IMG/VR virus record: IMGVR_UViG_3300036792_000267
Coordinates: 32,001-96,000 of that record
Strand: one strand, 5' to 3'
DNA length: 64,000 nucleotides
Source of the DNA: a virus
Part shown: piece after piece, positions 1 to 64,000 of the stretch
Layout of the letters: each line of letters begins with the position of its first letter
How positions within the stretch are numbered: position 1 is the stretch's first letter
The notes under the pieces: model-generated
Databases searched by the model: none
Told to the model about the DNA's origin: nothing
The model's input: the letters and a program-made list of their open reading frames with translations, nothing else
Position numbers and translations under genes: made by a program

Positions 1-4
1 AGCA

Positions 5-1048
5 GTGACCGCGCCGCGCGAGGTGCTTGACACCCAGCAGTCCCTTTACGCGGCCCTGCAGTACCCGCCGCCCGGCCCGGTCCAGTTCTTCAACGAGCTG
101 TTCGACGGGCTGAAAGACATGATGGGTCGGCGGGACGCCGGCAGGTGGGTGACGGCGAGCTTCATCTCCATGTTCTTCCCGGCCACCAGCGGGGCGGACT
201 TCCTCCAGTGCGTGCGCCGCCCCCTTTACGCTGCCCCCGCCTACCAGGTAGCCGGCGACATCGTGGCTGCGGTGACGGGGATGTACGACAAGACGGCCGA
301 CGAGAGCGGCACCATGCTGCTGGCGGAGGAACTGCCGTCCCCGGCAGGCTTCCTCTGGCTGGATGAGCCGGCTGTCCTGACTGATGCGGGCGGCGTGTCC
401 CTTGCGACGCGGGCCCTGTCCTGGGGCCCTCAGCCTGCACCGTGGGGGAACGGGGAGACCCTGAAAGACGGTATCCGGCTAACTTCGTGGAGCAGTAACC
501 CTGGGGACAGCTACTACCCTGCAGCCGCGAGCGGCGAGCTTCCGCTGGTCTTGCAGCATTCGCAGTTCGTGCCGTTCGGCCAGCAGTTGGTCCGCGCCAC
601 CGGCTCGTTTGAGACGGGCTCGATAACCGTTCACGCCGGCAAGTCCCCGGATGACCTGCTGCACTGGGTGCACACCCTGTGGATGTTCATGGGCACAGAG
701 GTGGTGGCAGCCGAGAGGCCGCATGTTGAGCGGCCTTACCGGCGCCGGGCGCAGCGGGTGGTCGGCAACGAGACGGTGAACGTGGTGCTGCTGCGCCGGG
801 TCCGGCACGGGGGCGCTGAGGTGGTGCACCGGGATATCGACTGGGGCTGCCGGTGGGTGGTTCAGTCTCATTTCCGTCACCTGGAGGACTATTCGGCCAC
901 CGCGGAGCGCCATCACGCGGTATCACTGGGCGGGGACCGCTGCGCTGTCTGCGGTACGCGGATCACGCGGGTGCGGGCGTACGTCAAGGGGCCGGACGGG
1001 CTGCCACTGAAGGCTGTGCCCGAAACTGTTTACAGGGTGGCGAGGTAA
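5..1048 (+). CDS. Conserved actinophage hypothetical protein
   Basis: 347 aa ORF with phage-like codon usage; C-terminal W-x-V-x-x-H-x-R ... YVKGP motif. Confidence 0.6.
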   Translation: MTAPREVLDTQQSLYAALQYPPPGPVQFFNELFDGLKDMMGRRDAGRWVTASFISMFFPATSGADFLQCVRRPLYAAPAYQVAGDIVAAVTGMYDKTADESGTMLLAEELPSPAGFLWLDEPAVLTDAGGVSLATRALSWGPQPAPWGNGETLKDGIRLTSWSSNPGDSYYPAAASGELPLVLQHSQFVPFGQQLVRATGSFETGSITVHAGKSPDDLLHWVHTLWMFMGTEVVAAERPHVERPYRRRAQRVVGNETVNVVLLRRVRHGGAEVVHRDIDWGCRWVVQSHFRHLEDYSATAERHHAVSLGGDRCAVCGTRITRVRAYVKGPDGLPLKAVPETVYRVAR

Positions 1049-1247
1049 ATGTTTCCGCCGGAATTGCAGGTCAAGCAGTTTGTGGCCGAGGTTAACGGGG
1101 CGCATGGCTTCCGCTGGCGCGTGTTTACCACCGGGTCGGATAAGCACTACCTGTTCAGTTGCGTGCAGAACCCTACTTTTTGCCTTCCGGTACTAAAGGC
1201 CGAGCTGAAGCCCGATGTGCGCAGCGCGCTGGCTCACGGGTGGGGTC

Positions 1248-1445
1248 ATGTCGACTGAGGGCGTGCTCGTCGCCGTCATCGCGTGTCCCAAGGACACGTG
1301 CCCGGCTGAGTTCTACGGCACCTGGAAAACGCCGGATGACCTGGAAGAGGACTCGCCTGAGGAGTCCTTGCAGCTGTGCCCTGAATGCGGGTACAAGTTC
1401 ACGGCCGAATGGCCGGGCTACTCGTTTCACACCGAGGCGGGATAG
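1248..1445 (+). CDS. Small Zn-ribbon protein
   Basis: ATG 1248; CPxxxC ... CPECG. Confidence 0.55.
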   Translation: MSTEGVLVAVIACPKDTCPAEFYGTWKTPDDLEEDSPEESLQLCPECGYKFTAEWPGYSFHTEAG

Positions 1446-1486
1446 CCGTAGCAGTCACTGAGTAGGCAACGGACGGGAGAAATCGG

Positions 1487-1897
1487 ATGGGAAGCAACGG
1501 GAAGAGAGCGGCCGGGCTGGCTGGCCTTGGCCTGGCCGGGGTGCTCGCGCTTAGCGCGTGCAACGGCAATTCGGGTACGCCGGCCGCCGCGAGGGTGTCA
1601 GCTGACGCCACCGGGTCGGCCGCTGTCGCCGCCAAGGCGAACCTGGCGGTCATCTCGGCCAAGTGCGGGACCGTGACCGCAGCCGGGCAGATCGCCGCAG
1701 CCAAGGACATGACTTCGAAGGCTGGCCGCCAGGCGTTGTGGGCCAAGTGCGGTGTGCCGAAGGCTAAGCGCTCGCAGGTCGAGACGCAGGCACTGGCGGC
1801 GGCCGAGAAAGCACACCTGGTGTCTGGCGGCCACGCCGCGCGGGTCATCTACTTCGACTCCACCCTGCCCAGCATCATTGAGAAGGCCGAGGCATGA
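1487..1897 (+). CDS. Lipoprotein
   Basis: GGGAG RBS; signal peptide with lipobox LSAC. Confidence 0.7.
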   Translation: MGSNGKRAAGLAGLGLAGVLALSACNGNSGTPAAARVSADATGSAAVAAKANLAVISAKCGTVTAAGQIAAAKDMTSKAGRQALWAKCGVPKAKRSQVETQALAAAEKAHLVSGGHAARVIYFDSTLPSIIEKAEA

Positions 1898-2919
1898 CCG
1901 CGCTGCAGGTGCCCCAGCAGGCGCCTGAGGACGGCCTGCTTTACAAGCTCCGTCATCCGGGCCAGGCCTGGCGCGCTTGGCGCGAGGAGGCGAAGGAGGC
2001 CCGCCAGGCCCTCATCAGGCCCGAGCACAAGCTGCTGACCGGCGAGGACGTCCGGTTCCGGTTCGGGCAGATGACCATCTGGGGCATTGCGGCGGGCTTT
2101 GTCGGCGCGTGTGCCATCGCCGGGGTCTACTTCGCCCTGTTCGAGACTTACTGGCACATGCCGTTCGGCCTGTTCGGCGTTCACGGCGGCGGCTCGCTCA
2201 AGGGCTGGTGGGACAACCTGTTCTCCGGCCCGGTGTGGCCCGCGTTCCGCCATGCCGCGTTCCGCGACATCCCCGAGCCGGTCTTCGCCCTGATGGCGGT
2301 ACAGACCCTGCTGGCCAGGGACAAGTACGAGCCGGTGTCGACGCGGCGGATCATCGTCTCGCCGGTGGTCATCGTCTTCGCTACTTTCGCCCTGGGCGCG
2401 CTGAGCGTCTGGCTGGTCGACTTCGCCTTCCCTGACCTGTGGCACTGGGCAGTGACGGCGCAGGGGCACCCGAGCTGGAGGCTGGACCACACGGCCTGGC
2501 TGGGCCGCTGGAGCCTCGGTGTCCTTATCCCCGGCTTGATCATCAACCGCATCCTGCGGCTGTACTGGGCCCCGGTGGGGGCTACGCTGCAGGGCTACCT
2601 GCTTGACCGGACGATCGACCGCAAGCAGGGCATCGTCCGTGACTGTGGCGTCGAGCCGATGACCGCGGTCGAGTTCGACCGCAAGGGCTGGCACATCATC
2701 CCGTGGATTATCCGGCTGCCGCTGACGCCGCCGGTGATGCGCGAGCGGTTCGCCAAGCTGTGGCGGTCCAACGCCAAGATCAGCGTGCACAACGCTCACG
2801 GGCGGGTCACCGGGTTCATCATTGCCGTGGTGTTCGTGCTGGTTGTCATCGGGTTCATCGGCCACTACCTCATCGGGTCGGCCGGCATCCACGTCCCCTA
2901 CTTCAGCGCGGGAGCCTGA
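1894..2919 (+). CDS. Multi-pass membrane protein
   Basis: Several hydrophobic helices; ATGA overlap with upstream gene. Confidence 0.7.
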   Translation: MTALQVPQQAPEDGLLYKLRHPGQAWRAWREEAKEARQALIRPEHKLLTGEDVRFRFGQMTIWGIAAGFVGACAIAGVYFALFETYWHMPFGLFGVHGGGSLKGWWDNLFSGPVWPAFRHAAFRDIPEPVFALMAVQTLLARDKYEPVSTRRIIVSPVVIVFATFALGALSVWLVDFAFPDLWHWAVTAQGHPSWRLDHTAWLGRWSLGVLIPGLIINRILRLYWAPVGATLQGYLLDRTIDRKQGIVRDCGVEPMTAVEFDRKGWHIIPWIIRLPLTPPVMRERFAKLWRSNAKISVHNAHGRVTGFIIAVVFVLVVIGFIGHYLIGSAGIHVPYFSAGA

Positions 2920-2920
2920 C

Positions 2921-3265
2921 ATGGGCCGGGTTATCGCCGCCCTTGCCGCCCTTGTCATCGTCGTTGGCGGCTTGTACTGGCTCAACAGCGCCGAGACCAC
3001 GAAGAACAACATCACCTGCGTGAAGCAGGCCAGCATCGCGGGCGTCATCAAGTACGAGCTGTGCATCGCCGGGCAGGGCCAGCCGCAGTACGTGCCCTAC
3101 TCGGTGTGGCGCACCGCTAAGGTCGGCGGCTACTACGACGAGGGCACGCACACCGTATACAAGGGCGCCGGCGACGACCCGCATGTCTCGCACGGCATCG
3201 GCGACGACGGTGGTGGTGAGGGTCACGGCGGTGACGGCGGGGGCCACGGAGGCGGCGGGGAGTGA
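2921..3265 (+). CDS. Small membrane-anchored/secreted protein with Gly/His-rich tail
   Basis: ATG 2921 right after upstream stop; N-terminal TM helix. Confidence 0.6.
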   Translation: MGRVIAALAALVIVVGGLYWLNSAETTKNNITCVKQASIAGVIKYELCIAGQGQPQYVPYSVWRTAKVGGYYDEGTHTVYKGAGDDPHVSHGIGDDGGGEGHGGDGGGHGGGGE

Positions 3266-3424
3266 GCTTCTGGGACCTGAAGACCCGGCTGGCGAAAGCT
3301 GGCCGGGTCTCCCTCTGGTTCGAGCCGAGGGACCTGTGGCTCTTCTACTTCCACGGCGAGGACGCAAGCTACGTGGTCATCGTCCCCATGTTCCCCGTCC
3401 GCATCGAGCGCCGTAGCAGTAAGC

Positions 3425-4387
3425 ATGCTGAACCGCATCGAGGTTAGGAACTACCAGAGCCTGCATAGCGCGGACATCCCGCTGGGCTGGTTCACGGTCA
3501 TCACCGGGCCGACCGGGTCGGGCAAGAGCGGGCTGTTCCGCGCGATGATGATGCTCGCGCGCAACGCCCGGGGCACCTCCTACATCACTCACGGCCAGGC
3601 GTCGTGCTCGGTGGCTGCCGGAGACGGCCGGTTCATTGTCCGCCTCACCAGGTCATCGGCGCGGGGCGGGAAGAACGAGTACCGGGTGGCACGGCTGGTT
3701 CCGACTCCGGTCAGGAACGGCGAGGGCTGGACCGCCTGCACGTACACCAAGCTGAACAGCCAGGTCCCCGCGCCGGTGGAAGACTTGCTGCAGCTGTCCG
3801 AGCTGAACTTCGCCAGGCAGCTCCCGCAGGTCCCGTACCTGCTGAGCCTGCCCGGCACGGAGATTGCACGGCGGCTAGGTGATTTGACGAACGTTTCCCT
3901 GGTGCTTGGGGCCGCCGCCGAGGCCGGGCGCCTCCGCAAGCGGGCGGATCGCGAGCTGGAGGACGCCCGTGCCCGGCGTGACGCCCTCATGGCGGAGGCG
4001 CAGGAGTTCGCGGGCATCAGGGAGCGCCGTGCGGCCTGCACAGCGGCCGAGGAGGCCCTTGCGGCGGTTCAGGCCACGGCGGCGCTGGCCGAGCGGCTGC
4101 GTGCCCTGACGGCCCGCCTGGAGGCCGCGGAGGCTGCCGAGGCCGCTGCCCGTGCCGAGGCTGCCTGCCAGGCTCCGCCGTCCCTGGACCGCCTGAACAA
4201 GCTGGTCACTGACTGGGCCCGGCTGCGGCACCTTTCCGGGCAACTGGAGGTGGCGGAGGGGGCAGCAGCCTGGCATGCCGGGCAGGCACAGGCCGCGCTT
4301 GCCGATGAGCGGGCTGCGGAAGAGGCCATTCACGCTGCCCTGGCCGACGCTGGCCAGTGTCCCCTCTGCGGGCAGGCCGTCGCCTAG
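3425..4387 (+). CDS. Rad50/SbcC-like ATPase, N-terminal half
   Basis: IEVRNYQS start, Walker A GPTGSGKS, Q-loop FARQ, coiled coil, ends at zinc hook CPLCGQ. Confidence 0.85.
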   Translation: MLNRIEVRNYQSLHSADIPLGWFTVITGPTGSGKSGLFRAMMMLARNARGTSYITHGQASCSVAAGDGRFIVRLTRSSARGGKNEYRVARLVPTPVRNGEGWTACTYTKLNSQVPAPVEDLLQLSELNFARQLPQVPYLLSLPGTEIARRLGDLTNVSLVLGAAAEAGRLRKRADRELEDARARRDALMAEAQEFAGIRERRAACTAAEEALAAVQATAALAERLRALTARLEAAEAAEAAARAEAACQAPPSLDRLNKLVTDWARLRHLSGQLEVAEGAAAWHAGQAQAALADERAAEEAIHAALADAGQCPLCGQAVA

Positions 4388-4428
4388 CCCCCGATAGCTC
4401 CTGCCGAGGCGACAGGCAGGAGATTCCG

Positions 4429-5436
4429 ATGTCCAATGCGGCCGGGGAAGACCGGAGCAGCTTCCAGTCAGTCCAGTCCTGGGGCGGTAACGCGTTCGCG
4501 TTCGCCAAGGCGACTGAGGGAACGTCCTGGTCAGACCCCACGTTCGCGTCCAACTGGGCGAACGCGGCGAACGAGGGCAAGGTACGCGGGGCCTACCACT
4601 TCTTCCACCCGGCTGACAGCGCGGGCGGCCAGGCGCAGTTCTTCATGTCGGTCGTCAAGGCCCATGGCCTACGGGCTGGGGACGTGCTCATCGCGGACGT
4701 GGAGATCTCCGCCGGCGCGGACGGCATGGAGGGCTACGGCACCGAGGGTGCCGCCCGGCGCTCGCACACCGGGCTGAGGGAGCTTCCCCGCGAGTTCACC
4801 GCGGCGGGCGTGGGCTCGGGCGCGCTGGTGTTCCTGAACGCGGTTCAGGCGGCGGCCGGGCCGCAGGTCAAGGTGCTGCTCTACAGCAGCCTGTTCATGG
4901 CGCAGAACCTGCTTATCCCGTGCGCCTCCTACCCGCTGTTCCTGGCCTACTATGCCGGCAGCCCGGCGCAGAGCGTGGCCCCGTGGAGGTCGTGGACTTT
5001 CTGGCAGAACGGGGCCACGGGCGAGGGCGGCGGTGACCTCGACTACTTCAACGGGGACGAGGCGGCGCTGGTTCACTGGGCTAACCCCGCGCCGTCCCCG
5101 CTGCCGCCGAACTGGGCCTACCCGCCGGTGCGGTCCCTGACGGCCTCTGGCGGCCAGACCAGTGTCAAGCTGGAGTGGACCGCGCCCGCGCCGGTGCCCA
5201 ACCAGCAGCCGATGCCCGGCATCGCGGAGTACGAGATCGCTATCGCCAAGGGCACCTCGATCAACGGGCCGGAGGTCGCGTCCTACCCGCGCTACCTGGC
5301 CAAGGGCGCCAACCCCGAGGTGTGGCAGGGCGGCTCGCTGGCGCGTAAGACGCAGTACACCGCCGGGGTGCGCGCTGTCGGTGCGGGCGGCAGCCACGCG
5401 GGCAGCTGGGCCACGGTGACGTTCAGCACGACATGA
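4429..5436 (+). CDS. GH25 muramidase (endolysin) with C-terminal Fn3-like domain
   Basis: KATEG, GAYHFF, DVE catalytic motif, WTFWQ, DLD; beta-rich C-terminus. Confidence 0.85.
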   Translation: MSNAAGEDRSSFQSVQSWGGNAFAFAKATEGTSWSDPTFASNWANAANEGKVRGAYHFFHPADSAGGQAQFFMSVVKAHGLRAGDVLIADVEISAGADGMEGYGTEGAARRSHTGLRELPREFTAAGVGSGALVFLNAVQAAAGPQVKVLLYSSLFMAQNLLIPCASYPLFLAYYAGSPAQSVAPWRSWTFWQNGATGEGGGDLDYFNGDEAALVHWANPAPSPLPPNWAYPPVRSLTASGGQTSVKLEWTAPAPVPNQQPMPGIAEYEIAIAKGTSINGPEVASYPRYLAKGANPEVWQGGSLARKTQYTAGVRAVGAGGSHAGSWATVTFSTT

Positions 5437-5451
5437 GCCGTAGTACGTGGT

Positions 5452-6429
5452 GTGGCCCTCTATCTGTGCGTTAACGACATCCACGCTCGGCGCCGCCCGC
5501 CGAGCAGCTGCACGGATACGTACTGGCCTGACCTGCTGAAGCTGCTCTACCAGACCGTGGATGTCGCCCGCGAGCGCGAGGTGGCCGCAGTCGTGTGGGC
5601 GGGCGACGTGTTCGACTTCAAGGCACCGTCGCGGACTGACCACGGGCTGATGCAGGAGATTATCGGGGTAATCCAGTCTTACCCGTGCCCGGCATGGATC
5701 TTGCCGGGCAATCATGACATCCAGTTCGACAGGCTGGAGTCCATCGAGATGACGCAGCCGCTGGGCGTGCTGTTCAAGGCTGGTGCCCGGCGGCTGGACG
5801 GCTGGCGTGAAGACGCCCCGCTATACGGCGTGCCCTGGCAGCAGGAATGGTCCCAGGGGACTGTCCGGGCTGCGCTAGCGGACTGGTACGAGTACACGCC
5901 GTTTGAGGCCGCCGGGCCACACCAGCTCGTCGTCACTCACGCCCCGATCTACCCGCCCGGTCAGGAGCCGCGTTACGAGGGGGCTGAGTTCACCCCGGCG
6001 TCCTGGTGGGCGGATGCCCTGGGCAACGAGGGCTGCCTGCTTTACGGGCACATCCACGAGCCGCACGGCGTGTGGCGGCACGAGGGCGTGACGTTCTGCA
6101 ACTTCGGCGCGCTCAGCCGGGGCAGCCTGGACGAGTACAACCGTAGCCGCCAGGTCGGGTGCGCGCTGTGGGACAGCGCGACCGGCGAGTTCGAGTTCGT
6201 GCCGCTCGATGCGAGGCCGGCCGAGGAGGTGTTCCGCCTGCGGCAGCACGAGGAGGCCCAGGCCTCGCACCGCCGGCTTGACCTCTTCCTGTCGGGGGTG
6301 GACGCCGCTACCCTCGGCCTGCTGAACGTGGAGTCCGTAATTGCCCACATACGCGAGGGCGGCCATGACGCCCGCGTGGTGAGCCTGGCCGAGGAACTGC
6401 TCATGGCCCAGCAGGGGGGAACGCGTTGA
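5452..6429 (+). CDS. Mre11/SbcD-like metallophosphoesterase nuclease
   Basis: DIH, GDVFD, GNHD, GHIH, NFGAL motifs. Confidence 0.88.
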   Translation: MALYLCVNDIHARRRPPSSCTDTYWPDLLKLLYQTVDVAREREVAAVVWAGDVFDFKAPSRTDHGLMQEIIGVIQSYPCPAWILPGNHDIQFDRLESIEMTQPLGVLFKAGARRLDGWREDAPLYGVPWQQEWSQGTVRAALADWYEYTPFEAAGPHQLVVTHAPIYPPGQEPRYEGAEFTPASWWADALGNEGCLLYGHIHEPHGVWRHEGVTFCNFGALSRGSLDEYNRSRQVGCALWDSATGEFEFVPLDARPAEEVFRLRQHEEAQASHRRLDLFLSGVDAATLGLLNVESVIAHIREGGHDARVVSLAEELLMAQQGGTR

Positions 6430-6941
6430 ACCGCATGTTCTTGAGGACCGCCGTCGGCTTCGACCTGGACAGCACGCTGTGCGACACGCGGCACCGCTGG
6501 CACCTGTCGCCGATGGCTGACCCGGAGTCAAGCTGGGCCGTGTACTGCGCAGCGCGGACGGGCGACACGCCTATTGCCGGCACCGTGGCTGCGGCCAGGC
6601 TGCATTACCTGTATAACCAGATCCACATCTGGTCAGGCAGTGAGTCGTCATCGGATGCGGTGACCCGCCGGTGGCTGAACCGTCACCGGGTCCCGTTTGA
6701 CGACCTCCGGCAGCGCCCGCTCGGCGACGACCGGCCCAACGCCGAGGTCAAGATCGGCTTCATCGAGGAGCTGCGGGCCCGCGGCATCGAGACGGTGCTG
6801 TACTTCGAGGACATTCCGGACGTGGCCGCGGAGATCCACGAGAAGACCGGCGTTCCCGTCCTGGTCGTCAACCCCTGCTATCCCGAGGACCTGGATAAGT
6901 TCCGGCACGGCGTGCACGACGGCATGGGCGGCGGCTTGTGA
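6426..6941 (+). CDS. HAD-family phosphatase (PNK 3'-phosphatase-like)
   Basis: FDLDSTL motif I, SG, K, FED motif IV. Confidence 0.75.
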   Translation: MNRMFLRTAVGFDLDSTLCDTRHRWHLSPMADPESSWAVYCAARTGDTPIAGTVAAARLHYLYNQIHIWSGSESSSDAVTRRWLNRHRVPFDDLRQRPLGDDRPNAEVKIGFIEELRARGIETVLYFEDIPDVAAEIHEKTGVPVLVVNPCYPEDLDKFRHGVHDGMGGGL

Positions 6942-7165
6942 GCGAGTGCAAGCACGAGATCGAGGAGGTGACCTGCTCGATGTGCCGTCCCAGGCACGCG
7001 ACGCAGGCGAGAGCCACCCGGTCCCCGGCGTTCGGCCCGTGGATTGTCGCCAGCTATGACGGTGAGTGCGCGGGCGGTTGCGGCCAGGGGGTTCGACGGG
7101 GTGACCAGATCCGGTCCGATGGCGCAGGGAACTGGCTATGCACGATCTGCGGGAACGACCAGTGA
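6938..7165 (+). CDS. Small Cys-rich protein
   Basis: CxH, CxxC motifs; GTGA overlaps on both sides. Confidence 0.55.
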   Translation: MSECKHEIEEVTCSMCRPRHATQARATRSPAFGPWIVASYDGECAGGCGQGVRRGDQIRSDGAGNWLCTICGNDQ

Positions 7166-7197
7166 GCGACAACGGGACGCTCCGGCTGAGCTGGTCG
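7162..7197 (+). pseudogene. Orphaned original N-terminus of the exonuclease gene (MSDNGTLRLSWS)
   Basis: Duplicates the DDGALRLSWS segment at 7770-7799 on the far side of the endonuclease gene. Confidence 0.7.
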
Positions 7198-7219
7198 CCG
7201 TGTACCGTACACTCCTGGT

Positions 7220-7792
7220 GTGAAGACTTATGTACCAGGAGTGCCCCGAACTTGCAGTCGCTGCCATAAGTCCGACAGTGAAGTTGAGTTCCCGCCATAC
7301 CGTTCGGCTTACTGCGTTGTTTGCCGACCGCTGGCCAAGCAGGACTGGGCTGTCGGCAGCCGGACGACCATCCGTATTCAGGAGAGTGCTCAGCGGCTGG
7401 CCCGTCATCAGCGCGATCCGGACGGGGAGTGGCGTAAGGAACTGGACAAGCACTTGCGGTCTAAGTTCCATATCACGGTTGACGACTATGACCGGATGTA
7501 TGAAGCTCAGCACGGTCTGTGTGGTATTTGCGGGAAACCAGGTCGCGGGTCTGCCAGATTCGATGGCAGCGAAAGGCGTCTTGCTGTTGACCATGACCGA
7601 CGTTGTTGCCCTGGTGACAAGTCCTGCGGGAAGTGTGTTCGCGGCCTTCTCTGTGGGTCGTGTAACCCTAAGCTCGGTTTTTACGAGCTGTTCGAGAATC
7701 AATGTCAGTCCTGGCGGAACCGCCGTGTTCAAGTGGAGGAGGTGGTGCTAGATGTCCGGAAAGATTGGCGACGACGGAGCCCTGCGGCTTAG
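7220..7792 (+). CDS. Endonuclease VII-family homing endonuclease
   Basis: Q..LCGIC, LAVDHDRRCC, VRGLLCxxCN; lower GC. Confidence 0.85.
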   Translation: MKTYVPGVPRTCSRCHKSDSEVEFPPYRSAYCVVCRPLAKQDWAVGSRTTIRIQESAQRLARHQRDPDGEWRKELDKHLRSKFHITVDDYDRMYEAQHGLCGICGKPGRGSARFDGSERRLAVDHDRRCCPGDKSCGKCVRGLLCGSCNPKLGFYELFENQCQSWRNRRVQVEEVVLDVRKDWRRRSPAA

Positions 7793-8589
7793 TTGGTCCC
7801 GCCTCCGGCTTCATTTAGCATGACGAGTGCCCCGCTAAAGGGGACCTGCTGCGCAAGCACAAGTCGCCGGTGCAGGACGCGCGCAACTACTTTCACGGCA
7901 ACGTGGTTGACCTGGCCATGCGCCGCTGGCTGAGCCAGGAGGACCCGGAGGCCGGGTGGATGGCCGCCCAGGTCGACGCGATCTTCGATGAGTCCATCGG
8001 CATCGCCAGGGACTCTGGTGACGGCATCGTCCGGTGGAAAGGCCCCAACGACAAGAACGAGACCCGCGAGTTCTGCCGCGAGCTGGTGAAGCGGCTGGAG
8101 CCTATCCTGTGCAAGTACGCTATCCCGTTTGAGTGGCAGCCCGCGGAGCGGTTCTCTGTGCCCCTCCGGATCGAGGACCTGAACGGGTCGATGCGCGAGA
8201 TCATCCTCATCGGCGAGATGGACTTGCTGGTGCGTGACCGCGAGGGGCGGTACGCGGTCTGGGACCTGAAGGCGACCAGGGACAACAGCTACTACAAGAA
8301 GGTGCTCGGCCAGCTCGCGTTCTACGCCATCGCCGTGAAGGCGATGAAAGGCCAGTTCCCGGTGATGACGGGACTGATTCAGCCGATGTGCGACCAGCGG
8401 GTGCTCCCGGTCACCGTCGACCATGACGCGGTAGCCCAGATGGCTGGCCGCATTACCAAGGCCGCCCGCGACATCTGGGCCGGCAAGCTCGCCCCAAAAG
8501 CTGACAATGCCGGGTGCGCGTACTGCCCGGTGAAGCACGCCTGCCCCAAGTTCAGCTCCGGCGGCCGGGCAGCCCTGGCTGCGGCGTAG
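7752..8589 (+). CDS. PD-(D/E)xK RecB/Cas4-like exonuclease; needs a 7-nt bypass at 7815-7821
   Basis: Strong SD + ATG 7752; SWS..H-D-E-CP N-terminal motif restored only by hopping CAT TTA G CAT; GEMD, DLK, QLAFY, CAYCPVKHAC. Confidence 0.85.
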
Positions 8590-8597
8590 TACCTGAC

Positions 8598-8849
8598 ATG
8601 GGACTTGAGGAGACGGTAGCCAGGCTGCGCGAGGACGTGACTGCCGCCCAGCGCCAGCACGCCAGCGCAGCGGCGCAGGCAGAACAGGCCGGCGCCCGCG
8701 CTGCCACGGTCCGCGAGGACCTGGAATCCGGGTTCGGCGTGACCACTGTGGAAGCAGCCAAGGCTGAGCTAGCCAGGCTGGAGAGCAAGCTCGCGACCGA
8801 GGCAGCCGAGGTACGGCGGCAGCTCGGCCTGGCAGGAGGGGCAGCATGA
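8598..8849 (+). CDS. Small coiled-coil protein
   Basis: ATG 8598 after CGTAGTA motif; heptad Ala/Glu pattern. Confidence 0.65.
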   Translation: MGLEETVARLREDVTAAQRQHASAAAQAEQAGARAATVREDLESGFGVTTVEAAKAELARLESKLATEAAEVRRQLGLAGGAA

Positions 8850-10015
8850 CCAAAGAAGCAGGGGCTGACTACGGCTCCCTGGAGTTCACCGTCCGGCGGG
8901 CCATGTTCGCCCAGCTGGCGGACTGGGTGATGACCGCCGTCCCGAGCAGCGCCACGCTCCCGGTCAACGGCTGCTTCCAGGTCACCGTGAGCCCTGAGAA
9001 CCTGCGGGTGGCTGCCACCGACCAGGCTAAGGCGGTGCTTGCCGAGATCCCCGCCATCTCCTCGCAGTCGTCCGGGCAGGTCTACCTGCCGGCCAAGAAG
9101 CTGCGGTCGATCCTGAGCGAGGCCCGTGAGGGCGATGTCACCGTGTCGGTCAAGGCCGGCACGGCGGCGGTGACCGCGGGCTCGGCCAGCTGGCAGCTTC
9201 GCCTGCCCAGCCCTGACGGCTACACCGGGATGCCTGACCTGGAGTCGGCCGCGTTCGCCCCGGTCAGCCGGGAGGCCCTGCGCTGGGCGCTCGACACCGT
9301 GCGGCACGCGGTCGGCAAGGACGCCGGCCGTCCGGCGTTCACCCAGGTCCGTATCGCCGAGGCTGCCGGGCAGATGCTCGCTTGCGCGGCTGACGCCAGC
9401 CAGTTCGCTTCCGCGCCGGTGAACGGCTTCCCGCGTGACATGCTCATCCCCGGCGGCGTGCTGGATGACCTGCTTAAGCTGCTGTCCAAGATCCCGGTGG
9501 ACGACATCGAGGTGGCCGAGTCCGGCCCCTACGCGGTGTTCCGGGTCGGCACCGTTACCCTGGCGGCGCTGCGGATGGGCGCCCCGTTCCCGAATGTCGA
9601 CCAGCTGTTCCTTGGTCCGGTCAAGGGCAATGACATGAAGCTGGGCGTCGACAAGGACGAGCTGACCGCCGCGCTGCGCCGGGTCAGGGTCAATGTCGAC
9701 GCCAGCACGTCGGCGGTCGCGCTCATCGCCGACACCGCCCCTGGCGGCCGGGGCCGGCTGACCGTCACCGGCCGGGACAAGGGGGGCAACAGCGCTGAGG
9801 AGGTCATCCCAGCGTCCTGGGCGGGCGAGCAGCACCTCATGGTCGTCAACGCGGTGTTCCTGGCCAGCCTGCTGGCTGCCCACCCGGGCGCCACCTGCGA
9901 GTTCATGGTGGGCAAGGATCGCGGCCGGGTGCGCGCGCCCCTCCTGCTCAGGGACGAGGACAAGCAGGTCACCGGGACCTGCCCGCAAATGCCGCCCGCG
10001 CTCGTGGGCTACTAA
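8846..10015 (+). CDS. dnaN: DNA polymerase III beta sliding clamp
   Basis: 389 aa, three-domain pattern; ATD, LPAKKL, FPNVDQL, VNAVFL. Confidence 0.85.
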   Translation: MTKEAGADYGSLEFTVRRAMFAQLADWVMTAVPSSATLPVNGCFQVTVSPENLRVAATDQAKAVLAEIPAISSQSSGQVYLPAKKLRSILSEAREGDVTVSVKAGTAAVTAGSASWQLRLPSPDGYTGMPDLESAAFAPVSREALRWALDTVRHAVGKDAGRPAFTQVRIAEAAGQMLACAADASQFASAPVNGFPRDMLIPGGVLDDLLKLLSKIPVDDIEVAESGPYAVFRVGTVTLAALRMGAPFPNVDQLFLGPVKGNDMKLGVDKDELTAALRRVRVNVDASTSAVALIADTAPGGRGRLTVTGRDKGGNSAEEVIPASWAGEQHLMVVNAVFLASLLAAHPGATCEFMVGKDRGRVRAPLLLRDEDKQVTGTCPQMPPALVGY

Positions 10016-10030
10016 CAGAGAGGCACCGAG

Positions 10031-10585
10031 ATGCCCAAGTCACTGAAGCAGATGGAAGACGAGGTAGAGGCGTACTGCCGTCAGAAAGGCTGGTACGACC
10101 AGCCGGTCCGGTTTGAGCAGGCGATGGCCCTGCTGCACGAGGAGACGGCGGAGGCCGGCCACGCGTGGCGTGAGTGGGGGCTGGAAGACCACACTCTCGG
10201 GGTGACGGCGGAGAACCCGCGCGGTGGCGGTTACAGCGCCAAGCCCCAGGGCGTCGGCAGCGAGTTCGCTGACGTGCTCATTCGCATGCTGGACGATGAC
10301 CGTCGCTTCGGCCTGATGCTGGCGGAGTACCTGGAGGATGACCCGGAGATCTTCAAGCTTGACGAGGAGTTCCTGGTCAACATCAACACGCTGCACGGCC
10401 TCATCGCTCAGGTGACGACTGCCTGGGCAACCAGTGGCGAGTGCCAGTTCACGGCTTTCGCCGTGGTGCTGTCGTTCCTGCGCCAGCTGGCCCGGCAGTC
10501 GGGTATCAACCTTGTGGCTGAGTATGAGAGAAAGATGGACTATAACCACACTCGCGAATACCGGCACGGGGGCAGGCGGGCTTGA
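10031..10585 (+). CDS. MazG-like NTP pyrophosphohydrolase
   Basis: LLHEETAEA, EFADVLIR, KMDYNHTR-YRHG. Confidence 0.75.
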   Translation: MPKSLKQMEDEVEAYCRQKGWYDQPVRFEQAMALLHEETAEAGHAWREWGLEDHTLGVTAENPRGGGYSAKPQGVGSEFADVLIRMLDDDRRFGLMLAEYLEDDPEIFKLDEEFLVNINTLHGLIAQVTTAWATSGECQFTAFAVVLSFLRQLARQSGINLVAEYERKMDYNHTREYRHGGRRA

Positions 10586-10756
10586 TGGCGGTCACTGTCG
10601 GAACGTTCCGCTTGTCGAGGCAGAGTGTGGCCGTCACTGACGGCAAGCGCCACATCCAGTTCGATACCCCTGCTGACATGGTGGACTGGCTGAACCGTCA
10701 CCCGGAGGTAGTTGCCGACATCTGCCATTTCGACTGGACGACTCAGGCAGTTCTTG

Positions 10757-11410
10757 GTGGCCACTGACCTTGCGGCCCTCGCAACGGCGGTCCGGTCCAC
10801 ACGGCGGGACCTGGACCGCCAGGCGGGGCGTGCCCAGCAGGTGGCCAAGGCCGGCCAGCAGGCTGAGGCGGATATCAAGCGCCATCTGGAACGTGCCGAG
10901 TTGTGCGCCTGCACCGCAGCCCTGCTCACGAGGATCGGCGAGGAGGCGCAGGAGAGCGCCCGCGAGATGTTCGATGACCTGGCCACGCGGGCGCTGCGGG
11001 ACATCTTCGGCGACGAGTTTTCGTTCCGCCTGGTGCCCGGGGAGACTGGCGGCCAGGTGACCCTGGAGCCGGTCATCCGGTCGGAGTACGACGGCGAGGT
11101 CATCGAGACGCCCGTGCTCGAAGCGCGCGGCGGCGGCATGGCGGTGGTCGTCGGGTTTGTGCTGCAACTGGTCATGGTTCTGCTCACCCCGGGCGCGCGC
11201 AAGATCCTGTTCCTTGACGAGACGTTCGCGTTCGTGTCGGAGAGCTACACCGACCGGCTGGCGGAGTTCATCGCCAAGGTCGCTAAGAGCAAGGGCGTGC
11301 AGATTGTGATGATTACCCATGACCGGACGTTCGCGCAGTACGCCGACGTCAAGGTGCGCCTGGTGCTCGGCCCCGGCGGGGTAACCCAGGTCTACGAGGG
11401 GGAGAGCGAG
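10757..11410 (+). CDS. Rad50/SbcC-like ATPase, C-terminal half (formal ORF runs on to 11791)
   Basis: Coiled coil, signature RGGGM, Walker B LFLDE, H-loop ITHD; recognisable domain ends at a TTA overlapping the next ATG. Confidence 0.8.
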
Positions 11411-11412
11411 TT

Positions 11413-14385
11413 ATGCCAGGCCGTAGTCCTGACTCGATCGAGCGGTGGTTGGACGAGAACCTGTTTCGTTTCGATGGTCCCGCCCAGATGCTGGGGACCG
11501 AGCCCAACGCGACGCGCCGGAAGTGGGACCTCACTGACGTGCGGTGGCTGCTCGCCGCGAGCTGGGATTACAGCCAGGCAGCCGGCAACATGGCGATCCC
11601 CGCCCTGTACGACGCGATCCACAAGGCCGGGGTTTACACGCTGGCCGACCGTTTTTACCTTCCCGCCACCCCGCGCGACATGGACCTGCTGGAGCGCGGC
11701 CAGGTGCCGGTGTTCGGCATCGAGTCCAGGCACCAGGCCCGCGACTTCGACGTGCTGGGAACGTCTATCTCGTACACAGTTCTGTTCATGAACTTCTGTA
11801 AGTTCCTGACGATGAGCGGCATCCCGCTGCGCTGGAGGGACCGGAGGGAGAACGCTGCCGACTACCCGATGGTCATGGCTGGCGGCCAGGCCTACTGCGC
11901 GCCGGAGTTCATGGCCCCGGTGGTGGACTGCGTGTGGCTGGGGGAGGCCGAGGACGAAGAGGGCAATCCCGGCATCAGCGCGGTCTGCGAGGCTATCCGC
12001 AAGATGAAGGACGCGGGCTTCTGGCAGAGCGACCGCGAGCTGTGTTACCGGGACCTCGCGCGCACGTTCAACTTCCTGTACTTCCCTCGGTATACGGCGG
12101 TGGACTACCACTACGAGGACCGCGGGCTGCCGGAGCCGACGAAGATGGTGTCCGGTTACCGGAGCACGATCGAGGGTGTCGGGACCACCTTCAAGGCCCG
12201 GCGCGTGGCCAACCTCAACAAGGCTGACCTGATGACGTCAGCGCCGCTGCTGTTCGGCGACCCGGGCATGGGCTCGGGCGACGTGGAGATGCAGCGCGGG
12301 TGCCCAGCCTGGTGCGTGTTCTGCCGGATCGGCTGGGTGACCAAGCCTCCCCGGCAGGAGGACGTTGACCGCACTGTGGCCCGTGCGCTGAAGTGGCGCG
12401 ACAGCATGGGGTCGGTTGACATTTCCCTGGTCGCCCCCGACCCGCCTATGCACACCCAGAAGAAGAAGCTGATCGCCGAGCTGCTGGAGAACGTCACCGG
12501 CCGGGTGGACGCCTCCTCGATGCGGATTGACGACTACCTGTCCGACCCCGACTTCGCGCTGCTGCTGCAGGTTTCCGGGGTCACGGCGCTCACCCTCGGC
12601 CTGGAGGGCAACGCCCAGCACACGCGCGACCTGGCTGGCAAGGGCACGTCCGACGCCGACGTGGAGAAGGTCGTTACCCGGGCGATCCGGGCCGGCGTCC
12701 GCAAGATCAAGCTCTACTTCATCACCAACTGGCCCGGTGAGGAACTGGCCGACGTGATGCGGGTGGTGGAGCTGGGCAAGAAGCTGGCTGACATCCGCAA
12801 CGGGTTCGGCGAGGCCGCGGCCGGCGTGCAGATCATCTTCAGCTGGACCCCGTTGCTCATCGAGGCACAAACCCCGTTGCAGTGGTTTGAGGTCACTCCG
12901 CCCGACTACATGCTGCAGGAGGCCCTGACCGAGCTGCGGGACCACCGGATCTGGATCAAGATCGGATCTAAGGCTAGTCCGCCTAAGCTCGCGTTCTTCC
13001 AGGCGTGCCAGCGGGCCAACCGGGGCGCGGGCGAGGCCATCGTAGACGTCATCGAGCACTACGGCACGGCCAGCTGGGGCGGCTTCCCGAAGGACATGCG
13101 GGAAAGACTCGATGAGTCGATGAAAGTTCACGGGTTCCGCAACGGGCTCGATGACATCTTCGGCGAGCGGTTCTTCGAGGACCGGCTCGGCTGGGAGATG
13201 ATCGACACTGGCGTCAAGCCGTCGCTGATGTGGCGAGCTTACCGGGACATGGTGGAGTTCCTTGAAGGCACTGACGCCGGGACCTACGACGCTGATATCC
13301 CCGAGGGATATCACGGCAACGAGTGGGTGTCGCGCTGCGACCAGCATTGCTCGGGCAACTCGTGCGGGGCGTGTGACAAGCACGACCTGGAGCTGCGCCG
13401 CCAGTACGTGCAGGCCGTCGACCGCGACCTGTCCCGTGAGCCGGTCCGGCCCATCGACCAGGCGACCGTGGCTCAGCGGGTGCGGCTGAAGGTGGAGCGG
13501 CCGGCGAAGTTCCGTTTCGTGTCCGGCACCTCGCTGGAGTACATCATCCGCCGGGCTGGCTACCGGGCCCAGGCTGCCATGGCTGCGCTCGGCAGGCCCG
13601 TGCCAGACATGGCGGTGGAATCGGTGCGGCTGGCGTCGTCCGGCACCTCTTACCGCGAGCGCAGCGCCGGGGTCGACTACGCCGAGTTCGGCCTGACCCG
13701 TGTGGCCGACAACTTCGACATCGGCGAATACCTCATCAAGATGGCCGTGCACATGCATCCGCACTTGCACTGGAGCGGGAACTTCGCGGTGCTCCCGGCC
13801 GCGGCGAGGCTCCCTGCGCGCCCGCAGAGCTTGTGGGAGCTGGAGGTCGCTGACGATCCTGCGGTTCTGGTTAAGCGGCTGCAGCGGTGGGACGAGGCTG
13901 AGTCCGTGCCGGTGCTGGTCCGCGCGGACAGCTTCTACGCCGGCGCGACCGCTGTCGAGGGCGACGCTAAGGAGCACGTCTCGGACTTCTGGCTGGCCCG
14001 TGACGGGCAGCGCACCGTGCTGCGCATGCTGCTCAACGGCAAGCTCGGGCCCTACCAGGCGTACGCGGCGCTGGCCGGCAAGGCCAGCTGGATCGAGGCG
14101 GCGCGCTACACCGCGCAGCGCCTGGAGTTCTTCAGCGGCGGCGGGCAGCCGTGCGAGGGGTGCGGCATGCCGGTGCCGGCGTCCCTGCTCGACGTCCCGT
14201 GGAGCGAGCGGTACTGCCCGCGCTGCGGGGACGCGTCCGAAGGGAAGATAATCGCGGCGCTCGCGGGCGCCGGCGTATTACAGGTACCTGCGTTCGCACC
14301 TGGAGGAACCTGTGCAAGCACCCGGATTCAGCAAGCCGGCTCACGGTTACGGCCAGCCGTTCGGCATCAGCCCGGACACCACTGA
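11413..14385 (+). CDS. Large radical SAM protein, TIGR03960-like with a C-terminal TIGR03936/DUF2344-like region
   Basis: RGCPAWCVFC CxxxCxxC; N-terminal PVFGIES..FDVLG..IPL..R..P.V.AGG pattern; KIKLYF; CxxCGAC linker. Confidence 0.8.
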   Translation: MPGRSPDSIERWLDENLFRFDGPAQMLGTEPNATRRKWDLTDVRWLLAASWDYSQAAGNMAIPALYDAIHKAGVYTLADRFYLPATPRDMDLLERGQVPVFGIESRHQARDFDVLGTSISYTVLFMNFCKFLTMSGIPLRWRDRRENAADYPMVMAGGQAYCAPEFMAPVVDCVWLGEAEDEEGNPGISAVCEAIRKMKDAGFWQSDRELCYRDLARTFNFLYFPRYTAVDYHYEDRGLPEPTKMVSGYRSTIEGVGTTFKARRVANLNKADLMTSAPLLFGDPGMGSGDVEMQRGCPAWCVFCRIGWVTKPPRQEDVDRTVARALKWRDSMGSVDISLVAPDPPMHTQKKKLIAELLENVTGRVDASSMRIDDYLSDPDFALLLQVSGVTALTLGLEGNAQHTRDLAGKGTSDADVEKVVTRAIRAGVRKIKLYFITNWPGEELADVMRVVELGKKLADIRNGFGEAAAGVQIIFSWTPLLIEAQTPLQWFEVTPPDYMLQEALTELRDHRIWIKIGSKASPPKLAFFQACQRANRGAGEAIVDVIEHYGTASWGGFPKDMRERLDESMKVHGFRNGLDDIFGERFFEDRLGWEMIDTGVKPSLMWRAYRDMVEFLEGTDAGTYDADIPEGYHGNEWVSRCDQHCSGNSCGACDKHDLELRRQYVQAVDRDLSREPVRPIDQATVAQRVRLKVERPAKFRFVSGTSLEYIIRRAGYRAQAAMAALGRPVPDMAVESVRLASSGTSYRERSAGVDYAEFGLTRVADNFDIGEYLIKMAVHMHPHLHWSGNFAVLPAAARLPARPQSLWELEVADDPAVLVKRLQRWDEAESVPVLVRADSFYAGATAVEGDAKEHVSDFWLARDGQRTVLRMLLNGKLGPYQAYAALAGKASWIEAARYTAQRLEFFSGGGQPCEGCGMPVPASLLDVPWSERYCPRCGDASEGKIIAALAGAGVLQVPAFAPGGTCASTRIQQAGSRLRPAVRHQPGHH

Positions 14386-14461
14386 CGACAATTGGGCAGG
14401 TGACAGCTTCGCGGTAGTCCCTCCCCCGGAGGTTCTGGAGCCCGTTGAGCAGCCCGCCTGA
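14312..14461 (+). CDS. 49-aa hypothetical peptide
   Basis: GGAGG RBS, GTG 14312, TGA 14459; CGTATTA motif upstream; below the ORF-track cutoff. Confidence 0.5.
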   Translation: MQAPGFSKPAHGYGQPFGISPDTTDDNWAGDSFAVVPPPEVLEPVEQPA

Positions 14462-14678
14462 GCCGCTGGCGGGGGAGAGCGCGCCCTGCCCCTACTGCGG
14501 CGGCACCGCCGAGCTTGAGCAGGATGGCGACGCTACCTACTTCGCCTGCCCGGAGTGCGAGGGCGAGTTCGGCTACCGCAAGGCCGGGAGCGGGGCGTTC
14601 TGCGCAGCGGGCCTGCCTGTCCCCGTTCCCGAGCCGGTGCTCATCGCAACCACCATCACGACGAGGAGGCCTGAATGA
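14445..14678 (+). CDS. Small Zn-ribbon protein
   Basis: CPYCG, CPECE. Confidence 0.55.
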   Translation: MSSPPEPLAGESAPCPYCGGTAELEQDGDATYFACPECEGEFGYRKAGSGAFCAAGLPVPVPEPVLIATTITTRRPE

Positions 14679-15829
14679 GCGAGCCCTTGCAGCTGCAGTA
14701 CCGGCCGCGGACATTCGGTGACGTCGCTGGGCAGAAGCCGACTGTGGCCCTGCTGTACCTGATGTGCAAGCGCGGCACGGTGCCCGGCGGGATGCTCTTC
14801 TACGGCAAGTACGGGTCAGGCAAGACGACCATGGCCCGCATCGTGGCCAAGGCGCTCAACTGCGAGGCCCCGCCCGGGTCGGCCGCCAGCTGGCCGTGCG
14901 GCACCTGCGCGAGCTGCGCCGCGGTCGACAACGACACCAGCCCCGACGTGGAGGAGCTGGACGCGGCCGGCAACGGCACGGTGGCGGAGATCCGCGCTAT
15001 CCGCGAGCGGGCCTACTACGGCGCGGTCGGCGGGAAGTACAAGGTCTACATCATCGATGAGGCGCACGGCTTGTCCGGTGCGGCGTTCGAGTCCATCCTG
15101 AAGATCCTTGAGGAGCCGCCGCCGGGCGTGGTGTTCATCCTGGTCACCACCCAGTTCGAGTCCGTCCCCAAGACGGTGCGCAGCCGGTGCAGCCCGTTCC
15201 GGTTCGACCCGCTGACGGTGCCCGTCATCCGCGACCGGCTGGTGCACATCTGCCAGGCCGAGGGGTTCGCGATCGAGCCCGCGCTGCTGACCGCCATCGC
15301 CGAGGCGAGCGGCGGGGCGCTGCGCGACGCCGTGGTGCGGCTCGGCCAGGTGGCCGGCGTTGGCATCGGCTCCCTGGAGATGTGGCGCGAGCTGACCGGG
15401 GAGACTGACTTCGCGCCCGCGTTGCTGACCGCAGCGGCCGACGGCAACTACGCCGCCATGTACGCCTCGATGGCCAGTGCCCTGGCTTCCTACGGCGACG
15501 CGGGCCACGTGGCCCGCGAGGTGGTGAACTGCCTGGCTGAGCTGCTGGTGCTGTCGTGCGGCGGCGAGGTCTCCTCGCAGGGCGAGGCGCTGGCCGCCCG
15601 GCGCGAGCTGGTCACCCGGCTGGGCGCCCCCCGCGTGCAGGCGGCCATGTCGGTGCTGTGGGACCTGCACGCGCGGGTCCGGGTCGATGACCGCGAGACC
15701 GCGCTCAAGCTTGCCCTGGCCAAGCTCGCCCAGAAGCTCGCCCCGCGCGAGCAGGCCGCGCCGATCGTGGCGGCTGGAGGTGAAAGGGCCTCCGCTGAGT
15801 TCATGAGAGAGGCGCTGGGGTCCGTATGA
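14675..15829 (+). CDS. dnaX: DNA polymerase III gamma/tau clamp loader
   Basis: YRPRTF, GKYGSGKTT, zinc Cys cluster, IIDEAH, SRC, GGALRDA. Confidence 0.92.
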   Translation: MSEPLQLQYRPRTFGDVAGQKPTVALLYLMCKRGTVPGGMLFYGKYGSGKTTMARIVAKALNCEAPPGSAASWPCGTCASCAAVDNDTSPDVEELDAAGNGTVAEIRAIRERAYYGAVGGKYKVYIIDEAHGLSGAAFESILKILEEPPPGVVFILVTTQFESVPKTVRSRCSPFRFDPLTVPVIRDRLVHICQAEGFAIEPALLTAIAEASGGALRDAVVRLGQVAGVGIGSLEMWRELTGETDFAPALLTAAADGNYAAMYASMASALASYGDAGHVAREVVNCLAELLVLSCGGEVSSQGEALAARRELVTRLGAPRVQAAMSVLWDLHARVRVDDRETALKLALAKLAQKLAPREQAAPIVAAGGERASAEFMREALGSV

Positions 15830-16059
15830 GAACAGACCTGTCTGACCGGCATCCGTCCACGCAGCAAGTGGGCCAGTGGCTTACGCCGAATCCCAATCTT
15901 CCGGCAGGTGCTCCCGCTACCGTGGCTGCCGTGATGTGCGACACGCGGGACAGGCTGCTTGAATTGTGCGATGACGGGCCGGAGTTTACCGTGGCCCTGC
16001 GTCACCTGGTCGACGCCAAGGACGCGGCGGTTCGCCAGGCCATCGCTGACGCGAGGTAG
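15826..16059 (+). CDS. Small helical-hairpin phage protein (possibly Acb2/Tad1-like)
   Basis: GPEFTVALRHLVDAKDAAVR pattern. Confidence 0.5.
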   Translation: MRTDLSDRHPSTQQVGQWLTPNPNLPAGAPATVAAVMCDTRDRLLELCDDGPEFTVALRHLVDAKDAAVRQAIADAR

Positions 16060-16061
16060 GC

Positions 16062-16616
16062 GTGGCCCTTCGTTTTGACGAGGAGTGGATGGGCCAGGGG
16101 CAGCTCGACGTGCTGGCGGCCCTGGCTCAGTCCACCAGCCGCCTCGACGGCGAGGCCATCGAGATCGGTACCTGGCAGGGCCGCTCGGCCATCCCTATCG
16201 CCAACGCCATCGCGCCCAAGGTCTTGCACGTCGTGGACCACTGGGAGGGCGACGACCCCGCCGCAGTTGCGCAGGGGCTCGGCATCCCGGCTGAGCTGGT
16301 CAAGCGGGACAACTACGGGATCTTCACCGCCAACGTCGCTGAGGCCACCCAGGGCAACGTGAGTGTCTGGAAGATGGGCTGGCGCGAGTTCGCCGGCCAG
16401 TGGGACCGCCCGATCCGGTTTCTGCACCTGGATGCCACGCATACGACGCGGGAGGTGTCGGAGAACATCGCCGCGCTGCTGCCGCACGCCATGCGCGGGG
16501 CGGTCTTCGCCGGCGACGACTGGAACTGGCCGACGGTCGCGGCCGGGGTGCGCGAGCAGTTCTCCGGCGACAAGATCAACGTCCTGTTCGACAAGCTCTG
16601 GTGGGTCCAGTTGTGA
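16062..16616 (+). CDS. Class I SAM methyltransferase (Methyltransf_24-like)
   Basis: IEIGTWQGRS, VDHW, LHLDATH, GDD. Confidence 0.85.
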   Translation: MALRFDEEWMGQGQLDVLAALAQSTSRLDGEAIEIGTWQGRSAIPIANAIAPKVLHVVDHWEGDDPAAVAQGLGIPAELVKRDNYGIFTANVAEATQGNVSVWKMGWREFAGQWDRPIRFLHLDATHTTREVSENIAALLPHAMRGAVFAGDDWNWPTVAAGVREQFSGDKINVLFDKLWWVQL

Positions 16617-17431
16617 AGATCTGGGATACCTTCATGCTCCGCGACGAGCTGGACATCCTCGAATGCCACCTGCGGGAGTACGAGGACACGGATATCTACC
16701 GGCACATCCTGGTAGAGGCCCCGCTGACGTTCACCGGCCAGCCTAAGCCCCTGTACTACGCGGAGAACAGGGAGCGGTTCGCCCCGTGGGCCGACCGCAT
16801 CACCTACCTGGTGGACAACGAGCTGCCCGAGACGAACGACCCCTGGGCACGGGAACGGCACCAGCGGGATTTCGCCCTGCGCGGCCTTGAGGACTCGGAG
16901 CCCGGCGACGTCCTCATTGTCGCCGACGTGGACGAGCTGCTCTTTCACGAGACCCTGCAGCAGCAGCCAGAGCCGTTTCTCGGCTGCAACCTCCAGTTGC
17001 TGTACGGTGCGGTTGACCGGCTCGGCAACCGGCAGGTGATGGCGTCCCTTGCCCGCCGCGGTGCTGTCCACTCCCTCAACTCGGTGCGGGAGCTGCGGGA
17101 GCGCTACCCCAGGATCGAGCACGCCGGCTGGCACCTGAGCTGGCTCGGCGGGCCGGACGTGATCAGGCGGAAAGTCCAGTCGTTCAGCCATACCGAGGCT
17201 GTGCCGAAGATCTGCGGTGACGGCACCCAGCCAGGTATCGCGTACGAGATGTGGGCGTATGGCTGGGTGAACCCCGGCGGCGAGATGTACCCGGGCACCA
17301 CTGACGTGGACCCGGACGAGACCTGGCCGAAGTGGATCTGGGAGTCCTGGGACCCGGTTAACCGCTGCCGCCGCCCGGAGGGCCCGGCCCCTGACATCTG
17401 GTTCCGCCCGAGGAGGGCCCATGCTGAGTGA
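16613..17431 (+). CDS. GT17-like glycosyltransferase
   Basis: DTFMLRDELDIL, VEA..TFTG.PKPL, ERHQR, DVDE, GWHLSW, SFSH. Confidence 0.8.
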   Translation: MKIWDTFMLRDELDILECHLREYEDTDIYRHILVEAPLTFTGQPKPLYYAENRERFAPWADRITYLVDNELPETNDPWARERHQRDFALRGLEDSEPGDVLIVADVDELLFHETLQQQPEPFLGCNLQLLYGAVDRLGNRQVMASLARRGAVHSLNSVRELRERYPRIEHAGWHLSWLGGPDVIRRKVQSFSHTEAVPKICGDGTQPGIAYEMWAYGWVNPGGEMYPGTTDVDPDETWPKWIWESWDPVNRCRRPEGPAPDIWFRPRRAHAE

Positions 17432-18218
17432 CACCGCGCTGGTCATCACCGCGCACAAGAGACCCGAGTACCTGCGCCGGACGCTTGCGTCGTGGGCGGC
17501 GGCTGACCGCGTGGCGGAGCTGCGCCTGGTCGCCGTCGCGCTCGGCCCCTCGCACCGGCTGGACGACCAGATGGACGTCATCCGCGAGGCCGAGCAGGCC
17601 CTGGGCCGGAGGATCGTGGTCTTCCGCGACAGCCCGGAGGCTCAGCGCAGCCCCGGCATGCACCGCGCGCTCGGTGAGGCCATCGACCGGGTGACCGAGG
17701 ACTTCGCCCCCGAGTTCGTGCTCTGCGGCGAGGAGGACGTCATCGTCTCTGATGACGTGCTGGCGTACATGGCCTGGGCGCAGGTGCAGTACACCGACAG
17801 CATGCTGTGCATCTGCGCGCACAACCGCGGCGGGGCCGGCTGGGACGGGCTGAGCGCGCCGCGCGCCGACCAGGACGCCGACCAGGAGGCGGTCCGGCTG
17901 CTGCCGTACTTCAACCCCTGGGTGTGGTGCATCTGGCGGAACAACTGGAAGGCCGTGCTCCGCCCGGTGTGGGACTGGGACTGCGACAGCGGCGGATCAA
18001 GCGAGTCGGGTTACGACTGGAACATGCAGCGGCTGGCGTCCGTCGGCCCGTGGCAGAACCTGGTGCCGGACGCCGCGCGCAGCCAGACCATCGGCGAGCA
18101 CGCCGGCGTCTACTCCACCCCGGGCATCTTCCCGCTGCAGCAGGCGCAGTCTTTCCGCGGTCACCGCGAGCGCCCGGTGCGCTACCGGCTGGCGGAGAGC
18201 CCGCTTGGCGCTGGTTAG
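17421..18218 (+). CDS. GT-A fold glycosyltransferase
   Basis: ITAHKRPEYL, EEDVIVSDD, IG..GV. Confidence 0.75.
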   Translation: MLSDTALVITAHKRPEYLRRTLASWAAADRVAELRLVAVALGPSHRLDDQMDVIREAEQALGRRIVVFRDSPEAQRSPGMHRALGEAIDRVTEDFAPEFVLCGEEDVIVSDDVLAYMAWAQVQYTDSMLCICAHNRGGAGWDGLSAPRADQDADQEAVRLLPYFNPWVWCIWRNNWKAVLRPVWDWDCDSGGSSESGYDWNMQRLASVGPWQNLVPDAARSQTIGEHAGVYSTPGIFPLQQAQSFRGHRERPVRYRLAESPLGAG

Positions 18219-18391
18219 CGAGAACGACAGCCTGCGGCGGTGGATTGTCTACGTCTACAAGGACGACAGGTGCACGTGCGACTACGCCTGGAAGAGCCTG
18301 GGCAAGGAGTACGGCGTCAGCTACGGCAAAGGCTGGGTCCGCCTGACTACGGCGGCGGACTGCCCACACCACGCCGCCCGATTAAAGGTGC

Positions 18392-18832
18392 GTGGCTAGC
18401 GACTGGGACAAGTTCGACGGGCTGTTCACCTGCCCGAAGAGCGTAGAGGACGGCGACCTGCGCACCGGGTACGAGGAGTTCTACGCGACCGCCCGGCGCG
18501 AGTGCGAGGGCTTGGACATGTCGGTTGCGCAGATCATGCGCACGTCGGTGATGCTCAACTGGTTTTTCAAGCACCAGCAGGTCAGCCGCCGCGGTTACGG
18601 CACTGACGACGGCTACCAGCACCCAGGCCAGGAAAAGGACGCGATTTTGGCCTGGGAGGCCATCGCCAAGACCTGGGACGACGTGCGGATGAAGTCCAAG
18701 CGCGCCGACCCCGGCGGCCTCGCCCCGGAGAAGGTCCGCGATGTCTTCGTGGCCGTGCTGGCGGAGGTGGACGACCCTGGCCTGCGCGCCCTGCTGCAGG
18801 ACAAGTTCGTTGAGGCCCTGAGCGGGGCCTGA
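18392..18832 (+). CDS. Hypothetical protein, possible terminase small subunit
   Basis: Helical 146 aa; first gene after a CCGATT promoter, upstream of TerL. Confidence 0.45.
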   Translation: MASDWDKFDGLFTCPKSVEDGDLRTGYEEFYATARRECEGLDMSVAQIMRTSVMLNWFFKHQQVSRRGYGTDDGYQHPGQEKDAILAWEAIAKTWDDVRMKSKRADPGGLAPEKVRDVFVAVLAEVDDPGLRALLQDKFVEALSGA

Positions 18833-20337
18833 TGGCCGGTGCCCTGGAGTTGCTGGAGGCCGAGCACGATGACCGCGAGGCCCATGACCACCTGCTGCGC
18901 GAGTGCCCGTGGTACCGACACGTGGACAAGGGCGGGCGCGACCACCCTGACCTGCATTGCAGGCCCGGCAACGGTGAGGGCGGCGCGCTAGTCAAGTTCA
19001 CCCCGCGCACGCCGGAGGCGTCCACGGTGGTGAAGCCGACGGTGCCGCCCGGCGGGCCCGGCTTGTTCCACATGAAAGGCCACCACCTGCCGCCGTACAT
19101 CGAGCACCTGTACCCGCACCTGGTGGCCCGCTACGGCAAGCAGGGGGCCTACCGGGTGGCGGTGGGCGTGGTCAAGAAGTGGAAGGAAGGCGTCAACCCG
19201 GGCGGGAAGCATCCGACAAAGACGCACCCGGACGTGCGGGCCGCCGCGCAGAAGAACATTGCTGAGTGGGAGAAGGAGAAGGCCGAGGCGCACCAGCACC
19301 GCGCTGAGCACGTCAAGGCGGCAGCCGGCGGCGTCGTCATCGCGCCGGGCACCCGCCCGCAGTACGGGCTTTACCAGAATCCGGTGCAGTCGATCTCGCC
19401 GAGCCCGCCGCTGCCGCCGGCGGTGGCGCTGCCGACCGCGGCCGAGGTGAAGGCGGTCATCCCGCTGGTGCCCGACTGCAGCCAGAAGGACCTGAGCGAC
19501 ACCGCGAAGAAGTTCCTGGAGCAGGCCGCCTGGAAGCTGAACAAGGACAACCCGCTGGAGGCGCTGAGCGTGATGCGCAGCGCCCAGACGGCCATGTACG
19601 CGGCGCACAAGGCCGACCTGGGGAACATGCTGCCCAGCGCCTACACGGCTAACGTGTTCACCCGCATCCCGCCGGCCGGCCAGTCCTCGGCGACGACGGC
19701 GATGAAGCAGGGCAACGAGCAGACACTCAGGTGGCGGAAAGCGGAGATGGCGCTGGGAGCGCTGTCTGACCGCATCCGCAAGCGCTATTTTCACGGGGTT
19801 TTCAACGGCCCGAGCCAGATGGCCCGGCTAGCGGAGGATGACATGAGCGCACTGGACCGCCTCGCGCTGGCGGTGACCACCGGCAAGGACGTGTCCGAGC
19901 CCACGGAGTCCGACACCTCGGGGGCGACGCCGCTCATCCAGCCGCCGGAGGACCTGCTGAACATTGCCGACCCCGACGCGCAGCGCCAGCTCGCGGCGCT
20001 GCCGGTGCTCGACAAGGACCGGGTGAACGCCTACCTGGCGCGAGCCCGGGACATGCTCCGCACCAACCCGGCGGGGGCAGCGCAGTCGGCGATGCGCGCC
20101 GCCGTGATTGCGAAGGAATCCGGCGCGCACGACCTGGCCCGGCACATCCTGCACCACGTGCGGGCCCTGGCTGACGGCGGCAACGCCACGTCCGCGCCGT
20201 CAGTCGCTGCGCAGATGCGCGCCGGAGGCAAGACGGTCAGCCCGCGTAACAGCCCCGGTCCTGCCAGCGACAACCCGAACGGGCCGGCGAAGCTGTCCGC
20301 GGTGGAGTTCCTGCTGGCCGCGGGGGCGGGCAGGTAG
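18832..20337 (+). CDS. Hypothetical virion/morphogenesis-associated protein
   Basis: 501 aa; LPPYIEH...AVGVVKKW...HPDVRAAA motif. Confidence 0.55.
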   Translation: MAGALELLEAEHDDREAHDHLLRECPWYRHVDKGGRDHPDLHCRPGNGEGGALVKFTPRTPEASTVVKPTVPPGGPGLFHMKGHHLPPYIEHLYPHLVARYGKQGAYRVAVGVVKKWKEGVNPGGKHPTKTHPDVRAAAQKNIAEWEKEKAEAHQHRAEHVKAAAGGVVIAPGTRPQYGLYQNPVQSISPSPPLPPAVALPTAAEVKAVIPLVPDCSQKDLSDTAKKFLEQAAWKLNKDNPLEALSVMRSAQTAMYAAHKADLGNMLPSAYTANVFTRIPPAGQSSATTAMKQGNEQTLRWRKAEMALGALSDRIRKRYFHGVFNGPSQMARLAEDDMSALDRLALAVTTGKDVSEPTESDTSGATPLIQPPEDLLNIADPDAQRQLAALPVLDKDRVNAYLARARDMLRTNPAGAAQSAMRAAVIAKESGAHDLARHILHHVRALADGGNATSAPSVAAQMRAGGKTVSPRNSPGPASDNPNGPAKLSAVEFLLAAGAGR

Positions 20338-20381
20338 GCCGATTACCCGGGCGGAATCCGCTTGCTCCCGGGAGGCACGCA

Positions 20382-21197
20382 GTGTCGCTGGATAAGATCC
20401 TCGCCCTGTCCGGCACTGGCGCCGGGCTGCCGGACCTGGACGCTGAGCTGCTGCTCGCCGTCCAGGCTGCCTCCCGGGAGCTGGCCTTGCTGCTGGCCTC
20501 CGGTGACGACAGCAGCGATGGCGACAAGGGCGGCGGGAACAAGCCCGGCAAGAACGGCGATGACGACGACAGCGGCGATGGCGGCGAGCACACGGGTCAC
20601 GCTACCTACAAGGCGATGGTGAAGCGGAACATCCCGCCGAAGAGGGCCGCCGCCATGTGCGCCAAGTCGGACAAGAACGTCAAGGCCACCCAGCTGGCCG
20701 AGTCCATCTCGGTCATCCTCGCCGGCAAGCCGGGCCAGGACATCGCGCTGGTGACGCTCACCCCGGCCAGCGAGACCGCCGAGGGGCGCAAGAAGGCGGC
20801 CGAGTCGGGGCACGCGCTGCCGGGCGGCAGTTACCCGATCGAGGACAAGAAGCACCTGCACTCGGCTGCGGTGCTGGCCGCCTCCGGGCACGGCGACACC
20901 GGCGCCGCCAAGGCGCTGATCCGCAAGCGGGCGCGCGAGCTGGGCGTGGACGTCAAGACGCTGCCTGGCTTCGGCGGCTCGGACGAGGACAACGAGAAGG
21001 CCGCCGCCTCGATGGTGGCGCTGGCCAAGCAGGCGGGCGGCGGGGTGGCGATGCACCACGCGCCGATGACCGGCACCCACGCGCACGCGCACGCGGTCGG
21101 GGCCACTCATGAGCACGACCACCAGCATTTCGGTGACAACAACCACAGCGGCGGCCCGCTGCACCGGCCGGGCTCTGAGCCGAGAAGGGACTGGTAA
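20382..21197 (+). CDS. Hypothetical protein with ALPGGSYPI (DUF6582-like) domain and His-rich tail
   Basis: GGAGG RBS; SYPIED..HL..A...KRARELG. Confidence 0.6.
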   Translation: MSLDKILALSGTGAGLPDLDAELLLAVQAASRELALLLASGDDSSDGDKGGGNKPGKNGDDDDSGDGGEHTGHATYKAMVKRNIPPKRAAAMCAKSDKNVKATQLAESISVILAGKPGQDIALVTLTPASETAEGRKKAAESGHALPGGSYPIEDKKHLHSAAVLAASGHGDTGAAKALIRKRARELGVDVKTLPGFGGSDEDNEKAAASMVALAKQAGGGVAMHHAPMTGTHAHAHAVGATHEHDHQHFGDNNHSGGPLHRPGSEPRRDW

Positions 21198-21199
21198 CC

Positions 21200-21379
21200 A
21201 TGTTCGCTTGGGTAGGCGCGCTGTTCGCCGCCATCGCCTTCATCCTGTACGCAGCCAAGTCCGGTACCAATGTCCCGTGGACCCCGATGGGCTTCACGAT
21301 CCTCGCCATCCTCTGCCTGCTACTGCACGTGGCGTTCTGGTGGTACCCGGTCGGCCGCCGCCCGGGGCCGCCAGCGTGA
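21200..21379 (+). CDS. Small two-TM membrane protein
   Basis: 59 aa; GTGA overlap with TerL. Confidence 0.55.
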   Translation: MFAWVGALFAAIAFILYAAKSGTNVPWTPMGFTILAILCLLLHVAFWWYPVGRRPGPPA

Positions 21380-23343
21380 CCTCGGCCGGCGCTGCCGCCG
21401 CGGCCCTGCTCGGGTCGGCCGGCGGCACGGGGACGTCGGCGGGCGGGACCGGCATCTTCGAGGAGGAGCCGGTCCCGCTCGACGTGTTCGTACGGGACCG
21501 CGACTACCTGGCCAACCCGCCGCTGAGCGAGGTCCAGTACGAGGCGGTGCGGCACGCTGAGCGGGTCTACTACCTGGCCACCTACGACCTGCTCAGCCAG
21601 AGCGCCGACAAGCGGGTGCGGGACTACTGGAGCCAGCCGACGCGGATGGTCAACTTCCTCGAACTCGAATGGGGCAAGGGCGGCGGCAAGGACCACACCT
21701 GCCGGATGATTGCCATGCGGGTGTGCTACCTGCTGCTGTGCCTGAAATCCCCGCAGGACTACTACCAGATGCCTGAGCAGGACAGCATTCACGTTCTCAA
21801 CGTCGCGTCGTCCTCCAAGCAGGCCCAGCGCGCGTTTTTCGCCCCGATGCGCCGCGCCGTGCAGCGGCCCGGCTGCTGGTTTCAGCGCAAGGCGGGAATC
21901 GACATCCTCGACGCCGCCGAGCGGCAGCGCCGCGGTGCCCGCGGCGACCGGACCGTCACCCTGCTGGACACCATCCGGTTCGAGCACAATATTGAGGCCG
22001 TCTCCGGGCACAGCGACGCCGACAGCCAGGAGGGGCTCAACCTGATTCTCGGCATCGCCGACGAGATCGACGCGTTCCGGTCGGCGGCGGAACTGGCGAA
22101 GAACGCGGGCGCCAAGCAGCGCGAGTCCTCCAGCTCGGCCGAGGCGATCCTCGACATGATTCGCACAAGTGCGACCACAAGGTTTCCGGAAACCTTCAAG
22201 AACGTGCACATCTCCTATCCCAGGTATCTGGGCAGCACCATCCAGCAGCTGGTTGCCAGGGGGAAGGCAGACAACGAGGCTCGCGGGAACAAGAGCCGCT
22301 ACTACGTGTCCGGCCCGCTGGCCACCTGGGAGGCGAACCCTCGTATCAAGGGCAAGGAGTCGTTCGCGGAGGACTACCTGAAGGACCCCGCCATGGCGGA
22401 GGCCAAGTACGAGTGCAAGCCGCGGCGCGCGGTCAACCCGTACTTCGCCAACGAGGAAGCCATCCGCGACTGCCTCACCGAGTACGCCCAGCCGCCCCTG
22501 GCAGTGAGCTACATCCGCGAGGGCGCGTCGTGGAAGCCGGTCTACACGTTCAGCTCCGAGTGCTACCCGGTGAAAGGCGCCTTGTACGCCATGCACGCCG
22601 ACCTGGCGGCCACCGGCGACCGGGCCGGCATCACCCTCGCCCACGTCAAGCGCTGGCAGGACCACGCGCTGACCGGGTACGACGAGGACGGGCTGGAGAT
22701 CAAGGTCGCTGAGCGCCGCCCGGTGGTGAAAGTGGACTTCACCATCAGCTACGAGGCCGACGCCGGGGCCCGCCCGCCGATGGAGATCCAGATCCGGTGG
22801 GCCCGCATGCTGTGCCTGGAACTGCGCCGGATGGGATTCCCGGTGACGTTCTTCTCCTTCGACCAGTGGCAGTCGAAAGACTCGATGCAGATCCTGGAAT
22901 CGCACGGCATCGAGACCGACCGCTTCTCCACCGACGTGTCCGAGGAGGGCTGGCGCACCCTGCGCGACGTTATGTACGAGGGGCGCCTGGAGATGCCCGC
23001 CCGCGAGCTGACGGTCATCGAGCTGCTGGGCTTGAGCCGCTTGCCAAATGGCAAGATCGACCACCTGGGCGACAGCTCCAAGGACGAGGCCGACAGCCTG
23101 GCGGGCGCGGTCTCCGGGGCGCTGCGCATCGGCGGCATGGAGGACGCCAGCGGCAAGCGGGCCTACCCTGGCCAGATCTCGTTCTACGGGCCGGCGGCCG
23201 AGATTCCCTTCCCCGCGGGAATGCCGGCGGCCATGTCGGTGCTCGGGCCTGACCAGTTCATGCCGCCCGACCGGCCTGGCATGGAGTACGGCAGCAGCTA
23301 CCTGGACGACTGGGGCTCGGTCAGCGGGGACTACCTGCAGTAA
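21376..23343 (+). CDS. terL: Terminase large subunit
   Basis: Walker A GKGGGKD, Walker B GIADEID, ISYPR coupling motif, nuclease HADLA, FDQWQS, SKDEAD. Confidence 0.9.
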   Translation: MTSAGAAAAALLGSAGGTGTSAGGTGIFEEEPVPLDVFVRDRDYLANPPLSEVQYEAVRHAERVYYLATYDLLSQSADKRVRDYWSQPTRMVNFLELEWGKGGGKDHTCRMIAMRVCYLLLCLKSPQDYYQMPEQDSIHVLNVASSSKQAQRAFFAPMRRAVQRPGCWFQRKAGIDILDAAERQRRGARGDRTVTLLDTIRFEHNIEAVSGHSDADSQEGLNLILGIADEIDAFRSAAELAKNAGAKQRESSSSAEAILDMIRTSATTRFPETFKNVHISYPRYLGSTIQQLVARGKADNEARGNKSRYYVSGPLATWEANPRIKGKESFAEDYLKDPAMAEAKYECKPRRAVNPYFANEEAIRDCLTEYAQPPLAVSYIREGASWKPVYTFSSECYPVKGALYAMHADLAATGDRAGITLAHVKRWQDHALTGYDEDGLEIKVAERRPVVKVDFTISYEADAGARPPMEIQIRWARMLCLELRRMGFPVTFFSFDQWQSKDSMQILESHGIETDRFSTDVSEEGWRTLRDVMYEGRLEMPARELTVIELLGLSRLPNGKIDHLGDSSKDEADSLAGAVSGALRIGGMEDASGKRAYPGQISFYGPAAEIPFPAGMPAAMSVLGPDQFMPPDRPGMEYGSSYLDDWGSVSGDYLQ

Positions 23344-23354
23344 GCTGCGGTGGC

Positions 23355-23579
23355 GTGTGGCCGCGCCGTAAGCCGTTCCGTCTCCTGTGCCCGTTCTGCG
23401 GTTCCCCGTTCTTCTGGGTGCGCGCCGGGCTGGTGCGCTACCGTAACAGGCTGCCGGTCATCACCTCGCTGAACGGGGCGGGCCTGGAGTGCGCCGATTG
23501 CGGACTGGTGACCGACTACCAGGATTTCGTGGACCAGCACCGCGGCTGGCTGGTGCCCCGGCGCAAGGTCCGGTCGTGA
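23355..23579 (+). CDS. Small Zn-ribbon protein
   Basis: CPFCG, CADCG. Confidence 0.5.
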   Translation: MWPRRKPFRLLCPFCGSPFFWVRAGLVRYRNRLPVITSLNGAGLECADCGLVTDYQDFVDQHRGWLVPRRKVRS

Positions 23580-23836
23580 GCGTCCCGTTCGAGATTTTGA
23601 TGGAGTACGCGGCCAGCCTCACCGAGGACGACCTGAAAGAGCCGATGGGCCAGCTGGCCGCCCGCGCCGGCACGATGCCCGAGCGCCTGGCCGACGCCAT
23701 GGTGGCCGTTAAGGTGGCGCGGGCCACGCCGCTGTCCATCCGGGCGACCATGCACCCGGCGGTGCGCAGGGCGGTGGACGCCGATCGCGGCGGGGTGGCG
23801 AGCGGGGCGCTGACCAGCTTCTTCGAGCCTGAGTAG
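23576..23836 (+). CDS. Hypothetical protein
   Basis: GTGA overlap; phage-like codon usage. Confidence 0.5.
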   Translation: MSVPFEILMEYAASLTEDDLKEPMGQLAARAGTMPERLADAMVAVKVARATPLSIRATMHPAVRRAVDADRGGVASGALTSFFEPE

Positions 23837-23854
23837 GAACCCCGCGGATATGGC

Positions 23855-23884
23855 TTGACACGAGTCAAGCAGAGGTAGTACGAT
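23855..23884 (+). promoter_or_regulatory. Sigma70/HrdB-type promoter for the tRNA cluster
   Basis: TTGACA-N18-TACGAT. Confidence 0.7.
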
Positions 23885-24143
23885 AGAGATCCAGGTCCCG
23901 GTAGACCTTAAATGCCCGCGAGATGGGACACTCTCCGGGGGGAGCGCAGGCCCCCCACCGATAAAACAGGTTGCGGGCCACAGGGCGCGCAGGCAAGCTA
24001 GGAGTCATGGTGAACAGGTCATCGAGTAAGCAGCAGGCGCGAGGGTGGTACGTCCACCCGTTCGCAGCCATGCCGCTGCCCGAAGACAACTGCACCATCA
24101 CCCGCGAGGTGGTCCCTGGATAGGACTCAGCATCCTGTTGCAG

Positions 24144-24178
24144 GAGCCGCCCCCCGGATACCGGCAGGGGCGGTTTTT
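24144..24178 (+). terminator. Terminator/attenuator-like hairpin ahead of the first tRNA
   Basis: GCCGCCCC...GGGGCGGT followed by a T run. Confidence 0.55.
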
Positions 24179-24196
24179 AGTTGGACAACTCAACAT

Positions 24197-24270
24197 AGGG
24201 GTGTAGCTCAGTAGGTCAGAGCAGCGGTCTCCAAAACCGTGTGCCGCGGGTTCGAATCCCTCCTCCCCTG
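24197..24270 (+). tRNA. tRNA-Trp(CCA)
   Basis: Cloverleaf; loop CT CCA AA. Confidence 0.9.
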
Positions 24271-24566
24271 CGACCGTCAGCAACGGCGAGAGCCTGAGCA
24301 GGCGCATGTCAACCGCATATTGACACTTCCACAGCGTGAGCATCTGCGGCGGGCGCCAACCCGCCGCAAGTTTCGGCGTGGTGAAAGACAATGCAGCTAC
24401 TCCCGGGGAGCAGCAGCCGTTAAAGGCTGGGGTCGCCGCAAGGCGGTCCTGTACCGGGCACCGTGCCAGTTTGAAAGCTTGCCGTGCCGTCATCAGGCGG
24501 AGTACACGGCAGCCAAGCGTGACGGCCGGGGCCGCGTTCACACCGTGGTCTCGCCGTCGCGCCTAT

Positions 24567-24639
24567 GGGGTCTTAGCTCAGCTGGAAGAGCATCTGCTCG
24601 GCAGACAGAAGGTCACGGGTTCAAGTCCCGTAGGCTCCA
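24567..24639 (+). tRNA. tRNA-Ala(GGC)
   Basis: G3:U70; loop TC GGC AG (C33). Confidence 0.8.
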
Positions 24640-24775
24640 CTGGACCGGATGGCAAGTCTGTCGCCATGTGTAGAGGGCCGTGACGGGTACCTCAGCGGCG
24701 GTTATACCGAAAGCCGGGTGTCTCCGGTGGCAAAGCGGCAGGTTTCGCGGGACATCTCCGTCATCCGGTTCTCCT

Positions 24776-24848
24776 GGGGCTTTAGCGCAGCTGGTAGCGC
24801 GCTGCATTCGCACCGCAGAGGCCGCGGGTTCGACTCCCGCAAGCTCCA
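24776..24848 (+). tRNA. tRNA-Ala(CGC)
   Basis: G3:U70; loop TT CGC AC. Confidence 0.88.
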
Positions 24849-25124
24849 CGTGGCGGACCGTGGCACGGCATCCGCAGCAGGGCCGATCACCCTGTGCACA
24901 GGTAACCGGCCTTGAATGCCCGGCGCGAGTCCAAGCGTCCGGGGCGGAGGCACCCGCCACTCCAATTCCCGGTGAGTAAGCCGTGGCAGGCTGAGGGGCC
25001 GGGGCAATGCGGAACAAGGCACGTGCTGGTCTGCCCCGTCGGTTCCAACCTCCGGGCCTGCTGGCCAAGGTCGCCTCGCCAGGCGGCTGATGCGGCGATG
25101 CAGGACCATGACGACCAGATTCAA

Positions 25125-25198
25125 CTAGCTATGGCGCAGCTTGGTAGCGCATCGCGTTCGGGACGCGAGGGCCGCAGGTTCAAATCCTGCTAGCCAGA
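25125..25198 (+). tRNA. tRNA-Pro(CGG)
   Basis: Loop TT CGG GA. Confidence 0.88.
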
Positions 25199-25199
25199 C

Positions 25200-25274
25200 T
25201 GGGGTGTAGGGAAGATTGGTCATCCCGCCTGCCTTGGGTGCAGGAGATCGCCGGTCCGAGTCCGGTCACCCCGA
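25200..25274 (+). tRNA. tRNA-Pro(TGG)
   Basis: Loop CT TGG GT; T-loop TCCGAGT. Confidence 0.82.
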
Positions 25275-25320
25275 CCCGTGTGAGTCAACCGACACACGTA
25301 AATCCCCATCGGTTGAGCCT

Positions 25321-25394
25321 GGGGCCTTAGCTCAGTTGGTAAGAGCGTCTGGTTGAAACCCGGAAGGTCGGTGCGTCGAGTGCACCAGGTCCCA
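25321..25394 (+). tRNA. tRNA-Phe(GAA)
   Basis: Loop TT GAA AC; atypical T-loop GTCGAGT. Confidence 0.82.
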
Positions 25395-25408
25395 CGCAGT
25401 AACACAAT

Positions 25409-25481
25409 GGGGATGTGGCCGAGCGGCTACAGGCTCCTGCCCTCCAAGCAGGCTACGCGGGTTCGATTCCCGTCATCCCCT
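25409..25481 (+). tRNA. tRNA-Gly(TCC)
   Basis: Loop CC TCC AA (C33); U73. Confidence 0.82.
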
Positions 25482-25588
25482 CTGGTACGGGCCAGACTCA
25501 TAATCTGGTTGCGTGCAAGCGGCTGTCGCGCCGCGGCCGGGCCGCCTGACGGGGGGCGACACCTTCGTCAGGGGCGCCGGTTGTTTAC

Positions 25589-25661
25589 GTGCCGCTAACT
25601 CAATTGGCAGAGTACCGTCCTCTTAAGTCGGGAGTTGGGGGTTCAAGTCCCTCGCGGCGCA
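25589..25661 (+). tRNA. tRNA-Lys(CTT)
   Basis: Loop CT CTT AA. Confidence 0.88.
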
Positions 25662-25744
25662 CTGGAGGCGGTCCGGAGACCGCGCCCGTGGCTGACAACG
25701 ACGTACAGGTCTCCTGCTGTCAGCGGGCCCGCCTCCAGCTTTTC

Positions 25745-25820
25745 GGGCGAGTAGCAGAACCGGCATATGCGGCGGCCTCAAAACCCGTGTCTCCTGCGGG
25801 TTCAAGTCCCGCCTCGCCCA
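25745..25820 (+). tRNA. tRNA-Leu(CAA)
   Basis: Loop CT CAA AA; short variable arm. Confidence 0.82.
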
Positions 25821-25917
25821 CGCGGCTGGCAAGGCCGTTCTGCGAATCCTTGCCCGGTCCCCTCTGCGGGAGGAACAGGTCCGTCAATCCGGGGTCAGCA
25901 AAGAGCCTCGGCAACTA

Positions 25918-25989
25918 TGGAGTATGGGGTAATCGGCAGCCCGGCAGATTCTGGCTCTGTCAGTCTTGGTTCGAGTCCAGGTACTCCAG
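25918..25989 (+). tRNA. tRNA-Gln(CTG)
   Basis: Loop TT CTG GC. Confidence 0.9.
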
Positions 25990-26108
25990 CGAGAGCAGCA
26001 GGTCAAGGTGCATCTCGATCTCGTCATTGGTGATGAGGCTGACAGCCAGGTCGATGAAGTCAAGTTCGTCCATACTCATTAAGTTCGCGAGCAGGCCGAA
26101 CTGTGAGG

Positions 26109-26654
26109 TCAGTCAGGAACGTAGAGGTGGTGCGGGAGGATGTTCAGCGTGTAAGTCCCGTCGAACCGCGGCATGCTGCCGGCCAGCTCCCCCAGGTGCC
26201 AGTAGACGTGGACCGCTAGGTGCTCCCACACGGCCCCGCCGGTCAGCAGGGACACCGGCACCCCGGCAGGCGCGGGAGCGTCCCACTGGCTGAGGTCGAA
26301 CTCGTCCAGTACCCGCAGCGCCTTGGTGACCGTCTGGCAGAACACGCGCAGCAGGACCACCTTCGGGAACGTCTCCCGGTCGACGCTGGCTGCCTTGCTG
26401 ACGGCACTGGGCTCGGCCAGGTTTGTCTCGTTGAACACCTGGTGGACCGAGCGGCTGAGGACCGTCCGCCGCCCGTCGAGCCACGAGCTGAACAGGTCAG
26501 CCACGCAGGCCAGGTGCCCGATCGTCCAGGCAGCGGAGAACCCGGTCGGGAGTTCTTCGAAGAACTCGTCGTTACTGACCGGCTCCAGGCCGAGTAGCAG
26601 TATGTTGCCGCTGCGGTCGATCTGCCGCGCGACGACTTGCTTAGCAGTAGTCAT
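26109..26654 (-). CDS. DinB/YfiT-like protein
   Basis: SAAWTIGHLA and HVYWHLGEL His motifs; CGTAGTA motif 5 nt upstream of ATG. Confidence 0.8.
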   Translation of the reverse strand: MTTAKQVVARQIDRSGNILLLGLEPVSNDEFFEELPTGFSAAWTIGHLACVADLFSSWLDGRRTVLSRSVHQVFNETNLAEPSAVSKAASVDRETFPKVVLLRVFCQTVTKALRVLDEFDLSQWDAPAPAGVPVSLLTGGAVWEHLAVHVYWHLGELAGSMPRFDGTYTLNILPHHLYVPD

Positions 26655-26665
26655 GCTTTTACTAC

Positions 26666-26739
26666 GCCCCGGTAGCTCAGCCGGAAGATGCGCTCGCTTC
26701 GTAAGCGAGAGGTCCCCAGTTCAACTCTGGGTCGGGGCT
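26666..26739 (+). tRNA. tRNA-Thr(CGT)
   Basis: Loop TT CGT AA. Confidence 0.85.
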
Positions 26740-26859
26740 CGGTCAGGCTGAGGCAGGGGAGGCCCTTCACCGGGTCGCACTAGGTTGCCCGCAGCCCAGT
26801 AGCTTGGGCACGGGAGAAGGATGCCGGGCAGCACGGCCCGGGTGTAGGCCTGACAACAA

Positions 26860-26943
26860 GCCCGAATGCTGCAATCGGTAGACTGACCCGCTTGAGGAGT
26901 GGGTGTCCTTCGGGGCGTGCGGGTTCGAGTCCCGCTTCGGGCA
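26860..26943 (+). tRNA. tRNA-Leu(GAG)
   Basis: Loop TT GAG GA; long variable arm. Confidence 0.88.
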
Positions 26944-27040
26944 CCTGGGGGAGATCCGGTGTAGCGCACCGGCTGGGGGCCAGGGCCCCTGGTAGTTCAA
27001 AAGTCGCTGACAGCCCTGGCAGAAAGAACACCCCCTCTAC

Positions 27041-27113
27041 GCCGGCTTAGCTCATCGGGCAGAGCGCCCGCCTTGTAAGCGGAAGGTGACCCGTTCGAGT
27101 CGGGTAGCCGGCT
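27041..27113 (+). tRNA. tRNA-Thr(TGT)
   Basis: Loop CT TGT AA. Confidence 0.88.
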
Positions 27114-27213
27114 CGGAGGCTGCATGCAAGGTACGGCGCGCTAACGCGCGGGACAGCGCAGGAACCCGAGTACCGTCGTAAACCGACTGTCCTTGCAGCC
27201 TCCTTCAGCTCGC

Positions 27214-27287
27214 TCCGGGGTGGGTTGTGCGGCATCCCGTCTTGACTTTGGATCAAGGGCACGCCAGTTCGATTCTGGCCCCCGGAA
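27214..27287 (+). tRNA. tRNA-Gln(TTG)
   Basis: Loop CT TTG GA; divergent D arm. Confidence 0.78.
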
Positions 27288-27296
27288 CAAGCACAT

Positions 27297-27370
27297 GCCC
27301 CGGTAGCTCAGTTGGCGAGAGCGTTTCCCTGGTACGGAGGAGGTCCCGCGTTCGATTCGCGGTCGGGGCT
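27297..27370 (+). tRNA. tRNA-Thr(GGT)
   Basis: Loop CT GGT AC. Confidence 0.88.
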
Positions 27371-27381
27371 CGCAAGATCAT

Positions 27382-27454
27382 GCCGACGTGGTGCAGCTGG
27401 TGGCACATCGCCTTGCCAAGGCGGAGGTCGCGGGTTCGAATCCCGTCGTCGGCT
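27382..27454 (+). tRNA. tRNA-Gly(GCC)
   Basis: Loop TT GCC AA. Confidence 0.88.
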
Positions 27455-27590
27455 CGTGTACCCCGCCGTGGCCACCGGGTAAGGGGGTTCAGCACATGCC
27501 CGGGTCGCGCCCGGCACGGTGGCACGGCTGCCCTGGCAGCCTGCTCTCCTGACGACAGGGGACAAGGGGGCTCAGCCCTCCCAGGGACGC

Positions 27591-27674
27591 GGGCGGGTGG
27601 CGGAATAGGCAGACGCGCACGGTCCAGGCCCGTGTATCCCGCAGGATGTGAGGGTTCAAGTCCCTCCTCGCCCA
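27591..27674 (+). tRNA. tRNA-Leu(CAG)
   Basis: Loop TC CAG GC (C33); long variable arm. Confidence 0.86.
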
Positions 27675-27765
27675 CTTTCGGGTCCGCTCCCGTGGCCCGG
27701 GGGCGTCGCGCATCGCGCCGCGGCGGTTCCAGTCCTCCTGCTAGCGGAGGGCGAACGGGAGGCCC

Positions 27766-27856
27766 GGAGGGATGGCACGAGTGGCTTAAGGCGCTGTCCT
27801 GCTAAGGCAGAGGGTCTGCGAGAGCGGCCCCGCGGGTTCGAATCCCGCTCCCTCCG
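27766..27856 (+). tRNA. tRNA-Ser(GCT)
   Basis: Loop CT GCT AA; long variable arm. Confidence 0.88.
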
Positions 27857-27941
27857 CTTCTGTACCGGATACCAGCCAAGTCCGTTAGGTGGTGACGCAG
27901 GTACAGCGCCCGCGGGAGACGGCAATCCTTGGCGGGCACCT

Positions 27942-28027
27942 GGAGGGTTCGCCTAGTCCGGCCTATGGCGCTGCGTCGGAAGCGCAGTTGGTTAACAGCC
28001 TCGCGAGTTCGAATCTCGCACCCTCTG
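27942..28027 (+). tRNA. tRNA-Ser(GGA)
   Basis: Loop TC GGA AG (C33). Confidence 0.85.
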
Positions 28028-28031
28028 CCCC

Positions 28032-28122
28032 GGAGAGGTAAATCGAGTTGGCCTACCGATCGCGGTCCCGAAAACCGTCAGGGGGTTCGTCCCCCGTGTG
28101 AGTTCGAGTCTCACCCTCTCTG
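28032..28122 (+). tRNA. tRNA-Ser(CGA)
   Basis: Loop CC CGA AA (C33); long variable arm. Confidence 0.82.
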
Positions 28123-28315
28123 CGCATGGCTTGAGGCGGTACCCGCGGGCCGCTGCAGGTACCGCCTCCGTAATCGCCAGGCGAATGAATCTGCTCGGAT
28201 TCAGCTTCGAGACCAGACTCGGTGCCTTGCAGGCGGCTGTTACCGCCTGCACCCGAAAGCATACATACGGTTACGATCTTGAGCAAGCGGCGAAATAGCT
28301 CAAGATGTCTGGCAC

Positions 28316-28388
28316 GGGCGGGCAGCTCGATGGTTCGAGCAGCTTCCTGATACGGAGAAGGTTGGAGGTTCAAGTCCTCCTCCGCCCA
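28316..28388 (+). tRNA. tRNA-Ile(GAT)
   Basis: Loop CT GAT AC; C at position 8. Confidence 0.82.
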
Positions 28389-28399
28389 CGTACGACCGG

Positions 28400-28473
28400 A
28401 GGCCGGTAGCTCAGCTGGTCAGAGCGACACGCTTATAACGTGTGCGTCAGGAGTTCAAGCCTCCTCCGGCCTA
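28400..28473 (+). tRNA. tRNA-Ile(TAT)
   Basis: Loop CT TAT AA. Confidence 0.85.
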
Positions 28474-28476
28474 CGA

Positions 28477-28552
28477 CGCGGGGTAGCTCAGTTGGCAGAG
28501 CAGCCGGCCCATAACCGGAAGGTCGCGGGTCCGAGTCCCGTCCTCGCTACCA
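28477..28552 (+). tRNA. tRNA-Met(CAT)
   Basis: Loop CC CAT AA (C33); 1:72 mismatch; encoded CCA. Confidence 0.82.
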
Positions 28553-28553
28553 C

Positions 28554-28627
28554 GGGCCGCTAGCTCAACAGCGAAGAGCAGTTGCCTTTTAAGCTTCAGG
28601 TTCCGGGTTCGAGCCCCGGGCGGCCCA
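28554..28627 (+). tRNA. tRNA-Lys(TTT)
   Basis: Loop CT TTT AA. Confidence 0.85.
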
Positions 28628-28778
28628 CTAGCCTGGTTCCTGTGAAGACTCTGGCCTGGCTCCTCGATGAAGCCCTGGACCGGCTCCCGTGCCGCGAGGA
28701 CGGCCGGTGGCGCTGGTACGGCGAGTGGGGCTGCCGACTGGAGAACAGGTTTCCTGTCCTGCGCGAGTGGATGTACGA

Positions 28779-28852
28779 GCGCCGGTAGCTCAGCCGGATA
28801 GAGCGGCTTCCTTCTAAGAAGACGGCCGGGGGTTCGAATCCCTCCCGGCGCG
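28779..28852 (+). tRNA. tRNA-Arg(TCT)
   Basis: Loop CT TCT AA. Confidence 0.88.
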
Positions 28853-28863
28853 CGCATGAACAT

Positions 28864-28941
28864 GGTCTTGCAGAGCAGTCCGGAGTGCTCGCCTGCCCCT
28901 CAAGCAGGAGATCGTCGGTTCGAATCCGTCCAGGACCACCA
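28864..28941 (+). tRNA. tRNA-Glu(CTC)
   Basis: Loop CC CTC AA (C33); C8; encoded CCA. Confidence 0.8.
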
Positions 28942-28942
28942 A

Positions 28943-29016
28943 GCCCCCGTCGACTAGCGGCCTAAGTTACCGCCCCTTCAAGGCGGCGGACACCGGTTCG
29001 AATCCGGTTGGGGGCA
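28943..29016 (+). tRNA. tRNA-Glu(TTC)
   Basis: Loop CC TTC AA (C33). Confidence 0.85.
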
Positions 29017-29050
29017 CGTGGGCATCAGGATTTATCCTGGTGTCCTTCGA

Positions 29051-29126
29051 CGCGGAGTAGGGGAGTTCGGTCGTCCCCGCGGCGCCCATAACGCCGAGAT
29101 CGCGGGTCCGAATCCCGCCTCCGCCA
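29051..29126 (+). tRNA. tRNA-Met(CAT), initiator-like
   Basis: C1:C72 mismatch; loop CC CAT AA (C33). Confidence 0.82.
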
Positions 29127-29230
29127 CGGGAAGGAACTGCCCAGCTCCCTTGCATCCGGATGCATCGGCACGCGCGGCTGGCGTTCCGGCACAGCGGCCC
29201 GGCCCCGGTCGTTCCCAAACGGGGCCTCTA

Positions 29231-29303
29231 TCCGGTGTGGCGCAATCGGCAGCGCAACTGACTGTTAATCAGAGGGTTCCCGGTCCGAGTCCGGGCACCG
29301 GAG
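29231..29303 (+). tRNA. tRNA-Asn(GTT)
   Basis: Loop CT GTT AA. Confidence 0.88.
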
Positions 29304-29412
29304 CGCGTGGGCCTGGGGCCTGCGGGATACAGCCTGGTCCGCGGCCGGGCCCGGGTCCCGTTGGGCGGAGAAGCAGCCATACCCAGGGAAGCGGGGGTGC
29401 CCCGCACATCAT

Positions 29413-29487
29413 GGTGACGTAACTCAGCATGGCCAGAGTGCTGCCTTGTCACGGCAGAAGTCGCGGGTTCAAATCCCGTCGTTACCG
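29413..29487 (+). tRNA. tRNA-Asp(GTC)
   Basis: Loop TT GTC AC. Confidence 0.9.
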
Positions 29488-29831
29488 CGTGCCCCGTCGT
29501 CGCACGATGACCGTGCAGGCCAGGGCGAACAGCGCTAGCAGGCCGATGACTGGCCATGTTAGCCAGTGCAGCCCGGCCGCCTTCAGCAGGTCATCAAGGA
29601 TGAAGCCGAGCGCGACGCCGACCAGGATGAACAGCATCGTTAGCCGAGCCCGGCGCGACGCCGCCGCTCGGCGTGCTCGAAGTCACGGATGCGCCGGATG
29701 GCGAGGTGGCCGCCGAACTTGAGGCCGGTCGCGATGCCAGCGCCGAAGACGGCTAGCAGCAAGATGAAAGTGCCCACGTGATTAAACGGTACGTCACCCC
29801 CTGGTCTCTTTACCAGGGGCAAGCAAGACAT

Positions 29832-29905
29832 GGCCGTGTAGCTCAGCAGGCTAGAGCGTTTCCATGACACGGAAGAGGTCCCTGGTTCAAGTCCAGGTAC
29901 GGCCA
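29832..29905 (+). tRNA. tRNA-Val(GAC)
   Basis: Loop AT GAC AC. Confidence 0.88.
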
Positions 29906-29906
29906 C

Positions 29907-29979
29907 GCGCGCGTAGCTCAACGGATAGAGCTGCAGTCTACGGAACTGTGTGTTGGAGGTTCGAGTCCTCTCGTGCGCA
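29907..29979 (+). tRNA. tRNA-Arg(ACG)
   Basis: Loop CT ACG GA. Confidence 0.9.
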
Positions 29980-30039
29980 CTGGACGGCAGGTGAGCAGGC
30001 TGACACCGCCTTCGGGCTCAGCCCCCTGCCGTCTTTCAA

Positions 30040-30113
30040 GTCCGGTTAGCTCAGCCTGGGAGAGCGCTGCCTCCACACGGCAGGCGTCGGGGGTTCAAAT
30101 CCCTCACTGGACA
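30040..30113 (+). tRNA. tRNA-Val(CAC)
   Basis: Loop TC CAC AC (C33). Confidence 0.85.
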
Positions 30114-30114
30114 C

Positions 30115-30190
30115 GGTGGGATTTGCCGTCGAGGGAAGGCGCAGGGTTGTGGTCCCTGCAAGGCGGGTCCGACTCCCGTATCTCACCCCA
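30115..30190 (+). tRNA. tRNA-His(GTG)
   Basis: Loop TT GTG GT; G-1; encoded CCA. Confidence 0.82.
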
Positions 30191-30191
30191 A

Positions 30192-30271
30192 AGCGACAGT
30201 GGGCGGCGGCACGCCCAGCGGCCTGTAAAGCCGTGGCCTTGGCAGACCTGGGTCGGCACCAGGTGTCGCTA
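30192..30271 (+). tRNA. tRNA-Tyr(GTA), atypical
   Basis: Loop CT GTA AA; intact acceptor stem; aberrant D and T loops. Confidence 0.7.
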
Positions 30272-30364
30272 CGTTAAGGTTTTCCCGAGAAAAGGAGAGC
30301 CTATGCCCAGGTACACGATTCCCTGCGTCGCCCACTGTGAAAGCGGGGCATTAACGCAGGTCTT

Positions 30365-30438
30365 GCGCTCGTAGCTCAGTGGACAGAGCACCGGCTTCCG
30401 GAGCCGGGTTGTCGGAGGTTCGAGTCCTCTCGGGCGCG
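30365..30438 (+). tRNA. tRNA-Arg(CCG)
   Basis: Loop TT CCG GA. Confidence 0.9.
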
Positions 30439-30442
30439 CTAT

Positions 30443-30519
30443 GGCGGTATGGCCGAGTGCGGTTCAGGCACACGTCTGCAAAACGTGGTACCCGGGTTCG
30501 ACCCCCGGTACCGCCTCCA
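30443..30519 (+). tRNA. tRNA-Cys(GCA)
   Basis: Loop CT GCA AA; U73; encoded CCA. Confidence 0.88.
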
Positions 30520-30520
30520 T

Positions 30521-30594
30521 GACCCTGTAGCTCAGCTGGACAGAGCTGCTTCCCCCTAAGGAGCGAGTCGCTGGTTCGAGTCCAGCCAGGGCCA
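30521..30594 (+). tRNA. tRNA-Arg(CCT)
   Basis: Loop CC CCT AA (C33). Confidence 0.82.
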
Positions 30595-30903
30595 CGTACG
30601 CCGGTGCTCACGCTGTGGCAGTTCCGAGGTCCAATTACTCCCCGTCGTCCCCTGGGACTGGCGGGGATTTTCCTTGTGCTTATGGTGTAAGGCAGGAGGC
30701 CGGGTACGTGACTCGGCTTCGCGGATCGAGAACGGAACCGGCCTCCTGCCCCATCAGAGTACATTCGCCTCATTGTCCCGGTTCATCCCGTAGCCCGGGT
30801 TTGGTCACGGTTCAGTTAACTTGTGGCAAGAAACACGGTTCCTGCGCCATAGTGGACTGTTTCCCCGCGGTCAGCGCGGGGGTTGGAGTGAGGGGAACGC
30901 TCT

Positions 30904-31848
30904 ATGAAGTTTGGCAGGCGGCTTGCTGCCGCCGTAGTTGTGCCTTTTCTCGCGCTGGGGGGCGGCCTGGCCGCTGCCGGGGTCGCGAGCGCCGCGCCCG
31001 TCCCGACCGGCTACACGGCCTGGATCGGCCATGACCAGGTTGAGGTTTCCAGCCTCGGGGTGAACGCCGCCGCTGCCGTCAACGCCGCCGGCACGCTGAG
31101 CCTGACGGTGGGCTCGCCGAGCGCGAGCACCTACGCCCAGGCCGTGGTTGACCTTCCGGCAGGTAGCGTCCTGTCGCACTTCGCGCCGGAGTTCGTGACC
31201 GACAACTACAACGCGGGCTCCCCGCGGTGGGTCATCGAGTTGGCCAACGGCAAGAACCTGTTCGGCTACCCGGCGCAGGAGGGCGGCCAGTGGGAGGAGA
31301 GCTGGAGCGGCGCCCCGCACCTTTACACCAGCTACAACCAGGCGGTGACTGACGCCGGCGGGTACGGCCAGGTGGTGAAGAGCGCGTTCATCGTGGCGGA
31401 CGGCGACCAGGCGCCGGGCACAACCGACACCATCTCGCATGTCAGCTACGGCGGCACGGACCTGACGGTGAAGCCGGTTTACGCGCCGGTGCCGCGCCTG
31501 TCCCACGGCCACGCGGTGGCCACTGCGGCGACGAGCGAGGAAGTGCTGTTCACCCTGTCCGGGGCCCCGAGCTGGGTCCGGTTCTACATCGTGGGGCCGG
31601 GAGCCATCAACGGTCACGTCGGCTGGGTGAACGCCCAGCTCGGGGTGAACATCGGCTACTACTTCGGCCTTGAGGCGCACCACGGCTACGCGGTCTACTA
31701 CCAGCCGGTGGTTGCCCAGGGCAGCGCGGTGCCGGTCCCCGGTTCGCACATGGGCTACGTGTACTTCGTCAGCGGCGCCAACGTCGGCGCGACTGCGGCT
31801 TACACCGGCCCGTCCTCGATCGCCGGGATGTACCGCCTGGCTGCGTAG
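30904..31848 (+). CDS. Secreted beta-rich protein
   Basis: Sec signal peptide ending ASA-AP. Confidence 0.7.
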   Translation: MKFGRRLAAAVVVPFLALGGGLAAAGVASAAPVPTGYTAWIGHDQVEVSSLGVNAAAAVNAAGTLSLTVGSPSASTYAQAVVDLPAGSVLSHFAPEFVTDNYNAGSPRWVIELANGKNLFGYPAQEGGQWEESWSGAPHLYTSYNQAVTDAGGYGQVVKSAFIVADGDQAPGTTDTISHVSYGGTDLTVKPVYAPVPRLSHGHAVATAATSEEVLFTLSGAPSWVRFYIVGPGAINGHVGWVNAQLGVNIGYYFGLEAHHGYAVYYQPVVAQGSAVPVPGSHMGYVYFVSGANVGATAAYTGPSSIAGMYRLAA

Positions 31849-31877
31849 CAGGAGACCCACAACCGCATAAACAACCA

Positions 31878-31915
31878 GCAGAGCCCCCGGCCCACCCCCG
31901 GGGGCTCTGCGTTTT
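31878..31915 (+). terminator. Intrinsic terminator
   Basis: GCAGAGCCCCCGG / CCGGGGGCTCTGC hairpin + GTTTT. Confidence 0.8.
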
Positions 31916-31929
31916 CCGATTGCCCGTGC

Positions 31930-32229
31930 ATGCGCCTTCAGGGAATGTGGCACGAGTTCATGGCCGACGCCGGCAATGCGCCGGGCCAGCAGCAGGGAGA
32001 CGTCATCGTCACCCTGATGGAGCCGGTCGGCGGGGTTCAGGAGGTCACCGTGCCGAGTGGTGACGTGACCGTCGCGGCCGAGGCCGGCAACCTCATCGGC
32101 GTGCAGCTCAAGACCCCGGACGGGCGGCACCTGTTCATCAGTGCCGCCAACCTCGCCGGGATGATCGACGCCCCGGCCAGCGAGGACAAGGACAAGCCCG
32201 CACGGCCCCCCAGGCAGCCAGGGAAGTAA
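31930..32229 (+). CDS. Hypothetical protein
   Basis: CCGATT-N8-ATG; 99 aa. Confidence 0.6.
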   Translation: MRLQGMWHEFMADAGNAPGQQQGDVIVTLMEPVGGVQEVTVPSGDVTVAAEAGNLIGVQLKTPDGRHLFISAANLAGMIDAPASEDKDKPARPPRQPGK

Positions 32230-32248
32230 GCCCCCCGATTAAGGGGTC

Positions 32249-33853
32249 ATGACTACACCAGGCGGCGGCCAGGGCTCCTACAGCGCCAGCGTGCAGCCGC
32301 CTGGTGGCATGGGGGTCAGCAGCCAGGGTTACGGCCAGGAGGGCTACGTCCTTCAGGATGAGCAGTCGCTCGTCCGGCCGCCTGACGAGGCGCTTAACTT
32401 CGCCACCGGCGTCCCGTATTTTCTACCCTTCGCAACCCCGTACCGGGATTCGTGGGAAGTCTTCCGCGACGACCCGGTGTCGATCCGCCAGCTGGTCACC
32501 ATGCGCCGCCGCGACGGCCAGGCCAGGGCGCTGTACCGGCTGCTGACCAAGCCCCTGCTGAGCGCGATGAAGAACGCCGACGTGGTGCCTGCCGACGGCG
32601 TGGTGGGCGGGGTCGAGGAAGCGCAGTTCTGCAAGGACCTGCTGTTCGCGCCGCGGGCGCAGGGCGGGATGACGCACAGCTTCGACAAGTTCGTCAAGCA
32701 GATGCTGCTCGCGCTGTTCAACGGGTTCAGCGCCTGGGAGATGGTCTACTGGCGGCCGAAGACGGGGCCGAACAAGGGCAAGTGGACGCTGCGGAAGATC
32801 GACTGGCGGCCGAGTGAGACGCTGACGTTCCTCCTTGACGGCCAGGGCGAGTTCAACGGCTTCCGGCAGCGCACGTTCTTCCAGGGCCGCACCATTGACG
32901 TCAAGATCGAGAAAGAAACTGCGCTGTACTACGCGCACGAGGAAGCCGAACGCCCGTTCTACGGCGTATCGATGTTCGAAAGCGCCTTTTACCACTACGA
33001 CAAGAAGGAAAAGCTCTACTATATCGCGCACCTGGCTGCGCAAAGGGCCGCCGTGGGACTGCGCGTGGGCACGATGGTGCCGAATGCCGCAGCGGAAGAC
33101 AAGAACAACTTCATCCGCGCGCTTGCTCAGCTGGGGCTCGCGCAGTACATCGCGCTGCCCACCGCCGACTGGACGGTGCAGACGCTCAACGAGGCTGCGG
33201 CCCGCTTTGACTTCCTCGGGTTGATCAACCACCACAATTCGCAGATGTCAAAGAGCGTTCTCGCTCAGTGGTTCGACAATGAGCAGGGCGGCGGCCAGGG
33301 GGATAGCACACTGGTCGACTTCGGGAAGCAAGACGACGTGACCTATTTCCTCATGCTGGAAGGCATCCTGGAGGAAATGGCACAGGTCGTCACCGACCAC
33401 ATCTTCCCGCGCTTTGTCGACTGGAATTTCGGGTCGGGCAAGTACCCGCAGTTCAAGTGGGGCCCGCTGACCGAGGAGGCCAAGAGCGCGATCAAGGACG
33501 CGTTCCTCCAGCTGGCCGTTGCCGGCCAGCAGGCGAACGTCACGCCGGAGTTCATGCTGGCGCTGGAGCAGCGGGAGGCCACTGACTTCGGGTTCGACAT
33601 CGACTACGACAAGATCAAGGCCGAGCGCGAGAAGCAGCAGAAGCAGCTGCTTGACCAGCAGAAGAAGCAGGCGCAGCAGGCCCAGCAGCAGGCGCAGAAC
33701 CCGGTGCAGGCTGGGAAGGGCGGGTCGCAGCAGCAGCCGGTGGTGCACATCAAGGTGCCGGTCGGCTCGCAGACCTCGGCCACCGGCACGTCGGCGTCCT
33801 CTGGCGGCAGCGCGGTTGGCCAGACCACCAAGGGGAACGGGCTGGGCGGGTGA
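32249..33853 (+). CDS. Portal protein (Mu gp29/DUF935-like)
   Basis: GFSAWEMVY, PFYGVS, V.WNFG..YP.F; position in head module. Confidence 0.85.
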   Translation: MTTPGGGQGSYSASVQPPGGMGVSSQGYGQEGYVLQDEQSLVRPPDEALNFATGVPYFLPFATPYRDSWEVFRDDPVSIRQLVTMRRRDGQARALYRLLTKPLLSAMKNADVVPADGVVGGVEEAQFCKDLLFAPRAQGGMTHSFDKFVKQMLLALFNGFSAWEMVYWRPKTGPNKGKWTLRKIDWRPSETLTFLLDGQGEFNGFRQRTFFQGRTIDVKIEKETALYYAHEEAERPFYGVSMFESAFYHYDKKEKLYYIAHLAAQRAAVGLRVGTMVPNAAAEDKNNFIRALAQLGLAQYIALPTADWTVQTLNEAAARFDFLGLINHHNSQMSKSVLAQWFDNEQGGGQGDSTLVDFGKQDDVTYFLMLEGILEEMAQVVTDHIFPRFVDWNFGSGKYPQFKWGPLTEEAKSAIKDAFLQLAVAGQQANVTPEFMLALEQREATDFGFDIDYDKIKAEREKQQKQLLDQQKKQAQQAQQQAQNPVQAGKGGSQQQPVVHIKVPVGSQTSATGTSASSGGSAVGQTTKGNGLGG

Positions 33854-34155
33854 GCGCGCACGATGCCATGGTGGCGCTCGCCCGCGACCTTATCGAGGAG
33901 ATTGCCGCCGGGCGCGCGGTCGAGCTGGCGGCCGGCATGGGGGTTCCCGGCCAGCCAGCCGCCCCCGACCCGTCGCTGCTGCCGAAGACCGCGCCGACGG
34001 GAGCCGCCGCCGTGTACCCGCAGCTCGGCCAGGCCCTGGTGACCCGGCCGGGCGACACCATCTCCGGGCTCGCCTACACGCACCTCACGCCTAACCCGCC
34101 ACCCGGTCAGCCCGGTCAGCCGCCGCGACCGGGGCAGCCGATTGCCGGGCAGTGA
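33850..34155 (+). CDS. Pro-rich hypothetical protein
   Basis: GTGA-coupled to portal. Confidence 0.55.
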   Translation: MSAHDAMVALARDLIEEIAAGRAVELAAGMGVPGQPAAPDPSLLPKTAPTGAAAVYPQLGQALVTRPGDTISGLAYTHLTPNPPPGQPGQPPRPGQPIAGQ

Positions 34156-34631
34156 GCGACGCCCGGCAGATGCAACAGACCGCCCCGTACCCTGATGAGC
34201 TGGCCTGCCTGGTTGAGTGCTTGTGCTACCGACGGCACCTGGGCTGGAGCGTGTGGCTGGAAGACGACTGCGTACGCGACCCGGCCTCAACGCACAGGGG
34301 GGAGTCGCGTGGCCTGACGCTGGTGGTGCAGCGGTGCGGGCCCAACACTTACCACCCCGAGCACATGATGACGGTTAACCACTACTTCCCGGTGCCACCC
34401 GCCTCTTACAAGCTCGCGTCGTGGCAGAGGTGGCTGTTCGACCGGCTGGGTGACGTGGACACCCATGAGCGCATGGAGGACTTCGCGGTTGCCGACCACC
34501 CTGGCAGCGCGAACATGACTCGTCCGTACAAGCCCAACCACGGCCCAGGTGAAGACCCGTATCGCGTGTGCGAGTTCACCACTGACGAGGCGCGGCGCAC
34601 GTCGTTCCGCGGGGACCTGAACCCCGAGTAG
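34152..34631 (+). CDS. Hypothetical protein
   Basis: GTGA-coupled, 159 aa. Confidence 0.55.
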   Translation: MSDARQMQQTAPYPDELACLVECLCYRRHLGWSVWLEDDCVRDPASTHRGESRGLTLVVQRCGPNTYHPEHMMTVNHYFPVPPASYKLASWQRWLFDRLGDVDTHERMEDFAVADHPGSANMTRPYKPNHGPGEDPYRVCEFTTDEARRTSFRGDLNPE

Positions 34632-34632
34632 C

Positions 34633-35640
34633 GTGGCCTCGCTCGGGCAGGAGCTTGCCTCCGCTGTCCGCCAGTCGGTTGCCGAGGCGGCCGGCTACCT
34701 GGCGCTGGTCACCCGCAACAACCCCACGGGGACGGCCGAGGACCTGCTGCGCCGGCCTGACACTGACGCGGTGCTGCAGCAGGCCCTGGACGAGGCACGG
34801 GAGTCGGCCAGGGAAGTAGTCCAGCAGGCGTGGTACTCCGCAGGGGGCGTGACCGGCGAAGACGAGACGCTGGGTCACCTGCTGGACGATATCGGCCGGA
34901 TTTTCGGGAACCTAGCCCACCTGCGCGGCCTGGTACGGCACGCGCACGCGTCGGTTCCCCGGCGCCCGTTCACCCGCGGCGTGCACGCTCCAGGCGAGCA
35001 CCCGGACCAGCGCGCGGCCGAGGAGCGCGGTGACGCGGTGCGGGACGCGCTGCTTAACTGGGGCCGCCAGGCCGCGCTCCGTGCCCGGATGGCGGCGCAC
35101 ATGGCCGAGGGCACTGGGGCTGCCGCCGCGGTCCTGGCTGACGCGATCGAGCGCGAAGCCCAGGGGGAAAAGCTGCGCAAGCGGTGGCGGGCGCATACTG
35201 AGAGCCCGACATGCTGTCACTGGTGCCGCAAGCTGAACGGGGTGACGATTGGCCTGCGCGAGAGTTTCGCCCCGTTCCTGGGCGGCCCGGCCGTCATGCC
35301 GCAGTCGCGGCAGCGCCACGTGGCCTCCCCGGCCGGGGAGCGGAGGTACGGGCTGCCGGCAGGCGCCAGGATCGTCCTCACGCACCCGCCGCGCCCGTAC
35401 CACGGTAGGCTTCAGGGGCCGTTGCTCCATCCTTTCTGCAGGTGCTGGCTGGAAATCGTACGTACTGGCGACAAAGGTGACGTATCTCCTGATAGCGGGC
35501 CGGCCTCGGCCGGGTTCATCTCCGCGGATGACGTACGGGACATGCCCGAAGACGAGTACCAGGCCGACCTCGCGTTCATGGAGGCTGCCGTCCACGAGCT
35601 TGACCAAATGCTGAAAAGACTGGCTGAGGGCGGTGGCTGA
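34633..35640 (+). CDS. MuF/SPP1 gp7-like minor head protein
   Basis: KRW..TCCHWCRKLNG ... PLLHPFCRC. Confidence 0.75.
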   Translation: MASLGQELASAVRQSVAEAAGYLALVTRNNPTGTAEDLLRRPDTDAVLQQALDEARESAREVVQQAWYSAGGVTGEDETLGHLLDDIGRIFGNLAHLRGLVRHAHASVPRRPFTRGVHAPGEHPDQRAAEERGDAVRDALLNWGRQAALRARMAAHMAEGTGAAAAVLADAIEREAQGEKLRKRWRAHTESPTCCHWCRKLNGVTIGLRESFAPFLGGPAVMPQSRQRHVASPAGERRYGLPAGARIVLTHPPRPYHGRLQGPLLHPFCRCWLEIVRTGDKGDVSPDSGPASAGFISADDVRDMPEDEYQADLAFMEAAVHELDQMLKRLAEGGG

Positions 35641-35866
35641 CAAGACACGCCAGTGGTTCGCGGACAGCAACGTCTCCTATGCCCTCGGGGTTCTCGCCTT
35701 GTTCGAGCACGCCCGCGAGCACCGGGTGCACTACATCTACGGGCCGCTCGACCTTCACTCCATGACCGACGGCGGGCTGACGGTCTCCGGCACCGAGCAA
35801 GAGCTTGAGCAGGCTGCCGCGGTGCTTGGCAACGTGCCCGGCCTGGTGGAGTACCAGCCCGATTAG
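35633..35866 (+). CDS. Hypothetical protein
   Basis: 77 aa, coupled to upstream gene. Confidence 0.5.
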   Translation: MADKTRQWFADSNVSYALGVLALFEHAREHRVHYIYGPLDLHSMTDGGLTVSGTEQELEQAAAVLGNVPGLVEYQPD

Positions 35867-35872
35867 CCGCAT

Positions 35873-36214
35873 GTGAGCGAATGGACGACCCGCGGCGAAG
35901 GCGAGTGGGCGGTGCGCGAGGAGCCTGCACCGGAAGAGGAAAGCAGCCCCCAGGCCGGCGCTGGCCCGGAGACTGCTGACATTGACGAGGACGCGGCCCC
36001 TGACGCTGACGGGTTACGAGGCGAAGGCGCGCGGGTCCTGGTTAACGAGCAGCCAGAACGTGGTTTCGCTGGCGGTTACCTCGGCTGGCTTGCTTCCGAT
36101 CCCTGTGCCGTTAGGGCCGCCGCCGTTTGCGAAGGACTTGTCCACTTGCCGTTCTCCTGCCGTAGAAATTTGCACGGTTCGCTGCAACGGAACTTATCCT
36201 GCACAGAACGCTAG
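35873..36214 (+). CDS. Acidic hypothetical protein running into a TTA-rich segment (true end uncertain)
   Basis: CCGATT-N8-GTG; codon usage changes at GGG TTA 36011. Confidence 0.45.
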   Translation: MSEWTTRGEGEWAVREEPAPEEESSPQAGAGPETADIDEDAAPDADGLRGEGARVLVNEQPERGFAGGYLGWLASDPCAVRAAAVCEGLVHLPFSCRRNLHGSLQRNLSCTER

Positions 36215-36233
36215 ACCCAAGTCAAGAGGAAGC

Positions 36234-36458
36234 ATGATCGCCAAGCTGAACGGGGACGTGCCGGGGGAAATCGCCGAGATCGCCGGGCATCTGCAGGCAG
36301 CCGGGCTGGATGACGCGGCGGCCAGGGTGCGCGAGGCCGCGGAGCTGGCCGGCACTGACCCCGGGCAGGCGCAGGACATCCTGCGGGAAGCCTCTGACGC
36401 CCTCATGGCGCAGGTGCCCGCCTACAGCCACCGGCGCAAGGTCCCTTCATCCGATTAG
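36234..36458 (+). CDS. Small helical hypothetical protein
   Basis: AGAGGA RBS + ATG 36234. Confidence 0.55.
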   Translation: MIAKLNGDVPGEIAEIAGHLQAAGLDDAAARVREAAELAGTDPGQAQDILREASDALMAQVPAYSHRRKVPSSD

Positions 36459-36464
36459 GGGTGC

Positions 36465-37583
36465 ATGGCCGATGACCTGCGCTACATCGTGCCGGCCCCC
36501 GGTGGCGACACCTACGAGCCGGTCGCCGACGTCCCGGTAGCCCTCGCCCGTTCCCGCCGGGTCCAGGGGAAGCTGTTCGAGAAGCACATTCTCAACAAGG
36601 GCCCGCTGCTGCACCCGAAAACCGGCAAGGTCATCAACGTCGATGACGCGTTCGTCGCGACGATGCAGGCCAACTTCACCAAGGGCTACTGCGACATCGT
36701 GCAGCTCCCGCTCGCCAACGACCAGAACGAGCACGTGGAGGGCCCGGCCGCCAACCTGGGCGAGGTGGTCGGCATCAAGGAGCGCGGTGGCAAGGTCTAC
36801 GCGCTGGTAGACGCCCGCCAGGACGCCGACAAGTTCGGCAAGACCTACCTGGGCGCGAGCGCGTTCCTGTCGACCAACTACACCGACTCGGCCACCGGCA
36901 ACAAGGTGGGGCCGACGCTGCTTCACGTGGCGGTCACCAACCGGCCTTACGTCACCGGACTGGACGACTACAAGGAAGTCCTGGCCGCGTCAGCCGATAG
37001 CACGGGAGAAGTCGTCGTACTCACAGCCGTGCCGGAGGAAACCGTGCCGATGACCAGGGAAGAGCTGCTTGCCGCTCTGAAGAACGAGCACGGCATCGAC
37101 GTTGCCGCCCTGCAGGCGTCCGCTGCCGCGCCGCCCGCGCCGGACACCGCCGGGCTGACCGCCTCGGTGGTCCAGGCGCTGAAGGACGGCGGGTACGTGT
37201 CGCTGACCGTCGACCCGGGCCAGGTGAGCCTGGGCGACGTGACCGCCGCGGTGGTGGAGCTGGCCGCCGACAACAAGGGCCTGCGCGGCGAGGTGGACGA
37301 GCTGAAGCTGGCTGCCGCCACGACCGAGGTGGACAGCTACATCGGTACCGGGCGGCTGCTCCCGAAGGCGAAGAACGTGGCCATCCAGATGGCGCTGTCC
37401 AACCGCGACGGGCTGGACGCCATCCTCGCCCCCGCTGACCGCCCGTACGTGAAGCTCGACCAGCAGGTGGGGCTGTCCGGCCCGGACGGCGAGCAGCGGC
37501 AGGAGCAGGACATCGACGCCGAGGTGATGCGCCTGGCGGCGCAGCACAAGGAGTTCTTCACGCCGGACGGCACCCGGAACTAG
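36465..37583 (+). CDS. Capsid maturation protease-scaffold (Mu I-like) with nested scaffold start at 37044/37050
   Basis: YLGASAFL, LLHVAVTNRPYV; coiled-coil C-terminus; internal CCGATA, GGAGG and in-frame start. Confidence 0.8.
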   Translation: MADDLRYIVPAPGGDTYEPVADVPVALARSRRVQGKLFEKHILNKGPLLHPKTGKVINVDDAFVATMQANFTKGYCDIVQLPLANDQNEHVEGPAANLGEVVGIKERGGKVYALVDARQDADKFGKTYLGASAFLSTNYTDSATGNKVGPTLLHVAVTNRPYVTGLDDYKEVLAASADSTGEVVVLTAVPEETVPMTREELLAALKNEHGIDVAALQASAAAPPAPDTAGLTASVVQALKDGGYVSLTVDPGQVSLGDVTAAVVELAADNKGLRGEVDELKLAAATTEVDSYIGTGRLLPKAKNVAIQMALSNRDGLDAILAPADRPYVKLDQQVGLSGPDGEQRQEQDIDAEVMRLAAQHKEFFTPDGTRN

Positions 37584-37613
37584 CCGGGTTTTTCACCACG
37601 AGGAGCGCGGCAG

Positions 37614-38303
37614 ATGCCATCCAACGACTCGTTCGAGTTTGACTACCCGCCGGGTTACGTCAAGCCGACGCACGAGTACGGCCAGGGGTTCGGCGACGAG
37701 TTCCATGCTGAGGCGGTACAGGAACTCCTACTCAGCTATGCCGGGTTCACCCAGCGCGGTGTCACCCTGGCAGCCGGGCAGGGCGTACTGCCGACGGGCA
37801 CGATCATCGCCCGGCACACCGCCTCGGGGAAGTACTTCTCCTACCAGGCGGGCGCGACTGACGGGCGTCAGGTCCCGGTCGGCGTGCTGCGCGACGGGCG
37901 CGACACCGGCGGCCCCGGCGCGGCGAGCCTGTCGGCCTACAACTCCGGCACCAACGGGGTGAACCCGGACGCCATCACGCTGGTCGGCGGCGCGGTCATC
38001 TTCCCGGCGAGCCCGGGAGGCAAGACGGCCACTGACGCGCTCGGCAACATGGTCATCCGCGGCATCCTCAACGGCAACGTGGTCTCCGGCACCGACACGA
38101 CCAACATCATCAACGGCAGCGGGCTGGGCTCCGGCGCCGGCCAGGCGATGGTGCTGCTCGGCGCGCGCTACGTGCCCTACGGCGGCGCGGTCTCCGGCGC
38201 TTCCCTGGGTGCCCCGTTCCCTGGCGGCCCGATGGACGGCGTTCCCCCGTCGAACGCGGGCGTGGTGCCGACCGGCGTCGGGACCAACGCCTTCATCTTC
38301 TAG
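37614..38303 (+). CDS. Head decoration protein
   Basis: GVTLAAGQGVLPTGT...GKY..Y..GATDG....GVL. Confidence 0.75.
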   Translation: MPSNDSFEFDYPPGYVKPTHEYGQGFGDEFHAEAVQELLLSYAGFTQRGVTLAAGQGVLPTGTIIARHTASGKYFSYQAGATDGRQVPVGVLRDGRDTGGPGAASLSAYNSGTNGVNPDAITLVGGAVIFPASPGGKTATDALGNMVIRGILNGNVVSGTDTTNIINGSGLGSGAGQAMVLLGARYVPYGGAVSGASLGAPFPGGPMDGVPPSNAGVVPTGVGTNAFIF

Positions 38304-38361
38304 TTCGGAAGGCCTGCTGCCCCGGCAGCAGGCCTCTCGCGTGCCAGCCGATAGCGACGGC

Positions 38362-38691
38362 GTGTGGGTAACCCGGGCAGACCTCAGGGCGCTGGAGCAG
38401 CGCCTTGACCAGAGGCTGTCTCAGATCGACGCCAAACTAGGAGCAGTCATGGCATCGCAGGACGACATCGACGCGGCGGTTGCGCAGATCAACACCACCA
38501 TGGGTGACCTGCAGGCGCAGTCGGCCGCCATTGGCACCGACGTGACCAACATCCAGGCCGCGCTGGCGGCCCTCCCGCAGAACGTGGACACCTCGGCCCT
38601 CAACGCCGCGGTTGCCTCGCTCGCGCAGAACCAGGCGAGCCTCGACTCGGCTGTGGGCGGCCTCAACAACGTGCTCCCGCCTGCCCCGTGA
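38362..38691 (+). CDS. Coiled-coil hypothetical protein
   Basis: CCGATA-N8-GTG; heptad repeats. Confidence 0.6.
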   Translation: MWVTRADLRALEQRLDQRLSQIDAKLGAVMASQDDIDAAVAQINTTMGDLQAQSAAIGTDVTNIQAALAALPQNVDTSALNAAVASLAQNQASLDSAVGGLNNVLPPAP

Positions 38692-38762
38692 TACTGCCAG
38701 CTGCGTAGTAAGCTGCCGTCGCCAGGCCCCCGGGACGCCCGTCCGCTGGGGGCCTGGTCCTT

Positions 38763-39470
38763 TTAGGCGGCGGCCTCTAGCGCCATCCGGGCCTGGTGCC
38801 GCTCTATGTAGTCGGCTGCAGCCCGTAGCAAGTCGGGGTCGTCGTTGAACATGCCGAGAGCGACGTTGAGGTTCCGGCGGATTAGCCCGCGTAGGCATTT
38901 CCCGCAGCTCCGGTCACCGGGACAGCAACTGCGGTCGTGATCGACGGCGAGGGGGTAAACCTTGCCGGTGCGCTTGCTGACCGAGGTCTCAGGTCGGCCG
39001 CTGATCTCGCAGACGCCGGCCTGCTCAGCTAGTTTTTGGTCGTACCAGCCTGGCGGAAGGCTGTAGACACGATCTCGGTTCTTGGCCCCTTCGCCGTTTG
39101 CGCTGAGGCAGTCCCAGCATTTCCGGCGGTTCTGGTGAGTGGGGTTCACTCTGCAGGTGGCGCAGAGTTTCCCTTGCGCCCGGCAAGCTCCGCACTCGTT
39201 GCGCTCCTTGTCGCCGGGGCTCTTATCTCGCCCGCAGGTAACGCACTTGATTCGGCAGGCCGGGCAACGTTGAGCCTTTGCTCGGTTGTTGCCGCGGTAG
39301 GGCTGGCCGCATGATTCGCAGGGGCGTTCAGCTGTGGCGTATCCGCTGCGCTTACGGACTTTGGCGGCGGCGCACAGGGAGCAGTACGAGCTGAGGGCTC
39401 CTGATGGATAGCGGTGCCGTGGCCGCGTTTTGCAGGTCGGGCAGATGGGTTCGTTTCCGGAGACATTCAC
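38763..39470 (-). CDS. Endonuclease VII-family homing endonuclease with N-terminal Cys repeats
   Basis: LAVDHDRSCCPGDRSCGKCLRGL..N.ALG.F.DDP.LLR.A..Y. Confidence 0.85.
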   Translation of the reverse strand: MNVSGNEPICPTCKTRPRHRYPSGALSSYCSLCAAAKVRKRSGYATAERPCESCGQPYRGNNRAKAQRCPACRIKCVTCGRDKSPGDKERNECGACRAQGKLCATCRVNPTHQNRRKCWDCLSANGEGAKNRDRVYSLPPGWYDQKLAEQAGVCEISGRPETSVSKRTGKVYPLAVDHDRSCCPGDRSCGKCLRGLIRRNLNVALGMFNDDPDLLRAAADYIERHQARMALEAAA

Positions 39471-39637
39471 ATTCTCTACTACGTCTGGCCGACTTACCGA
39501 TTAGACGGGGCAAGCGCTCAGGCGTTAGGCCAGCCAGGTGGCTCCTCTACGAGGGAGCGGCGCAGGCCGGGCTCGGAACTTCGGGTCGCTGTGGAACTTA
39601 ACAGCACCTGCCGGCAATGGTCGGCTGACCGGAGGAG

Positions 39638-40883
39638 GTGAGCCCGATCCCTGACATCAGTCTTTTGGAGCCCGTAGTGCTCCGAGGGGTCGTTTTAAGT
39701 TGAGAAGTTTGTAACGCCAGAAACGTTGCTGCTGCTCAACCGCCTGGACCAGACCCCGTGGCCCTTCCCGTCCGCCACCTGGGACGTGGTGAAGGGATCG
39801 AGAGCGGTCGCCAAGCCGAACGTGCCCAACTCTGAGGCGCACATCATCTCCCGGCTCGGCAGGAGCCAGGAAAGCGCGAGCTTCATCTACTTGCGCGAGA
39901 AGAAGGTCTTTGAGCCGACCACGCTGCACTGGCTGCGGACGCCGGGCGAGATCGCCCGCATCAACGCCGAGCGCGCGGTGCTGAGGGAGATCAACGACCT
40001 CAACCAGCGGTTCGACAACTTCGCCGAGTGGAGCGCCTGGCAAGCGCTGGGCGGCGCGATCCAGTACAACTACGGCGACGTCCAGGCCCTGGTGGACTAC
40101 AAGTTCCCGCGCAGCCACTTCGTCACCCCGGCCACGCCGTGGGTCACTAACACCGCGCTCGGCTACTACACCACCGGCGGCGCCACCGCGGCCGGCGCGG
40201 GAACCAACAGCGGCCAGCCGGGCCAGCCGACCACCCTGGGCCAGGCCCAGACCTCGCTGACCGCGGCCGGCGGCACCATCACCTACGCGACCCCGGTGTC
40301 GATCATCGAAGACGTGCGGTCGTGGAAGCGGCTGCTGGCCGTGCACGGCCGGGTGCCGGCGAAGGAAGTTTTCGCCACCAGCGTCACCATGGCCGGCCTG
40401 ATGGAAGCGTGGGTGTCCGCCACGCAGGCGTCTACCGTGTCGATCCCGGCGACCATGATGAGCGACCGGATGAAGGACGAATTTTACTCGACCGGCATCA
40501 TGACCGGCTTCATGGGCCTCGTCTGGACCACGGTGGAGCAGGTCTTCGAGTCCGACCTCGGCAACCTGACCTTCTTCGTGCCGGATGGCATGATCTACCT
40601 GGGCAACTACACCGACCAGCGGCCAGTGGAGGTCCTGGTCGGCCCGACTGCCGACGACGAGGCCCCCGAAGGTTTTACCGGAAAATATGCCAAGACCTGG
40701 AAGGAGAAGGACCCGTCCGCTCGTCAGTACCTGTTGGAGTGGCACATGCTCCCGATCATCACCAGGCCTGAGCAGATGCTGGTAGCCACCAACGTCATCT
40801 CTGCGGGCGGCAGCGTCACCGTCCCGGCCGGCTACTACAACGGCGGGGCCGGCACTGGCGGAAGCAACGCGCCGGTCGACTAG
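39638..40883 (+). CDS. Major capsid protein; needs a 7-nt bypass at 39695-39701; start GTG 39638 or ATC 39647
   Basis: Lambda E-like pattern, follows decoration gene; N-terminal PDISLLEPVVLRGVV joins EKFVTPETL only by hopping GTT TTA A GTT. Confidence 0.85.
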
Positions 40884-40918
40884 CCTTGGCAGCAGCTCTC
40901 GCCGGAGCTGAGTTATAA

Positions 40919-40959
40919 GCAGAACGACCCTCGGGGACATAAACCGGGGGTCGTTCTGC
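40919..40959 (+). terminator. Hairpin terminator after major capsid gene
   Basis: GCAGAACGACCCTCGG / CCGGGGGTCGTTCTGC. Confidence 0.75.
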
Positions 40960-41119
40960 GTCCAGGCGTAGTAGTTACCGTGCCGTGGCACGAGGCCCAC
41001 CCCCTCGGACCCGGCACTGGCGACGAGGGAGGGCCGGGAGCACCGCTGGCCATTGCCTGGGTCTTGGCAGAGCCGCTGCCGTCCCTCCCGACTCGCGGGC
41101 AGCCGCCGATTGCCCCGGC

Positions 41120-41839
41120 ATGGCAGGACTGAGCGGCGAGCAGGCCGTTATCGACGTGGTGGCCGTGTCTGAGCGGCTGTGCCCGAGCACGGTCAGCTCC
41201 AACGAAACAGCCTCAAGATTGGAACTGCCGCCCGAAGCTCCAACAGAGATTGAGGCTCCCTGCGCGCTCGGGCACCCCAACCCGCCCGGTTCCCGGTTCT
41301 GCGGGGCGTGCGGGCTCCCGGCCGGCGCGGCCATTCCGGTGCGCGGCGAGCCCGTGCAGCCTAAGCCCGCCGGCATGCTGACCCCGGCCGAATTGGCTGA
41401 GCGGGAACGCCAGCACGCGGAGGCGGTCGCCGCCGCCGCCCGGTTCGAAAACGCGCCCCAGCAGTTCGTGCCGGCTGAGGGCGAGGCCGTGCTCATTCAC
41501 TTCGTGGCCGACGGGCTGACCGCGTTCGGCAGGCAGTGGTACCGCGGCCAGGAGCTGGCGATCGGCCCGGACCACCCGCGCTGGCCCGAGGCCCGGGGGT
41601 GGGTCACCCTGGACAAGTACGGGCAGATCGATCGATGGGGAGAGCAGAAGTTCGACTTCGGCCCGTGGCCCGGCCGCAAGAGCTACACCGATGCGGCGGG
41701 GTCGTTTGAGCAGCTGCGCAGCACTGACGCGGCGGGCAACAAGGTCACCTTCGCCGGCCCGTCTGAAGAGCAGCTGCGCGCCGCTGACGAGGCTGAGCGC
41801 AGGCGCGGCCGGGCAGTTCCCGCTCCGGCGATGATGTGA
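41120..41839 (+). CDS. Hypothetical protein with Zn-ribbon
   Basis: CCGATT-N8-ATG; C..GH.N....RFCGACG. Confidence 0.6.
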   Translation: MAGLSGEQAVIDVVAVSERLCPSTVSSNETASRLELPPEAPTEIEAPCALGHPNPPGSRFCGACGLPAGAAIPVRGEPVQPKPAGMLTPAELAERERQHAEAVAAAARFENAPQQFVPAEGEAVLIHFVADGLTAFGRQWYRGQELAIGPDHPRWPEARGWVTLDKYGQIDRWGEQKFDFGPWPGRKSYTDAAGSFEQLRSTDAAGNKVTFAGPSEEQLRAADEAERRRGRAVPAPAMM

Positions 41840-41845
41840 GGCACC

Positions 41846-42190
41846 GTGACGTTCCCCGTAGGGCTGACCACGATCGAGGTCACTGGCCAGAACCTCCGCG
41901 ACTTCGGCGGCGGCTCGCTGTCCGGCACCGTAATTTTCACCGCCAGCGAGCCAGTCGCCGATCCGGCCGCTGAGGTGCTGCTGTTCGGCTCGGCTGCGTC
42001 CCAGGTGGTGGACGGGGTGCTGACGCCGGTCACGATCCCGACGACTGACTGCGTGTCGCCCGCCTTCACCTACACCATCTCGATGAAGCTGGACGAGCCC
42101 GACGCCAGCCCGTCGCCGTGGGCCGGGGTGTCCATCCCGCACACGCTGGGCGCGAGCGTCGACCTGGCCCAGCTGCTGGTGTCTGCATGA
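41846..42190 (+). CDS. Beta-rich structural protein
   Basis: G.V.FT...YTI pattern typical of actinophage minor tail N-terminal domains. Confidence 0.5.
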   Translation: MTFPVGLTTIEVTGQNLRDFGGGSLSGTVIFTASEPVADPAAEVLLFGSAASQVVDGVLTPVTIPTTDCVSPAFTYTISMKLDEPDASPSPWAGVSIPHTLGASVDLAQLLVSA

Positions 42191-42765
42191 CCTGGCCCGT
42201 GCCCACCCCGGCGGAGCTGGCGAAGTACACCGGCCGGCCGCTGACCAGCTACACGAACTACGTCAACTCGGCGCTGCTGCAGGCGACCATGATGTTCACC
42301 ATCCTGGCCGAGCGGGGCGCCGACGACTACGCCGGGATGCAGCCAGACTTCCAGCAGCTCGCCAACATGGGCGTCATGGCGATGGCCGACTACCTGTACC
42401 TGCGCTGGCCTTACCAGCAGGTGATTGCCAGCCCGCTGCAGTCCGAGAACATCGGGTCTTACGAGTACAGCAAGCCGGTCGCTGAGCAGGCGCGCAACGC
42501 GCAGGCCATAGAGGTCACCGCCGAGCGCACCGGCGTGGACATGTTCGACCTGGCGGTGCGGCGGCTCGCCAGGCGCCAGGCGATGAACGGCGTCTTCTAC
42601 GGCCAGCTAACGGGTTTCGAGCATTACGGGCGCGACGACCTCGCCTACGTCAAGTTCGACCCGGAGGAAGGCCGCATGGTGCTTGTCGGGCCTGCAGATA
42701 GAGATCAGATTGATGTTCAATTCTTCTCAGTCTCAGCCGAGATGTTTCCAGCAGATCCATCATAA
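42187..42765 (+). CDS. Head-tail adaptor
   Basis: SENIGSYEYSK motif; position. Confidence 0.75.
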   Translation: MTWPVPTPAELAKYTGRPLTSYTNYVNSALLQATMMFTILAERGADDYAGMQPDFQQLANMGVMAMADYLYLRWPYQQVIASPLQSENIGSYEYSKPVAEQARNAQAIEVTAERTGVDMFDLAVRRLARRQAMNGVFYGQLTGFEHYGRDDLAYVKFDPEEGRMVLVGPADRDQIDVQFFSVSAEMFPADPS

Positions 42766-42791
42766 CTAGCTGGACATGCTATTGTCGGTAC

Positions 42792-43481
42792 ATGGGGCGT
42801 GTGCCGACGAGGTTCGTTGAGGTAGGCCAGCGGTTTGGCCGGGGTACGGTCATCGACTCGGACGTGCGAGTTCCTTATGAGGCCCCGTCCGGATACAGCA
42901 AGAACTGGCGGTGCGCTCGGCTCCGGTGCGATTGTGGAACCGAGTACGTGGCCCAGATGGGCGCATTGTTCCGGGGTAAGCGCATCTCGTGCGGGTGCGC
43001 TCGGCGCAAGCAGCGCGACCCGGAGGCCGTGGCTCGACAACGCGCCACGCTTGAAGCACGGGGCAAGGTCACTGAGCATCCGCTCTACAGCACCTGGGCC
43101 AACATGATGCGGCGCTGCTACAAGGAGGCCAACGGCCAGTACCCCAACTACGGTGCGCGGGGCATCAAGGTTCATGAGTCGTGGCATGACAGTCGGACTT
43201 TCGTAGGCGACATCGATCGTCTGCTTGGCCCGCGCCCGAAGGGTTGCACGCTTGACCGGAAGGACAACGACGGCAACTACGAGCCGGGCAACGTGCAGTG
43301 GAGTACCGGCCCCGCGCAAAGCCGCAACACGCGCCGGGCGCTGACAGGCTCGGTCCGCTACCGGGGCAAGGGCCGGTGGGGGTTCCGCTTGAGTGCAGGC
43401 GGCTACTTTTCTGAGGCGGAAGCTTTGGCTGCCCAACGGCTAGCTATTGAGGCGCTGACCGAAGCCGGAGTGCTCCGTTAG
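42792..43481 (+). CDS. HNH homing endonuclease
   Basis: CDCG, SCGC, W.NM.RRC, YGARGI, LDRKDNDGNYEPGNVQW. Confidence 0.88.
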   Translation: MGRVPTRFVEVGQRFGRGTVIDSDVRVPYEAPSGYSKNWRCARLRCDCGTEYVAQMGALFRGKRISCGCARRKQRDPEAVARQRATLEARGKVTEHPLYSTWANMMRRCYKEANGQYPNYGARGIKVHESWHDSRTFVGDIDRLLGPRPKGCTLDRKDNDGNYEPGNVQWSTGPAQSRNTRRALTGSVRYRGKGRWGFRLSAGGYFSEAEALAAQRLAIEALTEAGVLR

Positions 43482-43539
43482 CCTGTCCCCAGGTTGTGGA
43501 CAGGCTTGTGGACAACCGGGCTGAGGCGTAACAGGGAGT

Positions 43540-43986
43540 ATGGCTGAATCCCGTCGTCGTCTGCTGGTCACCGGGTCACAGGACTGGGACGATTTCGCCA
43601 CCGTCCGGCGCGTGCTGAAGAAGCTGTGGGACTATGACCCGGATATCCTGCTGGTCAGCGGCGCGTGCCCGCGCGGGGCGGACCTGATGTGCGAGACGGT
43701 TTGGGACGAGTACCTGGGCGGCGGCGTAGAGCGCCACCCGGCGGACTGGTACCCGGACGGCCGGTACGACAACAGGGCCGGCATCCGCCGCAACGAGGAG
43801 ATGGTGCGCCTGGGCGTGTGGGGGTGCGTCGCCTTCGGGCGGTCCTGCGAGCGCGTCGCGTGCCGGGGGAAGCTCGCTGATGAGAAGTGGCCTTTCCACG
43901 TTACGCACGGCACGGAGCATTGCTCGCGCTACGCTGAGGCTCATGGCATTCCGGTGAAGAGGTTCACTCCGATCCTGGCGGTATGA
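43540..43986 (+). CDS. SLOG-family (DUF2493/YspA-like) protein
   Basis: LVTGSQDW, SGACPRGAD, HPADW, AGIRRN.EM. Confidence 0.8.
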   Translation: MAESRRRLLVTGSQDWDDFATVRRVLKKLWDYDPDILLVSGACPRGADLMCETVWDEYLGGGVERHPADWYPDGRYDNRAGIRRNEEMVRLGVWGCVAFGRSCERVACRGKLADEKWPFHVTHGTEHCSRYAEAHGIPVKRFTPILAV

Positions 43987-44132
43987 ATGGTCCGGTGCAC
44001 GAGCGCGTTACGATTCAGGACGTCTGGGCCTTTATTGCCCCTGCAGGTTGGGCTACCCAGTGGTACTGGCCAGAGGGGGTTCACGGCAAGGTGTGGAACT
44101 TCTTTCACGGGCGCGGCTGGCAGGTGGTGTGA
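43983..44132 (+). CDS. 49-aa Trp-rich peptide
   Basis: CCGATC-N8-ATG; ATGA overlap. Confidence 0.45.
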   Translation: MNGPVHERVTIQDVWAFIAPAGWATQWYWPEGVHGKVWNFFHGRGWQVV

Positions 44133-44268
44133 TGGTTCACCGGGGAATCCCCGAGCACGGCTCCTGGTGGCGGCTCGGCCGCGACATGCTGTGGCTGGCC
44201 GTTCTCGCCGGGGCCGGCTCCGTGGTGTTCATCCTCGGTGACCTGGTGATCTACGGCCGGGTGAACTG

Positions 44269-44583
44269 GTGACCAGGTACAGGGACCCGCTCCCGCCGGG
44301 AGTGCGGCAGAAGGTCGCGAAGATGTCGCTGGTGCTGCAGTACGCCGACGGCTATATCGCGGTCGTGCAGGGCGAGGACCTGTACGCCACGGCGACATTC
44401 CCGCTTGCCCTCGGGCCTGACGCCGAGGTGCAGGTCATCCGTGAGCTGTCTCTGGTGCCCTCGGTCTTCGAGACCAGGAAGCTGGTGCTGGAGGTCGACC
44501 TGGTGCCCGGCAAGCCGAGCCGTCCTGCCCTGCGCATGCAGTGCGCCTTTACCGACGAGGACCCGCCGATTCCCAGTGCGTGA
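44269..44583 (+). CDS. Hypothetical protein
   Basis: GTGA-coupled. Confidence 0.5.
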   Translation: MTRYRDPLPPGVRQKVAKMSLVLQYADGYIAVVQGEDLYATATFPLALGPDAEVQVIRELSLVPSVFETRKLVLEVDLVPGKPSRPALRMQCAFTDEDPPIPSA

Positions 44584-45074
44584 CCACGCCGCAGCCTTAC
44601 CAGCCGTTCGCGCCTGGCCAGGGCATGCGGATCTTCTACAGCAGCACCTGCCAGGTGCTCCGCTCCAACTCCTCGCTCGACGTCGGCGGCGGCATGTCGT
44701 TCACCTGGGACCCGGTAACCGACGTGGTGGACCGTTACCTGAACACGCCGGGGATGCTGCAGTGCCGCCTTGACCTGACCTTCCTGCGGCCGGGCAAGGA
44801 CCAGCCCGCGCCCATCGTGGCCGGCCGCGCCCCGGACCGGGTGGGCGTCTGCTACTTCGACCTGGTGCCCGACGCCGAGGGCGCGTCGCAGGTGCGGGCC
44901 GGCGACCGCCTGCGGTGCGTGAGCGGCCCCATCTTCGGCACGTTCGAGATCCGGCTCATCCCCGACGTCGCGCAGTCCCTCATCGGCGCGCACCACATCG
45001 AGGTACAGGTTGTCGAGGTCAGCCAGATGCTCAAGCCGGGCACCTCGCCGACGCCCTTCGGGTCACCGGAGTGA
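44580..45074 (+). CDS. Head-tail joining (stopper) protein
   Basis: CCGATT-N8-GTG; VRAGDRL, HHIEVQVVEV. Confidence 0.7.
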   Translation: MTTPQPYQPFAPGQGMRIFYSSTCQVLRSNSSLDVGGGMSFTWDPVTDVVDRYLNTPGMLQCRLDLTFLRPGKDQPAPIVAGRAPDRVGVCYFDLVPDAEGASQVRAGDRLRCVSGPIFGTFEIRLIPDVAQSLIGAHHIEVQVVEVSQMLKPGTSPTPFGSPE

Positions 45075-45237
45075 GGAGGATCGACATGCGCTGGGGCGTG
45101 CACTGGGGGAAGCGCAAGGAGAACGGCGTCTGGCGGGCGTCAGTGCCACGTCGGCGCTTCATGTTTCGCGGGCACGACTCGCTGTTCATCGCGGCAGGCT
45201 GCTGGCGGCTGCGCCTGATGAAGCCGGGGTGGTGCCC

Positions 45238-45594
45238 GTGAGCGCGCCGTGGTGGCACCCGGAAGCCAACCCGCTGCGCGACATTCAAGAGGTTGCGCGT
45301 GAGCTGGAGCGGCAGTACGCGTCTGGTTTTAGTGCGCCGCAGCCTATGGGACTCCCTGAGCCCGTAGTGGTGGTAGCACCGCGCTTCAAGGAGGCGCTGA
45401 CGTGGGCGTGCCGGGAAAGGCTGGCGCGGAGGCGGTGGCACTGGGCCCGGCTGCCGGAGGAGCTGTACGGCCTGCTCGGCGGCACCGTCGTACTGGTCAA
45501 CAGCTCCAGGCTGGCGGGCGACCCGGGTGAGTGGTTCTCGGTGATGCAGGTCCTCGGCCGGACGGGCACGGTTATCCGGCAGGAAGTTACCTGA
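45238..45594 (+). CDS. Hypothetical protein
   Basis: GTG 45238; NPLRDIQ motif. Confidence 0.45.
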   Translation: MSAPWWHPEANPLRDIQEVARELERQYASGFSAPQPMGLPEPVVVVAPRFKEALTWACRERLARRRWHWARLPEELYGLLGGTVVLVNSSRLAGDPGEWFSVMQVLGRTGTVIRQEVT

Positions 45595-46019
45595 TGGCTG
45601 AGTATTTCGTGGTCTACCTGAACGGCGCGGGCGACGAGCTGGACCGGCTGGCCCGCGGCCCCGACGCGCAGACCATCGCGCGCATGGAGGCGGCGCTCAT
45701 GCTGGGCTACGCCATCACCGAGGGGCGGGTGCACGTCATCACCGGCGACCTGCTCGCCTCCGGCCACCCGGCCTCCAGCTTCGACAAGTACACCTGGTCA
45801 GGCGAGATCGACTACGACCGCTACCCGGGCATCTTCGAGCTGGCGCGCGGCGACGTCGCGACGAAGTACCACCCCTATCCGGGCAGGCACTACTTCTTCG
45901 ACCCGGGCGGGCACGAGTTCGAGAAGGGCGTGCGGCAGGCGTTCTGGGACTGGGTGACGGACGACAAGGGCGGCAAGGCTCCCGACGGCGGCCTGCCGTG
46001 GAAGTCCGGCGGCGATTAG
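45594..46019 (+). CDS. HK97 gp10-like tail completion protein
   Basis: VHVITGDLLASG motif. Confidence 0.7.
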   Translation: MAEYFVVYLNGAGDELDRLARGPDAQTIARMEAALMLGYAITEGRVHVITGDLLASGHPASSFDKYTWSGEIDYDRYPGIFELARGDVATKYHPYPGRHYFFDPGGHEFEKGVRQAFWDWVTDDKGGKAPDGGLPWKSGGD

Positions 46020-46025
46020 CTGTGC

Positions 46026-46547
46026 ATGGATGACGTGGCGACCGGGAGTGTCAAGTACCTGTCCGGGTTCGCCGACGTCACCGCGCTGCTCGGCTCCTAC
46101 CCGCTGACCGACCCGCCCGGGTTCGCGGGCAAGCCCTGGCTGTTCAGCGACATGAACCAGGGCGTGCTCAAAGTCATGGAGGGCTCCTCGGCCGCGGCAG
46201 TGGTGTGCGCCGACTTCGGCGGCTGGGAGGTGCCGGTGCCCGGGTCCAGCGCCCGGTACCGGCGGCTGCGCGTGGATATCTGGATTGACCCGCAGCGCGA
46301 CGCCGGCATGAACGTCGCCGAGTCCTCCTCCGTGACCGCCAACCGCGGCCTGGCGGTGTTCAACGCCCTTCAGTACCGCCTCCACCGCCTTGACCCGGAC
46401 GCGGTGGTGTGGGGCGACCTGGTGACGGTTGGCTGCCAGCTGCTCACTGAGCCCGTCTTCCAGCCCATCGCCGACGGCGACTACCTGCTGCGCGGGACCG
46501 CCTACTACGGCGTGGAGTACAGCGGCTGGAGCGACGCGGCCGAATAG
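46026..46547 (+). CDS. Putative tail terminator
   Basis: Position; RLRVDIW pattern. Confidence 0.6.
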   Translation: MDDVATGSVKYLSGFADVTALLGSYPLTDPPGFAGKPWLFSDMNQGVLKVMEGSSAAAVVCADFGGWEVPVPGSSARYRRLRVDIWIDPQRDAGMNVAESSSVTANRGLAVFNALQYRLHRLDPDAVVWGDLVTVGCQLLTEPVFQPIADGDYLLRGTAYYGVEYSGWSDAAE

Positions 46548-46616
46548 TTACCCAGGGTCGCGTCATTACCGCCGGCGCGGCGCGTGCAGTCACCGTAACC
46601 GCGAGGGGGAGGGCCC

Positions 46617-47834
46617 GTGCCAGCCGACCGGCCGTTGAAAATCCTGCTGAAGTCCCCGTTTAGCCAGTTTTCGGGGTACGGCATGGACGGCTTCAGCCTC
46701 GCCCGCGCGCTGCACCGCTGGGGGTGCGACGTCTACCTGCAGCCGACCTGGCTGGACGTGCCGGTCCCGCGCGATCTGCTGCCGCTGTTCGCCAAGGAGC
46801 TGCGCGCCCCGTTTGACCTGCTCATCAACCACTGGGACCCAAGCCACCTGTTCATCACCCCTGAGGCCCGCCAGTGCGCCCGGGTGGCCGTGGCCTGGAC
46901 CATGTGGGAGTTCGCCGGCGGGCCAGGGAAGAACGGCAAGGGTGTGTCCGGCCTGGTGCCGCACTGCGAGGCGCGCTCCACCCTGCGCAAGCGGCTCAAG
47001 TGGTTTGACCTGGTGCTCGGCTACGACCCGGTGAGCCTGGAGGCGATTGAGCCCTACATCCCGCCGAAGGTGCACAGCGGCGTGCTGCAGGGCGGCTACG
47101 ACGCCGGGGAGTGGAAGAAAACCGAGCGCGACTGGTTCAGCGAGCGGTTCGGGTTCATCATGCACGGGGCACTCAACGACCGCAAGCAGCCGTGGACGGC
47201 GATCGAGGCTTTCCAGGCGCTGAAGTTCGAGAAGGGCGCGGACTTCGAGGGGGCGACGCTGGCCCTGCACACCAGCGCGCCGGGCAAGCTGTGGCCCGAG
47301 CTGAACGAGCCGTTCAAGGCCACCAAGATCCGCGTGTTCGTGGACGCGTTCGACCGGCCCACGCTGGACGACTTCTACGCCGCCGGGCACTGCCTGCTCG
47401 CGCCGTCCCGCGGCGAGGGCAAGAACCTGCCCGCCCTGGAGTTCATGACGACTGGCGGGGTGGTGGCGGCCACCGACTTCGGCGGCCACAAGCAGTGGCT
47501 GAACGCCGACTACGCCTACCCGCTGGGCTATGACCTGAAGCCGACGTTCGATGACAAGCCCTGGGGCGCGCACGACGCCCGGGTGAGCGTGGAGCACCTG
47601 AAAGAGGTCATCTGGCACATCTACACCCACCGGGCCGAGGCCAGGCAGAAGGCCGAGCTGGCGTCCCGGGTCATCCCGCAGATGTGCGACTGGTCGGTAG
47701 TGGCGGAGAGCCTGTTCCGGCGCATCGGCGACCAGGTGGCCGGACCGGGGCCGGAGGTGGCCGCCCAGGCGTTCGCCTGCCGTCGCGAGCCGGAGCCCGG
47801 CCCGTCGGCTGCCATGCCCGGCTGGCACCAGTGA
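46617..47834 (+). CDS. GT-B (GT4-like) glycosyltransferase
   Basis: SGYG, TMWE, RK, PSRGEGKNLPALEFMTTG. Confidence 0.88.
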   Translation: MPADRPLKILLKSPFSQFSGYGMDGFSLARALHRWGCDVYLQPTWLDVPVPRDLLPLFAKELRAPFDLLINHWDPSHLFITPEARQCARVAVAWTMWEFAGGPGKNGKGVSGLVPHCEARSTLRKRLKWFDLVLGYDPVSLEAIEPYIPPKVHSGVLQGGYDAGEWKKTERDWFSERFGFIMHGALNDRKQPWTAIEAFQALKFEKGADFEGATLALHTSAPGKLWPELNEPFKATKIRVFVDAFDRPTLDDFYAAGHCLLAPSRGEGKNLPALEFMTTGGVVAATDFGGHKQWLNADYAYPLGYDLKPTFDDKPWGAHDARVSVEHLKEVIWHIYTHRAEARQKAELASRVIPQMCDWSVVAESLFRRIGDQVAGPGPEVAAQAFACRREPEPGPSAAMPGWHQ

Positions 47835-48097
47835 CCGCCGTGGAGGAGATCGAGGTCCGCTGCCCGGTCCCGGTGCAATTGCCGAACGGGCACAGCCTGC
47901 CCGGCAGGCTGCTGATGAAGCTGCTGGTACGGGGCGAGTTCCCGTCGTTCGTGCACCCGGACAACCTTATTGAGCTGGCTTGCGACGAGTGCCGGGTGCA
48001 GTTGCGCAAGCGGGGTGTCAGCGTGAACCGGGTGCTGCACAGGTACGACCTCGCCGGGCAGCTTGTGGAGACACTGACTGACGGCGAGGTGATTTGA
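47831..48097 (+). CDS. Small hypothetical protein
   Basis: GTGA-coupled; RCP...CDEC. Confidence 0.55.
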   Translation: MTAVEEIEVRCPVPVQLPNGHSLPGRLLMKLLVRGEFPSFVHPDNLIELACDECRVQLRKRGVSVNRVLHRYDLAGQLVETLTDGEVI

Positions 48098-48125
48098 ATG
48101 TAGCCTCACGACCGGAGGCGATTTA

Positions 48126-48584
48126 ATGAACGACCGGAGACTAAGGCTCGCTGACGAGGCCTCGGAAACCAGGCCGGAGGCCCTGCCCATCAAGCAGGTC
48201 AAGTGCCGGGCGGGCCACCACAAGTTCGCGATGGACGACTGGGAGCCGCCAGCTGCCATCCCCCGCGGGGTGAGCGTGATGTTCGCCAGCGAGGGCCGGT
48301 ACAAGCTGATGGAGCCGTGCCTGTCCTGCATGGCGGCGACCCGGGTGACTTACACGCACCCTGGCGGCGGCATCGACGGGTTCCTGAAATCCGGCATCGT
48401 CTACGGCTCCAACTGGGTGCGGATGGCCATGAGCCAGCCGCGCGGCCGGCGGGTCATGCGCGATGAGCGCTGCCGCCGCGGGGCGGCGCAGTTGCGGGAC
48501 TTCATCGGCCGGGCTGTCACGGACCTGGCTGAGCCTGATGACCCGCGGTCCGCGGTCGCCCCGGTGCAGTTCAGGAGCGTCTAG
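48126..48584 (+). CDS. Hypothetical protein
   Basis: GGAGG RBS; CRAGHH...CLSC. Confidence 0.55.
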   Translation: MNDRRLRLADEASETRPEALPIKQVKCRAGHHKFAMDDWEPPAAIPRGVSVMFASEGRYKLMEPCLSCMAATRVTYTHPGGGIDGFLKSGIVYGSNWVRMAMSQPRGRRVMRDERCRRGAAQLRDFIGRAVTDLAEPDDPRSAVAPVQFRSV

Positions 48585-49069
48585 TGCAGACGGTCGAGGT
48601 CAAGCTCTGGGACGACCTGCATCACCGGCAGGACAGGGAGAAGGTCCCCGCTGAGGTCCAGGTAGAACTGACGTACAGGACCGAGAAGGTTTCTAAGTGC
48701 GTCCGGCTGGACCTGACTGCCGCGCACGGTGATGAGCTGGCTAAGCTGCTCGCCCCCTACCTGGCGGCTGGCCAGTCCCCCGAGGCCGAGGACAGCGCGC
48801 GCGAGGTAAAAAGCGGCGGCAAGATCCGTCGCGGCCCTCCGGGCGGCCCTGGCGGGTCGGCGGCGCGGAAGTGGCGCGAGAACCTGCGCGCGTGGTCGGA
48901 CGGCCTGGGGCTGGTCAACCGGGATGACCCGGGCTACCCTGCCTGGCAGACCACTAGCGGCAAGCACTACTACCCGGCTGACCTGGAGGACGCGTTCATC
49001 CTGCACAAGGACGGGCACGAGGAAGAGGCGCTGGCGCTGGTCGCGAAGTTCAAGCCGCAGGCCGCTTAG
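48584..49069 (+). CDS. lsr2: Lsr2-like nucleoid-associated protein
   Basis: V.L.DDL, LDLT..H...L...LAPYLAAG dimerisation domain; LRAW C-terminal domain (divergent). Confidence 0.65.
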   Translation: MQTVEVKLWDDLHHRQDREKVPAEVQVELTYRTEKVSKCVRLDLTAAHGDELAKLLAPYLAAGQSPEAEDSAREVKSGGKIRRGPPGGPGGSAARKWRENLRAWSDGLGLVNRDDPGYPAWQTTSGKHYYPADLEDAFILHKDGHEEEALALVAKFKPQAA

Positions 49070-49315
49070 TTGGGCGGGATGCGGTTCATGCCCGCGGGAG
49101 TGCACCGCGAGCGGCAGGGCGATGACTGGTACGTCATCTGGCTGGGCCCGGCCCGCGCCGAGGGCAGCATCGTCATCGGCCGGACTAAGCGGCTGAGACG
49201 GCACCTGTGGCACCGCTGCTTCCCTGAGTCAGGTGCCGCCTGCCGGGAAGTGAAAGGGCACGTAGCCGGCATCGAGTGGCTGCTGGAGGTGCACAGGCAG
49301 TCCGATTAGGCGGGC

Positions 49316-49906
49316 GTGCACTACCGAGCCGTGCCCGGCTGGCCAGCGCCCATTGTGGTAGCCCGGCCACGGCCAGGGGACTTCTGCTGCGTCCCCGTCA
49401 GCGGCCCGGTGGGCCTCGGCATCACCGTCGGCCAGTGGCTGGACGGCGACGCGTTCCAGTTCTACGACCACACCGAGATCTACATCGGCAAGGCGGATGC
49501 CGCCGGGCCCTACGGTTACACGGTCAGCGCCTACCCGGACGGCCACGGCAAGCGGCCCCTGCCCTGCCCGTCGTGGCAGCTGCCCGGCTCGCTGTGGTCA
49601 TCCGGGCTGGTCGACCTGACCGGCGCGCAGCGGACCGGCATCACCGCCTGGGCGATGGCGCACCAGGACACCACCTACTCGTTCCTGGACTACGGCGCGC
49701 TGGCGCTGCACGCGCTGCACGTCCCGGCCCCTGGCCTGCGCGAGTTCATAAAAAGCACCGGGCACATGATTTGCGGCCAGTGGACGGACGCGGGCTACCG
49801 CTTTGGCGGCGAGGTGCAGCTTTTCGATGACAAGCGCTGGGAGGGCTACGTCAAGCCAGGCGATTTGGCCAAGCTCCTGCAAGCCCGGCTCGTCCAGGCG
49901 GCTTAG
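49316..49906 (+). CDS. Permuted papain-like (YaeF/NlpC-P60) amidase
   Basis: PGD, H..IYIG, Y...MICGQ, KPGDL. Confidence 0.7.
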   Translation: MHYRAVPGWPAPIVVARPRPGDFCCVPVSGPVGLGITVGQWLDGDAFQFYDHTEIYIGKADAAGPYGYTVSAYPDGHGKRPLPCPSWQLPGSLWSSGLVDLTGAQRTGITAWAMAHQDTTYSFLDYGALALHALHVPAPGLREFIKSTGHMICGQWTDAGYRFGGEVQLFDDKRWEGYVKPGDLAKLLQARLVQAA

Positions 49907-49986
49907 CGGTTTCCCCTGCGGCCTCCGTGATCTTGGTGTTACCGTCGCGGAACCCGCACCTGACGCCAGCATGCCCGGGAGATGCC

Positions 49987-50535
49987 ATGTACGCACTGCC
50001 CCCCGCCACCGTTACCGTGCACCCCGGCGACACGCTGTCAGCCATCGCCGGCCGCGCCTGCGGCGACCCGGCCGACTACCTCGCCCTGGCCTACAACAAC
50101 GACGTGGCCAACCCTGACCTCATCTACGCCGGGCAGGTTTTCCAGGTGGCCTGCCAGGCCGCCGCCCAGGCCATCGCCGACCGCTATAACCTGCTCGGCA
50201 GTGCCCCGCAGCCTGTCCACTACGCGTCGCAGCCCAGCCAGGCACCGCAGCAGCCCGTGTCCCAGCCTGTGGTGACCTCGGTGTCCGGCACCATCGGCTC
50301 CAGCTCGATGCAGTCGTGCATCATCGCCCGCGAGTCCGGCGGCAACGCGCAGGCCGTGAACCCGTCTTCTGGCGCCGGGGGCCTCTACCAGTTCCTGCCG
50401 TCCACCTGGCAGGCTCTCGGGCACAGCGGCCTGCCCGAGAATGCTTCTGTCGCCGAGCAGAACCAGGCGTACGCGCAGGAGGTCGCGCAGGACGGCTACA
50501 GCGCGTGGACCGCGTACGACGGATGCACCCCTTGA
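49987..50535 (+). CDS. LysM + Rpf-like lytic transglycosylase
   Basis: VHPGDTLSAIA..NPDLIYAGQ; CIIARESGGN..GGLYQFLPSTW..A...EQ. Confidence 0.85.
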   Translation: MYALPPATVTVHPGDTLSAIAGRACGDPADYLALAYNNDVANPDLIYAGQVFQVACQAAAQAIADRYNLLGSAPQPVHYASQPSQAPQQPVSQPVVTSVSGTIGSSSMQSCIIARESGGNAQAVNPSSGAGGLYQFLPSTWQALGHSGLPENASVAEQNQAYAQEVAQDGYSAWTAYDGCTP

Positions 50536-50554
50536 CGTTTGCTAAACTGGAGGC

Positions 50555-51088
50555 GTGAGCAAGAGACTTCCCCCGCTTCCGGTAGGCGAGCGCTTCGGGC
50601 GCTGGACGGTGGCTGGCGAATCCTTCATGAAGGACGCCGGCCACCGTGCTGTCCCCTGTGCCTGTGCGTGCGGTACACGCCAGGATGTCCTCGTATTCAG
50701 CCTGCGTAACGGCACGTCCCAGAGCTGTGGCTGCCTCAAGCGTGAACAGGTGGCGACCCTGGCTCAGCGCACGCTCACGACTCACGGGCGTGCGGGTGGC
50801 GGCGGGGACCCGCTTTACCGGCTGTGGCGGAGGATCAACCGGCGGTGCTATGACCCGAACTCCACGCAGTACCGCTGGTACGGGGCCCGGGGCATCAGTG
50901 TGTGGGAGCCGTGGCGGCATGACGCCGGGGCGTTCATCGCATACATCGAACAGCACCTCGGCCCGCGTCCGGCAGGCATGTCGCTCGACCGTGAGGACAA
51001 CGACGGGAACTACGAGCCTGGCAACCTGCGCTGGGCTACTCAGTACGAACAGGTGCACAACAGCCGGAGAGTATTGAAGGCGGGTTAA
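50555..51088 (+). CDS. HNH homing endonuclease
   Basis: CACG, SCGC, YGARGI, SLDREDNDGNYEPGNLRWAT. Confidence 0.88.
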   Translation: MSKRLPPLPVGERFGRWTVAGESFMKDAGHRAVPCACACGTRQDVLVFSLRNGTSQSCGCLKREQVATLAQRTLTTHGRAGGGGDPLYRLWRRINRRCYDPNSTQYRWYGARGISVWEPWRHDAGAFIAYIEQHLGPRPAGMSLDREDNDGNYEPGNLRWATQYEQVHNSRRVLKAG

Positions 51089-51152
51089 GCACCCTCCGAT
51101 TGGAAGGGCGAGCCAGGAGTTTGGCTCGCCCTTCACCATGTCTGGAGGCAGC

Positions 51153-51950
51153 ATGCCACGGCAGGCAGGTAAGTACGGACGACTCCCCCCTGACCCCGGC
51201 CGCCGCCGGCTGACCCTGGAGAAGTACCTGGACTCGCGGGTCCAGCTGTCCCGGTCCGGGCTGCCCCCGGTGCCGCTGGCCGCTGACGTCGACCGCGCCA
51301 GCGCGGTGCAGGACTGGCCGGTGTACCTCAACAACGATCTGGGCGATTGCACGATCGCGGCGATCGGCCACATGTACGGCGCGTGGACCGAGTACGCGTC
51401 CAGGGCTGAGGCACTGTTCGCCGACGACCAGATTCAGGCGGTGTACTCGCGCGTCGGCGGTTACGTGCCCGGCGACCCGTCGACTGACAACGGGTGCGTC
51501 ATGCAGGACGTGCTCGCCGACCAGCAGTCCAACGGCATCACCGACCAGGCCGGCAAGCTTCACCAGGTGGCGGGCTACGCGGCGTTCGGCAACCCGGCTG
51601 ACGAGGTACTGCTCGGGCAGGTGCTCGACGTCTTCGGCACCGTGTACGTCGGCATCAACGTCCAGCAGCAGATGGAGACCGAGTTCGCCGGCCAGCAGCC
51701 GTGGACCTGGGACCCGGCCGCGGACACCATCGGCGGCCACGCTATCTGCCTGCAGCGCCGCCTCGGCAGCGGGAACGCGCCGCTTGAGTACGTCACCTGG
51801 GGCGCTCTCCAGCCGGCCACCACCAGCTTCCAGGCGAACGCCGCCGAAGAGGCGTGGGCGGTGGTGACGCAGGACTGGCTGCAGGCCAACGGCACCACCG
51901 TGGAGGGCCTGGACCTGCAGCAGCTGCTCGCGGACATGAGGCACGTCTGA
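51153..51950 (+). CDS. Papain-like cysteine peptidase
   Basis: NDLGDCTIAA, GGHAI, VTWG. Confidence 0.7.
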   Translation: MPRQAGKYGRLPPDPGRRRLTLEKYLDSRVQLSRSGLPPVPLAADVDRASAVQDWPVYLNNDLGDCTIAAIGHMYGAWTEYASRAEALFADDQIQAVYSRVGGYVPGDPSTDNGCVMQDVLADQQSNGITDQAGKLHQVAGYAAFGNPADEVLLGQVLDVFGTVYVGINVQQQMETEFAGQQPWTWDPAADTIGGHAICLQRRLGSGNAPLEYVTWGALQPATTSFQANAAEEAWAVVTQDWLQANGTTVEGLDLQQLLADMRHV

Positions 51951-51953
51951 GTC

Positions 51954-52481
51954 GTGAACGCGACCGCCATCGCCATCCTGGGCGTCGTGGGCGCGCTGCT
52001 GGGCGGCGGTGGCGCAGTCCTGGGCGTCCTCTACGCCAGGGCGCGCAACGCACGAGACGACCTGAAGGCGGAGGTCAAGGCGGCGGAGGCTGCCAAGGCC
52101 GAGCGGGACGCGACGCACGTACTCGCGCAGTCGGCGTATGCCCTGGCCGAAGCGGGACGCACGGAAGCCCGCGGGCTTCGCTCGGAGGTGACAGCTCAAG
52201 ACTCCCGGCTGGCCATCTTGGAATCCAAGATGGACGTCTTTTGGAGAAATGTGGCTTTCGACGTGAGCAAGATTCTGCACAGCCCGCACCCGGGGTGGGA
52301 AGAGCTGGATGCCCTGCTGGAGAAGTTCCAGGCTCGCGACATCACTGACCTGGAAATGGCCGACTTGGAGACCCAGCTGCGGGACATGGTTGAGGGCCGG
52401 TGGGTGCCGACCGAGGTAACGCGCGCGGACCAGGTGGCCGCGAGCCTGCTACTGCGGGCGATTGAGCAGACGAGGGTGTGA
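51954..52481 (+). CDS. Membrane-anchored coiled-coil protein (possible lysis accessory)
   Basis: N-terminal TM helix then coiled coil. Confidence 0.55.
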   Translation: MNATAIAILGVVGALLGGGGAVLGVLYARARNARDDLKAEVKAAEAAKAERDATHVLAQSAYALAEAGRTEARGLRSEVTAQDSRLAILESKMDVFWRNVAFDVSKILHSPHPGWEELDALLEKFQARDITDLEMADLETQLRDMVEGRWVPTEVTRADQVAASLLLRAIEQTRV

Positions 52482-52823
52482 GTGATGCCTGAAGCTGCCG
52501 CGCACAAGCTGCAAGACGTGGTTGACGACATAACCGGGTACAAGCGCCGGACCAGGTGGTGGAGGTGGGGCACGGCCCTGGTCGCCGTGGCCGCCGTCCT
52601 GCTGTACGTCCGGGTGCACCAGAGCCAGATAGACAACTGCGTAGCCGGCAACCAGACCAAGGTCCAGCAGGCGCAGTTGTGGGACACGCTGTTCGACCTG
52701 GCGGCCAAGGGGAGCACCGGGCCGCCGAGCGCGCAGACGCAGAAGCTGACGTCGGAGTTCCTGGGCGACGTCAAGGCTACTTACGCGCCTGTCGACTGCG
52801 CCGCGCGCTACCCGTTCTGGTGA
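52482..52823 (+). CDS. Single-TM membrane protein
   Basis: TM helix; two Cys. Confidence 0.55.
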   Translation: MMPEAAAHKLQDVVDDITGYKRRTRWWRWGTALVAVAAVLLYVRVHQSQIDNCVAGNQTKVQQAQLWDTLFDLAAKGSTGPPSAQTQKLTSEFLGDVKATYAPVDCAARYPFW

Positions 52824-52857
52824 CAGCGCTCTGTTGTCCTTTCCGCGTATTAAAGGT

Positions 52858-53427
52858 ATGGGCAAAAGACTCGACATACCCGTAGGCACGAGATTCGGGA
52901 AGCTGGAAGTCATCGGAGAGGGCGAGCCGAAGGCGTACGGGAAGGACCGGCCGAGCCGCACACTGCGGTGCCGGTGCGAATGCGGGAACGTGGTGGACGT
53001 TACCGTGCGCAAGTTGGTGCACTTGGGCCAGATCTCGTGTAGTCGGTCGTGCGGTAACACCAAGCACGGGCTCGCGCGGCGCAGTACCAGGGACCCTATC
53101 TATAACTGCTGGCAGAGCATCTGGGCACGGACGAACAACCCGAAGGCGACCGGCTACAAGTACTGGGGCGGGCGCGGCATCAGGATGCACGAGCCCTGGA
53201 AAGACCCGGCAGTGTTCAAGGCCGAGGTGGAGGCCGAGATCGGCTTGCGCCCGAGCCAGGACATGAGCGTGGAGCGCATCGACGTTAACGGGCACTACGT
53301 GCCAGGGAACATTATGTGGCTGCCTAAGTCGAAGCAGCCCCTGAGCCGACGTCCTGTCTACAACAGCACGGACGTGGAGGCGATGCTGGCCGCGCACCAC
53401 TGTGCGTGCTGCTCGCGCACCCCTTAA
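52858..53427 (+). CDS. HNH homing endonuclease
   Basis: CRCECG, WGGRGI, SVERIDVNGHYVPGNIMW. Confidence 0.88.
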   Translation: MGKRLDIPVGTRFGKLEVIGEGEPKAYGKDRPSRTLRCRCECGNVVDVTVRKLVHLGQISCSRSCGNTKHGLARRSTRDPIYNCWQSIWARTNNPKATGYKYWGGRGIRMHEPWKDPAVFKAEVEAEIGLRPSQDMSVERIDVNGHYVPGNIMWLPKSKQPLSRRPVYNSTDVEAMLAAHHCACCSRTP

Positions 53428-53484
53428 AAGCACAACCGATTAAACCTCCCGAAGGCGCAACCGGCCATCGGGAGGTCTGTCGTT

Positions 53485-54144
53485 ATGCCGACTGCCAGCA
53501 ACACTTATGCCGGCACCCCGTTCGAGGGCTTTTCGCTGAGCCACGCCGCGATTCTCAACGGCTCTACCGGAGCTGAAGGTGCCACTGTCTACGGCGTGCG
53601 GAACGGCACGATCTCGACGGACCAGGGCAACTTCGAAAACACCGGCGACGACGTCGTGTTGTCCGAACACTTCTGGATAAATTTTGCGAATGTGACCATT
53701 GAAGAGGGTTATATCCCCTTCAGCACGATCGCCTACATCACCGGCACGACGGTCACCAGCTCCGGCGCAGCGGGCGCGGACTACTACGCCATCCCGCTGT
53801 GGACCCTGGCAAGCATGAACCAGGTGACCCAGCCGCTGGCTATCCGCGTGCCGTCCAAGGACGCCGGCGGACAGATCCGGACGCTGGACTTCATCCTGTA
53901 CCGCGTACAGTTCCAGCCGTTCAACTTCACCGGCCCGAGCTACAAGACGGGCCTGAGCTGCAGCATCGCGGGCCGCGCGCTGTTCAGCACTGTCAACGAG
54001 GTCGGCGCGTCGCTGCCTGCCGCTTACGGCGGCACCTCCGGCTCGGCCGGCACCGCCATCGGCCGCCTCGTGTCCCTGCCGGGCACTGAGACGGGCGCGT
54101 TCGTGCCGGAGCCGTTCGGGGCCGGCGGCGGGACGGTGGTCTGA
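53485..54144 (+). CDS. Major tail (tube) protein
   Basis: 219 aa beta-rich; upstream of TAC and tape measure. Confidence 0.75.
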   Translation: MPTASNTYAGTPFEGFSLSHAAILNGSTGAEGATVYGVRNGTISTDQGNFENTGDDVVLSEHFWINFANVTIEEGYIPFSTIAYITGTTVTSSGAAGADYYAIPLWTLASMNQVTQPLAIRVPSKDAGGQIRTLDFILYRVQFQPFNFTGPSYKTGLSCSIAGRALFSTVNEVGASLPAAYGGTSGSAGTAIGRLVSLPGTETGAFVPEPFGAGGGTVV

Positions 54145-54146
54145 CC

Positions 54147-54359
54147 GTGGCAGGCAGGCACCGCAGGAAGGGCGAGGACAAGGCCGCCGAGCCCCTGCCG
54201 GGCACGGCGGCCATGGGCCAGGGCCAGCCAGAGGCCGGGGTGGAAGCCCCGGACGAGGACATGCCCGAGCAGCCGGACAACGTGGTGACCGGCGGCGAGG
54301 CTCTGGAAGAGCAGCAGCGCAACCCCGACCTGGACGACAACAGCGGAGCCCGCCCGTAG
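54147..54359 (+). CDS. Small acidic hypothetical protein
   Basis: 70 aa directly after tail tube gene. Confidence 0.45.
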   Translation: MAGRHRRKGEDKAAEPLPGTAAMGQGQPEAGVEAPDEDMPEQPDNVVTGGEALEEQQRNPDLDDNSGARP

Positions 54360-54493
54360 CTGCGTAAGCTGGCTGTTGGCTGAGGAAGGCCGAGAACGGC
54401 GCGCTTGGGCACAGGGGAGACCCTGAAGCGCGCCGTTCGCATGTCCGCCGATTGTCCCGGCATCAGCCCCGAGAGTCCCTGAGAGGACCCGTT

Positions 54494-55506
54494 ATGCCGG
54501 ATAACAGTGAACTGGATCGTATCGATCCACAGCCGGAGACGTGCAAGCTGTCCACCGGCTTCGAGGTCGACATCGTGCGGATGCGCACCCGCCAGTTCTT
54601 CCGCTTGCTGCGCGTGCTGACCCACGGGGCAGGCCCCGCGCTCACCCAGTCCGGGCTCGACTTCGCGGCCGGAGGCGAGGAGTTCACCCAGAAGCTGCTC
54701 ATGCTCGTGGTGATGTCCATCCCCGACGCCGAGCAGGAGGCCATCGGCTTCCTGGCGTCAATGTGCCGGCCGTCCGGCATCACGGACAAGGCTGCCTCCC
54801 AGCTGACCAAGCAGGAAAACGAGGCCAACCAGGCGCTGTGGACCCGGTTCAACGAGGAGCTGCACAACCCTGACCTGGAGGACACCCTCGACCTGGTTGA
54901 GATTATCGTCCGGCAGGAGTCGCCTGAGCTGCAGGCCCTGGGGAAAAAACTCCAGCGGACGTTCAAGATCTTCCAGGCGACGGGCCAGGACAGGGAGGCC
55001 CCGGAGCCGGAGGCGAGCCCGCAGGAGATCAACTCGCCGGAGCGTTCGCCTCAGCTTTCGACGTCCTCAGCCACGAGTACGGGTGGACCGACGAGTACGT
55101 CCTCGACCTCCCGGTCTGCCGGCTCCGGCAGTGCCTCGAAGCGGCGGGCGCACGCCGGAAGCGAGAGCAGCTAAGCCGCCTGCGGCTGGCCGAATGGCAG
55201 GTGAAGATGGTGTGCCAGTTCATCGGCGCGCAGGCCATGGTGGACACCAAGGCGCACGGCGGCAAGAACCCGCTGGTGGAGCTGGCCGCATCCATCGACA
55301 TCTTCGGCGGCAAGTCCCCCGAGGAGCAGGAGCTTGACCGCATTCGCGGGCCGAAGGTGGCCGACTCGGTTGAGGACGACCCGCGGTTCGGCAAGGTGGC
55401 CGCCGACCCCGACGCCGGCGTGGAGGCCGCGAATGCGAGCGGTTCGTATGAGGCTTTCATGGCCATGATGGGCGGACCGCCGCCTATGCCGGGCCGCGGG
55501 GGGTGA
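54494..55506 (+). CDS. Tail assembly chaperone G (54494-55174) and GT via -1 frameshift
   Basis: GGGGAAAAAAC at 54940-54950; -1 frame open to 55506 with HEYGWTDEYVLDLP motif. Confidence 0.8.
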
Positions 55507-55528
55507 GGGCGTGGGCGTAGTAGTCAGC

Positions 55529-56230
55529 ATGGTACGTAATTCATCAATGCTGTCCGACGAGTCTTGGCTGCGCGAGCGCTACCTCGTTGACGAACTGTCC
55601 ACCACCGCCATTGCGGCGCTGGCCAACTGCTCTCAGGCCACGGTGTGCAACCGGCTGGCCGGGTACGGAATCCCGCGGCGTCCCCGAGGTCGCTTTACGC
55701 AGAGCCGGATCGACGCTGACGGCCGAGAGTGCACGGCTTGCGGTGACTACAAAGCGTGGAACGAGTACTCGCCTAGCAAGCCGACGCAGCCAGGCGGCCG
55801 GTACTCCGTCTGCAAGGTCTGCTGGAACGGCACGCGCGGTGGCGGCCCCGGTAACCGGAATGGCGAGTACCGTGCGTGGGCACTCAAGCGCATGGGCATC
55901 ACGCAAGCCGAGTACGACTGGCTGCTAGCCCTGCAGAAGGGCGTGTGCGCTCTCCATGGTGGCCCGGAGACTAGGAAGGGTGCGCTGTACCTTTCCGTCG
56001 ACCACGACCACAACTGCTGTCCGCCGGTAAAGGTCGGGCAGACCCGGTGCTGCAAGAAGTGCATCCGCGGCCTGCTCTGCCACGACTGCAACCACATGGT
56101 CGGCCTAGCTGAGAAGCTAGGTCAGGCGTGGCGGTTCCCTGATTACCTGGGCTCGCGCCCCTTCATGGGGAAGGGGGTGGTGCTCATGACGCCTTATTCT
56201 GAGCCTCTGAGCCACAGTTGTGGCTTATGA
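55529..56230 (+). CDS. Endonuclease VII-family homing endonuclease with N-terminal HTH
   Basis: WLRERY..LST..IA, LSVDHDHNCC, IRGLLCHDCN. Confidence 0.85.
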   Translation: MVRNSSMLSDESWLRERYLVDELSTTAIAALANCSQATVCNRLAGYGIPRRPRGRFTQSRIDADGRECTACGDYKAWNEYSPSKPTQPGGRYSVCKVCWNGTRGGGPGNRNGEYRAWALKRMGITQAEYDWLLALQKGVCALHGGPETRKGALYLSVDHDHNCCPPVKVGQTRCCKKCIRGLLCHDCNHMVGLAEKLGQAWRFPDYLGSRPFMGKGVVLMTPYSEPLSHSCGL

Positions 56231-59200
56231 GGGACCAGAATACTGGTTAGATCGCTTTGGTATGTAATTTACAAGGCGATCGGTTTAACATTCAGGTGAC
56301 TTCGGCGACCTGATGCGGGACGCGGCGCAGGCTAAGGCCGCGCTGCAGGGGATGGGCGATGCGGCCAAGGCGGAGACCGCGGCCGAGGTGGCGGGCGCGA
56401 CCCAGGCCGCCGCCGCGCGCGGCAAGGGCATCACGTCCATCCAGCAGGAGACGCAGGCCCTTAACCAGCTCGCCAACGCCGCCAAGCAGACCAACGTCCA
56501 GCTGCTCTACGGCGGCCGGAATGACATGACCCAGCACCTGAGCGACCTGGCTCAGGAGCTGAACTACACCACCTTGCTCAACCGGCAGAAGTGGCTCGGC
56601 TTCTCCTCCGTCCAGCAGGCCATGTCGTACCGCCAGCAGATGTATAACCTGGCGCTGCTGGAGAACAAAGCGCACTTCGCCGGCTACCTGACCGCGGACC
56701 AGTACCTGGGCTTCCTGCAGCGCGAGACCGCCCAGACCGCGGCGCTGTCGGCCGCCATCCGCGACCGCAGCGCGGCCATCGGCGCCGAGACCCAGATGCT
56801 GCTCGCGCACGCCAACGCGCTGCAGGGCACCCACGCGACGGCAGGCAGCCTGGGCGAGGGCCTGAGCACGGTCAACGCCTACAACGTGGCGCTGGTCGGG
56901 CTGCCGGACACGGTGGTCACCAAGGCCGTCCTTGATGACAGCCAGGCGATGTCGCAGCTGGCTGCCTACCGCGCGGCGCTGACCTCGCTTCCCAACGCGG
57001 AGACCACCGACATCACCTCGGTTGCCACCCGGCTGGGCGGCGTCCCGCTGACGGGCGCGCGCCAGGCGGTGCCGGTCAGCGTCCGCCCCGAGATCGACTA
57101 CGCCGCGATCAACAAGATGCTGTCCCAGGCGGTCGCCGGGGCGCACCCGGAGGCGCTGCGCGCGCCGCTGGCCATCACCGGGTCGGGAGCGGCGGATTCC
57201 GCGCTGTCGGCCACGGCGGATTCCGCGCTGTCGGCCACGGCGGACGACGCCGGCGCGCTGTCGGCGTCCATGTCCGAGCTGAGCGACAAGGCGGCCATTT
57301 CCGCCGAGGCAATCAGCAAGTTCCAGGACTCCCTCGCGCTGGCCGCGGTCGACGCCCGCGCGCTGGAGCAGGGACTCGGGCGCCTGTCGGCCGCCGAGCA
57401 GCTGCTGTCTGAGGTTAACGCCCAGTTCGTGCCGCAGAAAGGCCGCAAGAAGGCGGCGGCTGCCGACCCGGCGCAGAACCTCGCTGACCTGTACGGGCTG
57501 CAGGACGTCGCCGGCGCGCTGCGCGAGGGCGCGATCTCCGACGCGCCGCGCGGCTACCCGCTGTCCGCCCCGGGCATGAAGATCATCCCGCCGACGCAGG
57601 CGGGAGAAGAAGACCTGTGGTCGGGGCTGTCCAAGTACATGCAGGGCGGCAAGGCCGCGGGGACTGCCACCGAGAAGGTTGCCGTCGAGGGCGGCCAGGA
57701 GGCCGAGGCGACCCTCGACAAGATCGCCGTCCAGATGGAGTGGCTGGACCATGAGGATGCCAAGCCGAAGCTAGAGCTGGAAGGCGGCCAGGAGGCGCTA
57801 GACGACGCCTACCACCTGGACGGCGTACTCGTCGGCCTGACTTACGAGCGCGCGGAGCCGGAAGTCGCCCTGCAAGGCGGAGCCGAGGCGCTGGGAGAAG
57901 TCACCGCCCTGGACGAGGGGCTGCACGAGATCCCGCACGAGACTGACACCGTCCTGGTGGTCGAGTCCTCCGGGGCCTCCAGCGAGGTCCGCGATTACAG
58001 CCGCGACATTGAGGACATCGAGCGTGAGGTGGGCACTCGCGCCGACTTCGAGGACACCGAGGCGGAGAGCGGGCTGTCGCGCTGGCTGACCGCCCTGGCT
58101 GCGGCGGTCCAGCACAAGTACGACTTCTACGCCAGCTTCAACGACGACGCGGCCAAGGCCGAGCTGGCCGGGTGGATCAGCGAGCTTGAGGCGGCACGCG
58201 CCGAGGAGAACCGCATCACCGCCGGCATGGGCGGTGCCTCCGGTGGCGGTGGCGGCGGAGGGCCGCCTGTTCCCCCTGCTGCCGCCGGCGACGCGCCCAA
58301 CCCGGATGACCGGGCGATGTGGGAGGCCGTCGCCGCCGAGATGGCCAAGGTAGACGCCCTCTTCAAGAACACCGGCCGTGACGCCGCTGCCGCCGGGGCC
58401 GCCGCGTCCAAGGCCGGCCGGGACGGCGCGCAGGCGGTCACCTCGATGGTGCTGCCGCTGACCAACGGCGCGCGCGGCTGGTTCGGCCTGCTCACCCAGG
58501 TCAACCTGTTCGGCGGCCTGCTGCCCGGCATCCTGGGCCACACCACGGCCCTGCACTTCGTCCTTGACGCGATCATCGAGACGATCGCCATCCTGCTGCC
58601 GGCCATCGTCACCATGGCAGCCGGGCTGACCGCGTTCGGCATCGCTGGCTACGACGCCGGCAAGGCGGTCTACGAGCGCCTGACGGCGATTCACACCGCG
58701 GCCGACGCCACCGGCCAGTCCATCCCGCCGCTGACCGGGAACCTGGAGAAGCTGCACGACACGGTGCGCCCGCAGGTCTGGCAGTTGTATGGCGACGCCA
58801 TCACCGTCGCGGGGGCGAAGTCCGGGCTCTTCAACCAGCTGGCCATCCAGACCGGGAACGTGGTCGACCGGCTGGCCGCGCGGCTGACGGTGGACCTGGT
58901 GCAGGGTGGCCAGGGGCTGAAGACGTTCCTGTCGGTCGGCGCGGAGAACCTGGCCAAGCTCGGCACCATCTTCGACAACCTCGGCAAGGCCCTGATGGCG
59001 TTCATCAAGGTCACCGAGGACACCCACATTGACCAGATTTTCCTGGCCATCTTCGTGGCGCTGTCCCAGTTCCTGGTGCTCATCACCAAGCTGCCCACCC
59101 CGTTGCTCGCCGCCGTGGTCGCGCTGCACGCGTTCTGGCTGTGGGGCGGCCTGCTGGCCACCGTGGTCCTGCAGATGCTCAACCCGCTGCGCTCGCTGGC

Positions 59201-62200
59201 ACTGGCGCTGGGCGCGGTCGACGCCGCCTCAGTGAACGGCGGCCTGGCCAGCCTGACCAAGGACGCGTCGGCCTGGCAGCGGCTGAAGGCCGGCCTGACC
59301 GACATCGCAGCCGGGTTCGGCGCACTGCCGGCCCGGTTCAGCCTGAGCAGCAAGGCGGCCGGCGAAGCTGAAGTCGCCTTCGATGACATGGGCAACGCGC
59401 TGGTGGCTACTGACGCGGAGATGGCGGCCGGCGCCACGTCCGGCGGCGGCCTGCTCTCGGTGCTCGGGCGGCTCGTCCCGGCCGGCGGCGCTGCCGCCGG
59501 GGCTGCCGCGCTGCTGGGCAGCGCGCTGGCCGCCGCCTACGTCTACCTGGCGCTGCTGCCCGACGCGACCCAGAAGTGGATCAACTCCCTCAACCAGACG
59601 CTGGCTAAGACCACCGCGTTCACTGTGGTCTCCGCGACGGTCGGTGACCTGGCGGCGGTCACCCAGCAACTGGCAAAGGCCCAGGCCGACGGGACAGGCA
59701 ACGCCTCTGAGCTGGCCGGGGCGCAGCGCGGCCTGTCCAGTGACCTGTCCAACGAGCTGGGGCACGTCGGGGCGGTGTCCAAGGCTTACGGCACCGACTT
59801 CCTGGGCGCGCTGGAGCTGCTGAACGCGGCCGGGGTGAAGACCTCCGACATCTTCTCCGCCCAGGGCAAGGCCTGGGAGGCGGACCTGCAGCAGGTCCAG
59901 GGCCTGGTGCAGGGCTACAAGGCGATGGGCCAGGGGCTGTCCGCGCTGCAGCAGGACGTCTCGGTCCAGCTGGTGACCACCAGCGACCAGGTAACCGCCA
60001 TGGGCAACCTGAACAAGGCCTGGGACGCCTGGACCAAGACCGTCGGCGGGGCCCCCAGCACGTTCATCGCCCTGGCCCAGGGCTTCGCCACGTTCAACAC
60101 GGATGCCGCGGCGGCCGGGGCCGCTATGACCGGGCTGAACGCGCCCAGCCTCACCCTGCAGAGCGACTTCCAGTCCAACTACAACAACGTCCAGGCGTTT
60201 TTCGACGCGTTCCGCAACGACCAGGCGCTCACCGGGGCGGGCGACTTCACCAAGTTCGTCAAGGACGCGGTAGCCAGCCTCATCCCGATGGCGGGTGGCT
60301 CCAAGGAGGCCGCCGCCCAGATCTCCGCCCTCGCCCAGGAGGCCGGCGGGCCGGCCACGACCAACATCAAGACGCTGCAGCAGTGGGTCGGCAACATCAA
60401 GGACCCGCTGCTGCAGATGTATAAGGCCAGCAATGACGCAGCGATCGGGGCCTCAAGCCTGAGCCAGGACGCGGCCCGGCTGACCTCCACCCTGCAGCAG
60501 CAGCTCAACCCGGCCATGGCATCGGCCATCTTCAACGCCCACGGCGGCCAGGCCGTCTTCAACGCGTTCGCCGACGCCCTGGCCAAGGGCGGGCCGAGCA
60601 GCGGCGCGACCATCACCGCGGCGCACAACGTGGCCCGCGAGCTGCTGGCGGTGTCCGGCTCCAGCGCTAACGCCAAGGCGAACTTCGTCGGGTTCACCGA
60701 GGCGATGGGGCTGAGCGCCAAGCAGGCTAACGCCCTGTGGGCCCAGGTCACCAAGATCCCGGCCAACGCCAGGACCACCTACACCCTGGACGCGGAGCAG
60801 GCGCTGCAGAAGGCGGAAAAGCTCTCCGCGGAGCTGCCGCACCTGACCGGCCAGAAGAAGCTCCAGGTTGAGGCAGAGGTCAAGGACCTGCAGTTGCAGG
60901 CCATGAACGACAAGCTCAAGGCCGCCAAGGGGGACGTCAGCGACCTCAACAACGCGAGCCTGAGCAAGCTGCGCGGCCAGCTCGCGTCCACCGCCGGCTC
61001 TGCGGCCGACCTCGTCAAGCCCGGCGAAGTCGACACCATCCTCAAGTCGTTCAAGGACGGCACGTTCTACGAGGTCACGTTCCTGGCGTGGATTCCGCAG
61101 GTCCAGCGCGCCCTGAACGTGGTGAACCACGATGTCGGGCAGTTTTTCGCTCATGACATCCCGGTGGCGTTCGGCGTCACCAGCCACGCCTTCGAGGCGG
61201 CGTGGGACGGGATGGTCAACTGGTTCACCCAGTCGGTGCCGCACGGGCTGGAGACGGCCTGGGGCACCGTGTCGTCGTTCTTCGACAAGGCGTTCACCCA
61301 CGACATCCCCGCGGCGTGGGACTCCGCCTGGGGCACCCTGGTCTCCCCGGTCACTCACGCGTTCGATGACGTGAAAACCTGGGTCTCCTCCAATTTCGAC
61401 ACCTGGTGGAAGACCCATGGCCAGGGCGTCATGGCCATCTGGGACACCTTGTGGGGGGAGATCTCCGGGGCGGCCATCAAGGCGTTCGACCTGGTAGAGA
61501 CCGGGGCCACCGGCTTCCGGCACGTCCTCACCGCCATCTTCACCAGCGGCCCCGTCAAGCAGGTCTGGTCCGGGTTCTCCGGTGCAGCCGCCGACACCTG
61601 GCATTTCATCGAGTCCCTGGCCACTGCCGCCTGGCAGATGGCGGTCGCCGGCGCGCGGGCCACCTGGAACGAGGTCGCCGCGCTAGGCAAGGCGGCCTGG
61701 GACCTGGTGGTCGCGGCGGCCAGGGCTGCCTGGGACATCATCTGGGCCCTGATCGGCGCCGAGGTCAAGTCCGCGGCAGCCATCGCGACCGCGTCGTTCA
61801 AGGTGCTGTGGGACCAGGTGGTCGCGCTGGCCAAGGTCGGCTGGGACACCATCGTCCTGATCATCAACGAGGTCATTGACCTCTTCACCGGGCACTGGGC
61901 CACGGCGTGGAAGGACCTGCAGGCGTACGGCATCCAGGTGTGGAACGCCGTCAAGACAGCCGGCATCCAGACGTGGAACGCGATCTCGACTGCGGCGACC
62001 CAGGTGTGGAACGCGATCTGGAACGCCGTCAAGACGGCTGCCACCCAGACCTGGAACGCGTTCAAGACCGGCGGCCAGCAGGCGTGGTCCGCGATCTGGC
62101 ACTCGCTGCAGGCCACGTTCATCAACCCGCTGGCGGCTTTCTTCACCTCCACCGTGCCCAAGTGGTGGGACAGCTTCGCGAACTTCGCGTCCTCTACCTG

Positions 62201-64000
62201 GACCAAGGTGTGGTCCGGCTTCCAGAAGAACGTCCTGCAGCCGATCGAGGGCTTCTTCACCTCGACACTGCCCAACGCCATGTGGAACTCCCTCAAGGGC
62301 GGGATTGACCACGTAATCTCCGGGCTGAACACGGTCATCGGCTGGATCAACGCGGTGACTTCGGTCGTGGGCGTGCACATCTCCCCGATCTCGATGCTCG
62401 CGGCCGGCGGCGTGGCCCCGCAGCGGATGGCGCACGGCAGCGTGCCGGGGACGGGCGACGAGGACGGCACGCACATCATCGCGATGGGCGGGGAGTACAT
62501 CCTGCGCAAGCCCGCCAGGATGGCCCTGCAGGCCGCCTACGGGCCCCAGTTCCTCGATGAGCTGAACCAGGCGGACTCCTGGCTGGGCTCGGGCTCGCGC
62601 GGCAGCACGGCCACCCAGCAGCGCCGTCCGGGCCGGTACGCGTCCGGTGGCATCCCGGTCATCTCCGACATCGGCAACTGGCTGGGCGACGCGGGCAGCG
62701 CCGTCGCCGGGGCCGCCTCCTCCGTCTGGCACGGCGTCGCCGACGCGGCCGGCGAGGTCGCCAAGTTCGGGGAGAAGGCCGTCTTCGACGCCATGTGGTC
62801 GGTCTCCGGCGCCCCGGCGGAGAAGGCGATGGAGGCGCTGGGCACGCCCGGTGACATGGGCGCGGCGTGGCTGCAGACCATCCACAACGGGGTGGAGAAC
62901 TACGTCACCGCCCAGACCGCCAAGGCGCAGGCGTCCAGCAAGTCGACCGGCTCCATCACCGGCGCCGGGGTGTCCAACTCCTCGGCCTACGCGGCCCTGC
63001 AGTCGGCGGCGGCCAAGAAGGGCTGGACCGGGGCCCAGTGGGCCGCGCTCAACGACGTGGAGATGGCCGAGGCAGGCTACAGCCTCACCGCCACCAACCC
63101 GAGCAGCGGCGCGTACGGCATGGCCCAGTTTATTAACGGACCGGGAGAGTACGCACAGTACGGCGGTAATTCGACAACAGCAGCGGGACAAGCGGTAGCG
63201 ATGGTAAATTACATCGCACAAAGATACGGAAATCCAGAGAGCGCATGGGCTCATGAGGTCGCGTACCACTGGTATGCCGCAGGCGGGCCGGTCATCGACG
63301 CCATCCGCGCCGTCACCGGCAACGTCAACGAGCAGGAGGCGATGGCCCTCGGCTCGTGGCTGCTGACCAGGATGAACCCGGCGGGTACCGCGCCGCACTA
63401 CAGCGAGTCCGGGGCCTGGCTGATTAACACCGCCAAGAACAAGGCCGTCACCCAGACGCAGGCGCTCAACGCCAACAACGCTGCCCGGTACCTCGCGCCG
63501 TACTACGCCAAGGCCATCCTCGGGTCCACCCCGGCGTCGTGGAAGGCGACCCCGGCGACCGCCGCACTCAAGGCCGACGCCGCCGTGGCCGCCGCTACCG
63601 GCACGCACTGGTCCACCCCGTCGGCCGCCACCCTCGCAGCCGGGTGGAACGCCGTGTCGACCGACCTGGGCCCGGCCGTCAAGCAGGTCACAGCGGCGGC
63701 CAGCACCAGTGACACCGCCGCCTACCAGGCTGCTGCCGCGCAGCTGTACCCCGACTGGGAGGGCGCGCTCAACCCCTGGAAGACGCTGAGCGCGCTCCAC
63801 CAGCCCAAGGGCGTATCGGCCCCGGACTGGGCGTCGTGGCTGGCCCAGCGCGCCGTCATCGCCAACCGGGTGAGCGTGGCCGGCAGCTACGTCGCGCCGC
63901 TGTTCGATGACCTGAAAGTCAACCCGCAGGAGCTGACCGCGGCCATGTGGTCGCACACCGACTCCAGCGTGCGGCGCTGGCAGGCGGCGATGGACGTGGC
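56220..64000 (+). CDS. Tape measure protein (partial, >2500 aa) with lytic transglycosylase domain; 5' end needs two bypasses
   Basis: Ala/Trp periodic repeats; SLT motif E-AGY...NPSSGAYGMAQF near 63060-63130; frame apparently open from 56298 to window end. Confidence 0.9.
57192..57239 (+). repeat. 24-nt tandem duplication in tape measure gene
   Basis: GCGGATTCCGCGCTGTCGGCCACG twice, in frame. Confidence 0.8.

Follow-up and report, generated by a model that had tools for sequence, protein, structure and literature searches.

The 5' end of a Cas4-like exonuclease gene, a gene of DNA repair, in an uncultured soil phage has probably been invaded, after codon 12, by a free-standing homing element of the endonuclease VII (EndoVII) family, bringing a 7-nt insert that translating ribosomes would hop. 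The gene lies in the window analysed here, a stretch of 64,000 nt (bases 32001-96000) of an uncultured virus genome that is 151,377 bp long, bears direct terminal repeats and has a G+C content of 68.4%. Comparison with relatives shows that the putative element cuts off the translationally coupled native start of the exonuclease and replaces it with its own ribosome-binding site, ATG and recoded residues. The same comparison shows its 3' end to be a 7-nt addition, composed of a TTAG gap and a second codon of the His type. Ribosomes most likely hop over this insert at a rare leucine codon, and the best reading of CAT-TTAG-CAT is a short UUA-triggered hop of the type proposed for Streptomyces phage phiHau3.

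All of the coding features of the locus are on the plus strand. The native start of the exonuclease survives as a relic of twelve codons ending LRLSWS (7162-7197), the GTG of which overlaps, in the sequence GTGA, the stop codon of an upstream 75-aa ORF, to which it is translationally coupled. Its twelve residues are identical to the first twelve of the protein P0001, encoded by the closest intact relative (contig L012). After 7197 the relic frame diverges, and it reaches a stop codon at 7267-7269 to give a dead-end ORF of 35 aa. The inserted element as a whole (approximately 7198-7821), which is absent from both L012 and the related genome G001, consists in order of a left inverted repeat, the nuclease gene, a ribosome-binding site, an N-terminal extension and the coding gap. 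The repeat seen at its left end has 6-bp arms and a 1-nt spacer (7200-7212); it is also present in the L254 copy of the element, and half of it in L013. The Shine-Dalgarno box borne by the element, GGAGGAGG (7735-7742), is found inside the 3' end of the nuclease ORF, 9 nt before the ATG at 7752, and is invariant in all eight other copies of the element. The 21-codon extension that begins at this ATG (7752-7814) ends LRLSWSRLRLH; a short unique part follows the new ATG, and then the displaced native residues are copied in recoded form, the codons of the copied LRLSWSRLRLH differing synonymously from those of the relic. Its last codon is the take-off CAT (7812-7814), followed by the gap TTAG (7815-7818), which would place a rare TTA in the A site and the G of which makes a TAG in the +1 frame, and then by the landing codon, again CAT (7819-7821), overlapped by a frame-0 stop, TGA (7821-7823). 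The exonuclease body (7822-8589) resumes at GAC as DECP, and is in the +1 frame, reading HDECP from 7819.

A sequence-only reading of this DNA had already described a stranded start at 7162-7197 coupled to the upstream gene, an EndoVII gene that cuts this start off and supplies from its own 3' end a new Shine-Dalgarno box and recoded copy, and a CAT-TTAG-CAT insert five codons past the junction, just before the conserved CP motif. Each of these features was found in place, and the loss of the native start is borne out by the match between the relic and the N-terminus of P0001, as well as by G001 and L012 being free of the nuclease. In G001 (152 kb), the exonuclease gene is intact and GTGA-coupled to an upstream phosphatase gene, with no nuclease, duplication or TTA. 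The gene for P0001, the closest homologue at 93% protein identity, is likewise intact, and L012 has neither nuclease nor insert. Approximately 105 of the 120 best listed homologues are full length and contain an uninterrupted SWS-R-x-R-x-H-DECP with invariant spacing between SWS and DECP, and extra residues between these two motifs are found in none of the 120. At the level of DNA, thirteen insert-free loci (G001, L012 and eleven further IMG/VR loci) were confirmed to read SWS-R-x-R-x-H-DECP with neither duplication nor TTA insert, in line with the earlier expectation that relatives lacking the endonuclease would have LRLSWS-RLRLHDECP uninterrupted and no TTA insert. On the 3' side of the gap the window shares unusual codons with L012, while on the 5' side it matches the element. 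This codon match on either side of the gap, along with the intact genes of the insert-free relatives, identifies the relic as the recipient's own start and the 7 nt as an addition.

Copies of the element were found in eight other metagenomic phage lineages, both through truncated exonuclease gene calls with their fetched sequence context and through close homologues of the nuclease. L013, L252/253, L254, L255, L259/260, L261 and L262/263 all have the element, ending at the same 3' edge, and a diverged form is found in L256; a ninth lineage, L257/258, has kept the insert and lost the nuclease. The order in these lineages is that of the window: nuclease, the same ribosome-binding site and ATG, an extension ending in SWSRLRLH, CAT-TTAG, a landing codon and GAC GAG TGC. 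The position of this edge varies by no more than 2 nt across nine lineages. Nucleotide identity between lineages ranges from 73 to 99% over the 87-nt junction, from 64 to 87% in the nuclease gene and from 67 to 85% in the exonuclease body. The junctions of the window and L013 are 99% identical, as against only 75% for their nuclease genes, implying that the junction is constrained at the nucleotide level and that the element is old. Divergence among the nuclease genes matches that among the phages themselves, so most copies are also old. The exonuclease bodies behind the element belong to different sublineages. The lone clear incongruence is between L261 and L262, where the nuclease genes are 87% and the exonuclease genes 69% identical at the nucleotide level; most other pairs of lineages are compatible with co-divergence of the two genes. 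The earlier proposal that the junction is the direct footprint of an insertion event is supported, with the nuance that the element is old and widespread rather than a single recent arrival; the relic alone is confined to the lineage of the window and L256.

Several lineages depart from this layout. In L257/258, the insert, extension and ribosome-binding site remain, and a 143-nt stub consisting of the relic and the tail of the nuclease gene replaces the nuclease. The same duplication and insert in relatives without the endonuclease had been put forward as evidence that would tell against the insertion, yet this lineage is best read as having lost its nuclease secondarily. In L273, an element-like ribosome-binding site and N-terminus are found with no insert and no adjacent nuclease. 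In L256, the nuclease is diverged, the relic breaks off at the same SWS codons as in the window, and the TTA-led insert measures 5 nt, is positioned three codons upstream of the insertion point in the window and has no matched landing codon. In L014/015, a different gene, encoding an HNH protein, occupies the same place; the stretch encoding HDECP is rewritten in synonymous codons ending in A or T, and an in-frame TTC-TTA-TTC insert is present further on. This recoding points to an alteration of a putative target site.

The gene within the element (7220-7792) encodes a 190-aa protein of the EndoVII family, which has the H-N-H fold of T4 gp49, and is presumed to be a homing endonuclease. It matches the Pfam family Endonuclease_7 (PF02945) over residues 77-155 with an E value of 1.5e-13 and a score of 50.8 bits, against a curated cut-off of 23.6, and consists of a Cys-rich N-terminal region and an EndoVII core at the C-terminus. 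Alignment to T4 endonuclease VII (PDB 1e7d/1en7) indicates that both zinc CxxC pairs, the D-H-D residues and the catalytic Asn after the second pair are kept. Where T4 has the second His of its D-H-D-H motif, this nuclease has Arg, as do the translated copies from L259, L261, L262 and L256; a paralogue linked to the tape measure gene retains the His. The position of the start codon is conserved in L013 and L254, and all close homologues of the nuclease for which context was fetched are encoded directly upstream of an interrupted exonuclease gene. A megablast search with the region gave no match among cultured phage genomes, while the sole tblastn match was a distant nuclease of a Microbacterium phage, with no close cultured relative found.

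As the record is an uncultured viral genome, the insert could in principle be an error of sequencing or assembly. The chance of this is practically nil, because the same 7-nt addition is found in the same place in assemblies from more than ten unrelated samples, drawn from four data sources, which refutes such an origin. In a contig from a second sample (Logan SRR11834592), the gene call is truncated in the same way and the genes are spaced identically.

The pairing of nuclease and TTA-led insert recurs elsewhere in this genome. The capsid gene has a 7-nt insert, GTT-TTAA-GTT, and an adjacent EndoVII gene, both of which are absent from G001 and a second related genome, G002; this cassette occupies 38766-39470 and 39692-39701. 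In the tape measure gene, two TTA-led inserts of 13 and 14 nt are located behind a third EndoVII gene and are shared with G001 and G002. Compared with those genomes, all three substitutions there are synonymous in the frames of the proposed hops.

At the exonuclease locus, the TTA directly after the take-off codon is invariant in all insert-bearing lineages, and none of the insert-free relatives has the gap. Leucine is normally encoded by CTG in this genome, where no sense codon is rarer than TTA, at no more than 0.83 per 1000; the 37 tRNAs of the phage include tRNA-His-GUG and none for UUA (tRNA-Leu-UAA). Across nine lineages, the landing codon is CAT in two (the window included), CAC in three and CGC in four, and so always has the form C-purine-pyrimidine, with CGC able to pair with the His anticodon GUG only via a central G.U wobble. 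Neither the CGC landing codons nor the L256 insert agrees with a simple hop between matched codons. In the proposed mechanism, a ribosome with peptidyl-tRNA-His on CAU and a starved UUA occupying its A site would slide 7 nt, the tRNA-His would re-pair at the landing codon and decoding would resume at GAC. The resulting product, ...RLRLH-DECP..., would be colinear with the uninterrupted homologues; if UUA were decoded instead, translation would end two codons later, with a frame-0 product of 23 residues. Starvation for UUA is assumed from the codon usage and tRNA set of the phage. A hop fits best in view of the invariant rare TTA, the set of landing codons, the colinear product, the blocked +1 slip and the similar design of the phiHau3 gaps. 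Of the other ways of reaching the exonuclease frame, a +1 slip at CAT-T would run into the TAG, quadruplet reading of TTAG fails for the tape measure gene, with its inserts of 13 and 14 nt, and the ATG at 7820 is in the wrong frame to be the start of the exonuclease.

The main rival for restoring the frame, a +1 frameshift in which UUA and a GCA or GCG alanine codon are read in frame 0 and one base is then skipped to give H-L-A-DECP, is unlikely. The two variable positions of the insert, which it explains as well as a hop does, would on this model be the third base of the Ala codon (A or G, hence synonymous) and the skipped base (T or C), and in the window the skipped base begins TGA, a classic stimulator of +1 shifts; however, the shift site of most lineages has CGA, which is no stop codon, and re-pairing in the +1 frame is impossible for tRNA-Ala. 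GCC and GCT are never found at that codon, although G+C-rich third positions dominate, and the invariance of a rare TTA rather than a common Leu codon is left unexplained. Furthermore, two residues would be added before the Fe-S cysteine, at a place where none of the 120 best listed homologues tolerates extras, and neither the TTA-led inserts of 13 and 14 nt in the tape measure gene nor the 10-nt gaps of phiHau3 can be accommodated.

No conserved RNA structure with covariation support was found around the gap by either consensus or single-sequence folding, and the folds are not used as support for the hop. The consensus fold contains a hairpin of 6 bp immediately 5' of the take-off codon, in which only one-sided changes occur. 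In the single-sequence fold, the start-codon region (7745-7754) pairs with the gap (7812-7821) with z = -2.3, and this pairing is lost in L257.

The protein downstream of the predicted hop appears to be maintained. The exonuclease body is of the PD-(D/E)XK type and matches PF12705 with an E value of 1.6e-16. Its first Fe-S cysteine is three codons past the landing codon, and belongs to a four-cysteine pattern, C...CxxCxxxxxC, with one N-terminal Cys and a C-terminal CxxCxxxxxC, that is invariant in 40 homologues, as expected of Cas4-like exonucleases with a 4Fe-4S cluster. The dN/dS of the body is 0.12 between the window and L012; distant lineage pairs were left aside, since their synonymous sites are saturated and the ratio is inflated. 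All eight insert-bearing bodies that are complete, in that the contig reaches the stop codon, are open and have 249-258 codons. Across nine lineages, the copied N-terminal residues differ by one Leu/Ile change only and their codons take roughly a dozen synonymous states, and between L257 and the window six of the eleven copied codons differ with the amino acids unchanged. The DECPAKG segment right after the gap also varies synonymously. These patterns show that the sequence on both flanks of the gap is under selection at the level of the protein. Because the exonuclease frame is closed by the TAG within the gap and offers no start codon ahead of DECP, ribosomes that translate DECP must have begun at the ATG at 7752, in the other frame.

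These observations bear on whether the insert could be a dead scar, with the exonuclease either a pseudogene or a truncated protein started internally, and no recoding taking place. Gene callers do place the start downstream, at the GTG at 7870 in the window and at an internal ATG in the relatives, and accessory nucleases can be dispensable. However, the window has no ATG at the position of the relatives' internal start, and a truncated protein would be missing an invariant cysteine of the cluster. All eight complete bodies are intact despite a dS of about 0.5 between them, and protein-level selection extends over the N-terminal copy and over DECPAKG, the segment from the gap to any internal start. 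As the major capsid gene of the same genome, which cannot be a pseudogene, carries a similar insert, a dead scar is very unlikely.

If the gap is hopped, its purpose may be found in the biology of the nuclease. In a mixed infection, the nuclease would cut an insert-free allele near the conserved sequence encoding H-DECP, and repair would copy the element in; the 7-nt addition would break up the target of the nuclease, and in this way protect carriers. We infer that the 7 nt may be an immunity device from the constant placement of the gap where the element ends, from the way L014-type loci recode this stretch and from the capsid gene of the same genome. Alternatively, the TTA gap could be primarily a regulatory switch operating on the tRNA-Leu-UAA of the host (bldA-type), with the nuclease incidental or a mere means of delivery and no immunity conferred. 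This is a possible, if rather doubtful, explanation. It would account for the retention of the gap in L257/258 after loss of the nuclease and for the terminase gaps of phiHau3, which have no adjacent nuclease, and it is in keeping with the lack of a tRNA for UUA among the phage's 37 and the stop codon met within two codons once UUA is decoded. By contrast, it does not predict that the gap should coincide in every lineage with the 3' edge of the element, that gap and nuclease should be present or absent together at the capsid gene, or that the HNH element of L014/015 should recode the same stretch and add an in-frame TTA insert, which points to alteration of a target site. The two roles are not mutually exclusive, and a regulatory function of UUA may coexist with immunity to the nuclease.

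There is an even chance that the TTA-led hop inserts are, as a class, the self-immunity module of homing elements, of the EndoVII and also the HNH type, that invade conserved genes of high-G+C actinophages. The genes invaded in this genome would then be those for the exonuclease, the major capsid protein and the tape measure protein.

Bonocora and colleagues are said to have described, in 2011, a MobA homing-endonuclease element of phage T4 with the gene 60 bypass. The MobA element comprises a nuclease, an N-terminal extension with a homologous region and a bypass at the 3' edge (bioRxiv 10.1101/2022.08.31.505936). The T4 bypass shields its carrier from the nuclease, which is sometimes lost while the bypass is retained (Manning and Atkins, bioRxiv 10.1101/2022.08.31.505936). 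The exonuclease locus resembles MobA and gene 60 in having a nuclease inside a conserved gene, a few codons of which are deleted and replaced by an N-terminal extension, in having the gap at its very 3' edge, in the presence or absence of the element among close relatives, and in the existence of derivatives, L257/258 here, that have lost the nuclease and kept the gap. It differs in that the nuclease is of the EndoVII family and the target a Cas4-like exonuclease, rather than the topoisomerase of T4, in that the upstream remnant is a useless stub of twelve codons rather than a functional subunit, and in that the presumed hosts are high-G+C actinobacteria. The gap is 4 nt (a displacement of 7 nt) as against 50 nt in gene 60, the pause codon is the rare sense codon UUA rather than a stop, and neither a take-off stem-loop nor a nascent-peptide signal was identified at this locus. 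The coding gap would work like that of gene 60 without being a member of the gene 60 type of bypass.

Free-standing homing endonucleases of T-even phages, such as SegF and MobE, carry out intronless homing from positions between genes, where no recoding is needed. They are similar to the present element in that the nuclease gene is beside or within the targeted gene and spreads by break repair with co-conversion of the flanks. Unlike them, this element is inside coding sequence and must rebuild an N-terminus.

The decoding event has its nearest counterpart in phiHau3. UUA-mediated bypassing has been proposed for the large terminase gene of this Streptomyces phage and of two prophages (Smith et al. 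2013; Antonov et al. 2023, PMC10732093), with partial experimental support (PMC10732093), and has been discussed as having a regulatory role only (PMC10732093). The terminase gaps, GGC-TTA...GGT and TCT-TTA...TCC, have no nuclease beside them in the neighbourhood inspected. In both systems UUA comes directly after the take-off codon, the non-coding gap is short (7 or 10 nt in phiHau3, 7 nt here), one tRNA would serve both take-off and landing codon, the predicted product lines up with that of uninterrupted homologues and the phage is a high-G+C actinophage. Unlike in phiHau3, the gap described here is within a nuclease element with defined edges, and recurs both across many lineages and among several genes of a single genome; four of the lineages also land on CGC, a wobble match.

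Exact 14-nt scans of viral and metagenome collections returned only chance matches, none of them related on re-screening. With a degenerate 24-nt pattern, neither IMG/VR nor a set of 185,579 prokaryote genomes yielded any additional copy, and hence no prophage copy was found. Genome-wide scans for a codon-TTA-spacer-codon arrangement recovered mostly ordinary gene junctions and palindromes. This motif alone is not diagnostic; only comparison with relatives is.

To our knowledge, the accepted or proposed bacterial examples of programmed ribosomal bypassing are T4 gene 60, the phiHau3 terminase and two prophage terminases. The T4 cassette and the phiHau3 type of bypass have each been published already, and it is the link between them that is new here; no paper connecting UUA-type gaps with homing nucleases was found in the literature searched. 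Such cassettes are invisible in current phage annotations, because gene callers truncate genes like that for the exonuclease or skip the nuclease. At this locus a single short hop site is available in about ten naturally diverged forms, with the edges of the element defined, and the system is compact: a 150-nt segment would be suitable for reporter or mass spectrometry assays, and a 190-aa nuclease with a short target for assays of cleavage. It also suggests homing-nuclease elements as a source of UUA-type gaps, in contrast to the purely regulatory origin considered in the literature. If the inserts are self-immunity modules, UUA-triggered hopping would be a decoding event that is common in nature and of defined evolutionary origin, rather than the curiosity of a single phage, and the expression of core phage genes would be tied to the supply of host tRNA-Leu-UAA.

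Beside the major capsid gene lies an EndoVII-family gene in divergent orientation (window 38766-39470, minus strand), and the capsid gene itself carries a 7-nt insert, GTT-TTAA-GTT, 17 codons past its start (39692-39701, plus strand). Both the insert and the adjoining nuclease gene are missing in the relatives G001 and G002; the ribosome-binding site of the capsid gene in the window differs from that of these genomes, and is stronger. A third EndoVII-family gene (window 55529-56230) ends with a TTA codon just 5' of the tape measure gene. Within the opening 17 codons of the latter lie two inserts led by TTA, one 14 nt and the other 13 nt long (56244-56297). This region, encompassing both nuclease gene and inserts, is common to G001 and G002 with an identity greater than that of its flanks, and all three of the substitutions within it relative to these genomes are synonymous in the frames proposed for a UUA-triggered ribosome bypass.

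A block of 37 tRNA genes (window 24197-30595) serves many rare A-ending codons, through Ile-UAU, Lys-UUU, Arg-UCU, Gln-UUG and Glu-UUC, while tRNA-Leu-UAA is absent among the 37. The tRNAs for all four putative take-off codons of the genome (His, Val, Trp and Gly-GCC) are encoded in the block. At the exonuclease locus, the sequence around the start codon of the rebuilt gene (window 7745-7754) has 10-nt complementarity to the segment that runs from the take-off codon through the gap to the landing codon (7812-7821), and this pairing forms part of the predicted minimum-energy fold (z = -2.3). Both segments are invariant across all nuclease-bearing copies of the element, and the pairing is lost in L257, the form lacking the nuclease.

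Between the phosphatase gene and the relic of the native exonuclease start is a Cys-rich, zinc-ribbon-like ORF of 75 aa (window 6938-7165), found in L013, L253, L255 and L259 but missing in G001, L012, L257, L261 and L262. The 8-nt sequence GTGAGCGA flanks this ORF in the window, occurring both at its start and at the start of the relic; it looks as though the ORF, too, was an insertion at the exonuclease start codon.

In L014 and L015 (2253-3070), the site preceding the exonuclease gene holds an HNH-type gene different from the nuclease found there in the window; the HDECPAKG stretch is recoded with synonymous codons ending in A or T, and a 6-nt in-frame insert, TTC-TTA-TTC, lies within the conserved FFHGN motif. 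L256 has a diverged copy of the element (150-900), with a 57% identical nuclease, which likewise retains a relic, ending at the SWS codons. Its TTA-led insert is of 5 nt and follows CGG CTT; at the distance that would restore the frame, a landing codon to match is absent. In L273 (1553-1975) and L265 (1545-2021), EndoVII-family genes are instead positioned upstream of the phosphatase gene, rather than before the exonuclease gene, which shows that this nuclease family occupies several sites within this gene block.

Follow-up and report, generated by a model that had tools for sequence, protein, structure and literature searches.

Tiny UUA-led inserts break three conserved genes near their 5' ends in a complete soil phage genome (G000; 151 kb, 68% G+C, with terminal repeats), and each interrupted gene adjoins a gene for a nuclease with the EndoVII motif. 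The interrupted genes encode a Cas4-like nuclease (one insert, 7 nt), the major capsid protein (one, 7 nt) and the tape measure protein (two, 14 and 13 nt); all begin in the window, the 64-kb stretch of G000 analysed here. The four inserts fall in the first 16-25 codons, and each places a UUA directly after a sense codon. We lean toward the view that the EndoVII genes encode homing nucleases whose targets are split by the inserts in the genome that carries them, with ribosome hopping keeping the interrupted protein intact.

Three interrupted genes and their neighbouring nucleases

A whole-genome search with PF02945 found exactly three EndoVII genes in the 151-kb genome, E1, E2 and E3 (Table 1), each at the 5' side of an interrupted gene and 20-220 nt from the inserts; we estimate the chance of three adjacencies out of three among ~200 genes at roughly 1e-5 to 1e-6. 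All three exceed the PF02945 cut-off and show the VDHD...RGL...N motifs in translation; their N-terminal regions differ, being Cys-rich in E1 and E2 and HTH-like in E3. A first-pass annotation of this DNA had already noticed that every EndoVII gene adjoins a gene with a TTA-led frame break, and this is borne out by the PF02945 matches together with direct reading of the sequence; indeed, the core of that observation is stronger than was claimed, while some of its details did not hold. All three nucleases had been placed immediately upstream of the broken gene. The adjacency stands, but E2 is on the minus strand and reads away from the capsid gene, whose start lies ~170 nt off. Three HNH genes had also been reported in the window, and none was found there: in G000, PF01844 matches a single place and PF13392 gives only one sub-threshold match, in both cases outside the window. 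The extended SD strings said to be common to the three junctions are present, but they are no more alike than expected by chance (2 matches seen, 1.7 expected), and the third lies 36 nt from the real tape measure start.

The nuclease genes come and go among relatives. E1, whose GC3 is lower than the genome norm and which a GC3 gene caller therefore missed, shares its last 41 nt with the start of the Cas4-like gene; together with a small ORF it forms an ~830-nt block that is absent from the closest relative (insertion between 6942 and ~7772 in the alignment with L082). L081 and L071 have E2 orthologues in the corresponding position (70-72% identity), and across 79 loci EndoVII genes show presence/absence polymorphism both upstream and downstream of the capsid gene. 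The last 11 nt of E3 overlap the tape measure start; G001 has the gene, G004 retains a 3' stub of it and G002 lacks it. Between G000 and its closest relative, G001, the gene is 69-72% identical against 80-90% for its flanks, and a gene more diverged than its surroundings gives no sign of a recent sweep or transfer.

Table 1. Features of the window discussed in the text (positions are those of the window)
Feature	Position	Strand	Details
Small ORF, no family	6938..7165	+	75 aa; no Pfam match, weak PHROG matches only
E1, free-standing EndoVII-motif nuclease gene	7220..7792	+	190 aa; PF02945 (Endonuclease_7) E 1.5e-13; PHROG endonuclease VII families
Cas4-like PD-(D/E)XK nuclease gene	7752..8589	+	PF12705 E 1.6e-16; two frames: ATG 7752 to CAT 7814, then GAC 7822 onward
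Candidate bypass site 1, CAT TTA G CAT	7812..7821	+	take-off CAT 7812-14, UUA 7815-17, G, landing CAT 7819-21; 7-nt shift
tRNA array, no UUA decoder	24197..30595	+	37 genes; ARAGORN on window and whole genome
E2, free-standing EndoVII-motif nuclease gene	38763..39470	-	235 aa; PF02945 E 1.8e-7
Major capsid protein gene	39638..40883	+	PF03864 E 9.6e-23; leader from GTG 39638 or ATC 39647 to GTT 39694; body from GAG 39702
Candidate bypass site 2, GTT TTA A GTT	39692..39701	+	take-off GTT 39692-94, UUA 39695-97, A, landing GTT 39699-701; 7-nt shift
E3, free-standing EndoVII-motif nuclease gene	55511..56230	+	239 aa, possibly from ATG 55529; PF02945 E 6.2e-12
Tape measure-like gene	56220..64000, past window end to 64589	+	~2,780 aa; GTG 56220 start; three frame segments
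Candidate bypass site 3a, TGG/TTAGATCGCTT/TGG	56244..56260	+	take-off TGG 56244-46, UUA 56247-49, gap 11 nt total, landing TGG 56258-60; 14-nt shift
Candidate bypass site 3b, GGT/TTAACATTCA/GGT	56282..56297	+	take-off GGT 56282-84, UUA 56285-87, gap 10 nt total, landing GGT 56295-97; 13-nt shift

Inserts with the form of UUA bypass sites

Judged by their sequence, the inserts in the window are UUA translational bypass sites of a kind already known from the Streptomyces phage phiHau3. At all four sites, and in at least 13 variant alleles of relatives, UUA follows the take-off codon directly, in the incoming frame; the shifts are 7, 7, 14 and 13 nt in the window and 4, 7, 10 or 13 nt in relatives. 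We infer hopping across the four sites by comparison with uninterrupted homologues: skipping the inserts gives exact colinear joins against Magritte, ~70 capsid loci, 12 tape measure loci and 33 Cas4-like loci. Take-off and landing codons are identical at all four window sites, and some alleles of relatives have a non-cognate landing codon (ACC to GCC, GGT to CGC, AAG to TAG), so that simple re-pairing cannot account for every allele. TTA occurs 15 times in 41,515 called codons (0.36 per 1000), mostly in dubious calls, and the tRNA array covers all four take-off codons (His-GTG, Val-GAC, Trp-CCA and Gly-GCC).

At sites 1 and 2 the zero frame ends at TGA (7821-23 and 39701-03, respectively). 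The Cas4-like leader ...LSWSRLRLH runs into DECPAKG just as it does in L082, in Magritte and in 30 metagenomic relatives, and the capsid leader PDISLLEPVVLRGVV, joined to EKF, agrees with ~70 relatives. The first 30 capsid codons hold 14-19 synonymous versus 0-2 non-synonymous codon differences; the leader is still under strong purifying selection at the protein level. The tape measure gene had been given a start at ATG 56186 and a single bypass codon at TTA 56225, both wrongly. Its uninterrupted relatives begin VAYEGPEYW(Y/N)VIYKA(I/V)GDFGDLMRDAA, which puts the start inside the 3' end of E3, and there are two inserts instead of one. Site 3a has a hairpin, ACCAG/CUGGU, ending in the take-off codon (z -3.1, 66-nt stretch), and at the codon of site 3b variant inserts are present in L086, L087 and L089. 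No Pfam family was found for this gene, and its name rests on size and position.

Two other accounts of the frame breaks fit these observations poorly. That they are sequencing or assembly errors, or that the genes are dead, seems to us hardly credible: the genome was assembled from a metagenome, with no isolate, but the same inserts appear in independent IMG/VR contigs, assemblies and runs (site 2 is identical in contigs of two further soil runs), their form of TTA plus a repeated codon is stereotyped, the leaders are under strong purifying selection, and what is affected is the capsid, tape measure and portal genes of a complete genome with terminal repeats. It is also improbable that UUA is read slowly as Leu and the ribosome then slips into the +1 frame, the proteins gaining one to four extra residues. 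Insert lengths that are nearly all 3n+1 (4, 7, 10, 13 nt) and alleles that have no cognate landing codon would suit such a slip. However, in most inserts a ribosome slipping at once into +1 would meet UAA or UAG and terminate; the P site holds no slippery codon, the shift at site 3a is 14 nt, the junctions fall in invariant peptide motifs, and phiHau3 showed bypass instead (PMC10732093).

Covariation of nuclease genes and inserts in related phages

Co-occurrence of inserts and nuclease genes across related genomes, which the first-pass annotation had proposed as a check, was found. When ~100 related, phylogenetically non-independent loci are pooled, inserts interrupt 12 of the 23 nuclease-adjacent genes versus 4 of 76 others (Fisher p 1.6e-6, with no correction for phylogeny). 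Between G000 and G001 the two states covary perfectly at four genes: the Cas4 and capsid genes have nuclease and insert in G000 and neither in G001, the portal gene has neither in G000 and an HNH gene with two inserts in G001, and the tape measure gene has both in both genomes. An HNH gene also accompanies an insert at the portal gene of G004 (ACC/TTAG/ACC) and at the tape measure gene of L092. Beside the portal and tape measure genes of relatives, HNH genes take the role of the EndoVII genes.

Exceptions run in both directions. Eleven of the 23 nuclease-adjacent genes carry no insert, including that of L071, where the nuclease shares 72% identity with E2, and the Cas4 genes of L139 and L152. 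Four inserts have no nuclease nearby, with none within 2.5-3 kb in L005, L086 and L087. Nuclease decay is also seen: in G004 no more than the final ~70 nt of the nuclease gene is left beside the two tape measure inserts, and G002 and L087 keep one insert and no nuclease.

At the position of site 2, other capsid alleles are interrupted by different TTA inserts or by a group I intron. In L045 the intron (RF00028, 40.6 bits, E 4e-9) falls precisely at the VV/EKF junction, and upstream there is an EndoVII gene. Nuclease-adjacent capsid alleles are, moreover, synonymously recoded around the insert site: over the first 30 codons GC3 is 0.66 where a nuclease lies upstream and 0.83 where none does (p 1.2e-4), and codons 31-150 show no GC3 difference between the two groups. 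L139, with an EndoVII gene upstream of its Cas4 gene, shows Asp replaced by Ala in the invariant H[DE]EC motif, at the point where the G000 insert lies.

A proposed role for the inserts

It is the covariation of nuclease and insert, the intron at the same capsid position, the local recoding and the decay of nucleases with inserts kept that lead us to the homing interpretation. For example, consider a phage carrying both nuclease gene and insert. In nuclease-free relatives the nuclease would cut the conserved 5'-proximal sequence of the neighbouring gene; in the carrier genome the insert would split this DNA target and render the carrier immune. During translation the ribosome would stall with UUA in the A site, a codon almost unused by the phage and decoded by none of its 37 tRNAs, and the peptidyl-tRNA would quit the take-off codon and re-pair with the identical codon 7-14 nt downstream, preserving a colinear protein. 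In other alleles a group I intron or dense synonymous recoding may do the same job, and the inserts would outlast the nuclease once it decays. If this is true, the inserts shield the phage's own genes from a selfish neighbouring nuclease. Homing immunity, the cleavage site and the origin of the inserts are all matters that we infer, from sequence comparison. The earlier proposal that the inserts destroy a nuclease target without changing the protein thus finds partial support, in that the comparative evidence fits; its spread of a single cassette by homing is not borne out, since insert sequences vary between alleles at one site.

It is possible, though we would not count on it, that the inserts are instead repair scars, left where the nuclease cuts its own or a co-infecting genome and the ends are joined imprecisely, with fill-in duplication and filler. 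Only scars that chance to be hoppable, with UUA first and a repeated codon, would survive in essential genes, immunity would be a side effect, and there would be no travelling cassette. The last triplet of each well-formed insert repeats the codon before it, as a small duplication would; the variety of inserts found at a single capsid codon, and at tape measure codons close to one another, suggests repeated origins; and the Cas4 insert is unique among 33 relatives, though other EndoVII genes occupy that position. At the same time, all inserts begin with TTA and nearly all shift by 3n+1, which would demand very strong filtering of random scars, and TTAACCTGG is found unchanged in both the portal gene of G001 and the tape measure gene of L092. 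This origin overlaps with the homing interpretation rather than excluding it.

We consider it unlikely that the inserts are chiefly regulatory, UUA-dependent hopping controlling how much capsid, tape measure, portal and nuclease protein is made, or when, through the host's UUA-decoding tRNA, and the nuclease genes merely favouring the same intergenic spots. Such gating is the published phiHau3 model (PMC10732093), and it suits a phage that avoids UUA, has no decoder among its 37 tRNAs and conserves two serial tape measure hops at 90% identity. Most relatives, however, make the same proteins without any insert, so gating is dispensable; it would also throttle the most abundant virion protein, and it leaves unexplained why inserts covary with nuclease genes, why an intron sits at the same codon and why there is local synonymous recoding.

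Comparison with known systems

The closest precedent for the inserts themselves is the phiHau3 terminase, where UUA-mediated bypass was proposed by Smith et al. 2013 and given mass spectrometry support by Antonov et al. 2023 (PMC10732093). Read directly, the phiHau3 gene contains GGC/TTACTCC/GGT and TCT/TTAACGG/TCC, and it shares with our sites the sense take-off codon, the UUA directly 3', the few bases and the synonymous landing codon, all in a high-G+C actinophage setting. The genes differ, being Cas4-like, capsid and tape measure in the window and portal in relatives; the inserts here always lie in the first ~60 codons, with many alleles per site; and, whereas the published phiHau3 blocks are 7 or 10 nt (PMC10732093), shifts of 4, 13 and 14 nt occur here and in relatives. 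Free-standing nuclease genes adjoin the inserts described here. PMC10732093 does not discuss such genes, and in phiHau3 no nuclease gene adjoins the terminase, the sole HNH gene lying 1.4 kb upstream.

The proposed role has its analogue in T4 mobA and gene 60, where, in the account that Manning and Atkins give of Bonocora et al. 2011, a 50-nt bypass insert is believed to shield the carrier against the nuclease that it encodes (bioRxiv 10.1101/2022.08.31.505936); mobA decays while the bypass persists, and different nuclease families can hold the same spot (bioRxiv 10.1101/2022.08.31.505936). In both cases a free-standing beta-beta-alpha-metal nuclease gene sits beside a bypassed insert in a conserved gene, and decay with the bypass kept is matched by G004, G002 and L087. 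We nonetheless reject membership in the gene 60 bypass family, as the gaps here are 4-11 nt, only one of the four window sites folds better than shuffled sequence, and there is no consistent take-off stem-loop; the window elements have no sequence relationship to the MobA cassette, and the resemblance is functional only. In gene 60 the take-off codon is followed by UAG and there is a nascent-peptide signal; here a hungry UUA replaces the stop codon. Nor is the gene here split into two ORFs with added tails, as in T4, and several genes per genome are affected.

For the nucleases, the parallel is F-CphI of cyanophage S-PM2 (DHHRN family), a free-standing EndoVII-motif homing endonuclease that targets the psbA intron insertion site (PMC6083498). 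E1-E3 likewise pair the EndoVII motif with a free-standing phage gene beside a presumed target gene, and L045, with its EndoVII gene beside the capsid group I intron, has the layout of 'collaborative homing'. Unlike the F-CphI system, the window has as its interrupting element not an intron, but a bypassed mini-insert.

The phage genome and its nuclease genes

The complete genome (G000) is a single IMG/VR record of 151,377 bp with direct terminal repeats, a completeness rating of 100% and a G+C content of about 68%; the window spans its positions 32001-96000. Among 50,697 deposited phage records, megablast and tblastn found Microbacterium phage Magritte as the sole relative, at a capsid identity of only 48%, and our comparison therefore rests on contigs from IMG/VR and from soil metagenomes, where many relatives closer than Magritte are found; soil metagenome runs also yielded contigs with the same sequence as the window. 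A whole-genome search returned exactly three PF02945 genes, E1, E2 and E3, which lie beside the Cas4-like, capsid and tape measure genes, respectively, and whose PHROG assignments are consistent with PF02945. All three were skipped by the GC3-based gene caller because their third-position G+C falls under the genome norm.

Features of the window, and capsid inserts in related loci. Hyphens separate take-off codon, skipped stretch and landing codon.
Feature	Position	Strand	Family	Sequence or remark
E1, EndoVII-motif nuclease	7220-7792	+	PF02945 (Endonuclease_7)	
Cas4-like PD-(D/E)XK gene	start ATG 7752		PF12705	
Site 1	7812-7824			CAT TTA G CAT GAC
DNA polymerase III beta-clamp homologue	8846-10015			
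Radical SAM protein	11413-14385			990 aa
tRNA gene array	24197-30595			37 genes; rare-codon decoders AUA, AGA, AGG, UUG present
Portal gene	32249-33853		PF06074	uninterrupted in G000
E2, EndoVII-motif nuclease	38763-39470	-	PF02945 (Endonuclease_7)	
Major capsid gene			PF03864	
Site 2	39692-39704			GTT TTA A GTT GAG
L005 capsid insert	same place as site 2			GTT-TTAG-GTC
L081 capsid insert	same place as site 2			GTT-TTAGCGG-GTC
L053, L055 capsid insert	same place as site 2			GTT-TTACCGG-GTT
L007 capsid insert	one codon pair 5' of site 2 position			10 nt
E3, EndoVII-motif nuclease	55511-56230	+	PF02945 (Endonuclease_7)	
Site 3a	56244-56260			TGG-TTAGATCGCTT-TGG
Site 3b	56282-56297			GGT-TTAACATTCA-GGT

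Four UUA-led inserts in three genes

The Cas4-like gene starts within the final 41 nt of E1. Its leader, ending LSWSRLRLH, runs into TTA GCA TGA, and its body, DECPAKGDLL..., continues in the +1 frame. The closest relative, G001 (L082), Magritte and 30 metagenomic relatives read an unbroken ...SR(L/I)Rx-H-(D/E)EC..., and a 7-nt skip at site 1 produces exactly this join.

The capsid gene is interrupted in the same manner: a leader ending PDISLLEPVVLRGVV is followed by TTA AGT TGA, the body begins EKFVTPET, and about 70 relatives carry ...LRGVVEKF... unbroken. Contigs from two additional soil runs, on other samples, show the identical junction at site 2. Across the first 30 codons, the window differs from its relatives by 14-19 synonymous and 0-2 non-synonymous codon differences, which indicates that the 16-codon leader 5' of the insert is still under protein-level selection, as would be expected only if the leader is joined to the body. 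Where most relatives have an ATG or GTG capsid start (39638-39649), ATC is found in the window and ATT in several relatives; the ATT/ATC alleles are those of the window, L004, L005, L011, L013, L016 and L050, most with an upstream EndoVII gene or an insert. Initiation is either non-canonical or, in the window's case, at GTG 39638 with hardly any spacing from the SD. A contig from the peat metatranscriptome run X24, matching window 39557-39697, contains a relative's capsid leader, then TTAGGCC, then GAGAAATTC, and thus another insert allele at the same codon in an RNA library; as DNA carry-over is possible, we set it aside as evidence that the insert is kept in mRNA.

In the tape measure gene, the uninterrupted relatives (L088, L090, L091 and L096) start VAYEGPEYW(Y/N)VIYKA(I/V)GDFGDLMRDAA, from which it follows that the window's gene begins at GTG 56220 and needs two hops, at sites 3a and 3b. 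The first-pass annotation had instead placed the start at ATG 56186 with a TTA at 56225, which these homologues contradict. Both inserts recur in three independent IMG/VR contigs. The protein, encoded from 56220 to beyond 64000, is unusually long at about 2,780 aa.

RNA folding revealed no stimulatory structure common to the four sites; a fold more stable than that of shuffled sequence was obtained solely for the tape measure start with site 3a (z -3.1, 66-nt stretch). Within 56205-56246, a hairpin AGCCAC/GTGGCT encloses the GTG start and overlaps the nuclease stop, and an adjacent hairpin ACCAG/CUGGU ends in the take-off codon TGG of site 3a. The 66-nt fold suggests that tape measure initiation may be coupled to translation of the nuclease.

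Homology-free and alignment-based scans of G000 found no further convincing TTA-led breaks, so all four inserts lie about 20-220 nt from one of only three EndoVII genes in a genome of roughly 200 genes. Searching the genome for the bare pattern codon-TTA-N-codon produced 25 matches, about as many as chance would give and only two of them real, and a wider scan was also too noisy. A motif, GATTA(A/G)...GTGC(A/G)TG, recurs at gene junctions (18382, 36455 and 46016 in the window), where TTA overlaps the preceding gene's stop codon and comes before the SD and start of the next; we rejected these as bypass sites, as they are ordinary stop/start junctions.

Probable hopping at UUA

Read directly in the phiHau3 sequence, the two terminase sites of that phage (GGC-TTACTCC-GGT and TCT-TTAACGG-TCC) have the same architecture as the four window sites. 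Mass spectrometry of the phiHau3 product in E. coli identified a junction peptide consistent with bypass, not frameshifting (PMC10732093). Judged by sequence, the window inserts enlarge the phiHau3 bypass class, and we infer that hopping occurs at them. A simple +1 slip is argued against by the +1 frame itself, which begins with UAA or UAG in most inserts, and by the lack of a slippery P-site codon. The skipped lengths to be hopped are nearly all 3n+1 (4, 7, 10 and 13 nt) in a tally of the window, L005, L007, L053, L081, L086, L087, L089, L092, L093, G001 and the related genome G004; the sole exception is the 14 nt at site 3a in the window and G001, where G004 has 13 nt. In some relatives the landing codon is non-cognate.

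TTA is the rarest sense codon in G000: it occurs 15 times among the 41,515 codons called, and most of these cases lie in doubtful calls or in stop/start overlaps. None of the 37 phage tRNAs decodes UUA, and none CUA, while tRNAs for all four take-off codons are present. Given UUA at the bypass sites, the absence of a UUA decoder looks deliberate.

Inserts accompany nuclease genes across relatives

Our capsid survey covered 79 IMG/VR loci, in which TTA-led inserts were found in five loci besides the window (Table) and the remaining loci were intact. An iterated EndoVII profile placed EndoVII genes 5' of the capsid gene at 13 distinct loci and 3' of it at many others. Three of the 13 upstream cases have an insert, and in one (L045), whose upstream ORF is an EndoVII gene, VV and EKF are separated, exactly at their junction, by an insertion of about 260 nt. 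This insertion is a full-length match to the group I intron model RF00028 (40.6 bits, E 4e-9) that falls below the Rfam 50-bit cut-off, being seen in a permissive local search only and missed at the gathering threshold. Another locus, L071, has an E2 orthologue 72% identical, yet no capsid insert. The first 30 capsid codons specify a nearly invariant peptide. GC3 over this stretch is 0.66 for the 11 alleles that have a nuclease upstream and 0.83 for the 44 that have none (Mann-Whitney p 1.2e-4), with no such difference at codons 31-150 (0.93 versus 0.90, p 0.62). The leader 'GGAGGTGACGCC', common to insert-bearing capsid alleles, was considered and dismissed as evidence of cassette transfer, as that box is also found ahead of tape measure genes with no interruption.

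The tape measure comparison covered 12 loci. Inserts occur with an upstream EndoVII or HNH gene in the window, L084/L085, L093 and L092 (in the last an HNH gene, PF01844); L089, from G004, has both inserts and a nuclease gene reduced to its last ~70 nt; L086 and L087 have one insert and no nuclease; and L088, L090, L091, L095 and L096 have neither. Between G000 and G001, E3 is 69-72% identical and its flanks 80-90%, so that E3, the more diverged, bears no trace of recent transfer.

In G001, an HNH gene (PHROG 8446, E 1e-14) is inserted directly upstream of the portal gene, which contains ACC-TTAA-GCC and GGC-TTAACCT-GGT; in G004, an HNH gene is again directly upstream, with ACC-TTAG-ACC. The string TTAACCTGG, with Gly codons on both sides, is present in the G001 portal gene (L107, ~9700-9800, minus strand) and in the L092 tape measure gene (~2480), suggesting either that the insert has moved or that the two genes have converged on an optimal sequence for hopping. 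In G001 (~117061) and another relative, G003 (~11975, L097), an insertion of TT (2 nt), seven codons from the start, gives TAC TTA GC in the homologue of a gene (65368-66426) that lies just past the window; in G003 the insertion is directly downstream of an EndoVII gene. We did not count this change (TAC TT AGC) as a bypass, as an ATG in the other frame (MALLLSN...) could be the start without recoding.

For the Cas4-like gene, the window alone among 33 loci has an insert. EndoVII genes occupy the E1 position in three other loci and are unrelated to E1 (37-38% identity). One allele with such an unrelated upstream EndoVII gene (L139; contig Ga0210389_10003990, ~2500) has Ala for the invariant Asp/Glu of H[DE]EC, exactly at the window's insert position, and may represent an escape substitution.

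Overall, nuclease and insert covary perfectly between G000 and G001 at four genes, and 12 of 23 nuclease-adjacent genes are interrupted versus 4 of 76 others (Fisher p 1.6e-6, with counts that are not phylogenetically independent and some loci partial). The pairing of EndoVII genes with bypass described in the first-pass annotation is real and, once corrected, stronger; its tape measure start and TTA were wrong, and none of its three HNH genes was found in the window with PF01844, PF13392 or Pfam scans of low-GC3 ORFs (PF01844 matches at a single place in G000 and PF13392 only below threshold, both outside the window). A few inserts have no nuclease nearby, about half of the nuclease-adjacent genes have no insert, and, checked directly, no nuclease gene adjoins the phiHau3 terminase. 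The pairwise blastn indel lists were noisy and TTA cases were chosen by eye, which may have left some inserts undetected where G001-G005 align poorly. The literature searched makes no mention of UUA inserts being systematically paired, in several essential genes, with free-standing genes of the EndoVII and HNH types.

Discussion

Very few cases of natural translational bypassing are known, and its purpose is debated. A genome carrying a homing endonuclease classically escapes its own enzyme in one of three ways: the sequence is locally recoded with synonymous codons, or the same codon carries either an intron or a mini-insert. We believe that immunity of the carrier to the adjacent nuclease is the best-supported function of the inserts and, on the comparative sequence evidence, probably the correct one; the pairing then amounts to a variant of the mobA/gene 60 logic. 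The inserts at one site differ in sequence, and this fits a repeated origin, for example as repair scars filtered for hoppability, and also fits cassette spread. A regulatory role for UUA may coexist with immunity. The phiHau3 terminase bypass has so far been read as a regulatory lysis/lysogeny sensor (PMC10732093), and the purpose of the T4 gene 60 bypass as nuclease immunity (bioRxiv 10.1101/2022.08.31.505936).

This phage group adds many bypass cases, with a clear and testable link to free-standing EndoVII and HNH genes, and at one site, the L045 capsid gene, a group I intron takes the insert's place. If the link is causal, both known bypass classes would come under one evolutionary logic; gap length, landing codon and the 3n+1 bias would be directly testable through natural variants; and annotators would have reason to suspect hop-joining in any capsid, portal or tape measure gene that seems to lack a start or SD.

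More tentatively, and with rather less confidence than we place in immunity itself, short UUA-led bypass inserts might have evolved repeatedly in high-G+C actinophages as a general defence against homing endonucleases. Ribosomes that hop at a starved codon would then provide an evolvable patch, with which essential genes could tolerate frame-breaking insertions. Were this so, most natural short-hop sites, possibly including those of the phiHau3 terminase, would be footprints of nuclease conflict, made where the nuclease cuts the beginnings of conserved genes or close by. The four genes studied here (capsid, tape measure, portal and Cas4-like) together supply 17 or more natural inserts, with at least four sites in a single genome, and these would serve as a ready set of mutants from which the rules of short hops could be read.

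The L045 layout, an EndoVII gene with a capsid intron, matches that of F-CphI, an EndoVII-motif enzyme in 'collaborative homing' with the psbA intron (PMC6083498), and the series from nuclease stub to orphan insert matches the description of MobA and the gene 60 bypass (bioRxiv 10.1101/2022.08.31.505936).

Follow-up and report, generated by a model that had tools for sequence, protein, structure and literature searches.

We found that the 151-kb genome of an uncultured soil phage contains a nuclease gene, a major capsid gene and a tail tape measure gene that are interrupted near the start. Each break adds 7-14 bases that begin with TTA, which is a very rare codon here. It is likely that the four inserts are coding gaps that are decoded by UUA-triggered translational bypassing and that belong to homing-endonuclease cassettes. 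Judging from sequence comparisons, ribosomes most likely hop over the inserts.

Layout of the inserts

The inserts are located in the exonuclease gene (S1, CAT-TTAGCAT, 7 nt), the capsid gene (S2, GTT-TTAAGTT, 7 nt) and, twice, the tape measure gene (S3, TGG-TTAGATCGCTTTGG, 14 nt; S4, GGT-TTAACATTCAGGT, 13 nt). Each of the four motifs occurs once (7812, 39692, 56244 and 56282), with 0-0.02 occurrences expected by chance; all positions refer to the window, i.e. the whole 64,000-nt stretch of DNA that was analysed (Table 1). The initial annotation had placed the four inserts correctly, and the layout that it described, a codon followed by TTA, a spacer and the same codon again, is seen in the sequence. 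Its statement that a stop follows within one to six codons past TTA in the unhopped frame agrees with the zero-frame stops that we find at codon 2 (S1), 2 (S2), 6 (S3) and 4 (S4). In-frame TTA is nearly absent elsewhere, as had been noted by eye, and makes up 5 of 39,615 called codons, mostly the final codons of genes. Ordinary in-frame TTA codons are retained at a few places, for instance at 14278, where the codon is conserved in five genomes; UUA is thus readable to some degree.

When the gaps are removed, the exonuclease, capsid and tape measure proteins become collinear with their relatives. All three genes are single-copy, and no second copy of any of them was found. Homologues had been expected to lack exactly these bases; the aligned relatives either do so or have other TTA-led inserts at the same place. 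The three predicted junction peptides, LRGVV-EKFVTPE, RLRLH-DECPAK and PEYW-YVIYKAIG-DFGDL, are correct, with homologues continuous without the inserts.

Table 1. Features of the three interrupted loci and the tRNA array (window positions; G0, this genome)
Feature	Position	Strand	Details
Exonuclease-locus cassette	6946..7818	+	~835 nt beyond matching interval of sister genome G6 (blastn G0 vs G6)
Endonuclease VII-family (homing-endonuclease-type) ORF, 190 aa	7220..7792	+	Pfam Endonuclease_7 E=1.5e-13; PHROG endonuclease VII E=4.6e-18
Exonuclease exon 1, 21 codons	7752..7814	+	ATG to take-off CAT; peptide MSGKIGDDGALRLSWSRLRLH
S1 putative coding gap TTAGCAT, 7 nt	7815..7821	+	Landing CAT 7819-7821; zero-frame TGA 7821-7823
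Exonuclease exon 2, PD-(D/E)XK nuclease	7822..8589	+	Starts DECPAK; Pfam PDDEXK_1 E=1.6e-16
Array of 37 tRNA genes	24197..30595	+	ARAGORN, whole genome
Capsid-locus cassette	38697..39496		~730 nt beyond matching G6 interval (blastn G0 vs G6)
Endonuclease VII-family ORF, 235 aa	38763..39470	-	Pfam Endonuclease_7 E=1.8e-7; PHROG endonuclease VII E=2.3e-17
Major capsid exon 1, 19 codons	39638..39694	+	GTG to take-off GTT; peptide (M)SPIPDISLLEPVVLRGVV
S2 putative coding gap TTAAGTT, 7 nt	39695..39701	+	Landing GTT 39699-39701; zero-frame TGA 39701-39703
Major capsid exon 2, Phage_cap_E fold family	39702..40883	+	Starts EKFVTPETLL; Pfam PF03864 E=9.7e-23
Tail assembly chaperone ORF, upstream	54452-55174		PHROG
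Tape-measure-locus cassette	55494..56257	+	~720 nt beyond matching G1 interval (blastn G0 vs G1, G2)
Endonuclease VII-family ORF, 239 aa	55511..56230	+	Pfam Endonuclease_7 E=6.2e-12; PHROG endonuclease VII E=4.2e-20
Tape-measure exon 1, 9 codons	56220..56246	+	GTG to take-off TGG; (M)AYEGPEYW
S3 putative coding gap TTAGATCGCTTTGG, 14 nt	56247..56260	+	Landing TGG 56258-56260
Tape-measure exon 2, 8 codons	56261..56284	+	YVIYKAIG; ends at take-off GGT
S4 putative coding gap TTAACATTCAGGT, 13 nt	56285..56297	+	Landing GGT 56295-56297
Tape-measure exon 3	56298..64000	+	Starts DFGDLMRDAA; ~2,780 aa total; continues past window; ORF 56313..63998 open at 3' end

Specificity for TTA

We scanned six related genomes for homology-supported gaps that restore the reading frame (65 bits or more). 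After TTA, nine such gaps were detected (maximum 98.5 bits), compared to 0, 0, 1, 2, 2 and 0 (maximum 68) after the control triplets ATA, AAT, ATT, TAT, AAA and TTT, which are of similar abundance; the single ATT match overlaps a TTA. The effect is specific to TTA.

Sixteen distinct alleles, all led by TTA, were found across four genes (exonuclease, capsid, tape measure and portal). They measure 4, 7, 10, 13 or 14 nt, in no case a multiple of three. Take-off and landing codons are identical in seven alleles; in five the landing codon is read by the same tRNA via U/C wobble, in one it goes from GGA to GGT and in three it has a mismatch at the first position only. In all 16, its pairing to the take-off tRNA covers at least positions 2 and 3. 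The imperfect landing codon of 3/16 alleles was counted against bypassing. A purine follows TTA in 14/16 alleles, which results in UAA or UAG in the +1 frame. The distribution of the gaps among close relatives is sporadic, with 0 to 4 per genome and none detected in two of them (G2 and G5).

Selection on the mini-exons

Purifying selection acts on the mini-exons ahead of the gaps, in reading frames that require hopping. The peptide of exonuclease exon 1 is conserved in six relatives, and its last 15 codons show 39 synonymous versus 28 non-synonymous codon differences. The S1 gap is missing in 6/6 relatives, and LSWSRLRxH-DECPAK is unbroken in all of them. For capsid exon 1, codon comparisons to 49 uninterrupted alleles gave 230 identical, 482 synonymous and 121 non-synonymous cases. 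The junction LRGVV-EKF is unbroken in Magritte and in 49 distinct IMG/VR alleles, and the Magritte capsid aligns without gaps across the S2 junction.

Exons 1 and 2 of the tape measure differ from four uninterrupted alleles by 27 synonymous and 5 non-synonymous changes, and the mini-exons of the insert-bearing alleles in G0, G6 and L101 differ by synonymous changes only (identity of the G0 and G6 loci, ~80%). The S3 gap is present in G6, is 13 nt long in L101 and is missing in G1, L099, L100 and L102-L106. Other alleles occupy the S4 site in G1 (TTACCCAGGT), L099 (TTAGCTCGGT) and L101 (TTAACATCCAGGC), and the S4 gap is missing in L100, L102, L103 and L106. G1 thus has no S3 insert but a different 10-nt TTA insert at the S4 site, and its 2,855-aa ORF aligns with the tape measure from 56289 on. 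Four tape-measure alleles are unbroken (AYEGPEYWYVIYKAIG-DFGDL).

Association with nuclease cassettes

The genome contains only three EndoVII-like ORFs, and each is the immediate upstream neighbour of an interrupted gene. The nuclease cassettes span 0.7-1 kb (0.7-0.8 kb for each one in this genome) and are missing from uninterrupted alleles. All gaps are located at, or close to, the 3' edge of a cassette. Those of the exonuclease and the tape measure end exactly at landing codons, and each holds an EndoVII-family gene, its own copy of the first codons of the target and the TTA spacer. At the exonuclease locus, homology to G6 ends at 6945 and restarts at 7819 (blastn), where the right edge adjoins the S1 landing codon; the corresponding G6 interval is 37 nt, and the 3' end of the nuclease ORF overlaps exon 1. 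At the tape-measure locus, the right edge adjoins the S3 landing codon and homology restarts at 56258 (blastn against G1 and G2). The nuclease ORF lies here between the tail assembly chaperone and tape-measure genes, and its stop overlaps the GTG start of the latter. The nuclease ORF at the capsid locus is divergent from the capsid gene and lies ~170 nt upstream of its start; the cassette ends ~140 nt ahead of the capsid start and the S2 gap is thus outside it.

The sister genome G6 has neither the exonuclease nor the capsid cassette, and neither of their gaps. Ahead of its portal gene, G6 carries an additional ~980 nt that include an HNH endonuclease gene, and the portal gene contains two TTA gaps without counterpart in our genome. 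A nuclease gene is present upstream in 4/5 insert alleles versus 9/45 plain alleles of the capsid (Fisher p=0.013, hand-corrected table) and in 4/7 insert alleles versus 0/4 plain alleles of the tape measure. The link is not one-to-one: nine capsid loci have a nuclease without a gap, and L004, G1, L099 and L104 have a gap without a nearby nuclease.

tRNA supply

No tRNA-Leu(UAA) was found among the 37 tRNAs in an ARAGORN run on the whole genome, where the Leu anticodons are CAA, GAG and CAG only; we counted this lack of a UUA decoder in support of the structural reading in the initial annotation. The tRNAs of the take-off codons are all encoded (His-GTG, Val-GAC, Trp-CCA and Gly-GCC). Five relatives show the same pattern (ARAGORN). 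The six related genomes encode 31-37 tRNAs each and cover Leu(UUR) by a UUG reader only, and most of them have both a U34 and a C34 reader for each of Lys, Glu, Gln and Arg(AGR), with G1 lacking Gln-UUG. No inserts were detected in G2 and G5, which also lack tRNA-Leu(UAA); absence of this tRNA is thus not confined to genomes that carry inserts. Among isolates, the closest is a Microbacterium phage (~48% identity), and the nearest ones infect Microbacterium, Arthrobacter and Streptomyces (48% identity or less).

Proposed mechanism

We suggest that translation of the mini-exon would bring the take-off codon into the P site and UUA into the A site, where the ribosome would stall, as the phage has no tRNA for UUA and that of the host is presumably scarce. 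The peptidyl-tRNA would detach, the mRNA would slide by 7-14 nt, and re-pairing at an identical or same-tRNA codon would allow translation in the new frame to give the normal full-length protein. If UUA were decoded instead, a stop would follow 2-6 codons on, and a simple +1 slip would lead to UAA or UAG at once. As judged by analogy to MobA and gene 60 of T4, the gap probably disrupts the target site of the nuclease, so that the carrier genome would remain uncut and insert-free relatives would be cut. Bypassing would make the insertion harmless at the protein level. Hopping, the need for scarce tRNA-Leu(UAA) and a role of the gap in immunity are inferred from sequence patterns.

Local RNA structure at S1 and S2 is not significant (z = 0.4 and -0.05), indicating no obvious stimulator there, and the S3 gap contains the 5' arm of a 10-bp hairpin. 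The capsid protein is needed in many copies per particle and would require efficient bypassing. Codon matching could in part have arisen from cassette recombination and not from selection for hopping.

Alternative explanations

The gaps could form a regulatory gate that ties the synthesis of capsid, tail and nuclease to the UUA-tRNA state of the host, such that particles are made only in a suitable host state, signalled either by a bldA-like developmental cue in Streptomyces or by host tRNA being lost at a late stage of infection. The same logic has been published for phiHau3 terL (PMC10732093), and several relatives have gaps in late structural genes. Furthermore, the early zero-frame stops imply that UUA decoding would abort the protein, in-frame TTA is nearly absent elsewhere, and the phage tRNAs include no UUA reader. 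However, a core regulatory circuit should be conserved, whereas the gaps are sporadic and G2 and G5, with the same tRNA set, have none detected. The exonuclease gene does not belong to the late structural genes, each gap is accompanied by a selfish nuclease gene of its own, so that no benefit to the phage is needed to account for it, and this soil-metagenome phage is distant from the isolates named above. We therefore consider such a gate possible but rather unlikely.

Without any hop, translation might restart downstream (TTG 39726, GTG 7870, ATG 56313) and yield N-terminally shortened proteins, the mini-exons being leftover leader peptides. An in-frame start is indeed present 8-16 codons past each landing site; GTG 7870 is the first start codon in the frame of exonuclease exon 2, with none earlier, and ATG 56313, past both tape-measure gaps, is conserved in all tape-measure alleles, so that a shortened tape measure is conceivable. 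Restart is nonetheless improbable, since conservation at the protein level, with changes that are mostly synonymous, extends over the mini-exons and the codons from the landing site to the following start, in insert-bearing alleles too. In addition, no Shine-Dalgarno sequence precedes TTG 39726 or GTG 7870, the exonuclease would lose its conserved DECPAK cysteine motif, the capsid would lose 27 conserved N-terminal residues, and the matched codons and TTA would be left unexplained.

It is very improbable that UUA and the next codons are decoded and the ribosome shifts by +1 at the zero-frame stop, which would add 2-4 residues. Shifty stops are a known device (prfB), most gap lengths are a multiple of three plus one, TGA overlaps the landing codon in S1, S2 and S4, and the TTAG allele of L105, with 4 extra nt only, is compatible with quadruplet or +1 reading. 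The P-site codons ahead of the stops (GCA, AGT, AGG), however, are unable to re-pair in the +1 frame, S3 with its 14 nt would need a +2 shift, homologues leave no room for extra residues at the conserved junctions, and it would not be explained why the gap ends with a copy of the take-off codon in 12-13/16 alleles. An assembly or sequencing artefact or a defective genome is extremely unlikely: although this metagenome assembly was checked against contigs only (Logan), the source soil sample has ~170x depth with no indel among the differences listed at S2-S4, a contig from another study's soil sample matches 39500-39796, including S2, with 0 differences, the same or related gaps recur in independently assembled relatives that are ~20% diverged, and the mini-exons are under selection.

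Comparison to known systems

Hopping at "hungry" codons in E. coli was reportedly low-level and seen in laboratory constructs (attributed to Gallant and Lindsley and, in 1987, to Weiss et al.; cited in PMC10732093). As proposed here, starvation for the A-site tRNA makes the peptidyl-tRNA slide by a few to tens of nucleotides to a matching codon; unlike there, the layout here is natural, recurrent and in genes that the phage should need. The mitochondrial byp elements of Magnusiomyces capitatus, ascribed to Lang et al. in 2014, are said to be 27-55 nt long and derived from GC clusters. They resemble our gaps as many short mobile matched-codon gaps over several essential genes of one genome, but concern mitochondrial translation and are not known to involve a nuclease gene or a comparable rare-codon trigger.

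The 50-nt bypass of T4 gene 60 is said to go back to Huang in 1988, and its MobA homing-endonuclease cassette reportedly to Bonocora in 2011. Both systems share a mobile cassette with a free-standing nuclease gene, copied target-flanking codons ("homR" in T4) and a matched-codon gap. In both, the new exon is overlapped by the nuclease ORF, the gap often persists after loss of the nuclease, and close relatives have uninterrupted alleles. In contrast to our 7-14 nt gaps led by a rare sense codon, the T4 gap has 50 nt and starts from a UAG stop; a nascent-peptide signal and a stem-loop at the take-off site are required there, whereas S1 and S2 lack significant structure. Furthermore, T4 uses the HNH nuclease MobA and always one gene (topoisomerase), split in two, whereas Endonuclease VII-family nucleases and at least four different genes are involved here. 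The bypass insert of the T4 MobA cassette protects against self-nicking, and it is often retained after the nuclease gene has gone (bioRxiv 10.1101/2022.08.31.505936).

UUA-mediated bypassing has been proposed for the large terminase gene (g6/g7/g8) of phiHau3 and for StrepC.1 and S. catenulae prophages (Smith et al. 2013 via Antonov et al. 2023, PMC10732093); in the articles considered here, only terminase cases of UUA-led bypassing are described. The junction peptide of phiHau3 was detected by mass spectrometry in E. coli, and the bypass product was described as very low-level in Streptomyces. Both systems have short UUA-led frame-breaking blocks (7 or 10 nt in phiHau3) that are missing from homologues, and an early stop in the unhopped frame; they also share the proposed trigger, namely that the A site stays empty at the rarest codon and the peptidyl-tRNA re-pairs further along the mRNA. 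Unlike in phiHau3, the gaps here affect exonuclease, capsid and tape measure, plus the portal in a relative, number four in a single genome with two in series within 17 codons, reach 13-14 nt and are confined to the first 9-21 codons. A homing-endonuclease cassette is associated with each of them, whereas the text of PMC10732093 contains no "HNH" and mentions "endonuclease" once, for SmrB. Our virus, known from a soil metagenome, has 151 kb and 37 tRNAs.

Probable selfish elements in several phage genes

The initial annotation had interpreted the inserts as an inverted bldA switch wired into several genes. Its structural part holds: the gaps are real, the take-off codon matches the landing codon, a stop soon follows in the frame without a hop, and homologues are free of the inserts. 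Coordinated wiring would be a possible reading, but selfish cassettes fit better. Since each interrupted gene has its own nuclease gene in a cassette, the multi-gene pattern is better explained by several independent invasions of selfish elements, tolerated via bypassing, than by regulatory wiring. If so, any dependence of expression on UUA decoding would have arisen as a side effect of these invasions.

Genome, relatives and position of the gaps

The window covers positions 32001-96000 of a single contig of 151,377 bp with 68% G+C, which was assembled from a soil metagenome. Genes identified on the contig code for a portal of the Mu type, a major capsid protein of the lambda-E type, a tail assembly chaperone, a ~2,780-aa tape measure, a nuclease of the PD-(D/E)XK type and a radical-SAM protein. 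A 534-aa ORF considered as the terminase was rejected, as it is the portal by Pfam. The closest isolated phage is Microbacterium phage Magritte (~48% protein identity), and IMG/VR holds ~80 related contigs, several of which are near-complete genomes of 124–152 kb. We compared five whole genomes of relatives (G1, G2, G5 and G6 among them) alongside the window's genome (G0). For the capsid and exonuclease regions, no megablast match was found among isolated phages. Bacterial genomes scanned for prophage relatives gave none for the capsid, and the portal query had one match (49% identical), located on a 16-kb contig of an uncultured Burkholderiales MAG (CAYQKN010000090.1, L139). This contig is probably phage DNA that was binned in error, and it is uninformative on the host.

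Three genes of the window are interrupted by four gaps, and three cassettes were found alongside. The initial annotation had described four inserts that begin with TTA, lie between two copies of the same codon and are followed by an early stop. Each of the four motifs occurs once only and at the place described, and the layout holds as well. The gaps, in the exonuclease (site 1), the major capsid (site 2) and the tape measure (sites 3 and 4), measure 7, 7, 14 and 13 nt and open with TTA in the upstream frame. The codon before the gap (take-off) and the last codon of the gap (landing) are identical at all four sites, and the zero frame stops 2, 2, 6 and 4 codons past TTA. The three junction peptides predicted earlier also agree with the sequence.

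Positions of the interrupted 5' ends, nuclease ORFs, cassettes and tRNA genes in the window
Feature	Position	Strand	Details	Basis
Exonuclease 5' end	7752 (ATG)		21 codons, then CAT TTA GCA TGA; body in +1 frame from 7822	sequence
Capsid 5' end	39638 (GTG)		19 codons, then GTT TTA AGT TGA; body from 39702	sequence
Tape-measure 5' end, site 3	56220 (GTG)		9 codons, TGG, 14-nt gap opening with TTA	sequence
Tape-measure 5' end, site 4			8 codons, GGT, 13-nt gap opening with TTA; long ORF from 56298	sequence
Endonuclease VII-family ORF	7220-7792		overlaps exonuclease exon 1	
Endonuclease VII-family ORF	38763-39470	minus	~170 nt before capsid start	
Endonuclease VII-family ORF	55511-56230		between tail assembly chaperone and tape measure	
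Exonuclease-locus cassette	6946-7818		~835 nt extra compared to G6	
Capsid-locus cassette	38697-39496		~730 nt extra compared to G6	
Tape-measure-locus cassette	55494-56257		~720 nt extra compared to G1	
tRNA array	24197-30595		37 genes; genome 56197-62595	

The gaps do not stem from an artefact. Depth over the region is ~170x in the source sample, and among the differences listed for its Logan contigs there is no indel at sites 2–4, the three sites compared (no listed contig piece is shown to span sites 3 and 4). Furthermore, a Logan contig of another soil sample and study covers 39500-39796 with zero differences. The sequencing runs listed include none of RNA.

Homologues with and without inserts

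The expectation that homologues lack exactly these inserts was borne out at all three genes. In six of six relatives, the exonuclease reads LSWSRLRxH-DECPAK unbroken at the place of the window's TTAGCAT. The capsid N-terminus after the hop aligns without gaps to Magritte (LRGVV|EKF against LRGVVERF), as it does to 49 distinct IMG/VR alleles that have no insert, and the tape-measure start is uninterrupted in four alleles (L100, L102, L103 and L106). At first look, the tape-measure sites could be taken for AT-rich intergenic DNA; the sequence of G1 speaks against this. There, the tape measure reads MAYEGPSYWYVIYKAVG, then GGT TTACCCA GGT, then DFSDLMRDAA, such that G1 is without the insert of site 3, and its insert at site 4 is another one, of 10 nt.

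Other relatives carry TTA-led inserts of their own. In the tape measure, these measure 10 nt (L099), 13+13 nt (L101), 10 nt (L104) and 4 nt (L105), and four capsid alleles (L004, L006, L052/L054 and L080) have different inserts of 7 or 10 nt at the same or an adjacent codon. The portal of the closest relative, G6, has two gaps, ACC|TTAAGCC and GGC|TTAACCTGGT, which were found by the TTA scan and are missing from the window's own portal.

Some of these alleles have peculiarities. In the capsid of L006 (about 200-255), a GGGGU/ACCCC hairpin has the TTA of GGT|TTAACCCCGC in its loop, and the landing codon matches at positions 2 and 3 only. The tape measure of L105 (about 1480-1500) has only four extra bases, AAG|TTAG, for which quadruplet reading is possible. 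In L043 (about 2900-3000), the capsid body is preceded by DNA that bears no relation to the 19 codons usually found at the start, with an Endonuclease VII gene upstream; the 5' end may have been rearranged on a larger scale. Capsid alleles with cassette-type 5' ends (window 39632-39650; L004, L010 and L049) have a GTG start three codons upstream and ATT or ATC where others start with ATG or GTG.

Specificity of TTA

In the junction scan, 4–26 nt were removed at every occurrence of a triplet, excluding multiples of three, and the joined 40-residue peptide had to match an uninterrupted ORF of another genome gaplessly. The range of 55–65 bits is noisy from alternative frames, thus only matches of at least 65 bits were used. 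TTA gave nine such matches (maximum 98.5) that correspond to eight independent sites. For six A/T-rich triplets that served as controls and are of similar abundance, the numbers were 0, 0, 1, 2, 2 and 0 (maximum 68), and the lone match of ATT overlaps TTA. A homology scan for frame breaks that is blind to TTA also recovers sites 1 and 2. As its initial version was overwhelmed by low-complexity matches, a stricter one was used, which listed 17 breaks, including four matches in the tRNA region; nine inspected breaks beyond these and sites 1 and 2 were all ordinary junctions of stop, Shine–Dalgarno sequence and start. Scans for the X-TTA-gap-X layout by GC3 only or by codon usage (LLR) were unspecific or blind to short exons, hence our use of homology tests.

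As the initial annotation had noted by eye, TTA is otherwise almost absent from coding frames: a self-trained codon-usage gene caller gave 5 in-frame TTAs among 39,615 codons. All five were inspected and are gene-end codons overlapping the next start or conserved ordinary codons; no further gap was found among them. The TTAs at genome 15469 and window 18382 lie in the last 5–6 codons of genes and overlap the next start region, e.g. TT-ATG. As candidate gaps, both were rejected: the former, outside the window, is a normal gene end overlapping the next ATG, and the latter a normal junction, after which the next gene has a start of its own in every relative. Within window 14272-14460, five genomes share the motif GGC GTA TTA C towards the 3' end of the 990-aa radical-SAM gene. 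The TTA at 14278 is followed by a conserved tail of ~55 aa (...PGF...PEVLEPVEQPA*), in frame 0 in G2 and G6 and in frame +1 in G0, G1 and G5, and was thus considered as a fifth recoding site. The tail has its own start, GGAGGA-N4-GTG, conserved in G0, G1 and G6 and degenerate in G2 and G5, so recoding is not needed there. The tail is thus probably a separate small gene.

Bypassing as the probable mechanism

To our knowledge, few modes of reading a gene are as rare as programmed translational bypassing, which is known from T4 gene 60, the byps of yeast mitochondria and a single Streptomyces phage terminase with weak documentation. Across the window and its relatives, we distinguish 16 alleles, in all of which the gap opens with TTA and has a length not divisible by three. 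The last three bases of the gap repeat the take-off codon exactly in seven alleles; in five, the landing codon differs by a U/C wobble that the same tRNA reads, and in one GGA is paired with GGT. The landing codon is thus cognate in 12–13 of the 16, and in the remaining three it is off at the first position only and pairs at positions 2 and 3. A purine follows TTA in 14 of the 16 alleles, by which the +1 frame meets UAA or UAG immediately. The zero frame stops 2–6 codons on, and a long product would be obtained solely via a hop to the landing codon.

The short coding stretches before the gaps (mini-exons) are conserved as protein in the frames that the hop requires. We counted 482 synonymous and 121 non-synonymous codon differences in the capsid mini-exon, and 27 and 5, respectively, in those of the tape measure. 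Insert-bearing tape-measure alleles with ~20% DNA divergence differ in their mini-exons by synonymous changes only. No second copy of the exonuclease, capsid or tape-measure gene was found, and the capsid protein is presumably required in large numbers. An artefact, +1 frameshifting at the stop and a restart of translation downstream would each leave both the matched codons and the conserved mini-exons unexplained. UUA-triggered bypassing is the most likely mechanism, which we consider quite probable.

RNA structure differs between the sites. At sites 1 and 2, folding was no better than in shuffled controls. In folding, the tape-measure start (a region of 106 nt) surpasses 198 of 200 shuffles (z = -2.5), and it includes a 10-bp hairpin at window 56250-56284, in which GAUCGCUUUG inside the gap of site 3 pairs with CAAGGCGAUC, ending just before the take-off codon of site 4. 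This hairpin may aid the second hop.

Probable homing-endonuclease cassettes

The genome contains exactly three Endonuclease VII-family ORFs, each of which adjoins the upstream side of an interrupted gene. They are diverged paralogues with 40–48% identity over the core. Comparing G0 with G6, G1 and G2 revealed insertions of 0.7–1 kb. The right edges of the exonuclease and tape-measure cassettes fall exactly on the landing codons of sites 1 and 3, and the first exons of both genes lie inside the inserted segments; their match to relatives holds for the protein and not for the DNA. Thus, both cassettes contain the nuclease gene, a copy of the first codons of the target and the TTA spacer. Since these cassettes abut the resident codon, the copied codons explain the origin of the matched pair. 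Furthermore, G6 has an HNH endonuclease ORF immediately upstream of its portal with the two gaps, within a stretch of ~980 additional nt.

The association between nucleases and gaps across loci is significant but imperfect. An upstream nuclease gene is present in four of five insert-bearing capsid alleles compared to 9 of the 45 that have no insert (Fisher p=0.013; L074 taken as uninterrupted and the window included, in a table corrected by hand), and in four of seven insert-bearing tape-measure alleles compared to none of four plain ones. The gap at site 4 has no nuclease alongside in G1 and L099. Six plain capsid alleles with an upstream Endonuclease VII gene (L003, L012, L015, L025, L049 and L062) have odd synonymous codons (TTG AGG, CTA, GTA) at the position of the TTA gap of other alleles, listed about 20–40 nt before the junction; these may be another route of nuclease escape.

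The gaps most likely originate from a set of homing-endonuclease cassettes.

tRNAs and regulation

The six related genomes encode 31–37 tRNAs each. In most of them, readers with U34 and C34 are both present for Lys, Glu, Gln and Arg(AGR) (G1 is without Gln-UUG). No tRNA-Leu(UAA) was found in any of the six, and Leu(UUR) is served by anticodon CAA, the UUG reader, alone. Judged from the tRNA sets, this fits a slow decoding of UUA during infection. G2 and G5, in which no gaps were detected, share the pattern; the missing UUA reader is thus permissive rather than diagnostic.

The initial annotation had proposed an inverted bldA switch, in which the dependence on tRNA-Leu(UAA) is used for regulation. 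The same dependence could instead be a mere side effect of selfish elements. We regard a regulatory use as possible but unsupported, and as rather unlikely.

Comparison to known systems

The closest match in decoding is found in phage phiHau3. phiHau3 and two prophages have UUA-led blocks of 7–10 nt in the terminase; for the phiHau3-type terminase, a junction peptide was detected by mass spectrometry in E. coli and regulation by bldA was proposed (PMC10732093). These blocks have the same decoding layout as the window's gaps, in which a UUA-led block, flanks that are adjacent in homologues, a landing codon that can re-pair and an early stop are all present. For the Bxb1 primase, a UUA bypass was mentioned in 2025 as speculation only (PMC12646305).

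In genomic context, the window resembles the T4 cassette of MobA and gene 60, where the bypass insert prevents self-nicking and is retained in T4 relatives after the loss of MobA (bioRxiv 10.1101/2022.08.31.505936). The shared features are an adjoining free-standing nuclease gene, shared presence and absence with clean edges, and cassette-borne flanking codons (homR); site 4 of G1 and L099, without a nuclease, parallels the T4 relatives that lack MobA. The T4 element, however, has an HNH nuclease (MobA), a 50-nt gap, UAG at take-off and a nascent-peptide signal, whereas the window has Endonuclease VII-family nucleases, TTA-led gaps of 7–14 nt and take-off at codons 9–21. Based on this comparison, the window's cassettes appear to work like the T4 cassette, yet they fall outside the T4 element family.

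Among the papers searched, none describes UUA-led gaps in genes for capsid, tape measure, portal or nuclease, and none links such gaps to homing endonucleases. The gaps form a natural allelic series: four genes have, at defined sites, 16 gaps of different build, and alleles without an insert provide matched controls. Across this series, TTA comes first, usually followed by a purine, the length is never a multiple of three, the landing codon pairs at positions 2 and 3 and, for the exonuclease, capsid and tape-measure gaps, the position lies within the first 9–21 codons. Since gene callers split or truncate such genes, annotations of capsid, portal and tape-measure genes in metagenomic actinophages will be systematically wrong. 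The link between homing endonucleases and short hops at rare codons suggests how such gaps could originate, and it adds to T4 MobA a second case of the same logic that is independent of the first. We tentatively extend this, as a conjecture that we would not yet favour, to soil actinophages at large. These could host a diverse family of homing-endonuclease cassettes with one common strategy, in which a TTA-led spacer is set after a copied codon and the ribosome makes good the damage by hopping. Such cassettes would be able to enter nearly any essential gene at its 5' end (capsid, tape measure, portal, nuclease). Either in consequence or by co-option later on, several virion proteins would then depend on the UUA-decoding capacity of the host, and the phage would gain a built-in sensor of the physiological state of its host. 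If the dependence on tRNA-Leu(UAA) is true, it would provide a testable route from the tRNA state of the host to the production of phage particles.

Follow-up and report, generated by a model that had tools for sequence, protein, structure and literature searches.

The interrupted capsid gene

The DNA analyzed here is a stretch of 64,000 nucleotides (hereafter the window, whose numbering is used throughout) from a virus whose genome record is complete (151,377 nt, with direct terminal repeats, rated 100% complete) and is not that of a decaying prophage. The gene for the major capsid protein follows, in the head module, the genes for a Mu-like protease/scaffold and a gpD-like decoration protein, and is divided between two frames. 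The first part (39647..39694, plus strand) codes for the conserved N-terminus of the protein down to RGVV, the last codon being GTT 39692–39694. It is preceded by the ribosome-binding site GGAGGAGGTG (39631..39640, plus strand), and sites of the GGAGGTGA type are found at the equivalent position in the relatives. The start codon is probably ATC 39647, located 8 nt after GGAGG, with GTG 39638 as the alternative. Among the relatives the start, directly before a Pro codon, can be ATG, GTG, TTG, ATT or ATC. So many non-canonical starts are unusual in a gene with high expression (compare 39638–39649 in the window). From either GTG 39638 or ATC 39647 a short frame of 16–19 codons reads ..PDISLLEPVVLRGVV and continues with TTA 39695, AGT 39698 and the zero-frame stop TGA (39701..39703, plus strand), where normal decoding of the TTA leads to the end of a peptide of only 19–21 residues.

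The second part (39702..40883, plus strand, 393 codons and a stop) codes for the body of a lambda gpE-type major capsid protein (PF03864, E 9.6e-23, 81.2 bits vs. a cut-off of 22.9). In this +1 frame TAA 39696 is a stop, and from GTT 39699 onwards there is no other until the one at 40881–40883. Its first standard start is TTG 39726, which is where gene callers begin the capsid protein (P0001), and there is no purine-rich ribosome-binding site before it. The seven putatively bypassed bases (39695..39701, plus strand) comprise the hungry codon TTA 39695–39697, an A at 39698 and a second GTT, the landing codon, at 39699–39701. An earlier note on this DNA had claimed a very strong Shine-Dalgarno (SD) site, a frame ending GTT-TTA-AGT-TGA with the capsid body in the +1 frame, and a TTG 39726 devoid of an SD. 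We found GGAGGAGGTG by direct reading, could follow both frames letter for letter, and detected nothing purine-rich ahead of the TTG. The note had also proposed to join GTT 39692 to GTT 39699. The joined product would have 409 aa and read RGVV-EKF, the sequence that ~95% of the relatives read uninterrupted.

Homologues and metagenomic contigs

A search of 5.8 billion proteins retrieved 773 capsid relatives. About 100 of the best 120 of them carry Met/Val-PDISLLEP.VLRGVVEKF..TPE.. at their N-terminus, with no break, and the RGVVEKF stretch is nearly invariant across the capsid family. A start at LLLNRL, which the earlier note had considered as the opposite outcome, was not seen in the alignment, and nearly all homologues were continuous through VV-EK. 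We also compared the DNA of 165 related loci between an N-terminal anchor and an anchor in the capsid body. The distance was 117 nt in 97 loci, 124 in three and 127 in four; by a more tolerant measure, 147 of 155 loci were contiguous, three had 7 additional bases and four had 10. Since the homologues are contiguous at RGVV-EKF, the window contains exactly seven extra bases.

Metagenome contigs spanning 39400–39796 and 39605–39756 were recovered; they come from the likely source run, at a depth of ~150, and from two further studies of soil. They were identical to the window, with no indel at 39692–39701. As three runs of as many studies agree in this, an assembly error can be discarded as the origin of the insert. 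One contig from a peat RNA library (X24) retains a 7-nt insert. This argues against removal at the RNA level, albeit as a weak hint, because DNA carry-over is possible.

A series of interrupted capsid alleles

By examining homologues with short called N-termini, we collected 11 distinct interrupted capsid alleles (10 besides that of the window), together with the peat RNA-library contig. Written from the last common codon through the codon preceding resumed decoding, the window has GTT-TTA-A-GTT, L089 and L078 have GTT-TTA-G-GTC, and L170 and the RNA-library contig GTT-TTA-G-GCC. The longer inserts are GTT-TTA-G-CGG-GTC (L002), GTT-TTA-G-CGG-GTT (L171), GTT-TTA-C-CGG-GTT (L137), GTT-TTA-A-CGG-GTC (L172, one codon more upstream), GGT-TTA-A-CCC-CGC (L090) and GGT-TTA-C-CCC-CGC (L167), the last two located two codons upstream. 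All inserts are therefore 7 or 10 nt long, lie within two codons of one another and begin with TTA. The codon before the TTA ends in T in every allele (as a reference, GTT makes up 260 of the 2,989 Val codons of the genome, 8.7%). In 7 of the 11 alleles the landing codon is GTT or GTC, cognate for the tRNA of the take-off codon, and in the other four the landing matches the take-off at two of the three positions (GTT to GCC in L170 and the RNA-library contig, GGT to CGC in L090 and L167).

All the interrupted capsid bodies that could be read to their end were intact (367–395 aa). The codons flanking the gap varied at many synonymous sites, with the N-terminal peptide preserved. On the capsid tree the interrupted state amounts to nine changes, at least seven of them forced by well-supported branches, and its clustering was no greater than with shuffled labels. 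The presence of TTA, the intact bodies, the preserved peptide and the scattered recurrence over the tree make a random lethal mutation unlikely.

No RNA structure common to the interrupted alleles was found when we looked for one. In the window, a hairpin at 39645–39691 ends just before the take-off codon, with a fold z-score of only −1.75, and an SD-like GAGGGG lies 2 nt upstream of the take-off and derives from the conserved Arg-Gly codons. In two alleles only, L090 (225–260) and L167 (1195–1230), a small GGGG/CCCC hairpin has the TTA in its loop, reminiscent of the stem-loop at take-off in T4 gene 60. Two further observations concern the alleles themselves. The 7-letter gap TTAACGG is identical in L172 (3476–3490) and in the second site of the phiHau3 terminase (L175, 2921–2935), and TTA-N-CGG occurs in three capsid alleles besides L172. 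Locus L127 (3363–3512) has a different capsid N-terminus (MTWP..), encoded by a short ORF that ends in TGA and is out of frame with the body; this may be another kind of interruption, one without TTA.

Further TTA-led gaps in the genome

A scan for the pattern codon-TTA-gap-same codon yielded a site in a nuclease gene and the second of two gaps in a tape-measure-like gene. A genome-wide scan by codon-usage score for in-frame TTA at frame switches gave nothing usable, short windows being too noisy. The first of these genes (7752..8589, plus strand, start ATG 7752) codes for a PD-(D/E)XK nuclease (PF12705) and has its gap at 7812–7821: take-off CAT 7812, TTA 7815, a G, landing CAT 7819 and resumption at GAC 7822, a 7-nt step. 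Dozens of nuclease homologues read ..SRLR.H-DECPAKG.. uninterrupted, and the joined product of the window would read ..SRLRLH-DECPAKG...

The second is a giant tape-measure-like gene that starts at GTG 56220 and has two gaps at its 5′ end (56220..56300, plus strand), both within the first 25 codons. After ..GPEYW, TGG 56244 is followed by an 11-nt TTA-led gap and by TGG 56258 (a 14-nt step), after which the sequence continues YVIYKAIG; GGT 56282 is then followed by a 10-nt TTA-led gap and by GGT 56295 (a 13-nt step), leading to DFGDLMRDAA... The whole N-terminus ..GPEYW-YVIYKAIG-DFGDLMRDAA.. is continuous in 18 of 46 homologues. Another 26 of the 46 had been called from an internal Met, so many of them may carry unrecognized gaps. 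Among the relatives of this gene we found gaps from GGT to GGT over 10 nt, from TGG to TGG over 13 and from GGT to GGC over 13. Thus the window contains four sites in three genes, all with identical take-off and landing codons, and with steps of 7, 7, 14 and 13 nt; at the three sites outside the capsid gene the joined products also match contiguous homologues.

The ORFs at 49310–50535, which we had considered as a tape measure, turned out to be a transglycosylase and other genes, with no gap. A region of 200 nt with five TTA triplets (36011–36209), flanked by a small acidic ORF and by the small gene that follows, was read in the three frames and no single frame gave a convincing protein. It could contain further gaps or be a structured intergenic region.

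Rarity of TTA and the tRNA complement

No sense codon of the phage is rarer than TTA, which occurs 14 times in 39,089 codons (0.36 per 1000) in a crude ORF set, and several of these 14 are in doubtful ORFs. The phage carries a cluster of 38 tRNA genes that covers all the amino acids and from which tRNA-Leu(UAA) is absent. The decoding of UUA thus falls to the host. We searched the gaps of the cluster for a tRNA-Leu(UAA) or a tRNA with an 8-nt anticodon loop and found neither. The only extra gene was a tRNA-Ser(CGA) (28031–28122) that has C for U at position 33, had been missed by ARAGORN and was weakly matched by the tRNA-Sec model. Among the 38 is a tRNA-Val(GAC) (29832..29906, plus strand), which reads both GUU and GUC.

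Endonuclease VII genes next to the interrupted genes

Immediately upstream of the capsid gene, and diverging from it, is a gene of the Endonuclease VII family (38763..39470, minus strand, 235 aa, PF02945). A second one (7190..7792, plus strand, as a stop-to-stop frame, PF02945) lies directly upstream of the interrupted nuclease gene, and a third (55511..56230, plus strand, PF02945) directly upstream of the tape-measure-like gene. The genome contains exactly these three PF02945 genes, each being the neighbor of a different interrupted gene, at the end of it that has the gap.

The association was also found in the relatives. The lineage of the capsid-side nuclease (75–85% identity over the catalytic part) was present upstream of six of nine interrupted capsid genes, counting the loci with enough flanking DNA, and of none of 90 uninterrupted ones (Fisher's exact test, p = 7e-8). 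At the uninterrupted loci the nucleases, where present, were at most 56% identical to this lineage. Three of the six capsid-side copies were full length and three were fragments of 79–86 aa. Some copies have thus been truncated or lost with the gap retained. As a point against the pairing, three interrupted capsid loci have no such nuclease. In the same way, the upstream Endonuclease VII gene was absent from five relatives with an uninterrupted PD-(D/E)XK nuclease gene, and for the tape measure two doubly interrupted relatives have the third nuclease or a remnant of it and two uninterrupted relatives lack it. One locus, L170, has a different Endonuclease VII gene (4652–5533, 293 aa) that lies directly downstream of the capsid gene and not upstream.

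The capsid bodies of L137 and L138 are identical in protein sequence, and a module of ~500 nt, consisting of the intergenic region and the first ~27 capsid codons, gap included, has been swapped between them. Sliding-window identity among the interrupted alleles (background ~80%) was otherwise mostly uninformative, with clean edges only in this pair.

The gene at 38763..39470 is thus a candidate for the homing endonuclease of a cassette, and we consider it rather likely, judging from its distribution among the loci, that the insert forms part of a mobile cassette together with this neighboring gene. By analogy with T4 mobA/gene 60, the insert may protect its own capsid gene from the nuclease. 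A wider proposal, for and against which we see the case as evenly balanced, is that the TTA-led gaps are self-immunity scars of Endonuclease VII homing elements. These elements would be spreading among large soil actinophages and inserting beside highly conserved gene starts (capsid, tape measure, nuclease), and the gaps would be kept because ribosomes short of UUA-reading tRNA hop efficiently enough for virions to be made. If this were true, the bypasses of the phiHau3 type and of the T4 gene 60 type would come under one evolutionary logic, and dozens of natural alleles would be available for dissecting the rules of short hops.

Proposed mechanism

The capsid protein is, with good probability, made by a short programmed translational bypass, a hop of 7 nt from GTT 39692 to GTT 39699. 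Translation would initiate at ATC 39647 or GTG 39638 and proceed until GUU 39692 reaches the P site. The UUA would then enter an A site that remains empty, because it is the rarest codon of the phage and is read by none of its 38 tRNAs. The peptidyl-tRNA-Val would release GUU, the mRNA would slide by 7 nt and the tRNA would re-pair at GUU 39699. Decoding would restart at GAG 39702 to give the 409-aa protein, colinear with the uninterrupted homologues, and any ribosome that did decode the UUA would terminate two codons further on. Three features of a short bypass triggered by UUA are present in the DNA: TTA 39695 comes directly after the second Val of RGVV, the 7-nt block is missing from the uninterrupted homologues, and take-off and landing GTT are read by one tRNA. 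Against the hop, a major capsid protein needs high output and known short hops are inefficient. The matched triplets at both sides of the gap could also be a by-product of the origin of the insert, for example by short duplications.

Alternative explanations

One alternative concerns the purpose of the gap rather than its decoding, and can be compatible with the hop. The bypass would take place only while the host lacks charged tRNA-Leu(UAA), allowing virion genes to sense the growth stage, a model put forward for the Streptomyces phage phiHau3 by Smith et al. and Antonov et al. (PMC10732093). In favor of this, UUA is the trigger in every allele, and a phage that supplies 38 tRNAs provides none for it. 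Against this, close relatives manage without the gap, the gap follows the nuclease gene and not the phylogeny, and further anticodons are also absent from the phage tRNA set. We regard the regulatory purpose as doubtful.

A second alternative is that the frame changes by a +1-type event, on the UUA or immediately afterwards. The ribosome would either read four bases, UUA-N, as one codon or slip at the codon that follows, ahead of UGA or CGA, and would translate the rest of the insert, so that the capsid would gain two or three residues (in the window Leu-Ser, placed between VV and EK). In its favor, the capsid alleles show free variation at the fourth base, and the bases after it behave like GC-rich triplets (GTT, GTC, GCC, CGG-GTY, CCC-CGC). 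All the capsid inserts are 3n+1, and such a shift would fit the four mismatched landings better than a hop. The mismatched landings and triplet-like bases mean, therefore, that a +1-type event may operate in those alleles. In the window, however, the +1 frame is blocked by TAA 39696. The shift would be confined to AGT-TGA, where tRNA-Ser cannot re-pair, and there is no slip site common to the alleles. The 14-nt step at the first tape-measure gap is 3n+2 and shifts the frame by +2, which excludes a +1 frameshift there. Two more facts count against it: the near invariance of the RGVVEKF stretch, into which residues would be added, and the case of phiHau3, for which bypassing was demonstrated by the junction peptide, and recoding increased when the gap was given a +1 stop (PMC10732093). 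Altogether we consider a +1 shift improbable.

It is also very unlikely that the gene is simply broken, i.e., that this copy is not expressed (a defective phage), or that a truncated capsid is made from TTG 39726 with the upstream peptide separate or useless. By standard rules the gene is indeed frameshifted, and gene callers do choose that TTG. However, the TTG lacks a ribosome-binding site, and the genome is complete, abundant and has terminal repeats. Among the genes that were read, none was noticed that could be another capsid gene. The N-terminus of 16 residues is conserved under synonymous change in the interrupted alleles, and eleven alleles all keep the TTA, a frame-restoring length and intact bodies. 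The four sites of the genome are, besides, all in well-conserved genes, two of which are virion genes. Lastly, a sequencing or assembly artefact or a minority variant is practically inconceivable, given the identical contigs without indel from three runs of three studies and the related alleles in many other assemblies, and we found no evidence in its favor.

Significance

The short hop thus remains our preferred reading, and the comparison of sequences supports that the capsid gap belongs to UUA-triggered short bypassing, a known but very sparsely documented form of recoding that so far comprised three terminase genes (four sites) and limited experiments. New here are the gene, a major capsid, the set of natural alleles and the regular presence of an Endonuclease VII gene beside the interrupted genes. 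The capsid case would imply that a short hop can work well enough to supply the protein for assembling capsids. The alleles make up a natural series with gaps of 7 and 10 nt, three insertion points and both perfect and imperfect landings that, together with the three additional sites (7, 13 and 14 nt), amounts to ready-made constructs for working out the rules of take-off and landing. The pairing with Endonuclease VII suggests a reason for the existence of such gaps. Finally, since gene callers truncate gapped proteins (as in the 26 of 46 tape-measure homologues), annotation pipelines miss them systematically.

Comparison with known recoding systems

In 2013, bypassing mediated by UUA was put forward for the phiHau3 large terminase gene, where there are two 10-nt gaps, and also for a prophage whose gap is 7 nt long (Smith et al. 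2013, J Bacteriol 195:4924). Antonov et al. (2023) added a third gene and detected the full-length product in Streptomyces (PMC10732093), the cases being the terminase of Streptomyces phage phiHau3 and those of the StrepC.1 and S. catenulae prophages. In E. coli, with the UUA changed to UAA, a junction peptide seen by mass spectrometry proved bypassing and not frameshifting (PMC10732093). The phiHau3 terminase DNA reads GGC-[TTACTCC]-GGT and TCT-[TTAACGG]-TCC. Like these sites, the capsid gene has an in-frame rare UUA after the last colinear codon, a gap of 7 or 10 nt, and take-off and landing codons cognate for one tRNA, in the same setting of a high-GC actinophage and with the junction in a conserved part of an essential protein. 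It differs in being a major capsid gene, whose product is needed in hundreds of copies, and in belonging to a group of uncultured phages of ~150 kb with 38 tRNAs. There are also many natural alleles here, some with imperfect landing codons, and four sites in three genes with steps of up to 14 nt. A search of the text of PMC10732093 found no homing, no capsid genes and only an unrelated endonuclease, and a full-text literature search gave nothing linking UUA bypass with capsid genes or homing endonucleases.

The +1 frameshift of prfB (release factor 2) shares with the capsid gene a slowly decoded A-site codon and, 2–3 nt ahead of the codon where the shift occurs, a G-rich SD-like stretch. In contrast, the +1 codon after GTT-T is here TAA 39696 and the new frame is not open; a +1 slip from GUU meets UAA at once, so that 7 nt must be skipped. 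The byp elements that Lang et al. reportedly described in 2014 in the mitochondria of Magnusiomyces capitatus are said to be structured inserts of 27–55 nt. They resemble the present gaps in being numerous, short and mobile, in interrupting essential genes and in being passed over by the ribosome; their take-off and landing codons also match, and the A-site codon is one that is poorly decoded. They differ in being mitochondrial, structured and with no nuclease partner described.

The 50-nt bypass of T4 gene 60 is carried by a MobA homing-endonuclease element (bioRxiv 10.1101/2022.08.31.505936, citing Bonocora et al. 2011). In that element the gap is described as making the carrier immune to the nuclease that it encodes, and as persisting after the nuclease gene is gone (bioRxiv 10.1101/2022.08.31.505936). 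The same arrangement is seen in the window and its relatives: a coding gap in an essential gene beside a free-standing nuclease of homing type, present or absent among close relatives, with the nuclease often truncated or lost and the gap retained. In some clades of the gene 60 type a hungry sense codon even replaces the stop, as here. On the other hand, the capsid gap is of 7 nt, has a sense codon at the A site and involves neither a take-off stem-loop nor a split gene. Its N-terminal peptide is the one proper to the capsid family and not an element-specific nascent peptide. The nuclease is also different (PF02945 and not the HNH MobA), and the gene 60 cassette is not homologous to the present one. 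The capsid gap would work like the T4 gene 60 cassette, but it is not a member of that class.
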